64,000 nucleotides of DNA, taken from contig OZ361259.1 in assembly GCA_977018835.1 (NCBI GenBank), forward strand, positions 806,001 to 870,000. Reading direction: 5' to 3'. The position numbers and the translations under genes are program-made. This DNA comes from Minutocellus sp. GHC0000111 (lineage: Eukaryota). The notes below the pieces were generated by a model. That model was not told the origin of the DNA. It made no database searches and saw nothing but the letters and a program-made list of their open reading frames with translations. This document shows positions 1-64,000 of the stretch, in pieces (position 1 is the stretch's first letter; each line of letters starts with the position of its first letter).

Positions 1-1
1 C

Positions 2-2018
2 CAGCTACTTCTCGATATTCATTTCGGAGAAGCTGATCATCCTAGCTTTGTCAAAGACTATCTTGTCTTGCAGCGAGACCTATTGTCTGATATCGGGCGA
101 GGCAGTCTTGGTCTACGAAATGACACAATGGCAACCCTCACATGCCTTGAGCCGTTCGTTACGGGGTATTACGAAGAACGTCGTAATATGGTTGTCGACG
201 CAGAGGACAAAAGTACTTTTGTGTACTGGTGGAACTTGGGTAAGCTTTTGTTTTCAATTTTACCATGATTGTAATGCATTACACATTGATGAAATTATCT
301 CAAGATCGTGGTGATTCACATATCATCAATTCCGTATAGCAAGATTCATATCCATAACTAACACACATTATTTGGTCCCCTTTGCTTTTCGTTTTTATCG
401 AAGCTGGCATTCCTGCTGAGTCCATCATCGTTGAGGCTGCGCACAATGCCCTTGCTTTCGGCCAATTTGTCAATACTCTCTACAAGCTCGCCGTTGATAA
501 GTTTGCCACAGAACTTGTTGGACTGAACATTCCAGCTCCAGGATATCTCAATGTCGAGAAATTTACTGGCGACACCGCCGCTGACCTCCTCAAGCCGTTC
601 CCTCCGATCGACTTCTTTTCAAAGTACGAGGCCGCTCCTTCCGACGACGAGCGCATAAACGTTGTACGTGAGGTGTTCCGTCTGCTGCTGCCAAATGACA
701 TATGGCTGAGTACCGCCCAAAAGGCCGAGGGGGCAAACAAAAATCTTACCCTAGGTGAGTGTATGTACAACATTTTACACTTGGTCTTTTGGCCTTGATT
801 TTCCCTTGTTTTTTTAGAAATGTTTCTGCTCGTTCTAATTAATTCCTCTTCTACATGCATCTGTGCTGCTACTACCACACTGACTTATGTCAAAAAATAA
901 TAGCTGATGAAAGCTATGACCCGTCGCCATCATACCATATCCCCTTAGTAATCCAAGCCCTGAACGACAACTTTGACCCAGCCACCTTTGAAACTTCAGC
1001 TGCCGAGTACAACACTATCCGCTACGCTGACTTCATTCCAAAGAATTGTCCAGCTTCTGCCGGAAATCTCAAGCCATCTGATCTTGACGGTCAAACGATC
1101 ATTCCTTCTTCTCATAAGAAATTTATTCCCGTTTTCGATAAGCCCAAGTACTGCCCCTTTGGTCTCGGTTATCGCCGCTGCCCAGCTGAAATCTTCAACT
1201 ACTTTTTTACTGGCAAACTGATGCAGAAGATTGGAGACTTCCTTGCACCTTCTCCTTACACCCCTGGATTTATTTTCACTACCTATAGCGTTCTTGCCTC
1301 CCTGGACACTCAAAATCCAAGTAATATTGCAGCCACGGTGGAGCAGGAATTCACTGAACTCCTTGATCCTCGGGGAGTTCTTCCATTCAGCCTCGATCCA
1401 GGCACAGGCCTTCCTGTCGTCAATCCCGCTTTTGACAAAGCTGTTCCGAAGGGCCTTACTCGTGGACCCAATAGCCTAATTGTTGTCCCCAGGAGCAAGC
1501 CCAAGTCCGGAGGTAGCAAGTCTTCTGGTGGCAGCAGCAGATCCAAGAGCACGTCCGGTGGCAGCAGCAGATCCAAGAGCACGTCCGGTGGCAGCAGCAG
1601 ATCCAAGAGCACGTCCGGTGGCAGCAGCAGATCCAAGAGCACGTCCGGTGGCAGCAGCAGATCCAAGAGCACGTCCGGTGGCAGCAGCAGATCCAAGAGC
1701 ACGTCCGGTGGCAGCAGCAGATCCAAGAGCACGTCCGGTGGCAGCAGCAGATCCAAGAGCAAGTCCAATTTTTTCACCCCCGTCCCTCCAACTCCGGCTC
1801 TGACAAAGGCTCCCTCGGCTACACCCTCCAAGACTTCCGATGTTCCGTCCACATCTCCGTCAGAATCTTTGAGTATTCCTTCCACGTTGCCATCCGATGC
1901 TCCTTCGGCGATTCCCTCCGAATTTCCTTCAGACAGTCCTTCGGAGATTCCCTCCGAATTTCCTTCAGACAGTCCTTCGGCGATTCCCTCCGAATTTCCT
2001 ACTGCTACTCGTAGGTAG
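2..2018 (+). CDS. Atypical cytochrome P450, 5'-partial, 3 exons (<2-239, 404-754, 904-2018), with a C-terminal Ser/Lys-rich repeat and Pro/Ser/Thr-rich tail
   Basis: Introns GTAAG..AAG (240-403) and GTGAG..TAG (755-903) join one frame. It contains the K-helix ExxR (VREVFR) and the heme motif PFGLGYRRCPAE. The I-helix region reads EAAHNALAFGQF, lacking AGxDT. Confidence 0.8.
1527..1766 (+). repeat. 30-nt coding tandem repeat, ~8 units (GGSSRSKSTS)
   Basis: GGTGGCAGCAGCAGATCCAAGAGCACGTCC repeats with period 30, in frame in the P450 tail. Confidence 0.97.
1901..2000 (+). repeat. 36-nt coding tandem repeat, ~2.8 units (PSAIPSEFPSDS)
   Basis: TCCTTCGG(C/A)GATTCCCTCCGAATTTCCT starts at 1901, 1937 and 1973. 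Confidence 0.9.
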
Positions 2019-2723
2019 ACTAGCTAGTTTGTTCATAGTAATCTATTTCCAAGAAAAGTCACATCATCCAATTGACCTTAGGTCTACCAGTATTTTCCCC
2101 CCAAGATTGTGGTACTCTCTGGTGTTGAGGGTTCATAATTCAATCTTTGTGGCGCCACCATTTTTCTGGAAAGCAATTTTGGAGAGCTCTTGTGTGCCCA
2201 TCCTCCCTCCATCTGGTTCCTTTGCCAGGCACCATTCTCATGCAAAGTGCATGTTTTACAAAAGATTTATGCTGACCTGTCAAATCACCTGCACCGTCAG
2301 CACACAGTGTTCATCGCATGGCACCACCTACCTGTAGATCTGTGCCTGTTACCAGCAGTGCCTCTGCTAGCAAAAGCTAGTAGAGAGACACCCAGACATC
2401 CTGGTCTGGGCCCTCAGATGCCCTGTTTCTTAATCGGGTGCACTTCTTAACATGAGATTTGCTCCAGGATCAGTGTCCGGCACGCATGCAAAGAGCAAAT
2501 TCCGTCAAACGACGATTTCTGATTCTATTTTCGGTTGATTTATTCAAACAATTGCTACAGCGGATTTTACATTTTGAGACTAGGGAACTCAAGCCCAACA
2601 ACCTAGGCGAGTGCTCAACATCAGACATGTTTCGCCTTGACGAAAAAGAGAGACAAATTTTACGTAAATTTTACGTCAGGAAAACAACAACTTGCGCATT
2701 TGACGCCTAGACGACGTAAATTT

Positions 2724-2955
2724 TACAACGACATCTTTACCTTCAAGGAGATGCTCCAGCTCGAAGACAGCGACAAATTCATCGACGCTGTCGACAAGGA
2801 GATTTCCGTCCATGCCAAGTGCGGCCATTGGGAGCTTGTGCTCAAGAGAGACCTTCCACGTGACGAGAATGATGGCAAGCGAGCCAAGACCATCATGTCG
2901 ATCTGGTCCTTCAAGCTCAAGCGCAAGCGCGACCCTTTTGGCGTCATCGTTGACC
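2724..2955 (+). mobile_element. Ty1/copia (CoDi-like) pol fragment, start of RT
   Basis: TFKEMLQLEDSDKFIDAVDKEI...HWELV...IMSIWSFKLKRKRDPFG matches the copia pre-RT/RT start; truncated on both sides. Confidence 0.75.
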
Positions 2956-3074
2956 CTGATCCTTCTTGCATCGGCATCTTCATCGCAGTGGGGCCAGCCA
3001 GTTGCTGGCACATTGCCACTGGTTCGGCACCTCCACCTCCACCCCCATTCTCCCCGCCCCTCTCTCCCCATGGA

Positions 3075-3585
3075 CAAGCCAGCGAACCCTGACCTTCAGC
3101 GGCTCACTCATTCTCGGTGCTGCGGCGGCAACGTGGGAAAGGGTGGTGTGTTCCTGCAGCTTTGTGGTTGGGGAGGTGTCGGAGAGTTGTGGACTGGAGC
3201 GATATCTGATACTGACTATATGAATCGGAGTGGAATTCTGAAAGATCAGCAAGAGTTTGTGTCGAAATCCTCTCGCCCCGAAGTTCCATTTGCCAACATT
3301 TTGGACAAAGGATGCCGCTTAGCTCTTGCCGCGCTGAGAGCAGGCAATCAATCGGTGCTTCAGCCATTTTGGAAGCGGAGCGACCGTAAATTTACCTCAA
3401 AGGAGCTGCTGATGTCTGCTGCAGTAGCTGCTGATCGAGCTGCTAATGAAAGGCAGGTCAACCTAGCCAAGAGGTCTGGATTCATTCAGCAAGGAATCAG
3501 AAACCAGCAATCCATGGCTGTGTTTTCTGATGTCTGGCTAGCCTGGAGCTTCCAGACAAACTTTATGTACAAATCAGTGATGTAG
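3075..3585 (+). mobile_element. PIF/Harbinger-like (DDE_Tnp_4) transposase, C-terminal fragment
   Basis: QRLTHSRCCGGNVGKGGVFLQLCGW..ELWTGAISD..NILDKGCR..QP..DRAANER follows the SD / DKGY / R..NER layout of this family. Confidence 0.65.
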
Positions 3586-3888
3586 ATTCATAATATTACA
3601 TAGTTTACTTCTATTTTGATTTGTTTCTATCTCATTTCCATGCGTTGTGCAGCACAAAGTCCTTTTGATCCTTTATCTGCATCATTGACGAAAGACAGAA
3701 AAAGAGGCTCTTTTGATGACGTATTTATGCGTCAGGCAAGGATTTTTTGACCGCCAGCCTCCCATTGCATTTCTGCTCGGTACTCCCTCGACTTGATTTA
3801 CCGCTGCATCCGCGCCCTATGGCTCGAGCAAAATATTTTGATCGAAACAACTGCTATTTTGTAACTTTTACTCCGACCCAACAAATTC

Positions 3889-4998
3889 ATGGAGAAATGG
3901 GGATGTTTCTTCATCGCAATCTATTTTTCTATTTGTGGCAATTTCTTTCTTGCTCACATATTTTATTTGCATAAGGACACACACAAGGGGTCTGAGGGTC
4001 AAGGAAACAACATTTTTTCGTCACCCCACAACAAAAATCCATTGATTAAAGAATATTTACAAAAGTCGAAGCAGAAAGGAAAGTGGCAAAAATGTGCTGA
4101 TTGCCAGGAGGACCAGCCCTGTGACAAAAGTGCGCTTTGGCATGCCAAATGTTTCCCTAAAAAAATAGTTGCCTCCAAAAATGAGACCAAGATCCACGTA
4201 GTTGTGTCACACTGCGTGAATGATTTATCCTGGCTTTCCAAGTTCACCCGAGGATACACAATCAGCAGTATTCATGTGATTAGCAAGTGTGGAAAGTCTG
4301 TGGAGGGTGCGCCAAAAGGTGCTGTCATTCATGACCTTCCCAATGTTGGTCGTAATGACCATTCATATGTTTACTACATCAATAATGTTCTCGAAAAGTG
4401 TGTTGAAAGAAGTGACAGAAAGAGGACGAAAGTATTTTTTCTCAAAGATGACATGAGCAAGGAAAATATGAGTCAAAAAGGTACTTGGAACAGTTTTGAA
4501 ACTATGCTTGGCCTTTCTTCCTCCACCAATGGATTTGCCTGTGGTGTAAGTAAAACTTTGGTTCGAGGAATGAGTTACTCTGCATTCCATGACACAAAAT
4601 CTCTCTTTACCTTTACAATGAAGAAATATGACCGGAACATCAAAGGGTACGCAGAAGATACATCTCCATTTCAATCCAATTTCACAACTTTTGGATCATT
4701 CTTTGAATCTCATTTTCAATTAAATTTGCCTGAGCTAGTTCAAGTATGTTATGGCGGAGTTTTTGCTGCATCATATAGCAATATTGTTCAATTGGATGCA
4801 TCCGCCCTGAAGAAGGTTGAGAAGACTCTGTCTCGAGGAAACAACATACAAGAGGGACACTACATGGAGCGAGCATGGGGACCACTTTTGGCAACGCCAG
4901 ATCTGAAGGCACATCAGATTGAATTCCTGCGAAATCGATCAATAAGGCTTGCTCCTTATTCGTACACGGGTGCTTTAGTAACCAAGATCATTAAGTAG
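3889..4998 (+). CDS. Type II membrane protein, DUF3431-like (putative glycosyltransferase-like)
   Basis: Intact 369-aa ORF with an N-terminal TM segment and motifs VVVSHC..DLSW, LPNVGRNDHSY, YGGVFAAS, GHYMERAWG. Confidence 0.7.
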   Translation: MEKWGCFFIAIYFSICGNFFLAHIFYLHKDTHKGSEGQGNNIFSSPHNKNPLIKEYLQKSKQKGKWQKCADCQEDQPCDKSALWHAKCFPKKIVASKNETKIHVVVSHCVNDLSWLSKFTRGYTISSIHVISKCGKSVEGAPKGAVIHDLPNVGRNDHSYVYYINNVLEKCVERSDRKRTKVFFLKDDMSKENMSQKGTWNSFETMLGLSSSTNGFACGVSKTLVRGMSYSAFHDTKSLFTFTMKKYDRNIKGYAEDTSPFQSNFTTFGSFFESHFQLNLPELVQVCYGGVFAASYSNIVQLDASALKKVEKTLSRGNNIQEGHYMERAWGPLLATPDLKAHQIEFLRNRSIRLAPYSYTGALVTKIIK

Positions 4999-5219
4999 TC
5001 TAATGTAGTACAAACAAACAATGTTGTACTTGGTGGTCACATGGATAAATTGAACTTGTGGGACAGGCTTTGGGTGAACTACTAGATCTAGTGCATCGTA
5101 ACTTGCTTGACCAAGGTTTGATTCTTCGAAAAGCGATTTGCTATGATTGGATGCAGCCTTTTGTAACATGTCTGTATCACATATGTGGGGGGGGTTGGAG
5201 GTGATGTTGAATGAGAGGA

Positions 5220-6375
5220 TGAAGGCCTACGACACCGTCGATCGTGAGCTGCTGTGGAAGATTATGGCAAGGTATGGCTGCCCAGAGGAACTCATCTTCG
5301 TCCTTCGCAAGCTCTACACCAACATCACCGTGCAACTGAAGGGATTTGGGGAGGGATTTACCATACCCTCCACCGTCGGCGTGAAGCAAGGCGACAATCT
5401 AGCACCGGTGCTCGTCATTTTCTTCATCAACGCCGTCGCCGAGTCGATTGAGCCAGAATGGAAGGAGGCCGATATCGATGTCCCTTGGTTGTCTGGCTAC
5501 TTTAGCCATGAGGCAAGGCAGGAGAAGCGTCACGGCCACTCAGCGCTGATTGGAGCGAGGCAGGATGTTTTTTCATTCTTCCTTTCGTACTACGTTGACG
5601 ACGCCGCTTTCATTTTGATGAATCGGGAAGACGCCGTGAAGGCAGCGACGCTGATTGTCCGTCACTTTCGCAAATTTGGCCTTACCATCCATGTTGGCAA
5701 TCGAGTAGAAGGCTCGCCGTCCAAGACGGAAGCACTATACGTGCCGTCAATGTGCCGAGGGATCAAGCGATACGAGGACATCCCAGCTGAAGAGGTCGCC
5801 GACATCGAATTGGTTGGAGAGGATTTCCCGCCCGGTACCTACATGTCGTTCACCCCGACTTTCAAGTACCTTGGCACCATTATATCGTGGGATCTCCGTG
5901 AAGTCAAGGACGTCGAGGCTCGCATCAAATCGGCCAACAAGCTCTTTGAATCGGCCAAGGCCACCTTTTGGTCGAACTCCAGGGTCCCGTTCGAGTTGAG
6001 AATGCGTTTTTACAAGGCCATCGTCGTCAACATACTTCTTTGGGGTTGTGAGAGCTGGGCGATACAGTCGAAAGAGGTTCAAGCACTACTAGTACGAGTC
6101 TTCCAGTTTCGCTGTCTCCGTACTATTCTCAAGATCAACGTAATGCACAAGATCTCGAGGGCTACAATTCTGGAACTGTGCCAGGTTCAAGACATCATCC
6201 AGACCATGGACCTTCGTCGAGCTCGGTGGATCGAGAAATTATCGCACATGGACTTCACTCGGTGCCCTCGCCTTCTCTTCGGCTGCTGGCTATATGGCAG
6301 AGTATACCACCGAGACTCCAAGCCACTCAAGACGATTGGCCAATCCCACACCGACAGCTTGAGACGTATCGGAGA
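5220..6375 (+). mobile_element. Non-LTR retrotransposon reverse transcriptase fragment, 5'-truncated
   Basis: KAYDTVDR, GVKQGDNLAP, YYVDD, FKYLG and LWGCESW motifs in one open frame. Confidence 0.92.
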
Positions 6376-6399
6376 AGCTTCGTTCCTCGAAAGAGGAGT

Positions 6400-7290
6400 A
6401 GCAGCAAAGGCCCCATACATCACGCGACAACGGAATCACAATAGCGGCTGCAATTGAGGCAATACCCACCCAACTGGACGCACTGGACCTGATGGTAGCA
6501 GACCAACACCGCCTGGGCGGAGATGGACTGCAGGACCACCGCCAATTCCTTTTCGATTGGCCACTCGCCAAGCTCCTCGAACGGCCCCCAGCAGACAAGC
6601 GCCAATGGCTCGTGTCGGTTATGATTGCCAGGGAATATGCAGCAAGACAGATGGGAGAATCCAAGACCAAACGAGGAGAACGACGGAACCTGCGACGGTG
6701 GATAATGCTCAAACGACCGTTCCACCAACGTATGTACGAGAAAGTGATGGAAAGATCTCAAGCCCAAATCGAACAGTCGAGACATCTCATGCCATGGCGA
6801 CGACAACGAGATGCGGCAATCACAATCAATCGGCCAACGGGCCGCATCCACCACCTCTCCGATCTCCAAGACCATCCGACGGAAAGCAACTACAATCTCC
6901 ACCCGGCCTGCCCGACTTGCGGCGACAGGGAAGGAGAGCTGCACGAAGCCAGCAACTCCAAACTCTGCCACACCTGCGACACCATCTACCCCCTTCCAAC
7001 ACCGAGACACCAACGACCAATCCGAAACTCACGCAACAACCACCGAAAAAGGAGGAGGCTTCGAGGATCTGACCAGGATCAACCTGCTACAAAGGCGAGG
7101 AAATTACAGCCGAACATCCACCTAACAAATGGATAGACGATACTCTGAGCACCGAGTAGAGTCACCAACCTCTCGCACTGGGGCCGACCCCAGCGACGAG
7201 ACTTGTGTACACCCAAGTGGACCTATGCCACTGGCTCTCTACGCAAGCAAAGCCCGTCAGGGACGACAATATAAGTAAATTAGTAAGGCA
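6400..7290 (+). mobile_element. 3' end of a second non-LTR element, fused to the RT fragment
   Basis: The frame changes near 6380-6420. QHRLGGDGL..QFLFDWPLAKLLE..KRQWLVSV.IAR resembles algal LINE pol C-termini. It ends in GGGACGACA plus an A/T-rich TAAG-like tail at ~7260-7290. Confidence 0.5.
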
Positions 7291-7629
7291 TTTAGCATTT
7301 AAGCAATCGGAGAAACTCCACCTTCACCATGTTTTGGGTGAATAGTATTTTACCTTTATGTTTATGCTTGATCAGTGTTCTCTTTCAGAGAGCAATTCCT
7401 TTGTACTTCTATCTGGTGCAAGCATCCAACGCCTGGCGTCCATCGTCCCCACGATTGGTTTGCCCAGCGTCTGGCCAAGGACGCTTCGGCCTCAATCGCC
7501 TTGGACGGGCTCTTCCCTCTCGAATTTTCAATTACTTCCCTCAAAAACTCTTCTTCCAAGGTTCTTTGTCTTTGAACTGTTGACTAGAGAAAGCCTTGAC
7601 GTATTTGAATCTGTGTCGTAGATCTAGAA

Positions 7630-9558
7630 TCAGACTGAAGGAAGATTGTCCTGCTTGCTCTTGCTTCTACTGCCACCTGTGTTCTTGCTCTTACTGCGGC
7701 CAGTTTGTCTGGTTCCTTTTTTTGAACTTTTGCTGCCACCTGTAGTGCGGGACATGCCACTTTTGCTTCTCAATGCTTCAGGAGGATTGGTGGCGACCGG
7801 AGCCATTGCCGAACACGTGCCACACGTCAGACGGCAAATGTTCTGCGATGCTGCACATCGACCGCTTACCTTGTTTTCGATGCGACCTACGAATTCACAG
7901 CTTCGTGCAATGTTGTTTCCGTTGTAGTCGAATTTGAAACGCAACTCAGGATCTGCACAAGTGCCGCAGCTTCCACAGGTGTCTGGACAGGCGGCAGACA
8001 CTCCAGGGAGATTGCAACGCATTTCGGTGGTTTCGGTGTCCAATCTTCCAACCCATTCACAGGACCTAGTAATGTTCATTCCATCCTTCGTAATTTTGAG
8101 TCTGAGGGGGCTGTCGCTGCAGGGCGTGATGACCGGAGCCTGGGTGGGTGGATTGGTGGTGACGGGGGCCTCGGTTGGAGGAATGGTGGTGACGGGGGCC
8201 TTGGTGGGAGGATTGGTTGCAACCGGGGCCTTGGTGGGTGCTTTTGTAGGAACTTCAGTGGGCACCCTTGTAGGTGTCTTGGTCGGAGAGGGTGTGGGTG
8301 GTGATGTTGCAGGTGCCTGCTGGCAAATCATGGCGGGTTGCACAATTGTTGCACTCCGTGTTACTTGCACATTCACGGGGGGCATCTTCCCAACAGGGGC
8401 AATTAGAAGTGCACCAACCGGCTGCTTGAACATCGGTGAGGTCTCTGGGACCGGAACTGCATTGATACAAAAGTCTCAATTGGTCAACGTCCGTGTTGCT
8501 TGCTCCGCTACATTGCCCGATCAAAATAGGATAAGTAACAAAGGGCTCTGGCGTGACATTCGCTTTGGGAAATATAGTTTGTGCACCATTTCCAAATTGA
8601 AAGATAGGGTAGTGCATAACACCGAAGAAATCATACACAGTGGCCTGGGAGTTTGAAGTGGTTGCAATGTCGAAGTTGTTCACTAAAGCAGGGTCAACAG
8701 GGGTCAAGTCGATGTCAACAAAGCTATCACGGTCTAGTCTTGACTGCTCGTGGTAGAATCCGAGGGCGTGCATCATCTCTGCAAGGTTCGAGGGAGAATG
8801 GGAAACTTACATGAGACATAGCACAGTCTTACAACACGTTTAGTGGTCGTCACGCCAAAAACATGGGGTCACTCACCATGGATAACAGTTCTGGGGAAAA
8901 GGCAAGAGCCTGCATTGTCAGAATGGAAGACACTTAATCGTTGGCAGGTTTGGCATTGGTCGCAAACACAACCTGAATCGCTCTGTTTCCCAACCCAGGA
9001 CCAGCAACCATCAAGATTCTCAAATCTGATAAAATGGTTGGGGATGCCCGCTCCGGCAGCATTCAGTGCATCCCACTCGGCGTAGTTGATGAATTCAAAC
9101 ATTTTTGTGTCGGCTGCAAGTGTGTTCAGGGGATCCACAATCTTGCGGATAAGGGTGCTCAAACTGTCCTGAAAGTTGCTATAGTCGGCCTCGTCAATCT
9201 CGTAAGGAACATAGATCTTGCCATCGCTAAATCTATTCACTTCGGGCCATCTATCGGAGAGTTCAACAGCCCTGTTCTCGCTGGCCTCAATGCCATCGAG
9301 ATCAATTGGAAGAAAGATGTAGCCACTCTGCATCAGAGAGTCTGCAAAGTCGAAGCCGAAATGTGACCCCATCTGAGGGCATGTCAAAAGCAAGTCCCCT
9401 TGGAAAAGTGTCCAACCCTCGGGAGTCGTACGGCACATGTTGTCGTCGATGTGTGACATGTCTAAAATAGAAGAATCAAAATCAAGGCCAGCAGCTCCGG
9501 CATTGACAGTGGGTGACATGATGGCGGCCGCACACGCGGCGAGGATAAGTTTGTTCAT
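7630..9558 (-). CDS. Secreted astacin (M12A) zinc metalloprotease with PT-rich linker, two diatom-type ShK-like Cys domains and Ser/Lys tail; one frameshift near 8320-8350
   Basis: Signal peptide MNKLILAACAAAIM. Intron 8876-8779 (GTGAGT..CAG) restores HEMMHALGFYHEQSR. Also GCWSWVG, Met-turn GVMHY, and two CxD..C.W/F..RC..C..TC..C domains. Confidence 0.88.
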
Positions 9559-9651
9559 GTTCCACAAGGGGCATGTCCCGGGCCAAAAATAAGACGCTAG
9601 AAGCTGGCCCTCTTTTCTCTTTTGTCTCAAGGACAACAAGAAATTATAAAA

Positions 9652-9730
9652 TTCTCTTTTGTATGCATTTCGCCCTTCAAAAATTCCCCACGTAAAAGTA
9701 GATCGTTCACTTTTTGCGACAAAAATTGAA
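9652..9730 (+). mobile_element. Short diverged Penelope-like 3' tail
   Basis: TTCTCTTTTGTATGCATTTCGCCCTTC..CCCACGTAAAAGTAGATCGTTCACTTTTTGC aligns with the PLE tail at 26187-26252. Confidence 0.7.
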
Positions 9731-10809
9731 AATTCGAAATTATAGTAAAATCCTTATTGATCCTACTGCTACTAGTTTAAGGCCAATTATATCTGATTTT
9801 TTTTATACACATGGCAAAGTCACTTTCTCCTTCGTCGAAAGTGACGTAAAGCCTTTTTTTTGGCCGACGACCGGAGAAGCCCCAAAACCCCTCCGGGAGC
9901 CTGTTTGGAACTGAAGAAAAGTCTGCCGGCCTCAGATTGAGATTTTTTTGGGAACCCGGCACTTTTTCATCTCGAGTTGAGTCGAGAAAGTCCAAGTAAC
10001 CCTGCACTTTTTCCAGAAGACTGCAAGACGGCTCTTCGCCCTCTCTCGATCTCGCTCGCTCAGCCGCAAACTCTTTCATCTTTCCGCTTCAATAAGCCCA
10101 AATGGTGCAGAGTTCTCCGTCTGGACCATAGAAGCGATCGAAGTATCGCTCGAGATATCTGCTTTGCATATCTTCTTACAAGTATATCTGAGATTATGTT
10201 GCGATGCGTCGATCTGTTCGCGAGTCATGCACAGGCGAACCTCCACGCCAAGAGTCTCTGTGTCATGATGCATGCCACCATTCGATGTGCCAGTTTTTAC
10301 TCTCACGTCGAACGCCACCCCAACCTCCCAAGCCCACCACAAGCTCATCAACTGTGTGATTCAAGTAATCATGTCGTATGAGCGTGTTCTTGGCTTTCCG
10401 TGGCATCCGATTCGGCGCATCTTCAGCGGTCTGGGTGACCGCATCTCCTGGTCCGTTTCGTCAGCAAGAGCAGGTCGGTGGAGGGATAAAGCGAGTTCCA
10501 TATGCCAAATGTACGCATGCACACTGCCGGAATGTTTTTTTGAGCCTTATCGCGGGGTTGCAAGCGGCGCATTCATTTTCTATTGTTGCTGGGGGAGTGC
10601 AGGACATGCGAAATATGCACAGTGGTTTTCTTGGCTGTGGCTAATGCTACAAATGCACAATTTCGCCAACTCCAAAACAACAATAATCAACCGGTCCGGT
10701 GCCTACATCATGCCGTCCAGAGGAATGTCTCGTTCGTCGAAAACATAAGTGCATTGGATCGTGTCGTGTTTTGTCATGTTTGATCTCTAACAATGATTGA
10801 AATAATATG

Positions 10810-12540
10810 TTAACTTGATAGTAATGACTGAAACTTCGATAATTTGACAATGTCACACAAACAGTGCCACCTCACAATCCCACATTTCGTCCAATTTACC
10901 TTTCTGCAGCAGGCTTGGCTCTTGTAGCCAGCCATAGATGCACGATTGGATCCTCCTTCTACCATGCATGACATCATGCGCCCCCCACCACCTGCATCAC
11001 CAGTGCCAGTGCCAGCACCAGCACCAGTGCCAGCATCATCCTGGAGCTTGCGCTTCTTCTTCCTCCCCACGCGCCCGGAGGAGGTTTCGTCCGCGATCTT
11101 GAGAGTCTCCTCCACCAACTTGGCCAGTCCCTTCTCCCAGTGCTCCGCCGCCTCTCGGCTCGTCTCGGCATGATTGCAGCCATCGGTGTACACCGGTAAG
11201 TTCTTCTTGCACTGTGATGAACTCTTGCTGTCATCTTGCGCCGTGCTGGCCCCATCTTCATTTGTCTCATTCTGCGAAACAATGCTAACGACAGTTTCCA
11301 TTCCTCCCTCCTTGGACAATGTGTACTTTCGTCCATTTTCATCATCCGCCTCAATGGAAGAAGCAGCTGATTTGATGGCAACACCATACCACGGTGCAAG
11401 GAGAATAGGGACGGGGCTACTCATAGTGGCCTCAATGTCATTGAGGATGGCCTCATCCACCTGCGGTAGCTCGGTCTTTGCATGTTCGGTGATCTTGGGT
11501 CCAATAGGATCATTGCGGATGGCCTTGTTGAACTCGGCGGTGATGTCTTCGAATCCTTCTCGGGCACAGTAGCACCCGTAATCGCGGCGCCAGCGGACTG
11601 CGATGTCATCGGGGTGAGGCAGACCATTGACGGCCATGACATGTGACGGCAGGGTATACCGTGCCTTTGATAGAAGCAGCAGGAGCAGGTCAAGTGCTCA
11701 CGTTTGAGCTGCACCTTTCGCACCCTCTTGAATTTCGGTGCCGGCAACTTAGAGCACCGATTTTTCTTCGCCGACCCCTCCTTCCTAAGCAGGAACCATG
11801 CACTTTCGTCTTGGCGATGGAGGTTGTATTCATTTCGCTGATGGCACTGCTCCATGACGATGGTCTCGCCGTACGAGGTGATAATTTTGGAGGTAGGGGT
11901 GTTGGACCAAGCAGGAACAGCATCAAGGTCAGTGGCAGCTCGGCGATTCCTCTCGACAGCCTTAATGTCGGCCTGGCTAGAGATGTGGCGATACGAATCG
12001 TCGAGGTTTTGGTTGGGCCGAACCCGGTGGGATTGTTTTTTGTGCGTTTCACTGAGCTGTTCACAGACTCGGCTGGCGACGTAGTCCAGTTCCCAAACGA
12101 TCGAACCTTGGAGGATGTCGATGTCTCCCTTGTCCGTAGGCACCACAATTGGCGGCGTCTTCCACTTGCTGTGCCTTGCTACTGCAGCATCGACTGCGGC
12201 AAGAGGATCGAGGCCATTCGATTGCGTGCTACAATCATTGTCGTGGGCGCAGCACGATCCGGCACAAGATGTGTCATGATGGGCCATCGTTGCAGTGGCG
12301 CTGCTGGGACCGGCGCATGTGTAGCCATGTGCCGGAGCGTGCGGGTAGCAGGGATGCGGATGTGGCTGGGGGGCAGCAGGAGCGGCAGCAGCAGCGCCGG
12401 TGGGCTGGCAAAGTGCGGCTGTGCTGCTCGCACCGACAGCACAGGAGTTTGTGCTGGAGGGGAAGGCCGGGCGAGATTGCGACGATTTCTGCGCCGCCGC
12501 GCCAGGTGGGATGCGGCCGGACCAACGCGCCTGAGACATG
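10810..12540 (-). mobile_element. Mutator-like (MULE) transposase remnant with SWIM zinc finger; internally deleted and frameshifted at ~11640
   Basis: PKFKRVRKV..LTCSCCFYQRHGIPCRH (CxC..CxH SWIM), continuing in another frame as DIAVRWRRDY. Confidence 0.7.
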
Positions 12541-12826
12541 CTGATGGCAGCACAGTGGCGACCTGACGAGCACTAGTTTATTTTATACTCGCCGCCGGCG
12601 CACTAGAGCATGATCGTGCTGTTGGGATGGAGGCAAACACTCTTAGCGATTTTTCGCGGCAATTTCAAAAAAGCAGCCCTCGAGCTTCACGCGCCGGGCA
12701 TGCCAAATCTGAGGCCGGCAGACTTTTCTTCAGTTCCAAACAGGCTCCCCCTCCAATAGCATGATCACCATCCCCCATCGATCGGGCGTATTGCCTTTAC
12801 CGTATGTTGCGGCGGTCGCTCTTGGG

Positions 12827-15110
12827 AAGAAGGCACCAAGGGTGCATTCCCTGGCAGCCTTACCTCTTGGATTCCAGTTTCAGCGAGCAAGTCAAAAACT
12901 CTCTCCACTGTCGTTTTTTGAGCAGAATTTTTGCATGTGCAAAGAAACTTGGTCTCCGGAGGCTCCCATCGGAACGATGTGGACCTCCTCCTCCGTGCCT
13001 CCAACGACAGATCCAGCGCATCTAGCAAACCCGAGGGTGCCTATTGGTAACAGCACCCTCTCCCCAGATGCTCGCCCTTTCTTTGCCCTGAGAGCCAGCG
13101 CCTCCTGTTTTTACCCGCAGAACTCCACCCAGACGCCTGCGCAAAATGCCGAGAAGGACCTCCTCCCTTCCCGGCAGTCAAAGTCATCACACACCTTCAC
13201 TTGCGTCGACCCATGTGCCCAATCGGAACCCGCCACCCACCAGGCCACACGCCGCAAGCCCACCGGCGCACGAGCTTTTCTCCGTTCTGAAAAGATCGAC
13301 ACAATCAATCTGAACGGCATGAAAGTTAGGAAAGGATCATCATCACCATCGTTAGTTACCTCATCATCATCTGAACATTCCACATCGTGCTCGAGCAACT
13401 TTGACCCATCGAACCCGCCGCTAAATGCCCCCGGGCAAGCAGAAGGCAGTGAATGGAAGCTCGATTTTATTGTTGAAACCATGGAGGAGGAGAACACATG
13501 TGCCACCCTCGTCCAAGAAACCTGGAGAACCGGCCCCGAAAGCCCAGAATTCATAAGATCGAAGAACTCAGGCAAATCGTTCCATGTCACATGCAACAGT
13601 GCGTCCGCGGCGACCAATGGCTCCTCCAGAGGGAAAGGTGGCACTGCCATTACCCTGTCCCCCAGAGCACATAAGGACTTCAAACGTGCTGGAGCAAAAG
13701 CAAATTTAGGAGCTGAAGTTGCTGGCTCAGCCCGATTCATCATGCTCAAGATGAAAGATCATGCCGGCGACAGCATGGACGTGGCCCTGTGCTCCGCCTA
13801 TTTCCCTACAGGCGGAAAGCAAGCGGAATTCGACGAGTTTACCCAAGCCCTCTCTGAACATCTAGATTCACTACCAAAATCCGACATCCTTGTCACAGGA
13901 GCTGATGTCAATGCAGCGATCGGAACGAGATCGTCGTGCACAGCGAAACACCTCAAACACCTCAGGAAATGCACAGGGCCCCACGGCCTTGAACGCACAA
14001 ACAACCGCAGTGAATGTGTACTAAATTGGGCCTTCGAGAATAATTTGGCCGCAGCCTCTACTTATTTCAAGCATAAAGATTATGTTACCCATTTCTGTAA
14101 CCTGCAAGCAGATCCCAAATTCCAAAACGACCATTTCTTTGTAAAAAAGCATAATCTCAAAGCTGTCATTGACTCCCGCAAAATCCTTAAGAATTCCCCC
14201 ACCAGCGACCACTTCAAAGTCAGACTTACCATCCGTACCGTAAAAAAGAAAACATCCATGCTGAGAAAGAACCAGAAGAACCGCCGTCGTAAGAACTTCG
14301 TAGCGAAAGAGAACCAACCAGCCCGCCCTGAGAAGAAGAAGAAGCTCAATATCCGAGCCCTTAACAACAAGTCCATCGCTAGAGCATTCTCCGAAGAGCT
14401 CAACAACCGCCTCAAGTCCAGTCACCAAGCAGCTATGCGAGCGCCCCCGTCCACGTCCCCGTCCCCGTCCCAGTCCAGCACCACTGCCCCTCAAGATAAC
14501 CTGCAATCCTTCAAAGCCCTAGCAACCAGCGTTATTACGAACGAAGCAGAGATCGACTACCTAGAATCAGCAATGAAGGAAGCTCTAGAAGCAACAGTAC
14601 CAGAAGCCCCGAAACCGTCCCAGTCCTTCTTCCAAGCACACTCCGAAACACTAATCCCACTTATCAATGCCCAGAAAAAGCCCAGCACTACCAATCCGCA
14701 TCGTCCAAGGAAGCCCGAGCCAATAGATGGAAGAGATATCAAGAAGCAAGAAGTGCGGTGCGATCAGCCCTCGCTTCAGCTCGCGCTAACTGGGCACAAA
14801 CGGAAATTGACAAACTTGAGAATGTGAGCCTCCAGCCTTGGGAGGCCTGGCGAGCTATGATGAGAATCGCTACCGGATGGGAATCCCACCATGAATCAGC
14901 TATGGAAGGCATGTCCCGCACCCTGCCATGCGAGGTTGGCGTCCAACAGGGCGACAACATGGCCCCTCTCCTATTCATTTTCTTCGTAAATGCGTTTGTG
15001 CTGACCCTCGAAAAGGCATGGCCAGTGAGAAAACCATCCTTTCGCGACGGAGCGCCTCTAGGACCCTAGAGATCTTCAGCCCGCCTCCTCACTCAAACGG
15101 CCGATGCAGA
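12827..15110 (+). mobile_element. LINE remnant, copy 1: apurinic-like endonuclease ORF plus an internally deleted RT fragment
   Basis: EN motifs TINLNG, VQETW, SAYFP, GADVNA, DHF, SDH. RT piece GVQQGDNMAPLLFIF at ~14930-15000. Confidence 0.88.
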
Positions 15111-15604
15111 AGAAGGCCAGGACTTTGACCTGTGGAGCCTCGGCAAACCATCAACACAGCCGCCCCGTCTAGTCATCACCCCCGTCTCAACCTCCCTAAT
15201 GTGGAACGGACTGAGTCCGCAACGTCCCCGCAATGACACAACAGTGCCCGTCATCTCCAAGACACATCCAGTCGGAACAGAAACAAGTCTCACACAGCAC
15301 CGTGTCTGAAGCTACGCTGACGGAAGAACACCTTGAAATGTGTGCACAGAACAGTGGTGTGCATGCACATGCGCGTAGTTCGTCCTCCTCAAAAGAATCG
15401 ACCGAGAAAGAGGAGGATCTCTCCTTGGCTCTGACTTGACAGCAATCCACCACGTCGTTGGCGTTGCGACAGGGTCCAGCTCCTTCCACGCAGGTGTTGC
15501 AGTTAGTTGTGGATGGCGACCATCGTTGGGACCACCACCACCACCGTTGCCATTGTTGCCATTGGCACCATCACGATTCTGGTTTCCAGCCTCCAGAGAA
15601 GCAA

Positions 15605-15700
15605 TGGTGGTGGTGTCGTCCCGGTAAACACAGCTTAAATCTGTCTGTCGTAACAAAAAGTTAGAACCAAGTTCGATTTTGAATGGGTAGCCTCATTTGC
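15605..15700 (-). mobile_element. Short retroelement-like 3' end with (ACC)n tail
   Basis: The minus strand reads GGCTACCCATT..GGTTCTA..CAGACAGATTTAAGCTGTGTTTACCGGGACGACACCACCACCA, homologous to 29995-30073. Confidence 0.55.
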
Positions 15701-15756
15701 ATCAGTGAGAACGAATGTCAATGACATAAACTAAAAGTCACAATTATTGTAAACAT

Positions 15757-17105
15757 TGTAGGGCAAGATTGAGTGAGGGTGAGGGGTAAGGACCAGCACA
15801 CGTGTAGACCTACTCGAGGTCACGGTCTCTCCAAGCGTTGGGATTGTTGGCCGGCACAAAGGACCCGCCCTGGTCTGAAATGCGTGCCTTGTTCATCGTC
15901 ATGATCAAGATGCAACTAAAACTAGATAGACCTATCAACTGCTTTTACTTTTACTCTTTCTGCTGAATTACGAAGACAGACTGATGGGTGAAAGATCGCC
16001 CTTAGGCTTGCTTTCACTGTGTTTGGGATCGGTGGTTGCCTGTTGTCACCAAAATGTGACACACATGCAAACTGCGACATGAATCCATGTCGCACAACAC
16101 ACCTAGTTATCTAGCACAAGATCCTAAGGGTCCTGTACTCCAACAGACTGTTCGCCGGCACGAAGCCTTCGAAGGTAGCTGCCAGATTAAGTCTGGCTGA
16201 TTGGCTCCTGGTGTTTCTTCTTGGCACGGGTAGGATGTGCCGCCCAATGCCACACACCAACACAAGCAAGAAGAAGATCTACCACAAACAATCCACTACA
16301 AAGAGACACAACCTAAGATCACACAACAGAAGTCTAGCCCTGGCAAGTTGCATCAACCTAGTGTTCAAAAGAGACCATCCTGCACGGCTTGTCACACTAA
16401 CTCTCTGATGCATTCAACTCTGAATCCGACTGGACACCGTCAGCACTGTCAGCAGTGGCCAATCAACCAGGAAGCAACCATCCTGTCTCTGTGCACCTAC
16501 CCGAACCCAGCACCTTCCATGCAGTGCTGAGACAACCAAGAGAGGCAACACAGGCTTGGTTGAATTCCATTGAAAATCAGAACTCTGAAACCTAACAGAA
16601 ACAAACAACACCTTTCAAACAGAAGACCCCAGACACAATGAATAAGTGACCCCAACCAAGCTCGTCCTAAAAGCCAAGTCCCTAGCCGACAGATCACTTG
16701 ACAAACTCAAGGCTAGAACAGTAGCTAGAGGAGATCTACAGAAAGACAGTGAGTGGCAAGACACATGGAGCGCTTGCATCTTGATGAGAACAGTGAAAAC
16801 GTTCCTAGCCCTGGCCTGTTCCTTCAAGAGAAGAGTGAAACAAGGAGACTTTGTAGGAGCCTACCTGCAAGCCAAGGCCAGAAGGCAAGTTTTTGTAAAA
16901 GATTGGATCAAAGACACAAGGAGCACCGGTGCTTCCCAGACTTATCAAAATGGTTTGAAAGACCTTTACTTCTGAACCGCGGGATTTACGGACTAGCAGC
17001 TAGCGGCAAATTTTGGAATGAGGAGTTCTCAGAATGGCTCAGAGCCGAAGACTTTCATCAATCTACAGCAGACACTACATATTTTGTCAAATGTTACCTG
17101 ACAAC
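15757..17105 (+). mobile_element. Degenerate copia element: probable LTR (~15757-16100) and RT fragment (~16600-17100)
   Basis: TG..CA-bounded segment followed by TAGTTATCTAGCAC (PBS-like). RT motifs LDKLKARTVARGD, QGDFVGAYLQA, IYGLAASGKFW. Confidence 0.75.
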
Positions 17106-17197
17106 CATTTGTGTCTGTACTGGTTGGTGTACTTTGTGGAATCTTGAGTTAAAGTACAAGGCCCTGGCCTCAAAGTAAAAGCAGAGAAAGAGATTGA

Positions 17198-19925
17198 TTC
17201 ATTTCATCATGTTGCAAAGAGTGAAGGTTCTAATTTTACGTGAGGAATCGCCGAAAGGCGAAACACATACAAAAGAGAAGCGTCAGACGGAAACTGCCAG
17301 GTTTGGGCCAATTTCAGGGCAAATGGTCACCCAGTTTAATTTGCTACCCTCCCACCAATTTTCGTAAGGATTAGGGATCGCCTTGATACTGCTAGTACCG
17401 ATCCTATAGGACTCTAGATAGTCTAGAGCCCCTAATCCTGACCCTCTCTGGCTTTTTATGCCTTCATCAGTGCTAGAATGCTTCACAGGCTCAACGATAC
17501 GTCGGTGCCTATGGAACTTCGATTCAGTTTTTTTTATGACCTTCAGAGAGCTTCCATGGCGACAAGCACCATAGAGTTCGTTCCTCGAGTTGATCGTTTT
17601 CTCCGAAATCGTCTCCGAAAGTTCTAATATAGCTAATCGTTCCTTCATGCACAGCCTGCAGGTCCTCTTCCCAAAAGACTTGGCTGCACTAATACGTTCT
17701 CCCACCCGAATTACTTCATATTCCACCATAGCTCTGACATGGTTTCGATCGATTCCTTTCACACCTAATTCCTTGAAATGCTCCCCAAAATGCTCGGCAA
17801 ACGCAGTACTCTTCTTGTCATTATTGACATACTCTACCACCGAAGCTGCATGTTCTTGCTGCCTAATTTTGCACTGACGAGACGAATTTCCAATGTAGGA
17901 GCAATCACAGATCTTACATGTAGCCTTGTAGACCACCGTAGATTCCCTGCAATCACTTACTTCGCCCTTCGGAGCTCCCTCCTTGTTGCATAGGCCGTGG
18001 AAAGGCTTGGTACAGTTGCATGGTTTTGAGTAGTAGTCTCCACTGACGATGCCGTCCATCACCTTACCGACTAGATCGGCCTGTAGCATCTCCCTAAAAT
18101 TGGAATGTTTCGAGTAGGACATCGATATTCTCAGCCAGCCCAGCCCGTGCTTCTTCTTCAACTTATTCAGCACTGCATGCACCGGCCTCTTCCATCTCCT
18201 GCTGAATTTCATACAGCAATAGACTTGTCCGAGCCTTTTCTTCTTCTTCGTCCTTCCACCGTTATCGGCCTGATTGGTGCCCTCCTCCTCCACTCTAGCC
18301 TTCTTTTCCAAATCCCTAATGCGATCGTCGCAGGCTTCGCCGAGCGTTGGAAATTTGACGGAGTACCCCGCCTGCTCAAACGCCTTGGCGTGCTCGCCAT
18401 GTAGCTCGTCGATCGTCATCGTTTCATTCTCGGGGGTGCGGGTGGTGAGCTTGGCTAGTCGCTGGTTGACCCCGTTGGGGATCGCCATGTAACAAGCCTG
18501 GGGGTGTTCGCTGCCACTGTGGAGGTATTTCAGCTGCTGGTTCTCCTTGAGATGGACCTTGAATTGTAGGTCTTGGTCCTTCCACTGCAGCTCCACATCG
18601 AGGAACGGAAAATTCTCCTCGGCGTGGACAGCAGCATCCTCCATCTTGGTGCCGTCCTCCTTCTCAGCTCCCCCTACTACCGCGGTGAATTGCAATCGGT
18701 CGCTGCCTAGGGCTTTGTTGATTGTTCGCTGGAAGTCGTCTCTCCAACTCTTGACCGCTGTTTTGTCCCAATTACTTCTCACCACCATAATGCCGTCGTC
18801 TCGATACATGCCGAGATAGTCGGCCATGCTGAACAGCCTGGGGTTCAGCTCCTTGGCTCTTTCTAGAGCAAAAGCTGCCACCAGATCAGCAAAGAACGCC
18901 GATCCATGTCCTCCAATCGTTAGCCCTCTTTCCTCACTGTCCAAGTCGCCACCATGTTCACAACATTGTCCCTGAAACGTTAGGAATGTGTTGCTCATTG
19001 CAAATTCCACCAATTTCAGCCCAGCATCAACGATCTTCTGATCCTCCTTCTTAATCTTGCCCTTCCTGCAAAAGTAGGTTACTGCCCTTCTCACATGACG
19101 GATGCATTTTGACAGCATCGAAGGATGTGATCGTCTTCTCGTCCTTCTTAATCGCCATCTTTTCAAGTTACGCCTTCAGGTCTGAGGCCTGAATGACAGT
19201 GTTGGCATCACACACCACTCCAAGTTTATCCAGCACATTTTGGATCGCCTTGTGGCCGATCTTATCATGCACAGCCACGAAAATCGTAGCTGGGCAAATG
19301 AGCCTCACCGGACACATATAATTTTTGTCCTTCTTTTTGTGATCCTTTACCAACAATGTAGGTGTCGGCACAGCGGCCGATTTGATCGATTCATTGATCG
19401 CCGCCCTCTCTTCTGTCGACATCATCTCATCCACCTCCGCTAGCAATTTCTTGGCTTGGAGGAAAACCGCTCCGAGCTTGTCCTTGCCTACCACCACTGC
19501 GTCTTTCTTCAGCTCCTCCATCATGGTTTTGCAGTGCACTTCCAAATCCACAGTGACGTGGAAATTCGTCTTGTCCGTCGGGACCGCCACCAGGTTCCTT
19601 TGCTTCTCCAGTTTTTCCAGTAGATCATTCACTTCGTTGGACTTGCGATTACTGACGGCTTTGCGCTGTCTCTCCTTCTTTTCTTTGCGCCTACTTTCGC
19701 TCGTCGTTGTCGCTTCACCCTTCTTCTTTTTCATGTCCTCCTCCACCATCTTCTTGGCCATCGCGATCAGCGTCCTTTCTACCTCCTGGAGGAACGCTTC
19801 GGTGGCCTTGTCGGCCTTTGGGGCCATTCCATTGTGCTCGTTGGGGCGAACGCCCGAGCCCAGTCCAATGTCCTCCTTCCTCAAATCGTCGTCATCGCCG
19901 AAAAACATCGGGTCGACAACACTCT
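17198..19925 (-). mobile_element. Penelope-like retroelement (RT + GIY-YIG endonuclease); 5'-truncated, stop at 19168-19170 and frameshift at ~19095
   Basis: PTDKTN, LLVKDHKK, SFDAVKMHPS, GLTIGG, YRDDG, FPFLD, CNC..C linker, VVYKATC..YIGNSSR (GIY-YIG), INSRNELYGACRH. Confidence 0.93.
17437..17476 (-). ncRNA. Degenerate hammerhead-ribozyme-like core at the PLE 3' end
   Basis: The minus strand reads CTGATGA-A-GGC-ATAAAAA-GCC-A-GAGA-GGGTC. The paralogous tail at ~26020 has GCCAGAAAG. Stem I pairing is not evident. Confidence 0.4.
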
Positions 19926-20086
19926 AGCAAATTTTCTCTTTGGGAAAAAAACACGCGCAGAGTGACGCGCATGTTGCTGGTGAGTCAGAGGACAAAAAGA
20001 CGACCCGAGGCTCTCGGCACAGTGCATGCATTGTGCCAGCGAAGGCGTCCGAGGAAGCCTGCTAGCTGCGTAGCTAGGCGGCGATT

Positions 20087-20775
20087 GTGACGATGCCCAA
20101 AGGGAAGGCGGCGGCGGCTGCTTCTGCAAGTTGCAAGCCATTGAGCAGTCACTTTGGCACGAAGCGCAAGTCGCCCGACGACAAGAAGAAGAGCAGGGCG
20201 CCTGGCAGGCAGAAGAAGAAAGGCCGCGGCGTGTGTAAATCAACTTCGACATCGGCGGTAGCTTCGAGTGTGTCGACTGGCGGGAACAAGAAGAAGTCGG
20301 GTCGGCAACGTGGTGGTGCGAAGAAGCAGCAAGAGCAGCAGCAGCAGAAGCAGGAGGACGAGCAATCGACGCCGAAGGAGACGAAGGCCAGCGCCGGCAA
20401 AAAATCTCGAACTACTTGGGAGAAGAAGCATCCTGGATGTCTACTCAAGGTCCAGACCGACTGGGACAAGAAGGAAGGCCTCGCGCTTGACTCGATCGAG
20501 TGGTGACCCGATCGATCGATGACCTGTGCCAGCACTCCTTTCCCCACCCTGTGCAAGCATTGCTGCGATGACACGGACAAGCGCCAAGCAATTGGTACTG
20601 GCGTTGGGCCAAATAATACTCTCCTCTCCCAAGATGACATTGCATTTGCTGGCGATGTGCTTAAGACACGCCAACCAGTGCTCCACGTGGTGGAAGCATG
20701 GGAAGTTTTGATCAATTTTCACAACACCCCGAAAATTATCACAAGAGTCAAAACAAGGGGTCCTGCCACCTTAAG
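20087..20775 (+). mobile_element. DNA transposon N-terminal fragment and possible element end
   Basis: Lys-rich ORF followed by PFPTLCKHCCDD..KRQ.IG.GVG..LLS (HTH-like). The segment ends at CCTGCCACC-TTAA. Family uncertain. Confidence 0.35.
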
Positions 20776-20854
20776 GTCTCCTTTGAGATTTTCGGTGCTT
20801 TGAATTTTCCAACCGACTTTCTGTCAGTGTGGCGACGCACGATCGCGCAGTGCT

Positions 20855-20915
20855 GACGTACATGTACTACTAGTAGTCTACTAGCTAGCTAGCTACGTAC
20901 GTAGTAGTAGTATAT
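20855..20915. promoter_or_regulatory. TA-rich tract of short palindromes (GTAC/CTAG/TACGTA) upstream of the gene at 21096
   Basis: ACGTACATGTACTACTAGTAGTCTACTAGCTAGCTAGCTACGTACGTAGTAGTAGTA; function is inferred from position only. Confidence 0.4.
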
Positions 20916-21095
20916 TTTAAAAACTCTTTCGAATCGCCAATTTTCACTTGTGGATCAATTTGACAATCCACAATAAAAATGGACTATCTACCACACCTCC
21001 TCACAACTCTGGACTGACTTGCTGTACATCTTTGTGCCACCACAAGCCAATAGGATTCCCAGGCCTACTTTCATTAGCGTGAAGAAATACTCAAG

Positions 21096-22633
21096 ATGAA
21101 GATTAATCAGCTTGCCATATCTTCCTCTGCGCCTCCTCCGTTATCGTTCTCGACACTGTTGTCGCAGCAACTGAGCAAGAGAGTAAACTTGCGCATTTTG
21201 AAAGGGAGTTTGGAATGAAAAGCAACATGGACAAGAAGACGCAGCTTCGTCGCCGTACCGCGGACGGTCCCAATCGCAAAGAACGCATCAAAGAACGCAT
21301 TTATGGTAATTATTACACTGGAAGTTGCCAGAGGCACTATGGTTACCCTTACATGGGAGGATATCCCAGTTTGGAAATGTTTGAGGAGTGCACTGGACTT
21401 TATCAGTCCGAAGAAGATTTTGACCTCCAATGTTCGGACCTTGTTGGTGATGACGGCATGCCCGTGGTAGATTTGACTTTGCTTGCTCAGTCCACCAAGA
21501 AGACTCAGCTTCGTCGCCATACCGCGGACGGTCCCAATCGCAAAGAACGCATCAAAGAACGCATTTATGGTAATTCTTACACTGGAAGTTGCCAGAGGCA
21601 CTATGGTTACCCTTACATGGGAGGATATCCCAGTTTGGAAATGTTTGAGGAGTGCACTGGACTTTATCAGTCCGAAGAAGATTTTGACCTCCAATGTTCG
21701 GACCTTGTTGGTGATGACGGCATGCCCGTGGTAGATTTGACTTTGCTTGCTCAGTCCACCAAGAAGACTCAGCTTCGTCGCCATACCGCGGACGGTCCCA
21801 ATCGCAAAGAACGCATCAAAGAACGCATTTATGGTAATTCTTACACTGGAAGTTGCCAGAGGCACTATGGTTACCCTTACATGGGAGGATATCCCAGTTT
21901 GGAAATGTTTGAGGAGTGCACTGGACTTTATCAGTCCGAGGAAGATTTTGACCTCCAATGTTCGGACCTTGTTGGTGATGACGGCATGCCCGTGGTAGAT
22001 TTGACTTTGCTTGCTCAGTCCACCGAGGACTGTTCAAGCGGTTTTTATGCCCCCGTGACTCCCGTCGGTGACTTGGACAGTTTTGTTCCCAACCTAGCGA
22101 GCAGCACTGGAATTTTTACCTCTCCCATTGGAAGTGGTGAAAATTTTGGAGGAATTTTCTCTACCACTTTTGACCAGAACACAATGCAGATTGTCATGTA
22201 AGTATGTTTGAGGAGCTTTCAAGTTTCTGCTTTGATTTTGAAATGCGAGAAGTCATTGCATTTTTGTGTAGGAGTCAACTTCAATTTTAATGCATCTTTG
22301 ACCTCAATTCTTCATTCCACCTCTTGGCAGGTCTCTTGAGTTCCCTCGTTTTAGTGGTGAAAAGGGAAGAACTACTCTCCAGCTGGTAGGAACAAAATAC
22401 CCGGGTGAGCTTAGCTCTTGTACCTCCTTGTCTATTATCGGAGGAACCGGCTGCTTCGAAAATGTGCACAATGGCCAAGCCATTCGCCGGCCTTACGGTG
22501 CGGGTGCGCAGAAGAAGCAGAACTTCTTCGTGTTCCTCAGGGATATTCTCCTCCAATGAAGTTCTCTATGAACTTATTTTCTGACGAGATTTCGACGTAT
22601 GATGATTGCAATGCCATCATCACTCCTGTATAG
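21096..22633 (+). pseudogene. Secreted protein with three 88-aa repeats and a dirigent/allene-oxide-cyclase-like C-terminus; frameshifts near 21120 and ~22500
   Basis: Signal-like MKINQLAI/FLCASSVIVL. Intron 22198-22330 (GTAAGT..CAG). Exon 2 encodes LSIIGGTGCFENV (GGTG.F motif). Confidence 0.55.
21232..22024 (+). repeat. 264-bp in-frame tandem triplication
   Basis: Units start at 21232, 21496 and 21760 and differ at only a few positions. Confidence 0.97.
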
Positions 22634-22994
22634 CTCTGCCATATCCTTTGATACCGGGAGCTATATCCAAACCAGGGACTTTACACTACCAGGACTAGGA
22701 ACGCAACAAAGCCGAAATTGCATTGTATTGCAACAGTGAATGTTTCTAATTTTGAATGAGAGAGAGCCAATTGAGTTGAGAGACATTTAGAGGGCTTTCA
22801 CCAGAGACCGGCGACAAAATCGCCGTAAATAAATAATCATGTGATTACGCAAGAAATGAATTTTCAAAAATTGCCGTCGCCAGGAAAAACACATCAACTT
22901 GGACATTCCGAAAAAGGCCTGTCTGTCGTTAAAGCCAACGCCGAAGGCTGCAGAAATTTCTAAGTCTTGAGAGAGGCTCGAGGGCGAGAAACAA

Positions 22995-23012
22995 AACCCT
23001 AACCCTAACCCT
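22995..23012 (+). repeat. Interstitial (AACCCT)3 telomere-like tract
   Basis: AACCCTAACCCTAACCCT. Confidence 0.7.
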
Positions 23013-23239
23013 GTTGAGGGTGACTATCCAGGAAGACGGACCAACTCGCACATTCCACAGGGCATGAAGGAAAAATTCAAGGCCATCCTTGACACCAAAT
23101 TTCCTATTGGCCTGGGGGCTACAATGGTGCCTTCCAGTGACGCAAGGGGTGATGACGGTGATGACGCGCCTTCTGCCGCCCTTCTGCCGCCCATCTGCGT
23201 CATCGCCGCAGCGAAAGCACCAGCATTGTGCATTTGGAC

Positions 23240-23432
23240 GGACGTGAATTCACGCCAGAGGTTTACGTAAATCCACGTCTGACTACTGAAAAGAGACGAC
23301 GTGAATTCACGTTTTTTATGTGAATTCACGTCCTGAAATGCTAGTGACTATTGATTTGTTAGTAAAATTTACTAGTACGGTCGACGGACAGATGAACGTG
23401 AATTCACGTTAACGTGAAAAAGCGCGCACTCT
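23240..23432. mobile_element. Probable DNA-transposon terminus with four copies of the palindrome GTGAATTCAC
   Basis: GTGAATTCACG occurs at ~23244, 23301, 23320 and 23398; the segment ends AAAAAGCGCGCACTCT. Confidence 0.45.
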
Positions 23433-23439
23433 ACTCCAC

Positions 23440-23625
23440 GGACTACGTACTACAGACTGCTACGTACACACATACGTCGACAGGATTTACTCGGATTTTG
23501 TCCGAGTTTTTCGTGCGTCCGGGTCCTAGTCTCTAGCTACGTAGTGTAGAGCTACTGTGGTGCGTACATGTAGGTAGCCTACGTACTAGTAGCTAGTACC
23601 GGCCGGTACATGTACATACGTAGCT
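23440..23625. promoter_or_regulatory. TA-rich palindrome tract upstream of the methyltransferase
   Basis: Dense TACGTA, CTAG, GTAC and TACATGTA motifs 55-240 nt before ATG 23680. Confidence 0.4.
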
Positions 23626-23679
23626 TCTCGTGAGGAAACTGCCCTGCCCGGAACATTCTCTTTATACTTTGTAGCAAGA

Positions 23680-24448
23680 ATGGCAAACATTCTGGTTTTG
23701 TTTGGTTTAATTTCCCTTGCCAGCTTTTTTACTACAGTTATTCTCTATATAGAAGTAAGAAGTTGCACGACGCCATCCTCAAGTCTGCCTCGTTTCAATG
23801 TGTACAACAATTGCAAAAACTCTGACATACTGAAAGGCGTCCCGCCTTTCAAACGCCGCGAGGATTTAGGAACGATACTCCAATCCGAGAACATGACAAA
23901 AGGAGTAGAGCTTGGTGTGCAGAAGGGACATTTGACAAAGTCGATTTTGCTATTGTGGTCCTCTGCTGAAGAGCATCTTCTTGTGGATCTCTGGGGACAG
24001 CAAGAGAACTATGTTGACATTGCAAATGTCAACGACGTGGCTCAGGAGCATAATTACCAAGATGCACTCGAAAACACAGTACACTGGGCTGACAAAAGGC
24101 GAATTTGTCGAAACTTCACTACTGTGTGTGCTAATGACGAAGAAGATGAGTACTTTGACTTTGTTTACATTGATGCTAGACATGACTTTATGGGGGTGTA
24201 CGAGGGATCTTGTGAAATGGTGGCCTAAGTTGAAGAAAGGTGGAATCTTTGCAGGTCATGACTATGTAACCCAAGACGATGGCCCGGCACAGACAAGGCA
24301 AGATTGGACAACGAATTTCGACGGCACCAAAGACGAATCTGGAACTGTTGTCAAAGGGGCAGTGGACAAGTTTGCTACTGAAGTATGTCGCCAAGTCACT
24401 GTTTCTTATAGAGAAAGTGGATGGAACACATGGGCCATGAGGAAGTAA
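23680..24448 (+). pseudogene. Type II membrane class I SAM-dependent methyltransferase (Methyltransf_24-like), with a +1 frameshift at ~24203-24205
   Basis: N-terminal TM, then GVELGVQKG, LVDLW, FDFVYIDARHD. Removing one G from GAGGGAT gives YEDLVKWWPKLKKGGIFAGHDY. Confidence 0.82.
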
Positions 24449-24720
24449 ATTTGCGATCCATTTAATTTGGAGACCTTAAAGACTTTAAGTTTTTCACATT
24501 GGCGCAAAAAGTTGGAACGTTGTCAGTAGGGGACCGAAGTACCGGAGACAAATCGTGTGCTAAGGGACTTGTTAACCTACCCTGATTATCATAGAAAACC
24601 TGCCTACTTTTTGAAAACCCACCCGTATCTTTGGCAGGTGGTAAAAAACCTGCCTTTACTGCTTGGTGTTGTTCCAATATGAGGATACTAACCGCTTGCT
24701 ATCGAAGTGAAAGATAAAGT

Positions 24721-25600
24721 TGTGTCTACTCTCTTAGTCTACATTCACTCGGACCTGCGTTGAGCTCCAAGCATGTGGTCGATCGCCAAACTGATCTCGT
24801 CGCCAAATATCCCAACGGATCTGGATTCTGTGCCAAATCCAACTACCCGTATCTCCTATAGATGTAGGTCATCTGCCTACTACGACACTCCCTCGTGACC
24901 GGACATCTAGTACCAGTTTGCTGAGTTTAGATTGTCTTTTGTGCATTGCTGCAATTAATCTGATGAGATCGGCAGTTTGATTTTGAATTTGATTTGAATT
25001 GTTTCCGGGTTACTTTGGGACGACATTTTCTGTCTGGGGTTTCCGGACTCCCTCGTGTCGTCTTGTCACATGCAATTGTGGACGCAATGTAGACTAATGT
25101 TTGTCACGAGTAATTAAGTTTTAGTTTTATGTTGTGAGCTTTAGCATAGTTTATTTGCCATCCCATTAGAAGGCATCTTAGCCTTTCGAATGTAGTTTTG
25201 TCGGTGGCTTTTGTCAAGATGTTGCCCAGTTGCATGCAGATTCTGTCTTCGAGACTTTGATGTGACCATAGCGCACTTGGTCTCTGAAATGGTGCCATTT
25301 TACAGCTAGATGTTTATTTCTTGGCTTAATCACATGTTGATCTTTTGTGGCTAGCACGATGCATCCAGAGTTGTCTTCGTGGACCTCAGATGTGCTCATC
25401 GCTTTCATCTGTGCAAACGAAGGTTCTAATTCTAGTTTGTGGATGGTGTGCTTGGTTATTTCTTCAAGTAGTTGTCTCATCGGCAGGAGAGTGCGCATCA
25501 TCGTTGATGGCACAATGTGTTCTGCTTCCGTTGTGCTGAGAGCTGCTTCGGTCTGCAGCTTGCTAGCAGACCAAGTTGCTGGATGGACAGTTGCAGTGTG
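24721..25600 (-). mobile_element. Copia 3' end: RNase H fragment, PPT and 167-bp LTR (24721-24887)
   Basis: ASKLQTEAALSTTEAEH, VHEDNSGC, KHLAVKWHHFR, then purine-rich GAGGGAG immediately before a TG..CA LTR. Confidence 0.85.
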
Positions 25601-26016
25601 GTGTTATGATAAGTCCTGTTCTAGAGAGGACCGAATCGCGAAGTTCAGCGAAGTCTTGTGGCGAATGACCGCGCCGTGCTTGGCTCGGTGCCCCATGTGA
25701 TGCAGAGGACTGCGGCAGCCACCACCCGCCGAGGCGTGTGTGCCGGCGGCGTCGATGGCAACAAAAGCTGGTGATTTGTGATCTTCCATGAGTTCGAACA
25801 AATGAGCGTGGTTGGTGTCATTAGGGTCGAGGCGGAGCTTAGATTTGAGTTCATCAGCCATGGCTTGATAGTTGAGAGGGGGGTGAGGTGATGCCGCAGT
25901 TCGCACGGTTGGGGACACGTCGCTCGCTCAAGAGCGGGGCATGGTCGGTCCAATTGATTTCCGGGCTGGAATGGGGTTCGAGGTCTGTACGAGTTCGGAT
26001 GTATGATAATTTTCAT

Positions 26017-26269
26017 GAAAAGCCAGAAAGGGGATTAGGGCCTCTAGATTATCTAGAAGCCCATGGGATCGGTGCCAGTGGCATTGAAGAGATCCCTAAT
26101 CCTTGCGAAAATTGGAGGGTAGCAAATTAAACGGGGTGACCATTTGCCCTGAAATTGGCCCAAACCTGGCAGTTTCCGTCTGACGCTTCTCTTTTGTATG
26201 TGTTTCGCCTTTCGGCGATTCCTCACGTAAAATTAGAACGTTCACTCTTTGCAATACGATGAATTGAAT
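26017..26269 (+). mobile_element. Solo Penelope-like 3' terminal fragment
   Basis: Clearly alignable to the reverse complement of 17198-17456. Confidence 0.92.
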
Positions 26270-26359
26270 TTTCTACGTAGACATTTATCAGATCGACATG
26301 CAGTCATTCACTGGCACTGATTCTGAGGTCAGGATTATTTTAGCATCGGGTTATTATCT

Positions 26360-26682
26360 ATGGACAAAGTAGAGTATGCCAACAATATCATAGTGCCCTT
26401 CGCTTCCAAAGTATGCGCTCGCAATGCTGCTATGGCCGTCAAGTCGATATTTTTTCTCACTCTCCCGCTGTTTGCGTTTTTAATGCTAGCACGTGATGCC
26501 AAGAATGGCGTGCCCAGGGAAATACCTACCTCTTTTTTCTCAACTACGACAAATAGATCCATTCTGAAACACAAATCCACTGATGGTGAACATTGTTTTC
26601 TGGTAACTGGTGTTGCTGGGTACATTGGCTCACACATGGCACTCAGTTTATTGGAGAAGGGCGAATGCGTTCTAGGAATTGA
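26360..26682 (+). pseudogene. Membrane-anchored NAD-dependent nucleotide-sugar 4-epimerase (GalE / UDP-arabinose epimerase-like), 5' part
   Basis: TM segment followed by FLVTGVAGYIGSH (GxxGxxG); interrupted at GGAATTGA. Confidence 0.85.
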
Positions 26683-26901
26683 GTCGCCGCAGCACCTCGG
26701 TCCAGCCAAAGTACAAATGAAATAGCTCTTGAGTTCAGATACTCAAAAAGTGAAATGACACAACAGTAAATGCATGAACATTTCATTTGATTATATTTAG
26801 CTAAGCCAACACCAATTACGAGTACCTAGGTACAATGTTTTAACAAGCATATTTCAAATTGCTCAACTTACTTACACATGCACACTTTCATGTCGATGGA
26901 A

Positions 26902-29260
26902 TCATTTTTGCGTCTCGGAAGGAAGAGTTCCATTGAGGCGGATGCATATGCGCCGCTTCCATTCTTTTGTTTCTTTCTCCCAAGTTGACTTCCATTTGTT
27001 TATGCCAAGAATAGGTTTCCCAAGCGCATTGCAAACATTGCGCCACGTTTCCTAGTCCAAATGGGCAGGCTTTGCAGAAATGCAAGCTGCGAGATATTTG
27101 CTCTGAAAAACGCTGATTTTGTCGATTGTGGCCGTTCCCGTGTTCTTTGATAGTGCCATCGACATTGCAACGAGCTTTCCATAGACATTTCTATCCAGCC
27201 ATGACTTCTCATTCAGCTCAAATGCACCAGCAATAATGCCCAGCGGCGGATACAGGGTGTCCTCAGCAAAGCCAAAAACGTCTTGAAACATGTGCCAGGC
27301 ATCATCCTGGTCAGTCATGGTGTCAATGTACAAATGAGAAGAAACAAAGTAAGGCATTCTTGGTTTGCCTCCCTTCTCGTCTCTGGGGGATCTATACCAG
27401 TAATGCGTCACAGTCTCTTGTTGCTTTTCCAACGAAGCGATTGTGCCAGAATCCTCCCAACGGACAATCTTAGGTGACGCGAGACTCATGTTGGAAATCA
27501 TTGATTGAAGATCCCTCTCGAACTCATCTGTATCTACTACATTTCTTCCTGCTTCCAGGAAACACGGCCTACTCAACTTCATCTCATCACCTCCAAGATG
27601 GATAAAGGGACTTGTATGGAATATTTCTTCCAGCTCACCCAATGAAGTTTCAAGGATAGACATTAAGCCTGCGTTTTGATGGTTGAGAGGAATGCCCCAT
27701 GCCTCCTCGCAGAAGTATTTTGGGCAATTTACAATAAGACCAGGGATGCCGGACCACCCCCCTGCATGGCCCGGAATATTTAATTCTGGCATTATGAAAA
27801 CTCTCCTTTCGGTGGCAAACCCGACGAGGTGCTTCATTTCTTCCACGGAATATACACTACCACCTGGAACAGAAGGTACTGCTAGTTCAGGATAGGAATC
27901 AAACTTCAACATGAATGATTGATCATCAGTCAACCTGAGATGTAGCAGATTGAAACCAAGCTTCGCAATGAAGTCAACAATATCCTTCAAGTCTGAAATG
28001 GAAAAATACACACGAGCAGCATCCACAAGTACCCCAGCATATCGAACACGTCGATTATGATGCATTGGCTCCTTCATGTTGCCGATATTGGAGTAACTGT
28101 CTCCCTTGCTACTATTATTCTTTTTGACATCAGAACGATTGCATGGGTAGATATCAGAGTCGGGACATGCATCAAAGCCAAAATAGTCCCAACCATACTT
28201 GTCTTCTCTTTTGCGATCTATTCCAAGCTTCTCTTCATCCATCCACATTCCGCGGTGCGGCTCCAAACATCTTGGCAGGCGCTTGCTGGACTGGGATGGT
28301 TTCCTGACAGTAAGACCTTGCCCTCCGATTGGTTGCATAAGTGTGTGTGCCACAAGATATTGTCTGGTGACAGCCCAGCCTTTCTCATTTGATTTGTCCT
28401 CCATTAGTAGTTTTGATGCAACAACATCAGGACGATCATCATCATCAACGCCACTTTCATATCTTGCCATGAAGTCCAACAGGAATGGTCTAGTCATTAT
28501 CCAACCAGAGGCACCAATACCAGTCCCAACAAAGTACCGCGATTGTGTTTTAGCGATTCTCTCCAACTCGGAGAGTGAAACACAGAGTGTATTATCAGAT
28601 TCCATGTAGAACAAATATTGCGATTGAGTATGATTGGCAACATAATGAAAGATCTGCAGCATTTTGGCCTTGTAGCATCTTATCGAGTAATACTTCACAT
28701 GTAGCACCTCCAATCTTGCGCCCATTGAGGTAGAGCTGCATCTGATTGCTACTTGCAGGAATGGTCTCACCATCCACATTGATGTAATCGAAAATGTACA
28801 TGCCAAATGGAGGATCAATTGCAACCATCCGATTTGCGTCACGCATCATGAATGCAAAGAGATTATTATCTTGTAAGACGTTTTGTTTGCGATGTTCATA
28901 TGTTCTTGTTTCATTTTGAGGAAACCAGAAAGAAGCTGTTACAGAAGCGAGCTTGTTGCTGCTACTGTTGAGAAGATACTACTGTTGAAACAGTATGACG
29001 CTACCACAACACCACCCCAAGTAGTAAAGGCTGCCACAATGATGATGTCATTTATTTTTGTGCAAGTTACTTACATTTGCATCTCTCTGCACGAAGCTGT
29101 TACAGAAGCGAGCTTGTTGCTGCTACTGTTGAGAAGATACTACTGTTGAAACAGTATGACGCTACCACAACACCACCCCAAGTAGTAAAGGCTGCCATAA
29201 TAATGATGTCATTTATTTTTGTGCAAGTTACTTACATTTGCATCTCTCTCTGCATTTCAT
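26902..29260 (-). pseudogene. Glycosyltransferase-like domain fused to a GH20 beta-N-acetylhexosaminidase; disrupted
   Basis: GH20 motifs GVLVDAAR, HLRLTDDQSF, PELNIPGH, IHLGGDE. N-terminal YLFYMESD..GIGASG..LPRC domain. Frameshift at ~28716, premature TAG at 27052 (frame continues to 26902), stops in the 5' part. Confidence 0.8.
28932..29254. repeat. 161-bp tandem duplication in the 5' end of the GT-GH20 gene
   Basis: Units start at 28932 and 29093, with two substitutions and one CT indel. Confidence 0.95.
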
Positions 29261-29366
29261 GCATCTTCGGAATTTTCGTGCTTACACACATTTCAACTGT
29301 GGTGCCGGTTTACGGGCCGTAGTACGTAGGGTGCACTTTCTGGCATAGCTCTCGGTAGGACCGAGG

Positions 29367-29545
29367 ATTGACAACCTTTCGCGAGGATCTTTGAAAGCAG
29401 CACATTTACTGGAGACGCATCAACGTTTTGTTTTTGAGACGATGGACTTGGGGAATGCCGCAGCACTGGATAATTTCTTTCTGGCAAATTGCATTCACAC
29501 TGTCATCCACTTCGCTGTGATTGCATTCACCGGCGACTCTTTCCC
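29367..29545 (+). pseudogene. Continuation of the split epimerase gene; 3'-truncated
   Basis: IDNLSRGSLKAA..MDLGNAAAL..VIHFAVIAFTGDS joins in frame to 26682. Confidence 0.85.
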
Positions 29546-29994
29546 AACATGGAGCCGATTGGCCCACCGTGCCTATCACCGTTGAGCCGACCGCCCTTTT
29601 GCGATTGCTGCAACTTTCGTCACGACAACAACATCATCACAGAGCCATTTGCTGCTGAAGATGTTGAAGTAGCCGTCAATGAGCTGTCTCCCCGTTCGAC
29701 TCAGAGCATCGAGTGTGCTGCTATGTCTGATGATAAATGCTCTTACTAATGCTACAGTAGCTGCAGTAATAGCGTCGGTTGACAAAGACACAGTAGTACC
29801 CATGCCGAGAAGAAGCATGAGGAGCAGGTCAGCCAGACTTAATCTGGCAGCTACTTTCGAAGGATTTGTTCCAGCCAACAATCCTGATTCCTGGCGAGAC
29901 CGAGACTTGTGAAGTGGTCCTATTGACACCATGTGATTTACAATCTTTTTATGTTTATGTGAAATTATGATGTGTGCTCTTGCTAATGCAAGTG

Positions 29995-30073
29995 CGGCTA
30001 CCTATTTTCGAATAGGGTTCTATTAGATAGACTTAAGCTATACTTAGCAGGACGACACCACCACCACCACCAC
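29995..30073 (+). mobile_element. Short retroelement-like 3' end with (ACC)n tail
   Basis: GGCTACCTATT..GGTTCTATTAGATAGACTTAAGCTATACTTAGCAGGACGACACCACCACC; the same end occurs at 15605, 47686 and 58161. Confidence 0.55.
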
Positions 30074-30117
30074 GCACTTTCTGGAATACATGTACGTCAG
30101 AGTAAAATAACTTCAAG

Positions 30118-31266
30118 CTAATACAATTTTTTTGGGAGATAGTCGCGGAGCTGCTGATGATAGATTTTGAGTGCGTAGTCATAAACAGCTGCATCCCCTT
30201 CCAGCATGTTTTTCAGACCAACTGCTACATCTGGAGTAAAGTCTTCAATGCTCTCATGCTTAAGTTTGGAGGGCCCGTTGTTTCTGTTTAGAGCTGGTGC
30301 GCCTACCACATGACCCTTCAGCCAAGGAACGGCCGACTCAACTAACAGTGCGGACTTTCCCCAATCTTCCGTCACAACGATCACACATTCTTCTAAGACT
30401 TTTTGAGCTTCATTGACCTTCTCTTGCGCTGTCAATGAGCTCGCTCTGCGCTCACTGAAAACATGTGGCAAATGCGCCGACAAATATTCTAACATTGTAT
30501 TGTTTGCCCATGTTTGGATGATGGTGGTCAGTTCCTCGAGAGACATATCCTTCAGCTGCCTTCCCTGGTAAAACGCGTTCTCCTTTTCAATAAAATAATA
30601 ATAGTGGGAAACAAATCTTGAGATGGGCTCACGGACTGCGATAAGACAACGAAATGTTGATGTCATCGAACTTTTGACACTTTCATCCGGGAAATAGGTC
30701 AAGTTACGCCCACACTTTGCTTGCCGGCGATCCTCTGTCCAGCCTTTTGCCAGCGTGCTGAGCAGGCCCGTTGAAAAATGACCAGCGAAAATGTCGGAAC
30801 AAGTCGCCCTTTCATCAATCAATGCATTCCCCCTAAAAATATCCTCCTCGGTAGTTGCACATGGGATAGAATCATAACACGGAGCAAACACCTGTTTTTG
30901 AATGGACATAGCTGCATTTACTAATTCTTCACGTAACGTGCTCCCCCCACACTTAGGGATGTGGAAGAAGACAAAAGGACATTCCATAGACATATTTGGA
31001 GATTTTACATAATTGAATAAGGTTCTCTCAAAAAGATCTCCAGAACGGTCTTGCCTGATCATTGCATAATTGTTCGATGAAGTAAGATCTGCACGTCTCG
31101 GGCCTCCTGCTTCTGTGTTGTTTCCATCATCGCAGTGTCTTTTTACAACAGCATTGGTGTCGAGGAAATTACCACAAGAAACAAAACGGAATCCGATGAT
31201 GAAAAGGCAAATAATATTCGCAGTGAGGATGAACACACACCCGATTTTTCCCTTTAAAAGTGCCAT
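30118..31266 (-). CDS. Golgi-type (type II membrane) carbohydrate sulfotransferase
   Basis: Intact 382-aa ORF with an N-terminal TM, 5'-PSB FFHIPKCGGST and 3'-PB VREPISRFVSHY. Confidence 0.88.
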   Translation of the reverse strand: MALLKGKIGCVFILTANIICLFIIGFRFVSCGNFLDTNAVVKRHCDDGNNTEAGGPRRADLTSSNNYAMIRQDRSGDLFERTLFNYVKSPNMSMECPFVFFHIPKCGGSTLREELVNAAMSIQKQVFAPCYDSIPCATTEEDIFRGNALIDERATCSDIFAGHFSTGLLSTLAKGWTEDRRQAKCGRNLTYFPDESVKSSMTSTFRCLIAVREPISRFVSHYYYFIEKENAFYQGRQLKDMSLEELTTIIQTWANNTMLEYLSAHLPHVFSERRASSLTAQEKVNEAQKVLEECVIVVTEDWGKSALLVESAVPWLKGHVVGAPALNRNNGPSKLKHESIEDFTPDVAVGLKNMLEGDAAVYDYALKIYHQQLRDYLPKKLY

Positions 31267-31334
31267 AATAGAAGAAATTATACATGTACAACCGGTTCTA
31301 CTTGTATGGAATCGCCAGTCTTCTTTGAGACAGC

Positions 31335-31427
31335 GCTCTACTACGTAGGCCTAGCTAGGCTACATGTAGCCTACAACTCTACTACATGTAGCTACGTACT
31401 AGTACCGTACCTAGGCCTAGGTACGTG
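31335..31427. promoter_or_regulatory. TA-rich palindrome tract upstream of the sulfotransferase
   Basis: CTACTACGTAGGCCTAGCTAGGCTACATGTAG..GTACTAGTAC..CCTAGGCCTAGGTACGT. Confidence 0.4.
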
Positions 31428-31429
31428 CA

Positions 31430-32799
31430 TCCCCTGTGGCCCCTGCTCAGCCGCAGCTCCTCCCCGCCAGGACGAGGAGGCCGACGCGGTCCTGCCTGCG
31501 TCGGCCAAAATGGCCAGCCAACAGCTCCCCGAGTTCTTTTTTCTTTTTTTGACGATGCGGGGTTGAAATTCCCTGCCAGGTACGATTGTCCCTTGCGCAG
31601 GTTGTGGCTTTGACCCAACCACGAGGAGAGCTTTTTCCCGACCATCCCGACCAAATTGGGTTTCTACAAAACAACAAACCCACAATGCAAACAGGAAAAA
31701 AAGAATGCTTTCGAACCATGGTAAGTTGGATGTTGTCTGGAAAGAAAACAGGAGAAAGTCTAAATTTCACAACCAAATCAACAGCCTGAGCATTGAGATG
31801 CACAAAAAATCCCAAGAAGGCACCAAGGGTACATTCCCTGGCAGCCTTACCTCTTGGATTCCAGTTTCAGCGAGCAAGTCAAAAACTCTCTCCACTGTCG
31901 TTTTTTGAGCAGAATTTTTGCATGTGCAAAGAAACTTGGTCTCCGGAGGCTCCCATCGGAACGATGTGGACCTCCTCCTCCGTGCCTCCAACGACAGATC
32001 CAGCGCATCTAGCAAACCCGAGGGTGCCTATTGGTAACAGCACCCTCTCCCCAGATGCTCGCCCTTTCTTTGCCCCGAGAGCCAGCGCCTCCTGTTTTTA
32101 CCCGCAGAACTCCACCCAGACGCCTGCGCAAAATGCCGAGAAGGACCTCCTCCCTTCCCGGCAGTCAAAGTCATCACACACCTTCACTTGCGTCGACCCA
32201 TGTGCCCAATCGGAACCCGCCACCCACCAGGCCACACGCCGCAAGCCCACCGGCGCACGAGCTTTTCTCCGTTCTGAAAAGATCGACACAATCAATCTGA
32301 ACGGCATGAAAGTTAGGAAAGGATCATCATCATCATCACCATCGTTAGTTACCTCATCATCATCTGAACATTCCACATCGTGCTCGAGCAACTTTGACCC
32401 ATCGAACCCGCCGCTAAATGCCCCCGGGCAAGCAGAAGGCAGTGAATGGAAGCTCGATTTTATTGTTGAAACCATGGAGGAGGAGAACACATGTGCCACC
32501 CTCGTCCAAGAAACCTGGAGAACCGGCCCCGAAAGCCCAGAATTCATAAGATCGAAGAACTCAGGCAAATCGTTCCATGTCACATGCAACAGTGCGTCCG
32601 CGGCGACCAATGGCTCCTCCAGAGGGAAAGGTGGCACTGCCATTATCCTGTCCCCCAGAGCACATAAGGACTTCAAACGTGCTGGAGCAAAAGCAAATTT
32701 AGGAGCTGAAGTTGCTGGCTCAGCCCGATTCATCATGCTCAAGATGAAAGATCATGCCGGCGACAGCATGGACGTGGCCCTGTGCTCCGCCTATTTCCC
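31430..32799 (+). mobile_element. LINE remnant, copy 2 (5' region and start of endonuclease), cut bluntly at 32799
   Basis: 31814-32799 is near-identical to 12827-13806. The 5' boundary is uncertain. Confidence 0.88.
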
Positions 32800-35700
32800 A
32801 ATTTTCCGCCATACTGCCAAAGTTGTGGCTTCCTTACATCGCATTCATTCATACAGTGTTTGCCGTATCACCACAACATTGGAACTGTTCGCTATGTGAA
32901 GCATGAGGATGTCTTGGCCTTCTTGCAGAGAGATCAGGAGTCGACAGCACATATTTCATTAATGCACATCAAATCCGACTGTTCCGAACAGGTTGGAACC
33001 ACAACTCAAGAGCCACTGAAATAGAGAAACAGAGAATATTGTTGAGTGGCAACCCAGTACAGTACGTGATGTGGAATTGCCAATGGCAGAAATGGCGGCA
33101 AGAATGATACAGCATAGAATCAATAGTCAGAAATGGCGGCAAGAATGATACAGCATAGAATCAATAGTGACGCAGACATGGTTCGTCACTATAAGAGCCA
33201 TTTTGACCCTCGTCTTATCGTATTTCCGGATGAAATCAATGTAGGTGATTTCATTGAGTACTACGTGAGTGATGAGAACGGATGGCATGGAGCTGACGTT
33301 CTGAATGTAAGCAAGAGTGAATCAAAAGGGAAGAATGAAACAAACAATTCCCTGGAATGGGTCAGAGTCGGGCTCCACTTTCGTTTGGATCAGAAATTCA
33401 CTGTTTTAAAGTATATTCCATTTATGGGATCGTGGCGAAAGCCTTGTTGTCATCCAAAGACTTCCAACTCTGCTGACTATGTATTCAATAACGGCACCAT
33501 CTATCACGGTGTATCTACCGATAGCAGTAAGAATTCAAAAAAAAAAAAGGAAACAGTAAGAACTCCGGGAAAAACTTCTCACCAAACAGGCCCAGCAAAA
33601 TTCTGGAAGGTTTGAATGTTTCACCAAACAGGCCCAGCAAAATTCTGGAAGGTTTGAATGTTACGGAGAATAAAAGATTGTTCTCCGAACACCTCCATCA
33701 CGCATTGGAAGAGTATTTTGCCAACCATTCACCCCTTAATGGCAACGAGTGTAAACCAGACGGCGCAGAGGCCAAGTACACTAGAGCCTTAAAGGAAGCA
33801 ATGGCTCAACCAAAGGATAAGAGAAAATTTCTCAGCGAAGAGCACTGGGGTGGGTTACATCCATGCCCACTCATTCTTCTGTTTTACTATGAAGAAACTA
33901 ACGATCAGGATATGGACGATTTCGTGAAATTCTATAACAGTTTTGACCCTCAATGCATCAAATTCGCCTTGCCCTGGGACTTTGTTGATTCTTTAGAAGT
34001 TGAAAGACATCAAAAGAAGACAGGATTTCAATTCATTTTGTCTCGCGCGGTACTCAGATCAGAATAGAGTCATAAATGATGCTTTGAGCATTATTCGCAA
34101 AAGTTGTGGACCTTACTGCTTAGTGTCCGTCAATGACATGGACCACTACCTCGTCTGGCGGTATCAAGAGGAGGGATTGGAATTGTACAAGTATGATTCC
34201 TATTCAGATGCTGTAAGACTGTACATGTACAGTTTCTTGACTACTCCTGGGTGTGGCAACAAGGTTGGTGGCGCTACGGTTTGTGCCTACTTTTGGCGAC
34301 AAGAGGGATTATTTTTGTGTGTGTCTTACTTGTTGTTATTTCTAATGGAAGCCTTGCATTGTTGACATTTCTAATCTCACTCTACAACTCTTAGAACATC
34401 CACGAGACCATGGTCGCACCATGCACCTGCTTCCTCAAGAACAATGCCATCTATGAAAAGACAGGACGGCCATTGTTCAGTGAATATGGTGTCAACAATT
34501 TGTTTCATCCCTCAACGAATTTTTTTGTGCCGCCAAACTTTGTTGGGACTGAAAGTATTGGCACCGTGTTTTCGAACCTCGATCCGCCCTTGGAACCAAT
34601 TGCGCACCACACTATGGGGGACCACATGCCTTCCTTTAATCTCACTAATCAGATTACTCCTGCGGTCATTCATCTGCGGAAGGCTGGTGGAATCACGCGT
34701 TCCATTGAAAGATACACAAAGTTTCTTGATGGGTCGAGGCGCAATCAATGGTCTTCCTTTGAAGGGACCGTTGGAGAGGCAATGGCATGCGCGCAGAGAA
34801 ACCCTAAGTGGCTCATTAGAAAGAAAAGGCTTTGCGGCAAGGTGAAAGAAGTTTCAAACATTTTTGCAGCTGTGGTCCAAAGAAAAAATGCCTGAATGCG
34901 GGAATTGACCAAGTGACTTGTAACAGTGAGCTGCCTTGTTGCGTTACCATTACTGCCTCTTGAAGACTGAATTTGGCATAATTATGGTTTCAGTTTGCCC
35001 ATTGTGTGTCATTAAAGTTGTATGGGAGGAGTACTGGTGTGTCCCAAATGGTGCATTGTCTGGGCAGTATTTCTTTAGTACCTGGGCGAATTCTGAGATT
35101 AGACTTTTGGTCTCTACAATTAAAAATGGAATTGACAATCCCAAGACCAAGCATGTGTGTATGTGCGGCTCATTGGCGGATCTCATTGTCTTGTGTCCGC
35201 TGTGCAAGGAATTGGCCAAATAAGGCCAAATGCTCAGACTGGTGGTAAAAATTGTGATTAGCACTGCAGATGATGAAGCGAGAATTCGGAGTGACTCTCG
35301 CGATGACACCAACCGAGCTGTAGCTTTGATGAAGAGTTGGTGGGAAAAGGTCGAGGAAGGAGAAGCTTTGGTGTAGGGGTATTCTGCACTTTATTACGAT
35401 GACTCTACGACGAGTGCTTATTGCATTCGAGCTTGTGAACCATTCCCCCTACTTAAGCAAAGTGGATTCAATGGGATTCTAAGACCAGAATACTCGGGTG
35501 CTGAAAAAGCGCAAAGCCTTCGAATGGCGTTCGGGGATGGCTTCCAATTAAAGTGGTTTGTTTGATGTAATTTCTTGATCCTAATCGAGTGAAGGCCAAA
35601 TTGAGAAGGGAGATTATTCAGTTCCAAAGCCAGCTCAGTGATATTTCCCTTCCAGGAGTGTCTTCCGTATGTCTTCATTTGGAAAGGCCACTAGCCCTCG
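32800..35700 (+). pseudogene. Large fragmented coding region of unknown function (copies on minus strand at ~43390-46900 and ~53860-57380)
   Basis: Chain of same-strand ORFs (33133, 33612, 34000, 34410, 34936) broken by stops, frameshifts and 41/42-bp duplications; probable intron at ~34280-34394. Confidence 0.45.
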
Positions 35701-35983
35701 TTTTCTCGGGGACCGAGATCCTGACGGAGGAAGCCGAGTTCTAGGTGAAAACTTAGGTCTTGGAGTTGGTTCAATCAATCATGTCCATCTATGATCAATC
35801 ATAGTGTCTAAGCTAGAATCTGGAACAACTAGACGTTGACGCTGATTGATTGCTCCAACATGTTGACCACACTTTTTCTCCTCTGTCCAGTCGATGCTGA
35901 CCTCCGACCCCACTTCAACCATGAAAATGACAGGACATGAGCAGCAGCAGCACTTTTACCTCAACTGAGGCGCGTACAAAGAT

Positions 35984-36940
35984 TTGGTCCAGTGCGCGAC
36001 TTGCCTTCTCTGCTTTTTATCTAGGCAGAAATGGCCTAAGATGCAGCCCCATTTGGAAAGTGTAAATCACATTCTTGATGAGCTTGACGATGATGTCCGG
36101 ACGAAGATGGCAGCAAAACTGGTGATGGAGGCCGGAGTTGTCCCCCACATTATTGTTACCACCATGTTAGACGAGCCTGAGCTTGCTTATGGAGTGGCCA
36201 TACTTGAAATGCATGTGGCGGCCATGAGTCTGAAGAAGATTGGCAGCGGCGTGATGATGAGAGGTGGAAGGAAATGGTGTTTCTAGGTCTGTCAACGTGC
36301 TTCTTCGGCTGGTGCGGCACGCTCTGCTGAGCCACAGCTGCAGCAAGGCTATTTTAATAAGTGGAGCCATGACCAAGCCCTTCAGCACTTGCAGAGAGCA
36401 ATTTATGACTACAAGGACAGCAGCGCCCTTGCCGCTATTTGCACTCGCTTCCGCTCAGGTCGAGCCATTGAGGCAAATGCAAGAAAGGTGCTAAAAAAGG
36501 CGGCAGATTCTCAGACCGGTGAGACTGTTATCAATGGGACATCTATTAGGCAGTCTCAATTTAGAAATTTTATACCCTGAGCAAATGCGGAGGTTGATGA
36601 GGCTCTCAAAATATTGATTCCATCAGAGAATCACAGAAATCTCTTTTGTAATGTGCGCAATCCCAACAAACACTTCTGTGATTTACAAGAATGACAGCGG
36701 CGCAGAGGAAAGACTGTATTTGAAGGATGTTGCTATTTCTTATGATGATCCGGATGCCGGTAAGTGAAATTTCATCATTTATTTTACATTTTGTAAATGA
36801 AGTCTAACAGTGTTTTTCCTTTCTTTCATTTTCATCGCAGAAGCATTCAGCTCTGCCTTGCATCGAGGGACGCCTCCATCGAATCCATTGATTGTTGCAT
36901 TGTAGCCGCTGTCTATTTCTACCAAGTTGAGCTCTAACCT
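35984..36940 (+). pseudogene. Fragmented gene of unknown function with an intron (~36760-36840); copies at ~42150-43105, ~52620-53577 and ~63095-64000
   Basis: Overlapping ORFs 35984-36580 and an AT-rich GTAAGT..TCGCAG intron. Confidence 0.4.
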
Positions 36941-37289
36941 GAACTGGCTGGTCGAATGTTTATTTTCCCTTTGAAGCCTAGTCTAAACGATTTTTGACCA
37001 TGTCATTTTTTTTGTTTTCGTTTCTCGATTTCTTCGGAATAGCAGGCGTGTTAATTAAGGCACAGCAGATAATTAGGACTCGACTCTCTCTCCCTCCCTC
37101 TTAATGCCAAAATTCATTATGAGTGGGGTAGATAGAATCAAACAACTGTTCGGCATGTGCGTTTTGAATTTGTTTCTGCGTTAAGTTTTTATAATGCGAC
37201 TGGCAATCACATGCATCTCTACCTCAATGGGCACTGTGAAGAACACTCTCAATAAAATTCTATGAGGCCAAACTGTTGTGAGGATTTTG

Positions 37290-37800
37290 GACCAGTCATG
37301 AACCAACATGAATCCATCCACTTGTCACCGCCTGCAGTGCCACAAGACATGAGCAGCAAACTCTGAGCACAAGCAGCAGAGCGCACTGGCAGGTGTGATT
37401 CATGCCTTTGTGAGAAACTTGACAAGCAAGCATCAAAATGCTCAGCAGACAGGACAAAGAGTGTCATTTTCATCAGCGCTGCTTTCCAATGATCTAACTA
37501 CAGAATCAGTGCCCAAACTGGCAACAAGTTTGGAAGTCTTCTTTTCTTGATCTGTGATGCCAAGAAAGACAGCACAATTGGATGCTGTGTCAAGAGCTGC
37601 TTTGGCCTTCCTCTTTTTACGACGCTCCTGCCTGCTTCTGTGCAGTTCTTGATGCCTCACTTCACGCTGATGATGAAAGTCACTGTGGTCACAGTCAGTG
37701 CATTGACTCATGGCTTCACCTGTGGTGTTGTTCTCATCTTGTCCTCCTGCAGCAGCAGAGCTTCTAGGGGCTGGCTGTTGCTGAGTGTTGTTTAACAATC
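37290..37800 (-). pseudogene. RING-finger (C3HC4-like) gene remnant; copies at 51758-52264 and 62233-62739 (+)
   Basis: CPVC..CAHRVCCSC in the plus-strand copies; this copy has two extra 2-nt deletions. Confidence 0.55.
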
Positions 37801-38049
37801 AATGAAAGCAGGTGACTGTAGAGGTGCTTCAGGTGCAAAGAGAAGAGAGCACCACTTTCACCTTTGCTGTTTCTGTTTGTCACTCTGCACAGCTCCCTCT
37901 TCTCAACAACTGGACTGCTAGCAAATGAAAGGGCACCATCAATGTTGTCAAGTCCTTTCACATTGTTGCCTGGTTGTGTCATGTGGTTGCCTGCTGCATG
38001 TTCAACAGCATCTTGCGGGAAGGGCAGCAGAGCATGGATGGGGAATAAG

Positions 38050-38403
38050 CAAATTGGATTACAGAAAAATCAATTGTGGAGATTCCAGCAAAACAAGAGA
38101 GTGCATTGAGAAAAGCTTCGAGGGTCTTGCCGTGGAGGTTGTGCGCAGGCTCGGTCGCAAGGTTCGGGAGTGCAAAATTGCCTACCGTGCTCATATTGAA
38201 GAGCAAGAGGAGGAATGAAAGCCCTTGCCCTGAAAAAGATTGAAGGAGTGAAAGAGTCAATCAAGACTAAGAGGCAGTTAGACCAATGCAAGGGCATGCG
38301 CAAGGTGCTCAAGAAGGCCAAGAAGGCTCGAACGAGCAGACAAGCAACAATGAGTTGTGCACAGTTTTCAAAATTACAGGAGAGAATCCTTCAACATGCA
38401 TGA
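38050..38403 (+). mobile_element. Probable DDE transposase C-terminal fragment (copies at ~51153-51506 and ~61628-61981, minus strand)
   Basis: VRRLGRKVRECKIAY..KKIE..IKTKR resembles the R.F.R..R.Y..AY tail of eukaryotic DDE transposases. Confidence 0.35.
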
Positions 38404-38999
38404 TCTCACGCAGAATAATATATCTCAACAAACATTATGGCAATATACTGACCTTCAATAAGCTTGTACTCTTTGCAAAAGTCAGATAGGAGGGACCGAT
38501 CCACAATGGCGAAGCCTGTTTCGACACGGGCGAACGCACAGACCCATCACCAACACATCAGTGCGCAAATCTGAATGATGGTGGTGATCGGAACTGCCCG
38601 CCTGCGACGCTGCCATGTACTTTTCCCTTGATTATGGGCACATCAACCCGTCTTGTCACTCGTCCAACCTTGCTGCTGGAGCGAATTTCCAGCACATGAC
38701 TTGATCGGACGATGCGACCAGTCGACACAAGTGAGTTGTGTCGATGCTTCGACCACAATCCGCCTTCGCAACGACACACATCGATGCCAATCCTGCTACT
38801 AGGGGGAAGCAAGGTGATAAACGAAATTATAATTACTACTACGATTCTTCTTCTTTCTTCTTCAACACATGCACAGGGAGCAACCTGGAACCCAACAAAC
38901 TTTCGCCCGGATTTGCTCGGTCCCCGCGATGCGATGCCCTGTTAGAAATCGGGTTTGAATCGACTCATTCCAACGCCTCGTGGCGACCCAAGATACCTA

Positions 39000-39440
39000 G
39001 ACATCTTGCAAGTCTCTTGGGATATTCTGTTGAGCTGAGCTCATCAGGCTTGTCCCACCACCACACCAAATCACAGAACTCAAAGTCTGCGTGCTCGGCA
39101 GTGTTGGGGGTCTGACCAAATGCCGTGCCTCTTCGTGTCTGGTTCGGCCATCCCGTCCCCGGGAGAGCCTACTAAGAATCTCTGCCTCATATACGAGACC
39201 AAAGTCCCACAAGCGTCTCGGAACATTCTTCTTGGACATGCGGCGTCGCCATCGTTCGGAGAGGAACCCAATCTCACGCTCGGCTGCATGTGATTCTGAT
39301 TGCATCGACCTTTCTCCTTGTGCCGGAGCTGGATCCTCACACAACAGCAATGCTTGACAAAATCGGTATCTTGGCCTGTAAACTTTCCAGCTTGATCGGT
39401 CATGAGGAATTGGGGCATACCGACCTCATAAACGACTTGC
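39000..39440 (-). mobile_element. Copia integrase fragment (copies at 50116-50556 and 60591-61031, plus strand)
   Basis: VGMPQFLMTDQAG..NHAAEREIG..VPRRLWDFGLVYEAEI. Confidence 0.8.
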
Positions 39441-39768
39441 GCGGCACTTGAAAAAGAGGCGGAACGACGGTGCCCATGGTGGTGGGGAGGAAATGATGCC
39501 GTCAAAAATCGTCAAAAAACGGTCTGTCCGCCGTTAAAGCCGACGCCGAGCTGGGGAGCTTTTTGATTTCTTGTCCGTAGGTACTTAGCAGTACGCAGTA
39601 GTTTTGATTGTAAACACCCAAACGAGCACACTGGATTTCCCCTTTCGGCGAACAAGCAGAATTTGGTCGTTCACCCTTTGCAATACATGCTTTACAGCGA
39701 ATGAATTGAGACAGCAGATGTGCTATCTGAAGACATAAGAAAAGAAGCTCGAACAAAAACCTTGGCTT

Positions 39769-40809
39769 ATGTCATTCATTCCCCCCCAAAAAAGAAACGA
39801 TGTTGGGATTACAATTGCATTCGCTCTTGCCCTTGTGATCAAATTTCGTTTGGGATTGAATTGGCACATGTCACACGTGTACTACTTCACCACCGACAAA
39901 ACTTCTGCAAATCCATCAGAGATGAACGATTCTGCCATTTTAGATGCCCTAGAAAAAAACTCAAAATTAAAACTTTCATTAAAACAACACTCTAAAATCT
40001 TTCGATGTAATGGGGAGGTGGTCAAAGCCTTTTCCAATGACACACATAAGATATGTCCCATCAATCACGGGAGATTCTTTGCTTATGGCTTGACAGAATC
40101 CTTTGCTTTTCGACACGTCTTCAAGAATGGTGGTACCACTGTCGGGAGACAGACCAAACGCCCTCCAGGCAATAGTTCAATGTTTCGAAACTACTCACTT
40201 GTTGCAACTGTCCGGGACCCAATTGATCACTTTTTATCAGGTTGGGCTGAGTGTGGAAAAAGAGGAAGCGAAGAAGCAGCTCACTTTCAGAACGATTTTT
40301 CGACTCTCTCTTACGATGAAAGAATCTTACAGTGGCTGATCGTTGTTAAAGAGAACGAATCTAAATGCAAGTCCAACAAATGTTGTATTCACTCTTACCC
40401 ACAAGTAAACTTCCTATCGGCAAGGAAGTCCAATCTCACTTTCTCACTAGACCCCCGAATCACTGTAATAGGTGACTTGAAAGAGTTACCACACCTTTTG
40501 GAATTTGTTGGATTTGCCTACAACTTATCCATCCCAAGCGGTAGAACAGCAGCTTCGGACCAATTGAAGAACGAAAAATTTCCCAAGCGCCGAAACCTGA
40601 TCTCTAATAGAACGTGTTTGGAGCTTTGCCGTTTTTTGATTCTTGATTACTTTCTTCTTGATTACCCACTTCCCCCAGCATGTGAGGCATTGCAAGAAGT
40701 CACAAGCAAAGAATTCCCCAGTTGTAATCAGAGGAGCTGCCAAAATAAGGCGGTGCACTTTATAAGGCGGAGCTACTTGTCATCCGCCAACCCTGACTGC
40801 AGCCACTAG
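39769..40809 (+). CDS. Carbohydrate sulfotransferase (Sulfotransfer_2-like), copy 1
   Basis: Intact 346-aa ORF with a hydrophobic N-terminus, FRHVFKNGGTT, VRDPIDHFLSGW, HSYPQ, DYFLLDY. Confidence 0.85.
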   Translation: MSFIPPQKRNDVGITIAFALALVIKFRLGLNWHMSHVYYFTTDKTSANPSEMNDSAILDALEKNSKLKLSLKQHSKIFRCNGEVVKAFSNDTHKICPINHGRFFAYGLTESFAFRHVFKNGGTTVGRQTKRPPGNSSMFRNYSLVATVRDPIDHFLSGWAECGKRGSEEAAHFQNDFSTLSYDERILQWLIVVKENESKCKSNKCCIHSYPQVNFLSARKSNLTFSLDPRITVIGDLKELPHLLEFVGFAYNLSIPSGRTAASDQLKNEKFPKRRNLISNRTCLELCRFLILDYFLLDYPLPPACEALQEVTSKEFPSCNQRSCQNKAVHFIRRSYLSSANPDCSH

Positions 40810-40947
40810 GTAATTACTAGTAGAAGCTAGCGCTACCGTCCTTTTTGGCCTTGCCACATGCCAGGCCAGGGGCGGCGCGGGAGCGTTTTCGAACCAGCCT
40901 CATCTTGTGCTGCTCTGCTGCTTGGAGTTCCTCTGTGATGACTTGAC

Positions 40948-41319
40948 TTGTTCGACTCACCGAATCTCAGAGCATGGGAAACACAGAGCCAAGCGAGCAC
41001 GACGACCTGGACGACTTCTTCGCCTCTGACTCATATTATAGAGCGCTCATCGACAGTAAAAGCCGTGACCAAATCACACAAAACAAAAACAGCAGTTTCC
41101 ACCAACGACCGCACGGCTGAACTGGCCAAGCTTCCCACGAAGCGACCGAGACGATCCAACTCCCCCTCGCAGGGCGTTCGGTTGTTGTTCTCCAACGTCG
41201 AAACGCGAGAGTGCGAGCGCATCGTCGGCGATCACGACGATCTGCTCGGCCCACCCCTCGCCATCGGTTGGTTCTTGCATGGTCCCATGGTTGTGCATGC
41301 TTCAATACAAAAGGTTTAA
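40948..41319 (+). pseudogene. Fragment of a stramenopile F..V..R.Y.R.(L/V)GD..GPP..IGW motif protein; copies at 48237-48608 and 58712-59083 (-)
   Basis: FSNVETRECERIVGDHDDLLGPPLAIGW. Confidence 0.5.
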
Positions 41320-41334
41320 GGGCAAAGTTTTTTT

Positions 41335-41383
41335 TTCAATTTATGGTATTGCAAAGAGAGAACGTTCTAATTTTACGTGAGGA
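41335..41383 (-). mobile_element. ~50-nt Penelope-like extreme 3' tail (copies at 48173-48221 and 58648-58696, plus strand)
   Basis: The minus strand reads TCCTCACGTAAAATTAGAACGTTCTCTCTTTGCAATAC, matching 26220-26257. Confidence 0.85.
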
Positions 41384-44300
41384 TGTTTAGTCTCTGTGCA
41401 CGAACTTTGACTTCTCATCACTACCGGTACTACGCTGGAAACAGAATAAAACTCACTGTCTTGTGCTAATAAAATCACGTACACTCAACCTCAGAAAACC
41501 ACCAACATACCAACCGATAGAGCACTCTCAAAGGAATCTCCTGATATATTTTGAGCCAATATAATTGAGTTGGTGATAGCAATTAGTTACCTCGAACATG
41601 ACCCATTTTTGCTAACTTCGCCTGCGTGAAAATGACCACGTCACGGAGAAAGCGAGCATGAATTTTTTCCAGTTCGAAGAAAACAGAATGTCCTAACCAG
41701 TGCGCTCTGCTGCTTGTGCTCACAGAGTTTGCTGCTCATGTCTTGTGGCACTGCAGGCGGTGACAAGTGGATGGATTCATGTTGGTTCATGACTGGTCCA
41801 AAATCCTCACAACAGTTTGGCCTCATAGAATTTTATTGAGAGTGTTCTTCACAGTGCCCATTGAGGTAGAGATGCATGTGATTGCCAGTCGCATTATAAA
41901 AACTTAACGCAGAAACAAATTCAAAACGCACATGCCGAACAGTTGTTTGATTCTATCTACCCCACTCATAATGAATTTTGGCATAAAGAGGGAGGGAGAG
42001 AGAGTCGAGTCCTAATTATCTGCTGTGCCTTAATTAACACGTCTGCTATTCCGAAGAAATCGAGAAACGAAAACAAAAAAAATGACATGGTCAAAAATCG
42101 TTTAGACTAGGCTTCAAAGGGAAAATAAACATTCGACCAGCCAGTTCAGGTTAGAGCTCAACTTGGTAGAAATAGACAGCGGCTACAATGCAACAATCAA
42201 TGGATTCGATGGAGGCGTCCCTCGATGCAAGGCAGAGCTGAATGCTTCTGCGATGAAAATGAAAGAAAGGAAAAACACTGTTAGACTTCATTTACAAAAT
42301 GTAAAATAAATGATGAAATTTCACTTACCGGCATCCGGATCATCATAAGAAATAGCAACATCCTTCAAATACAGTCTTTCCTCTGCGCCGCTGTCATTCT
42401 TGTAAATCACAGAAGTGTTTGTTGGGATTGCGCACATTACAAAAGAGATTTCTGTGATTCTCTGATGGAATCAATATTTTGAGAGCCTCATCAACCTCCG
42501 CATTTGCTCAGGGTATAAAATTTCTAAATTGAGACTGCCTAATAGATGTCCCATTGATAACAGTCTCACCGGTCTGAGAATCTGCCGCCTTTTTTAGCAC
42601 CTTTCTTGCATTTGCCTCAATGGCTCGACCGGAGCGGAAGCGAGTGCAAATAGCGGCAAGGGCGCTGCTGTCCTTGTAGTCATAAATTGCTCTCTGCAAG
42701 TGCTGAAGGGCTTGGTCATGGCTCCCACTTATTAAAATAGCCTTGCTGCAGCTGTGGCTCAGCAGAGCGTGCCGCACCAGCCGAAGAAGCACGTTGACAG
42801 ACCTAGAAACACCATTTCCTTCCACCTCTCATCATCACGCCGCTGCCAATCTTCTTCAGACTCATGGCCGCCACATGCATTTCAAGTATGGCCACTCCAT
42901 AAGCAAGCTCAGGCTCGTCTAACATGGTGGTAACAATAATGTGGGGGACAACTCCGGCCTCCATCACCAGTTTTGCTGCCATCTTCGTCCGGACATCATC
43001 GTCAAGCTCATCAAGAATGTGATTTACACTTTCCAAATGGGGCTGCATCTTAGGCCATTTCTGCCTAGATAAAAAGCAGAGAAGGCAAGTCGCGCACTGG
43101 ACCAAATCTTTGTACGCGCCTCAGTTGAGGTAAAAGTGCTGCTGCTGCTCATGTCCTGTCATTTTCATGGTTGAAGTGGGGTCGGAGGTCAGCATCGACT
43201 GGACAGAGGAGAAAAAGTGTGGTCAACATGTTGGAGCAATCAATCAGCGTCAACGTCTAGTTGTTCCAGATTCTAGCTTAGACACTATGATTGATCATAG
43301 ATGGACATGATTGATTGAACCAACTCCAAGACCTAAGTTTTCACCTAGAACTCGGCTTCCTCCGTCAGGATCTCGGTCCCCGAGAAAACGAGGGCTAGTG
43401 GCCTTTCCAAATGAAGACATACGGAAGACACTCCTGGAAGGGAAATATCACTGAGCTGGCTTTGGAACTGAATAATCTCCCTTCTCAATTTGGCCTTCAC
43501 TCGATTAGGATCAAGAAATTACATCAAACAAACCACTTTAATTGGAAGCCATCCCCGAACGCCATTCGAAGGCTTTGCGCTTTTTCAGCACCCGAGTATT
43601 CTGGTCTTAGAATCCCATTGAATCCACTTTGCTTAAGTAGGGGGAATGGTTCACAAGCTCGAATGCAATAAGCACTCGTCGTAGAGTCATCGTAATAAAG
43701 TGCAGAATACCCCTACACCAAAGCTTCTCCTTCCTCGACCTTTTCCCACCAACTCTTCATCAAAGCTACAGCTCGGTTGGTGTCATCGCGAGAGTCACTC
43801 CGAATTCTCGCTTCATCATCTGCAGTGCTAATCACAATTTTTACCACCAGTCTGAGCATTTGGCCTTATTTGGCCAATTCCTTGCACAGCGGACACAAGA
43901 CAATGAGATCCGCCAATGAGCCGCACATACACACATGCTTGGTCTTGGGATTGTCAATTCCATTTTTAATTGTAGAGACCAAAAGTCTAATCTCAGAATT
44001 CGCCCAGGTACTAAAGAAATACTGCCCAGACAATGCACCATTTGGGACACACCAGTACTCCTCCCATACAACTTTAATGACACACAATGGGCAAACTGAA
44101 ACCATAATTATGCCAAATTCAGTCTTCAAGAGGCAGTAATGGTAACGCAACAAGGCAGCTCACTGTTACAAGTCACTTGGTCAATTCCCGCATTCAGGCA
44201 TTTTTTCTTTGAACCACAGCTGCAAAAATGTTTGAAACTTCTTTCACCTTGCCGCAAAGCCTTTTCTTTCTAATGAGCCACTTAGGGTTTCTCTGCGCGC

Positions 44301-47300
44301 ATGCCATTGCCTCTCCAACGGTCCCTTCAAAGGAAGACCATTGATTGCGCCTCGACCCATCAAGAAACTTTGTGTATCTTTCAATGGAACGCGTGATTCC
44401 ACCAGCCTTCCGCAGATGAATGACCGCAGGAGTAATCTGATTAGTGAGATTAAAGGAAGGCATGTGGTCCCCCATAGTGTGGTGCGCAATTGGTTCCAAG
44501 GGCGGATCGAGGTTCGAAAACACGGTGCCAATACTTTCAGTCCCAACAAAGTTTGGCGGCACAAAAAAATTCGTTGAGGGATGAAACAAATTGTTGACAC
44601 CATATTCACTGAACAATGGCCGTCCTGTCTTTTCATAGATGGCATTGTTCTTGAGGAAGCAGGTGCATGGTGCGACCATGGTCTCGTGGATGTTCTAAGA
44701 GTTGTAGAGTGAGATTAGAAATGTCAACAATGCAAGGCTTCCATTAGAAATAACAACAAGTAAGACACACACAAAAATAATCCCTCTTGTCGCCAAAAGT
44801 AGGCACAAACCGTAGCGCCACCAACCTTGTTGCCACACCCAGGAGTAGTCAAGAAACTGTACATGTACAGTCTTACAGCATCTGAATAGGAATCATACTT
44901 GTACAATTCCAATCCCTCCTCTTGATACCGCCAGACGAGGTAGTGGTCCATGTCATTGACGGACACTAAGCAGTAAGGTCCACAACTTTTGCGAATAATG
45001 CTCAAAGCATCATTTATGACTCTATTCTGATCTGAGTACCGCGCGAGACAAAATGAATTGAAATCCTGTCTTCTTTTGATGTCTTTCAACTTCTAAAGAA
45101 TCAACAAAGTCCCAGGGCAAGGCGAATTTGATGCATTGAGGGTCAAAACTGTTATAGAATTTCACGAAATCGTCCATATCCTGATCGTTAGTTTCTTCAT
45201 AGTAAAACAGAAGAATGAGTGGGCATGGATGTAACCCACCCCAGTGCTCTTCGCTGAGAAATTTTCTCTTATCCTTTGGTTGAGCCATTGCTTCCTTTAA
45301 GGCTCTAGTGTACTTGGCCTCTGCGCCGTCTGGTTTACACTCGTTGCCATTAAGGGTGAATGGTTGGCAAAATACTCTTCCAATGCGTGATGGAGGTGTT
45401 CGGAGAACAATCTTTTATTCTCCGTAACATTCAAACCTTCCAGAATTTTGCTGGGCCTGTTTGGTGAAACATTCAAACCTTCCAGAATTTTGCTGGGCCT
45501 GTTTGGTGAGAAGTTTTTCCCGGAGTTCTTACTGTTTCCTTTTTTTTTTTTGAATTCTTACTGCTATCGGTAGATACACCGTGATAGATGGTGCCGTTAT
45601 TGAATACATAGTCAGCAGAGTTGGAAGTCTTTGGATGACAACAAGGCTTTCGCCACGATCCCATAAATGGAATATACTTTAAAACAGTGAATTTCTGATC
45701 CAAACGAAAGTGGAGCCCGACTCTGACCCATTCCAGGGAATTGTTTGTTTCATTCTTCCCTTTTGATTCACTCTTGCTTACATTCAGAACGTCAGCTCCA
45801 TGCCATCCGTTCTCATCACTCACGTAGTACTCAATGAAATCACCTACATTGATTTCATCCGGAAATACGATAAGACGAGGGTCAAAATGGCTCTTATAGT
45901 GACGAACCATGTCTGCGTCACTATTGATTCTATGCTGTATCATTCTTGCCGCCATTTCTGACTATTGATTCTATGCTGTATCATTCTTGCCGCCATTTCT
46001 GCCATTGGCAATTCCACATCACGTACTGTACTGGGTTGCCACTCAACAATATTCTCTGTTTCTCTATTTCAGTGGCTCTTGAGTTGTGGTTCCAACCTGT
46101 TCGGAACAGTCGGATTTGATGTGCATTAATGAAATATGTGCTGTCGACTCCTGATCTCTCTGCAAGAAGGCCAAGACATCCTCATGCTTCACATAGCGAA
46201 CAGTTCCAATGTTGTGGTGATACGACAAACACTGTAGGTGATACGGCAAACACTGTATGAATGAATGCGATGTAAGGAAGCCACAACTTTGGCAGTATGG
46301 CGGAAAATTTGTTTCCGGATACTCCTCGAAGCTGGTGTAATATTTTTGTGAACTGTTCCGAATTTCAAATTGGAGACACTTTTTTGTTGCATTTCCCAAT
46401 GTAGTCAGGCTTCACAGATTCGACAATGTTCAAATGCCCCAAGAACATTTCGATTCTGTCCAAAGCAACATAGGAGTCATCTGTTTTCATTGCATAGAAA
46501 GAGCAAATTAAAATTATCTACTTCCTCGGGTACTCCACCTTGCAAATCCAGTGGCTCCAAAGACCTCACCGCTATGGCAAGGCCTTTTAGAGCCTTTTTC
46601 GGCCAATAGTGTACATTTAATGTACACTATCCTCTCCTCCCTGATTGGGAGAAAGTCGTTTTAGAATAAGAAAAATGGGGTGCTACCTCCTACAAAAACT
46701 CAATTTTCTTATTGCTTCTCCCAAGGTAGACGGAGGATAGTGTACATTGAGAGGCTCTTTTTTGTACACTCGCTCCAGGTAGGAAGTCGGGCATAAAAGT
46801 TGATGAGATCTTTTCCTGCTTCGGCATCTCTCTCCACAAATCAAACACAACATCCGAGCTACATTCGTCTTCGTACATGTAGGGTCATCCCGAGCCGGTC
46901 GTCCCCCTCTCAGAGGTAGCAACAAGTTTGTTTATTTATTTTTTTGTTTGTTGTCCGAGAGAGTGAAACGATTGCCGCGGTGAGGCAGAAATGCCAATTG
47001 CTTGCACCACCGACGCCACGCGGCTCGTGCTTCAACACGGGTCGCTTCCTTCTTCATTTTTTGTGTCAGAGCGAGCATGCACGTGATGGAAGCGTGATGG
47101 AAGCGAAGGGCCGATGCCATGCATGTTTTGCGCAGGTGATTGCTTGCCTTCATTGTAGCCAGAGATGTTGGGAGACATTGGACACAGGACGCACCGGAAC
47201 ATGTGAAAAACAAGTGCAAAAAGAGCATGTAGTGGAGACGCGACCGAACAATAAATTGAAGTTGCGGTGATCCGCAAAAATGCATGCGTGCTCAATTGAC

Positions 47301-47403
47301 ACTGCATGAATGTAAACCCATGTGCAGCTCACAACAGAGGGCCGACAGCTGCTCTCATGCCGGCAATTCCTACATGTGCTACGTGTGCTGTTATGTGTTG
47401 CAG

Positions 47404-47594
47404 GGTTGTTAGTAAAAAATGCCTCTTTTGTAAGTAATTGATCTCAACACCCACCAGAGATTTCCGGCGGCGAAGAACAGGTCAGCTAGAAGAGACAGTC
47501 AACCACCTGATCTATTCTTCGCCGCCGGAAATCTCCAGTGGACATTGAGATCAACTTTCTTACAAAAGAGGCAATTTTCGCTAACTAACAAACC
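47404..47594. repeat. ~190-bp fold-back inverted repeat (MITE-like), copy 1
   Basis: Paired arms GCCTCTTTTGTAAG/CTTACAAAAGAGGC, TTGATCTCAA/TTGAGATCAA and GAGATTTCCGGCGGCGAAGAA/TTCTTCGCCGCCGGAAATCTC, with a ~20-nt loop. Confidence 0.85.
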
Positions 47595-48746
47595 ATGTGT
47601 TGAGATTTTTGAGCACACAAGAGCACGTAACAAAATAGGGTGGTGCACTCACGCATTGTCTGTGTGCGCCTTGAGTTTGTCAATTTAGCGGGACGACACC
47701 ACCACCACCACCACCGGTTGGTGTGCCGGTAGCAATGGTCGCCTTGGTTTTGATCCAACACGAACTCAGAAGCTGCAACCTCGAAGAAAACAATGATAGA
47801 AGTGCGCAAAGACCAAGTTGCTCAAAGATAGAGAGGTGGTTGTTAGTGCATTCACATTGTTAGGACATTCTGTTTTCTTCGAACTGGAAAAAATTCATGC
47901 TCGCTTTCTCCGTGACGTGGTCATTTTCACGCAGGCGAAGTTAGCAAAAATGGGTCATGTTCGAGGTAACTAATTGCTATCACCAACTCAATTATATTGG
48001 CTCAAAATATATCAGGAGATTCCTTTGAGAGTGCTCTATCGGTTGGTATGTTGGTGGTTTTCTGAGGTTGAGTGTACGTGATTTTATTAGCACAAGACAG
48101 TGAGTTTTATTCTGTTTCCAGCGTAGTACCGGTAGTGATGAGAAGTCAAAGTTCGTGCACAGAGACTAAACATCCTCACGTAAAATTAGAACGTTCTCTC
48201 TTTGCAATACCATAAATTGAAAAAAAAACTTTGCCCTTAAACCTTTTGTATTGAAGCATGCACAACCATGGGACCATGCAAGAACCAACCGATGGCGAGG
48301 GGTGGGCCGAGCAGATCGTCGTGATCGCCGACGATGCGCTCGCACTCTCGCGTTTCGACGTTGGAGAACAACAACCGAACGCCCTGCGAGGGGGAGTTGG
48401 ATCGTCTCGGTCGCTTCGTGGGAAGCTTGGCCAGTTCAGCCGTGCGGTCGTTGGTGGAAACTGCTGTTTTTGTTTTGTGTGATTTGGTCACGGCTTTTAC
48501 TGTCGATGAGCGCTCTATAATATGAGTCAGAGGCGAAGAAGTCGTCCAGGTCGTCGTGCTCGCTTGGCTCTGTGTTTCCCATGCTCTGAGATTCGGTGAG
48601 TCGAACAAGTCAAGTCATCACAGAGGAACTCCAAGCAGCAGAGCAGCACAAGATGAGGCTGGTTCGAAAACGCTCCCGCGCCGCCCCTGGCCTGGCATGT
48701 GGCAAGGCCAAAAAGGACGGTAGCGCTAGCTTCTACTAGTAATTAC

Positions 48747-49787
48747 CTAGTGGCTGCAGTCAGGGTTGGCGGATGACAAGTAGCTCCGCCTTATAAAGTG
48801 CACCGCCTTATTTTGGCAGCTCCTCTGATTACAACTGGGGAATTCTTTGCTTGTGACTTCTTGCAATGCCTCACATGCTGGGGGAAGTGGGTAATCAAGA
48901 AGAAAGTAATCAAGAATCAAAAAACGGCAAAGCTCCAAACACGTTCTATTAGAGATCAGGTTTCGGCGCTTGGGAAATTTTTCGTTCTTCAATTGGTCCG
49001 AAGCTGCTGTTCTACCGCTTGGGATGGATAAGTTGTAGGCAAATCCAACAAATTCCAAAAGGTGTGGTAACTCTTTCAAGTCACCTATTACAGTGATTCG
49101 GGGGTCTAGTGAGAAAGTGAGATTGGACTTCCTTGCCGATAGGAAGTTTACTTGTGGGTAAGAGTGAATACAACATTTGTTGGACTTGCATTTAGATTCG
49201 TTCTCTTTAACAACGATCAGCCACTGTAAGATTCTTTCATCGTAAGAGAGAGTCGAAAAATCGTTCTGAAAGTGAGCTGCTTCTTCGCTTCCTCTTTTTC
49301 CACACTCAGCCCAACCTGATAAAAAGTGATCAATTGGGTCCCGGACAGTTGCAACAAGTGAGTAGTTTCGAAACATTGAACTATTGCCTGGAGGGCGTTT
49401 GGTCTGTCTCCCGACAGTGGTACCACCATTCTTGAAGACGTGTCGAAAAGCAAAGGATTCTGTCAAGCCATAAGCAAAGAATCTCCCGTGATTGATGGGA
49501 CATATCTTATGTGTGTCATTGGAAAAGGCTTTGACCACCTCCCCATTACATCGAAAGATTTTAGAGTGTTGTTTTAATGAAAGTTTTAATTTTGAGTTTT
49601 TTTCTAGGGCATCTAAAATGGCAGAATCGTTCATCTCTGATGGATTTGCAGAAGTTTTGTCGGTGGTGAAGTAGTACACGTGTGACATGTGCCAATTCAA
49701 TCCCAAACGAAATTTGATCACAAGGGCAAGAGCGAATGCAATTGTAATCCCAACATCGTTTCTTTTTTGGGGGGGAATGAATGACAT
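48747..49787 (-). CDS. Carbohydrate sulfotransferase, copy 2
   Basis: Protein identical to 39769-40809. Confidence 0.85.
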   Translation of the reverse strand: MSFIPPQKRNDVGITIAFALALVIKFRLGLNWHMSHVYYFTTDKTSANPSEMNDSAILDALEKNSKLKLSLKQHSKIFRCNGEVVKAFSNDTHKICPINHGRFFAYGLTESFAFRHVFKNGGTTVGRQTKRPPGNSSMFRNYSLVATVRDPIDHFLSGWAECGKRGSEEAAHFQNDFSTLSYDERILQWLIVVKENESKCKSNKCCIHSYPQVNFLSARKSNLTFSLDPRITVIGDLKELPHLLEFVGFAYNLSIPSGRTAASDQLKNEKFPKRRNLISNRTCLELCRFLILDYFLLDYPLPPACEALQEVTSKEFPSCNQRSCQNKAVHFIRRSYLSSANPDCSH

Positions 49788-52700
49788 AAGCCAAGGTTTT
49801 TGTTCGAGCTTCTTTTCTTATGTCTTCAGATAGCACATCTGCTGTCTCAATTCATTCGCTGTAAAGCATGTATTGCAAAGGGTGAACGACCAAATTCTGC
49901 TTGTTCGCCGAAAGGGGAAATCCAGTGTGCTCGTTTGGGTGTTTACAATCAAAACTACTGCGTACTGCTAAGTACCTACGGACAAGAAATCAAAAAGCTC
50001 CCCAGCTCGGCGTCGGCTTTAACGGCGGACAGACCGTTTTTTGACGATTTTTGACGGCATCATTTCCTCCCCACCACCATGGGCACCGTCGTTCCGCCTC
50101 TTTTTCAAGTGCCGCGCAAGTCGTTTATGAGGTCGGTATGCCCCAATTCCTCATGACCGATCAAGCTGGAAAGTTTACAGGCCAAGATACCGATTTTGTC
50201 AAGCATTGCTGTTGTGTGAGGATCCAGCTCCGGCACAAGGAGAAAGGTCGATGCAATCAGAATCACATGCAGCCGAGCGTGAGATTGGGTTCCTCTCCGA
50301 ACGATGGCGACGCCGCATGTCCAAGAAGAATGTTCCGAGACGCTTGTGGGACTTTGGTCTCGTATATGAGGCAGAGATTCTTAGTAGGCTCTCCCGGGGA
50401 CGGGATGGCCGAACCAGACACGAAGAGGCACGGCATTTGGTCAGACCCCCAACACTGCCGAGCACGCAGACTTTGAGTTCTGTGATTTTGTGTGGTGGTG
50501 GGACAAGCCTGATGAGCTCAGCTCAACAGAATATCCCAAGAGACTTGCAAGATGTCTAGGTATCTTGGGTCGCCACGATGCGTTGGAATGAGTCGATTCA
50601 AACCCGATTTCTAACAGGGCATCGCATCGCGGGGACCGAGCAAATCCGGGCGAAAGTTTGTTGGGTTCCAGGTTGCTCCCTGTGCATGTGTTGAAGAAGA
50701 AAGAAGAAGAATCGTAGTAGTAATTATAATTTCGTTTATCACCTTGCTTCCCCCTAGTAGCAGGATTGGCATCGATGTGTGTCGTTGCGAAGGCGGATTG
50801 TGGTCGAAGCATCGACACAACTCACTTGTGTCGACTGGTCGCATCGTCCGATCAAGTCATGTGCTGGAAATTCGCTCCAGCAGCAAGGTTGGACGAGTGA
50901 CAAGACGGGTTGATGTGCCCATAATCAAGGGAAAAGTACATGGCAGCGTCGCAGGCGGGCAGTTCCGATCACCACCATCATTCAGATTTGCGCACTGATG
51001 TGTTGGTGATGGGTCTGTGCGTTCGCCCGTGTCGAAACAGGCTTCGCCATTGTGGATCGGTCCCTCCTATCTGACTTTTGCAAAGAGTACAAGCTTATTG
51101 AAGGTCAGTATATTGCCATAATGTTTGTTGAGATATATTATTCTGCGTGAGATCATGCATGTTGAAGGATTCTCTCCTGTAATTTTGAAAACTGTGCACA
51201 ACTCATTGTTGCTTGTCTGCTCGTTCGAGCCTTCTTGGCCTTCTTGAGCACCTTGCGCATGCCCTTGCATTGGTCTAACTGCCTCTTAGTCTTGATTGAC
51301 TCTTTCACTCCTTCAATCTTTTTCAGGGCAAGGGCTTTCATTCCTCCTCTTGCTCTTCAATATGAGCACGGTAGGCAATTTTGCACTCCCGAACCTTGCG
51401 ACCGAGCCTGCGCACAACCTCCACGGCAAGACCCTCGAAGCTTTTCTCAATGCACTCTCTTGTTTTGCTGGAATCTCCACAATTGATTTTTCTGTAATCC
51501 AATTTGCTTATTCCCCATCCATGCTCTGCTGCCCTTCCCGCAAGATGCTGTTGAACATGCAGCAGGCAACCACATGACACAACCAGGCAACAATGTGAAA
51601 GGACTTGACAACATTGATGGTGCCCTTTCATTTGCTAGCAGTCCAGTTGTTGAGAAGAGGGAGCTGTGCAGAGTGACAAACAGAAACAGCAAAGGTGAAA
51701 GTGGTGCTCTCTTCTCTTTGCACCTGAAGCACCTCTACAGTCACCTGCTTTCATTGATTGTTAAACAACACTCAGCAACAGCCAGCCCCTAGAAGCTCTG
51801 CTGCTGCAGGAGGACAAGATGAGAACAACACCACAGGTGAAGCCATGAGTCAATGCACTGACTGTGACCACAGTGACTTTCATCATCAGCGTGAAGTGAG
51901 GCATCAAGAACTGCACAGAAGCAGGCAGGAGCGTCGTAAAAAGAGGAAGGCCAAAGCAGCTCTTGACACAGCATCCAATTGTGCTGTCTTTCTTGGCATC
52001 ACAGATCAAGAAAAGAAGACTTCCAAACTTGTTGCCAGTTTGGGCACTGATTCTGTAGTTAGATCATTGGAAAGCAGCGCTGATGAAAATGACACTCTTT
52101 GTCCTGTCTGCTATGAGCATTTTGATGCTTGCTTGTCAAGTTTCTCACAAAGGCATGAATCACACCTGCCAGTGCGCTCTGCTGCTTGTGCTCACAGAGT
52201 TTGCTGCTCATGTCTTGTGGCACTGCAGGCGGTGACAAGTGGATGGATTCATGTTGGTTCATGACTGGTCCAAAATCCTCACAACAGTTTGGCCTCATAG
52301 AATTTTATTGAGAGTGTTCTTCACAGTGCCCATTGAGGTAGAGATGCATGTGATTGCCAGTCGCATTATAAAAACTTAACGCAGAAACAAATTCAAAACG
52401 CACATGCCGAACAGTTGTTTGATTCTATCTACCCCACTCATAATGAATTTTGGCATAAAGAGGGAGGGAGAGAGAGTCGAGTCCTAATTATCTGCTGTGC
52501 CTTAATTAACACGTCTGCTATTCCGAAGAAATCGAGAAACGAAAACAAAAAAAATGACATGGTCAAAAATCGTTTAGACTAGGCTTCAAAGGGAAAATAA
52601 ACATTCGACCAGCCAGTTCAGGTTAGAGCTCAACTTGGTAGAAATAGACAGCGGCTACAATGCAACAATCAATGGATTCGATGGAGGCGTCCCTCGATGC

Positions 52701-55700
52701 AAGGCAGAGCTGAATGCTTCTGCGATGAAAATGAAAGAAAGGAAAAACACTGTTAGACTTCATTTACAAAATGTAAAATAAATGATGAAATTTCACTTAC
52801 CGGCATCCGGATCATCATAAGAAATAGCAACATCCTTCAAATACAGTCTTTCCTCTGCGCCGCTGTCATTCTTGTAAATCACAGAAGTGTTTGTTGGGAT
52901 TGCGCACATTACAAAAGAGATTTCTGTGATTCTCTGATGGAATCAATATTTTGAGAGCCTCATCAACCTCCGCATTTGCTCAGGGTATAAAATTTCTAAA
53001 TTGAGACTGCCTAATAGATGTCCCATTGATAACAGTCTCACCGGTCTGAGAATCTGCCGCCTTTTTTAGCACCTTTCTTGCATTTGCCTCAATGGCTCGA
53101 CCGGAGCGGAAGCGAGTGCAAATAGCGGCAAGGGCGCTGCTGTCCTTGTAGTCATAAATTGCTCTCTGCAAGTGCTGAAGGGCTTGGTCATGGCTCCCAC
53201 TTATTAAAATAGCCTTGCTGCAGCTGTGGCTCAGCAGAGCGTGCCGCACCAGCCGAAGAAGCACGTTGACAGACCTAGAAACACCATTTCCTTCCACCTC
53301 TCATCATCACGCCGCTGCCAATCTTCTTCAGACTCATGGCCGCCACATGCATTTCAAGTATGGCCACTCCATAAGCAAGCTCAGGCTCGTCTAACATGGT
53401 GGTAACAATAATGTGGGGGACAACTCCGGCCTCCATCACCAGTTTTGCTGCCATCTTCGTCCGGACATCATCGTCAAGCTCATCAAGAATGTGATTTACA
53501 CTTTCCAAATGGGGCTGCATCTTAGGCCATTTCTGCCTAGATAAAAAGCAGAGAAGGCAAGTCGCGCACTGGACCAAATCTTTGTACGCGCCTCAGTTGA
53601 GGTAAAAGTGCTGCTGCTGCTCATGTCCTGTCATTTTCATGGTTGAAGTGGGGTCGGAGGTCAGCATCGACTGGACAGAGGAGAAAAAGTGTGGTCAACA
53701 TGTTGGAGCAATCAATCAGCGTCAACGTCTAGTTGTTCCAGATTCTAGCTTAGACACTATGATTGATCATAGATGGACATGATTGATTGAACCAACTCCA
53801 AGACCTAAGTTTTCACCTAGAACTCGGCTTCCTCCGTCAGGATCTCGGTCCCCGAGAAAACGAGGGCTAGTGGCCTTTCCAAATGAAGACATACGGAAGA
53901 CACTCCTGGAAGGGAAATATCACTGAGCTGGCTTTGGAACTGAATAATCTCCCTTCTCAATTTGGCCTTCACTCGATTAGGATCAAGAAATTACATCAAA
54001 CAAACCACTTTAATTGGAAGCCATCCCCGAACGCCATTCGAAGGCTTTGCGCTTTTTCAGCACCCGAGTATTCTGGTCTTAGAATCCCATTGAATCCACT
54101 TTGCTTAAGTAGGGGGAATGGTTCACAAGCTCGAATGCAATAAGCACTCGTCGTAGAGTCATCGTAATAAAGTGCAGAATACCCCTACACCAAAGCTTCT
54201 CCTTCCTCGACCTTTTCCCACCAACTCTTCATCAAAGCTACAGCTCGGTTGGTGTCATCGCGAGAGTCACTCCGAATTCTCGCTTCATCATCTGCAGTGC
54301 TAATCACAATTTTTACCACCAGTCTGAGCATTTGGCCTTATTTGGCCAATTCCTTGCACAGCGGACACAAGACAATGAGATCCGCCAATGAGCCGCACAT
54401 ACACACATGCTTGGTCTTGGGATTGTCAATTCCATTTTTAATTGTAGAGACCAAAAGTCTAATCTCAGAATTCGCCCAGGTACTAAAGAAATACTGCCCA
54501 GACAATGCACCATTTGGGACACACCAGTACTCCTCCCATACAACTTTAATGACACACAATGGGCAAACTGAAACCATAATTATGCCAAATTCAGTCTTCA
54601 AGAGGCAGTAATGGTAACGCAACAAGGCAGCTCACTGTTACAAGTCACTTGGTCAATTCCCGCATTCAGGCATTTTTTCTTTGGACCACAGCTGCAAAAA
54701 TGTTTGAAACTTCTTTCACCTTGCCGCAAAGCCTTTTCTTTCTAATGAGCCACTTAGGGTTTCTCTGCGCGCATGCCATTGCCTCTCCAACGGTCCCTTC
54801 AAAGGAAGACCATTGATTGCGCCTCGACCCATCAAGAAACTTTGTGTATCTTTCAATGGAACGCGTGATTCCACCAGCCTTCCGCAGATGAATGACCGCA
54901 GGAGTAATCTGATTAGTGAGATTAAAGGAAGGCATGTGGTCCCCCATAGTGTGGTGCGCAATTGGTTCCAAGGGCGGATCGAGGTTCGAAAACACGGTGC
55001 CAATACTTTCAGTCCCAACAAAGTTTGGCGGCACAAAAAAATTCGTTGAGGGATGAAACAAATTGTTGACACCATATTCACTGAACAATGGCCGTCCTGT
55101 CTTTTCATAGATGGCATTGTTCTTGAGGAAGCAGGTGCATGGTGCGACCATGGTCTCGTGGATGTTCTAAGAGTTGTAGAGTGAGATTAGAAATGTCAAC
55201 AATGCAAGGCTTCCATTAGAAATAACAACAAGTAAGACACACACAAAAATAATCCCTCTTGTCGCCAAAAGTAGGCACAAACCGTAGCGCCACCAACCTT
55301 GTTGCCACACCCAGGAGTAGTCAAGAAACTGTACATGTACAGTCTTACAGCATCTGAATAGGAATCATACTTGTACAATTCCAATCCCTCCTCTTGATAC
55401 CGCCAGACGAGGTAGTGGTCCATGTCATTGACGGACACTAAGCAGTAAGGTCCACAACTTTTGCGAATAATGCTCAAAGCATCATTTATGACTCTATTCT
55501 GATCTGAGTACCGCGCGAGACAAAATGAATTGAAATCCTGTCTTCTTTTGATGTCTTTCAACTTCTAAAGAATCAACAAAGTCCCAGGGCAAGGCGAATT
55601 TGATGCATTGAGGGTCAAAACTGTTATAGAATTTCACGAAATCGTCCATATCCTGATCGTTAGTTTCTTCATAGTAAAACAGAAGAATGAGTGGGCATGG

Positions 55701-57878
55701 ATGTAACCCACCCCAGTGCTCTTCGCTGAGAAATTTTCTCTTATCCTTTGGTTGAGCCATTGCTTCCTTTAAGGCTCTAGTGTACTTGGCCTCTGCGCCG
55801 TCTGGTTTACACTCGTTGCCATTAAGGGGTGAATGGTTGGCAAAATACTCTTCCAATGCGTGATGGAGGTGTTCGGAGAACAATCTTTTATTCTCCGTAA
55901 CATTCAAACCTTCCAGAATTTTGCTGGGCCTGTTTGGTGAAACATTCAAACCTTCCAGAATTTTGCTGGGCCTGTTTGGTGAGAAGTTTTTCCCGGAGTT
56001 CTTACTGTTTCCTTTTTTTTTTTTGAATTCTTACTGCTATCGGTAGATACACCGTGATAGATGGTGCCGTTATTGAATACATAGTCAGCAGAGTTGGAAG
56101 TCTTTGGATGACAACAAGGCTTTCGCCACGATCCCATAAATGGAATATACTTTAAAACAGTGAATTTCTGATCCAAACGAAAGTGGAGCCCGACTCTGAC
56201 CCATTCCAGGGAATTGTTTGTTTCATTCTTCCCTTTTGATTCACTCTTGCTTACATTCAGAACGTCAGCTCCATGCCATCCGTTCTCATCACTCACGTAG
56301 TACTCAATGAAATCACCTACATTGATTTCATCCGGAAATACGATAAGACGAGGGTCAAAATGGCTCTTATAGTGACGAACCATGTCTGCGTCACTATTGA
56401 TTCTATGCTGTATCATTCTTGCCGCCATTTCTGACTATTGATTCTATGCTGTATCATTCTTGCCGCCATTTCTGCCATTGGCAATTCCACATCACGTACT
56501 GTACTGGGTTGCCACTCAACAATATTCTCTGTTTCTCTATTTCAGTGGCTCTTGAGTTGTGGTTCCAACCTGTTCGGAACAGTCGGATTTGATGTGCATT
56601 AATGAAATATGTGCTGTCGACTCCTGATCTCTCTGCAAGAAGGCCAAGACATCCTCATGCTTCACATAGCGAACAGTTCCAATGTTGTGGTGATACGACA
56701 AACACTGTAGGTGATACGGCAAACACTGTATGAATGAATGCGATGTAAGGAAGCCACAACTTTGGCAGTATGGCGGAAAATTTGTTTCCGGATACTCCTC
56801 GAAGCTGGTGTAATATTTTTGTGAACTGTTCCGAATTTCAAATTGGAGACACTTTTTTGTTGCATTTCCCAATGTAGTCAGGCTTCACAGATTCGACAAT
56901 GTTCAAATGCCCCAAGAACATTTCGATTCTGTCCAAAGCAACATAGGAGTCATCTGTTTTCATTGCATAGAAAGAGCAAATTAAAATTATCTACTTCCTC
57001 GGGTACTCCACCTTGCAAATCCAGTGGGGCTCCAAAGACCTCACCGCTATGGCAAGGCCTTTTAGAGCCTTTTTCGGCCAATAGTGTACATTTAATGTAC
57101 ACTATCCTCTCCTCCCTGATTGGGAGAAAGTCGTTTTAGAATAAGAAAAATGGGGTGCTACCTCCTACAAAAACTCAATTTTCTTATTGCTTCTCCCAAG
57201 GTAGACGGAGGATAGTGTACATTGAGAGGCTCTTTTTTGTACACTCGCTCCAGGTAGGAAGTCGGGCATAAAAGTTGATGAGATCTTTTCCTGCTTCGGC
57301 ATCTCTCTCCACAAATCAAACACAACATCCGAGCTACATTCGTCTTCGTACATGTAGGGTCATCCCGAGCCGGTCGTCCCCCTCTCAGAGGTAGCAACAA
57401 GTTTGTTTATTTATTTTTTTGTTTGTTGTCCGAGAGAGTGAAACGATTGCCGCGGTGAGGCAGAAATGCCAATTGCTTGCACCACCGACGCCACGCGGCT
57501 CGTGCTTCAACACGGGTCGCTTCCTTCTTCATTTTTTGTGTCAGAGCGAGCATGCACGTGATGGAAGCGTGATGGAAGCGAAGGGCCGATGCCATGCATG
57601 TTTTGCGCAGGTGATTGCTTGCCTTCATTGTAGCCAGAGATGTTGGGAGACATTGGACACAGGACGCACCGGAACATGTGAAAAACAAGTGCAAAAAGAG
57701 CATGTAGTGGAGACGCGACCGAACAATAAATTGAAGTTGCGGTGATCCGCAAAAATGCATGCGTGCTCAATTGACACTGCATGAATGTAAACCCATGTGC
57801 AGCTCACAACAGAGGGCCGACAGCTGCTCTCATGCCGGCAATTCCTACATGTGCTACGTGTGCTGTTATGTGTTGCAG

Positions 57879-58069
57879 GGTTGTTAGTAAAAAATGCCTC
57901 TTTTGTAAGTAATTGATCTCAACACCCACCAGAGATTTCCGGCGGCGAAGAACAGGTCAGCTAGAAGAGACAGTCAACCACCTGATCTATTCTTCGCCGC
58001 CGGAAATCTCCAGTGGACATTGAGATCAACTTTCTTACAAAAGAGGCAATTTTCGCTAACTAACAAACC
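57879..58069. repeat. ~190-bp fold-back inverted repeat, copy 2
   Basis: Same sequence as 47404-47594. Confidence 0.85.
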
Positions 58070-59221
58070 ATGTGTTGAGATTTTTGAGCACACAAGAGCA
58101 CGTAACAAAATAGGGTGGTGCACTCACGCATTGTCTGTGTGCGCCTTGAGTTTGTCAATTTAGCGGGACGACACCACCACCACCACCACCGGTTGGTGTG
58201 CCGGTAGCAATGGTCGCCTTGGTTTTGATCCAACACGAACTCAGAAGCTGCAACCTCGAAGAAAACAATGATAGAAGTGCGCAAAGACCAAGTTGCTCAA
58301 AGATAGAGAGGTGGTTGTTAGTGCATTCACATTGTTAGGACATTCTGTTTTCTTCGAACTGGAAAAAATTCATGCTCGCTTTCTCCGTGACGTGGTCATT
58401 TTCACGCAGGCGAAGTTAGCAAAAATGGGTCATGTTCGAGGTAACTAATTGCTATCACCAACTCAATTATATTGGCTCAAAATATATCAGGAGATTCCTT
58501 TGAGAGTGCTCTATCGGTTGGTATGTTGGTGGTTTTCTGAGGTTGAGTGTACGTGATTTTATTAGCACAAGACAGTGAGTTTTATTCTGTTTCCAGCGTA
58601 GTACCGGTAGTGATGAGAAGTCAAAGTTCGTGCACAGAGACTAAACATCCTCACGTAAAATTAGAACGTTCTCTCTTTGCAATACCATAAATTGAAAAAA
58701 AAACTTTGCCCTTAAACCTTTTGTATTGAAGCATGCACAACCATGGGACCATGCAAGAACCAACCGATGGCGAGGGGTGGGCCGAGCAGATCGTCGTGAT
58801 CGCCGACGATGCGCTCGCACTCTCGCGTTTCGACGTTGGAGAACAACAACCGAACGCCCTGCGAGGGGGAGTTGGATCGTCTCGGTCGCTTCGTGGGAAG
58901 CTTGGCCAGTTCAGCCGTGCGGTCGTTGGTGGAAACTGCTGTTTTTGTTTTGTGTGATTTGGTCACGGCTTTTACTGTCGATGAGCGCTCTATAATATGA
59001 GTCAGAGGCGAAGAAGTCGTCCAGGTCGTCGTGCTCGCTTGGCTCTGTGTTTCCCATGCTCTGAGATTCGGTGAGTCGAACAAGTCAAGTCATCACAGAG
59101 GAACTCCAAGCAGCAGAGCAGCACAAGATGAGGCTGGTTCGAAAACGCTCCCGCGCCGCCCCTGGCCTGGCATGTGGCAAGGCCAAAAAGGACGGTAGCG
59201 CTAGCTTCTACTAGTAATTAC

Positions 59222-60262
59222 CTAGTGGCTGCAGTCAGGGTTGGCGGATGACAAGTAGCTCCGCCTTATAAAGTGCACCGCCTTATTTTGGCAGCTCCTC
59301 TGATTACAACTGGGGAATTCTTTGCTTGTGACTTCTTGCAATGCCTCACATGCTGGGGGAAGTGGGTAATCAAGAAGAAAGTAATCAAGAATCAAAAAAC
59401 GGCAAAGCTCCAAACACGTTCTATTAGAGATCAGGTTTCGGCGCTTGGGAAATTTTTCGTTCTTCAATTGGTCCGAAGCTGCTGTTCTACCGCTTGGGAT
59501 GGATAAGTTGTAGGCAAATCCAACAAATTCCAAAAGGTGTGGTAACTCTTTCAAGTCACCTATTACAGTGATTCGGGGGTCTAGTGAGAAAGTGAGATTG
59601 GACTTCCTTGCCGATAGGAAGTTTACTTGTGGGTAAGAGTGAATACAACATTTGTTGGACTTGCATTTAGATTCGTTCTCTTTAACAACGATCAGCCACT
59701 GTAAGATTCTTTCATCGTAAGAGAGAGTCGAAAAATCGTTCTGAAAGTGAGCTGCTTCTTCGCTTCCTCTTTTTCCACACTCAGCCCAACCTGATAAAAA
59801 GTGATCAATTGGGTCCCGGACAGTTGCAACAAGTGAGTAGTTTCGAAACATTGAACTATTGCCTGGAGGGCGTTTGGTCTGTCTCCCGACAGTGGTACCA
59901 CCATTCTTGAAGACGTGTCGAAAAGCAAAGGATTCTGTCAAGCCATAAGCAAAGAATCTCCCGTGATTGATGGGACATATCTTATGTGTGTCATTGGAAA
60001 AGGCTTTGACCACCTCCCCATTACATCGAAAGATTTTAGAGTGTTGTTTTAATGAAAGTTTTAATTTTGAGTTTTTTTCTAGGGCATCTAAAATGGCAGA
60101 ATCGTTCATCTCTGATGGATTTGCAGAAGTTTTGTCGGTGGTGAAGTAGTACACGTGTGACATGTGCCAATTCAATCCCAAACGAAATTTGATCACAAGG
60201 GCAAGAGCGAATGCAATTGTAATCCCAACATCGTTTCTTTTTTGGGGGGGAATGAATGACAT
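59222..60262 (-). CDS. Carbohydrate sulfotransferase, copy 3
   Basis: Protein identical to 39769-40809. Confidence 0.85.
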   Translation of the reverse strand: MSFIPPQKRNDVGITIAFALALVIKFRLGLNWHMSHVYYFTTDKTSANPSEMNDSAILDALEKNSKLKLSLKQHSKIFRCNGEVVKAFSNDTHKICPINHGRFFAYGLTESFAFRHVFKNGGTTVGRQTKRPPGNSSMFRNYSLVATVRDPIDHFLSGWAECGKRGSEEAAHFQNDFSTLSYDERILQWLIVVKENESKCKSNKCCIHSYPQVNFLSARKSNLTFSLDPRITVIGDLKELPHLLEFVGFAYNLSIPSGRTAASDQLKNEKFPKRRNLISNRTCLELCRFLILDYFLLDYPLPPACEALQEVTSKEFPSCNQRSCQNKAVHFIRRSYLSSANPDCSH

Positions 60263-63200
60263 AAGCCAAGGTTTTTGTTCGAGCTTCTTTTCTTATGTCT
60301 TCAGATAGCACATCTGCTGTCTCAATTCATTCGCTGTAAAGCATGTATTGCAAAGGGTGAACGACCAAATTCTGCTTGTTCGCCGAAAGGGGAAATCCAG
60401 TGTGCTCGTTTGGGTGTTTACAATCAAAACTACTGCGTACTGCTAAGTACCTACGGACAAGAAATCAAAAAGCTCCCCAGCTCGGCGTCGGCTTTAACGG
60501 CGGACAGACCGTTTTTTGACGATTTTTGACGGCATCATTTCCTCCCCACCACCATGGGCACCGTCGTTCCGCCTCTTTTTCAAGTGCCGCGCAAGTCGTT
60601 TATGAGGTCGGTATGCCCCAATTCCTCATGACCGATCAAGCTGGAAAGTTTACAGGCCAAGATACCGATTTTGTCAAGCATTGCTGTTGTGTGAGGATCC
60701 AGCTCCGGCACAAGGAGAAAGGTCGATGCAATCAGAATCACATGCAGCCGAGCGTGAGATTGGGTTCCTCTCCGAACGATGGCGACGCCGCATGTCCAAG
60801 AAGAATGTTCCGAGACGCTTGTGGGACTTTGGTCTCGTATATGAGGCAGAGATTCTTAGTAGGCTCTCCCGGGGACGGGATGGCCGAACCAGACACGAAG
60901 AGGCACGGCATTTGGTCAGACCCCCAACACTGCCGAGCACGCAGACTTTGAGTTCTGTGATTTTGTGTGGTGGTGGGACAAGCCTGATGAGCTCAGCTCA
61001 ACAGAATATCCCAAGAGACTTGCAAGATGTCTAGGTATCTTGGGTCGCCACGATGCGTTGGAATGAGTCGATTCAAACCCGATTTCTAACAGGGCATCGC
61101 ATCGCGGGGACCGAGCAAATCCGGGCGAAAGTTTGTTGGGTTCCAGGTTGCTCCCTGTGCATGTGTTGAAGAAGAAAGAAGAAGAATCGTAGTAGTAATT
61201 ATAATTTCGTTTATCACCTTGCTTCCCCCTAGTAGCAGGATTGGCATCGATGTGTGTCGTTGCGAAGGCGGATTGTGGTCGAAGCATCGACACAACTCAC
61301 TTGTGTCGACTGGTCGCATCGTCCGATCAAGTCATGTGCTGGAAATTCGCTCCAGCAGCAAGGTTGGACGAGTGACAAGACGGGTTGATGTGCCCATAAT
61401 CAAGGGAAAAGTACATGGCAGCGTCGCAGGCGGGCAGTTCCGATCACCACCATCATTCAGATTTGCGCACTGATGTGTTGGTGATGGGTCTGTGCGTTCG
61501 CCCGTGTCGAAACAGGCTTCGCCATTGTGGATCGGTCCCTCCTATCTGACTTTTGCAAAGAGTACAAGCTTATTGAAGGTCAGTATATTGCCATAATGTT
61601 TGTTGAGATATATTATTCTGCGTGAGATCATGCATGTTGAAGGATTCTCTCCTGTAATTTTGAAAACTGTGCACAACTCATTGTTGCTTGTCTGCTCGTT
61701 CGAGCCTTCTTGGCCTTCTTGAGCACCTTGCGCATGCCCTTGCATTGGTCTAACTGCCTCTTAGTCTTGATTGACTCTTTCACTCCTTCAATCTTTTTCA
61801 GGGCAAGGGCTTTCATTCCTCCTCTTGCTCTTCAATATGAGCACGGTAGGCAATTTTGCACTCCCGAACCTTGCGACCGAGCCTGCGCACAACCTCCACG
61901 GCAAGACCCTCGAAGCTTTTCTCAATGCACTCTCTTGTTTTGCTGGAATCTCCACAATTGATTTTTCTGTAATCCAATTTGCTTATTCCCCATCCATGCT
62001 CTGCTGCCCTTCCCGCAAGATGCTGTTGAACATGCAGCAGGCAACCACATGACACAACCAGGCAACAATGTGAAAGGACTTGACAACATTGATGGTGCCC
62101 TTTCATTTGCTAGCAGTCCAGTTGTTGAGAAGAGGGAGCTGTGCAGAGTGACAAACAGAAACAGCAAAGGTGAAAGTGGTGCTCTCTTCTCTTTGCACCT
62201 GAAGCACCTCTACAGTCACCTGCTTTCATTGATTGTTAAACAACACTCAGCAACAGCCAGCCCCTAGAAGCTCTGCTGCTGCAGGAGGACAAGATGAGAA
62301 CAACACCACAGGTGAAGCCATGAGTCAATGCACTGACTGTGACCACAGTGACTTTCATCATCAGCGTGAAGTGAGGCATCAAGAACTGCACAGAAGCAGG
62401 CAGGAGCGTCGTAAAAAGAGGAAGGCCAAAGCAGCTCTTGACACAGCATCCAATTGTGCTGTCTTTCTTGGCATCACAGATCAAGAAAAGAAGACTTCCA
62501 AACTTGTTGCCAGTTTGGGCACTGATTCTGTAGTTAGATCATTGGAAAGCAGCGCTGATGAAAATGACACTCTTTGTCCTGTCTGCTATGAGCATTTTGA
62601 TGCTTGCTTGTCAAGTTTCTCACAAAGGCATGAATCACACCTGCCAGTGCGCTCTGCTGCTTGTGCTCACAGAGTTTGCTGCTCATGTCTTGTGGCACTG
62701 CAGGCGGTGACAAGTGGATGGATTCATGTTGGTTCATGACTGGTCCAAAATCCTCACAACAGTTTGGCCTCATAGAATTTTATTGAGAGTGTTCTTCACA
62801 GTGCCCATTGAGGTAGAGATGCATGTGATTGCCAGTCGCATTATAAAAACTTAACGCAGAAACAAATTCAAAACGCACATGCCGAACAGTTGTTTGATTC
62901 TATCTACCCCACTCATAATGAATTTTGGCATAAAGAGGGAGGGAGAGAGAGTCGAGTCCTAATTATCTGCTGTGCCTTAATTAACACGTCTGCTATTCCG
63001 AAGAAATCGAGAAACGAAAACAAAAAAAATGACATGGTCAAAAATCGTTTAGACTAGGCTTCAAAGGGAAAATAAACATTCGACCAGCCAGTTCAGGTTA
63101 GAGCTCAACTTGGTAGAAATAGACAGCGGCTACAATGCAACAATCAATGGATTCGATGGAGGCGTCCCTCGATGCAAGGCAGAGCTGAATGCTTCTGCGA

Positions 63201-64000
63201 TGAAAATGAAAGAAAGGAAAAACACTGTTAGACTTCATTTACAAAATGTAAAATAAATGATGAAATTTCACTTACCGGCATCCGGATCATCATAAGAAAT
63301 AGCAACATCCTTCAAATACAGTCTTTCCTCTGCGCCGCTGTCATTCTTGTAAATCACAGAAGTGTTTGTTGGGATTGCGCACATTACAAAAGAGATTTCT
63401 GTGATTCTCTGATGGAATCAATATTTTGAGAGCCTCATCAACCTCCGCATTTGCTCAGGGTATAAAATTTCTAAATTGAGACTGCCTAATAGATGTCCCA
63501 TTGATAACAGTCTCACCGGTCTGAGAATCTGCCGCCTTTTTTAGCACCTTTCTTGCATTTGCCTCAATGGCTCGACCGGAGCGGAAGCGAGTGCAAATAG
63601 CGGCAAGGGCGCTGCTGTCCTTGTAGTCATAAATTGCTCTCTGCAAGTGCTGAAGGGCTTGGTCATGGCTCCCACTTATTAAAATAGCCTTGCTGCAGCT
63701 GTGGCTCAGCAGAGCGTGCCGCACCAGCCGAAGAAGCACGTTGACAGACCTAGAAACACCATTTCCTTCCACCTCTCATCATCACGCCGCTGCCAATCTT
63801 CTTCAGACTCATGGCCGCCACATGCATTTCAAGTATGGCCACTCCATAAGCAAGTCAGGCTCGTCTAACATGGTGGTAACAATAATGTGGGGGACAACTC
63901 CGGCCTCCATCACCAGTTTTGCTGCCATCTTCGTCCGGACATCATCGTCAAGCTCATCAAGAATGTGATTTACACTTTCCAAATGGGGCTGCATCTTAGG

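Follow-up and report, generated by a model that had tools for sequence, protein, structure and literature searches.

Local two-strand excess of TA to TG or CA transitions in transposon relics of a likely diatom

Transposon relics in the window

The window, the whole 64-kb stretch of DNA that was analysed, contains host open reading frames (ORFs) of a likely diatom as well as relics of Penelope-like, Harbinger-type, copia-type, and LINE elements. The diatom assignment draws on one Atlas row and on gene content, and the Atlas put the methyltransferase of the window in no eukaryote cluster. According to the first-pass annotation of this DNA, positions expected to be tyrosine in such families had become histidine or cysteine across unrelated elements. 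All 13 of the peptide motifs searched were present at the positions claimed, and the fourteenth (AEH) was found in the RNase H alignment. Several of the individual readings failed, however: the His of KIGHKAI is also His in the intact relative P0031, those of VHEDN and THSR are shared by the nearest relatives, and that of CTGPHG also occurs in the sole homolog found. A changed genetic code was considered and discarded, as the use of Tyr is normal both in host ORFs and in intact relatives.

A Harbinger-type (DDE_Tnp_4) transposase fragment is located at 3070..3585 on the forward strand, with His or Cys at 3109, 3118, 3121, and 3313 and Tyr retained at 3217 and 3568. Four of its six conserved Tyr columns are thus occupied by His/Cys, and 93 of 119 homologs have none. 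Since a DNA transposase is hit, the process acts on DNA, as had been proposed. It was reported that ADAR prefers U 5′ of the edited A (Mettrop et al., bioRxiv 10.64898/2026.01.13.699255), and several of the targets are retroelements. Nevertheless, A-to-I RNA editing followed by reverse transcription, or a sequencing or assembly error, is barely credible: the Harbinger element is hit without an RNA intermediate, TG and CA are equally represented on the coding strand (14:10 in the Penelope-like copy described below, and 83:97), which agrees with the claim that both strands are affected, and the letters of the window are present in short-read contigs of two studies. The X2 contigs have 0-1 mismatches with the window over 17559-21285 and 24583-26143; the X5 contigs, from the other study, show 0 differences over 18871-19639 and 24891-25727. 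RNA contigs (X6 and X9) cover 20956-25174 but neither the copia relic nor the body of the Penelope element, although such absent cover is no evidence of silence.

With regard to the LINE elements, a truncated reverse transcriptase copy (5147..6457, forward strand) is mostly spared and serves as an internal control, having lost 1 of 14 Tyr; in the hit comparison it shows 2/28 against 19/40, at similar divergence. A LINE endonuclease/reverse transcriptase relic (12713..15100, forward strand), for whose endonuclease a single homolog was found at about 27-28% identity, is free of RTAY over 12802-14018. The 5′ region of the LINE is present a second time at 31814..32799 on the forward strand, with no RTAY over 31829-32811; the difference claimed between the two copies (GGTGC at 12844, GGTAC at 31831) is real, but this GTAC/GTGC site accounts for only one of the three substitutions. 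The LINE 3′ pieces and copia reverse transcriptase (RVT_2) relic at 14736..17079 (unstranded) have a single RTAY in 2.3 kb, and CpG is also low at 16001-17000.

The ORF at 11421..12572 (reverse strand), previously labelled as MULE, encodes a SWIM finger, and an adjoining ORF differs from a 57-residue relative at three residues, two of which are of the TA type (Y>C and I>V). The relic at 25217..25603 (reverse strand), which its motifs suggest to be a copia-type RNase H, differs from an 88% identical relative at ten positions, four of them TA-type, and its AEY>AEH change departs from 11 of 12 homologs. In the 161-bp tandem duplication (28932..29249, forward strand), both substitutions oppose TA to CA or TG, with the letters as previously given (CA/TA at 29037/29198 and TG/TA at 29041/29202); the probability by chance is about 0.03, and the pair, having no outgroup, is unpolarised. 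The longest RTAY-free stretch (36716..38193, unstranded) lies over a relic and is depleted in both TpA and CpG, with a RING-like motif that was recognised by eye and has no Pfam match; it recurs in later copies of a large duplication.

Searches for relatives of the MULE, copia integrase, and VETRECER ORFs found none; 4 of 20 exact look-ups matched the collection, two of these being single-member clusters. In addition, scans of viral contigs gave 0 loci, the PDB gave 0 matches, and tblastx against 80 loci returned nothing usable.

Polarised changes in Penelope-like copies

The Penelope-like copy (17286-19923, reverse strand) was polarised against a full-length relative with 90% identity, the changes in the window being deduced from the relative's protein and not from its DNA. 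Tyr is altered at 12 of 30 positions (8 to His and 4 to Cys), compared with 60/845 for other residues (p=1e-6), and no His/Cys has changed to Tyr, which bears out the direction from TA to CA/TG that had been proposed. The predicted excess of transitions at TpA is also evident after polarising (24/130, vs 12/782 at other A/T sites; p=2e-13). The products are 14 TG and 10 CA, and all of the changes occur in TAY (24/74) and none in TAR (0/56). The substitution, its direction, its action on both strands, the DNA transposon target, the requirement for a 5′ T, and the preference for a 3′ pyrimidine are regarded as established.

The load is uneven within this single insertion. In the 3′ part (17286..18850), 7 of 94 detectable TpA sites and 2 of 19 Tyr are changed, compared with 17 of 36 sites and 10 of 11 Tyr in the 5′ part (18851..19923), where the RTAY-free stretch extends to 20595. 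A chimeric origin of this approximately six-fold gradient was dropped because the non-TA changes are evenly spread along the insertion (18/354 in the 5′ part and 29/521 in the 3′ part). A second copy of the Penelope tail (26014..26269, forward strand) exceeds the body copy in load. The TA differences reported for this pair are real, but they number seven instead of six, stand among 23 substitutions, and are accompanied by one reverse change. Another genomic copy shows 33 differences over 18867-19178. In P0031, position 331 is His, whereas 13 of 15 relatives have Tyr. Penelope clusters on the megabase contigs of another assembly, where the copies are young, gave no signal (7/535 Tyr, with 8 reverse changes), and a metagenome scan with P0001 found no match.

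A larger comparison was provided by family A, which comprises 22 Penelope copies from metagenomes. Their flanks carry eukaryote-type genes (COPI-associated, EF-hand, and copia RT; Pfam, 35 flank ORFs), and the host is a eukaryote. TA>TG occurs at 240/2061, compared with 69/4646 for AA, 68/3988 for CA, and 81/2916 for GA, and TG>TA at 141/4087. Copies are unequal in TA change (chi2 199, df 21), the hit copies are scattered over the family tree, and 39 of 74 mutated sites carry either TG or CA depending on the copy, the double product CG being found once among 413. In the eight most-hit copies, which were picked after counting, TA changes that alter the amino acid are about as frequent as silent ones (134/577 and 52/250). 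Also regarded as established are the patchiness, both inside a copy and from one copy to the next, the independence of the hits, and the absence of filtering by selection. The 3′ preference is present here as well (133/379 TAY vs 56/458 TAR). Hits are not clustered by strand (87/180 neighbours, vs a shuffle mean of 92.5), unlike those of a processive single-strand deaminase.

The spectrum bears on error-prone repair synthesis by a polymerase-eta-like enzyme. Polymerase eta mutates WA sites (W = A or T), with TA as a hotspot on both strands (PMC7884765); in family A, however, AA remains at background (28/1870, vs 189/837 for TA) and only 7 transversions accompany the 189 transitions at TA, so that this origin is very improbable. 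CpA is not raised either (23/1617).

CpG decay is also present in family A (80/754). Decay of 5-methylcytosine yields the same TG and CA products and co-occurs with the TA changes; on the other hand, it starts at CG, cannot delete Tyr codons, and is untied to TA loss, in line with the earlier claim that it is not the cause. Across copies, TA loss and CpG loss show no relation (rho 0.24, p=0.29), and neither do they across bins of the window (rho 0.08).

This also concerns the possibility that the local process begins from a modified base, either 6mA that is deaminated or misread, or oxidised thymine in R-T-A pairing with G. A>G in TAY and T>C in RTA are one and the same event, so that the sequence cannot name the lesioned base (A or its paired T), and the additional CpG loss in some relics (16001-17000 and 37001-38000) points to marked chromatin. 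However, 6mA has the context ApT, and ApT sites lacking a 5′ T show no rise in the hit copies (29/895, vs 36/1338 in the others), which speaks against an ApT-type 6mA origin; together with the lack of a tie to CpG loss, this makes a modified base a rather unlikely starting point.

Base composition and locality of the process

TpA is low over the window as a whole (0.53). Eight RTAY-free gaps of at least 900 bases were found, compared with a mean of 0.24 over 300 simulations, and seven of the eight lie over transposon relics. The sparse TA content that had been pointed out at 47041-47340 (4 TA) was recounted with the same result. Composition alone is nevertheless a weak guide, because the RTAY shares of 14 transposon-like regions (74/406) and nine host ORFs (103/468) are close and because stretches of 864 and 795 bases without RTAY also occur in the astacin gene, whose Tyr are intact. 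Plain TpA observed/expected was dropped as a marker because the range of host ORFs (0.44-0.59) overlaps that of relics (0.26-0.72).

A genome-wide TpA mutation bias, visible in old neutral DNA alone, with genes shielded by selection and copies varying by age, would account for the low TpA of the whole window. Age accounts for part of the variation, since copies with more amino-acid changes of other kinds tend weakly to have more TA loss (rho 0.46, p=0.03), and even lightly hit copies carry silent TA changes (38/400). Such a bias is quite improbable as the main cause, however, given the six-fold contrast on an even background within one insertion, the spared LINE of similar divergence, and the equality of the non-TA and CpG clocks in hit and unhit copies (CpG decay of 11.1% in the eight most-hit copies and 10.3% in the other 14). 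Non-coding DNA next to genes also retains TA (rho 0.86, or 0.68 minus four motif patches; RTAY 55/229; segments picked by eye). A TA-rich patch 5′ of an intact ORF (20860..20920, unstranded) is untouched and serves as a control, although the TA-poor 5′ region of the Penelope element is 270 bases away; similar patches are found at 23530-23625 and 31335-31430. At the metagenome locus L063, TA deserts have sharp edges and extend past the element. In addition, the mutation spectrum measured in Phaeodactylum is biased from GC to AT (PMC6604790). The process is local rather than uniform; the insertion gradient, the spared LINE, and the gaps over relics come from one 64-kb window, beside which stand the edges of L063.

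RIP of ascomycete fungi is a host hypermutation system that wrecks transposon copies in DNA, in a specific context and on both strands; it creates TpA and stop codons, is premeiotic in timing, and involves the RID methyltransferase. The relics resemble its products in that transposon copies are ruined in DNA, context-specifically and on both strands, but here TpA is destroyed, A:T pairs are the target, and frames stay open. RIP changes C to T (Mettrop et al.). The earlier distinction from RIP holds, as no His/Cys has changed to Tyr and TA>TG exceeds TG>TA in family A. A RIP-like trigger of reversed polarity, namely the pairing of duplicated sequences, could be suggested by the prevalence of transposon relics among the targets and by short duplications that differ at TA. 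It is unlikely, however: the Penelope part with the most hits shows close to single-copy depth, apart from one diverged and deleted copy, and copies are more numerous at the less-hit 3′ end (contig depth being a poor measure of copy number), the deserts of L063 go beyond the element, and neither a 264-bp tandem repeat of an intact ORF nor the 9-12 kb duplication has any TA→TG/CA substitution, although both are very young. Furthermore, the target in Bigelowiella natans is single copy (Mettrop et al.).

A candidate deaminase and related systems

The same substitution has been reported in B. natans, so that its description as undescribed in the first-pass annotation was wrong. In that chlorarachniophyte, integrated NCLDV and virophage DNA is hypermutated at TpA, TpA→TpG/CpA arises in mutation-accumulation lines, with the rate raised about 1000-fold in some of them, transposon domains are enriched among TpA-poor genes, and ADAT was proposed as the agent, an ADAT2-like candidate being present in the genome (Mettrop et al., bioRxiv 10.64898/2026.01.13.699255). 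Both systems share nearly pure transitions on both strands, confinement to regions of foreign DNA, and unevenness between lines or copies. They differ in host (a likely diatom here), in targets (Penelope, Harbinger, and copia relics, by polarised alignments), in patch size (about 1-5 kb here vs 25-186 kb there), and in the preference for a pyrimidine 3′ of the A, on which the main text of Mettrop et al. is silent. In the literature searched, TA→TG/CA hypermutation was reported only in B. natans, and no report for a diatom was found.

We consider it probable, though well short of certain, that the local, two-strand excess in these relics is the work of a host mutator, the best candidate being an ADAT/TadA-like deaminase. 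Such an enzyme would act in silenced DNA and deaminate the A of T-A-pyrimidine to inosine; inosine would be read as G in replication, so that one daughter would carry TG, or CA when the opposite strand is hit, and this product would no longer be a target. Once the element has inserted, single hits would accumulate over many generations, and the target would be marked by chromatin state over kilobase domains rather than by the pairing of copies. Relics would be disabled by missense changes (Tyr>His/Cys and Ile>Thr/Met/Val) with their frames left open, because a TA change yields no stop from a sense codon.

TadA, ADAT2-3, and base editors likewise change A to G with a pyrimidine on both sides (PMC10188366; 10.64898/2026.07.20.739671). 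The TadA-derived ABE7.10 prefers YAY (PMC10188366), whereas only T is accepted 5′ of the A here, CA being at background. Moreover, the process in the relics is natural, genomic, and not targeted by Cas9, and its enzyme is putative.

A broader reading is offered tentatively, namely that diatoms may possess a natural adenine deaminase that acts on DNA. It would be strict for the T-A-pyrimidine motif and would patrol silenced domains of kilobase size regardless of copy number. It might be a counterpart of RIP with reverse polarity, found in Rhizaria too and perhaps inherited from the ancestor of SAR, and its stray hits may sometimes be fixed in live lineages, as at position 331 of P0031.

If the deaminase reading is correct, a preprint result from one species would hold in a second algal lineage as well, the known targets would come to include ordinary transposons of both class I and class II, and the mutator would narrow to an assayable three-base motif. 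A natural enzyme for genomic A-to-G change has long been sought as a counterpart of AID/APOBEC and of the engineered adenine base editors. Because such relics keep long frames and lose Tyr, gene callers, transposon dating, and base-composition work are misled by them in these genomes.

Direction and sequence context of the TA changes

A signature of hypermutation from TA to TG or CA, affecting both strands of transposon relics, is very probably real. A search with the ORF of the Penelope copy (17286-19923, minus strand) gave 24 homologs, and its cluster contains P0031, a full-length protein (994 aa) with ~90% identity. Over 875 aligned residues (nine frameshift residues excluded), 12 of 30 Tyr are changed relative to P0031 (8 to His, 4 to Cys), against 60/845 other residues (p=1e-6), and no His or Cys has become Tyr. 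In eight changed columns, Tyr is present in 13/13, 15/15, 16/16, 16/18, 13/18, 17/18, 15/18, and 22/22 of the relatives with a residue there. When each residue difference is taken as the simplest one-base change, transitions affect 24/130 detectable TpA sites (14 to TG, 10 to CA) and 12/782 other A/T sites (p=2e-13), counts that derive from the P0031 protein instead of DNA and whose non-Tyr changes are covered by the outgroup in part. The direction proposed in the first-pass annotation is thus upheld, both by the one-way loss of Tyr and by the TpA excess among transitions, polarised by relatives.

Read on the strand of the altered A, the next base is a pyrimidine in all 24 cases (TA-pyrimidine, TAY, 24/74; TA-purine, TAR, 0/56; p=3e-7). 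This is a preference and not a rule, since TAR sites have been lost as well (4/11) in the more heavily hit second tail copy (26014-26269). There, 7 of 23 substitutions have TG/CA where the body copy reads TA, and one runs the opposite way. Contigs from the sequencing runs X2 and X5 bridge a 1.45-kb deletion (17411-18871), so that a second, internally deleted Penelope copy exists, and another joint omits 17915-18118. The 3′ tail is high-copy (depth ~55x flanks), and short copies related to it adjoin several genes (26119-26400, 9652-9721, 41335-41383).

A DNA transposon is also affected, in line with the earlier claim: of the six Harbinger columns with Tyr in the majority of 150 homologs, four carry His or Cys in the window. 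Among homologs with at least three of these Tyr columns, 93/119 have no His/Cys there; in the nearest (86%), Tyr is retained in three of the columns changed in the window. The copia RNase H shows 10 differences from a relative at 88%, four of them of TA type, and its AEH is AEY in 11/12 homologs. On the other hand, the His of KIGHKAI, VHEDN, and THSR does not represent window-specific loss of Tyr, as the closest relatives (P0031, P0114, and P0135) have it too at these family-conserved aromatic positions (19243-19263, 25370-25384, 3106-3123), and that of CTGPHG is also found in the single homolog detected. Old hits fixed in lineages that still transposed afterwards may explain the shared His.

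With regard to the letters themselves, all 13 peptide motifs searched were found where the first-pass annotation had placed them, their His/Cys codons each differ by one base from a Tyr codon, and the quoted DNA pairs (29037/29198, 29041/29202, and 12844/31831) match the window. Short-read contigs agree: those of X2, possibly the window's own source data, show 0, 0, 1, and 1 letter differences in four pieces across 17559-21285 and 24583-26143 (TG/CG and CA/CG; neither is TA), and those of X5, from a separate study, show none across 18871-19639 and 24891-25727.

Setting and locality within the window

The window is eukaryotic DNA (GC 47%) in which intact host-like ORFs (astacin, GH20, sulfotransferase, methyltransferase) are interspersed with transposon relics, and it is also present in sponge and marine metagenomes. 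The host is likely a diatom, with which the gene content is presumably consistent; Bacillariophyta is most frequent in the look-alike cluster of the Harbinger ORF, where the phylum is known for two members. Several other features were observed. A 9-12 kb unit occurs about three times in 32800-64000, inverted then direct (identity 99.4-99.96%), with a hairpin-like element in its spacer (47408-47585); either the unit was amplified very recently or the repetition is an artefact of assembly. An intact ORF with three 264-bp tandem units (21232-22027) is covered by RNA contigs, and a contig depth 2-3x that of its flanks suggests that the array may be longer or variable. The ORF at 843-2018 has, by eye and without a Pfam match, a cytochrome-P450-like haem motif, with 30-bp Ser/Gly/Lys repeats and a Pro/Ser tail after it. 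The GH20 gene is flanked by stretches (26360-26725, 29349-29582) of a GDP-mannose dehydratase/epimerase-like gene, as if that gene had been split, and a short interstitial telomere-like (CCCTAA)n (22997-23012) adjoins a multi-copy small element.

The hypermutation is probably, with good though slightly lower confidence than the signature itself, locally targeted. TA-type changes are concentrated in the 5′ part of Penelope (18851-19923, 17/36 sites; 17286-18850, 7/94; p=1e-6), while other changes are level (18/354 and 29/521; p=0.88). The truncated LINE RT (5147-6457) differs from the family majority at 11/369 non-Tyr residues but has lost 1/14 Tyr; it has lost 2/28 best-context sites, against 19/40 in the Penelope copy (p=4e-4). 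Within 1-41700, eight gaps of at least 900 bases free of purine-TA-pyrimidine (RTAY) occur, against a mean of 0.24 and a maximum of 2 in 300 third-order Markov simulations with GC taken as constant. Seven overlap relics and none an intact host ORF. TA is retained in 17 hand-picked non-coding segments beside genes (rho 0.86, or 0.68 when four motif patches are left out). Counting against locality, the RTAY share of all 14 transposon-like regions (74/406) is similar to that of nine host ORFs (103/468), and the next two gaps, below 900 bases, both lie within the astacin gene. Dense short-palindrome patches (CTAG, GTAC, TACGTA, AGCT; 20860-20920, 23530-23625, 31335-31430, 40805-40840), the window's TA-richest DNA, abut intact ORFs 5′ or 3′ and are possibly promoter elements.

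Penelope copies in metagenomes

Among the best 80 of 158 metagenome Penelope loci, a scan biased to unhit copies because the search patterns include Tyr, 17 carry two or more His/Cys, amounting to 25% or more, in 15 Tyr columns conserved in the family, and 48 carry none; the window copy has 8/15, one shared with P0031. Family A comprises 22 copies (25 at least 86% identical to locus L004, minus three near-duplicates), scored against the column majority. TA>TG (240/2061) exceeds TG>TA (141/4087), AA>AG (69/4646), CA>CG (68/3988), and GA>GG (81/2916); CpG changes are 80/754. TA loss varies from 0/64 to 51/165 by copy (chi2 199, df 21). In the eight most-hit copies, picked post hoc from TA count, 180/413 TA sites are TG (83) or CA (97) and one is CG, and Tyr became His/Cys at 61/130 positions, against 11/206 in the other 14. 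Over all copies, 39/74 mutated sites have TG in some and CA in others.

In hit copies, TA changes are alike at amino-acid-changing (134/577) and silent (52/250) sites, unlike in the other 14 (23/912 vs 38/400). Non-TA amino-acid changes (1.21% vs 1.03%) and CpG decay (11.1% vs 10.3%) are similar; across copies, TA loss correlates with non-TA changes (rank correlation 0.46, p=0.03). On a weakly supported tree, hit copies require seven changes, like shuffles (392/500). Family B (seven copies) agrees (TAY 21/71, TAR 4/81 in its two most-hit copies). The host of both families is a eukaryote. No signal was seen in Penelope clusters from another assembly with megabase contigs (7/535 Tyr, 8 reverse) or in clusters 8-10 (Tyr 0/736), such clusters over-representing young intact copies.

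At locus L063, TA falls from 11-19 to 0-2 per 250 bases at a sharp edge 1 kb ahead of the element and recovers near 7750. Flanks outdo the element in TA erasure (L063, 3001-4500 and 6001-7500; L080, 3001-4750), as if both elements had inserted into a nest erased beforehand.

Possible mechanism and relation to known processes

Hit family A copies show 189 transitions and 7 transversions at TA sites, with TAT 55/137, TAC 78/242, TAA 13/92, and TAG 43/366, and no strand runs of hits were found in the family (87/180 neighbours; shuffle mean 92.5). A lesion on one base, made permanent by replication and removing its own target, would fit because of the pure transitions, the strict 5′ T, the 3′ pyrimidine preference, outcomes on either strand, and the rarity of CG doubles. 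The simplest chemistry would be deamination of A to inosine, and kilobase chromatin domains may be the targets. A deaminase is somewhat favoured; a modified-base route is compatible with the sequence, and repeat pairing is possible as trigger. Polymerase eta, reported to mutate WA sites (PMC7884765), is disfavoured, as AA changed only at background in hit copies (28/1870; CA 23/1617). The TadA-derived ABE7.10 prefers YAY (PMC10188366), and the 5′ pyrimidine preference of such editors was reported to come from TadA (10.64898/2026.07.20.739671). The window and family A process accepts T alone before the A.

RIP is ruled out as the identity of the process. The genome-wide mutation spectrum of Phaeodactylum was reported to be biased from GC to AT (PMC6604790), and a literature search, with most subscription papers outside its coverage, found no diatom report of TA to TG/CA hypermutation. 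The earlier statement that no description was known does not hold, since a matching process was reported in Bigelowiella natans (10.64898/2026.01.13.699255). In its mutation-accumulation lines, 231/302 mutations fell inside two integrated viral regions, the larger being single copy, and nearly all of these, which arose in some lines only, were A>G or T>C changes in a TpA context. TpA-poor genes were enriched in DDE and RT domains, and Mettrop et al. proposed ADAT as the mutator; their main text mentions neither diatoms nor trinucleotides. The window process, which shares the TpA transitions and differs in lineage, targets, motif, and patch size, is a variant of the B. natans TpA hypermutation.
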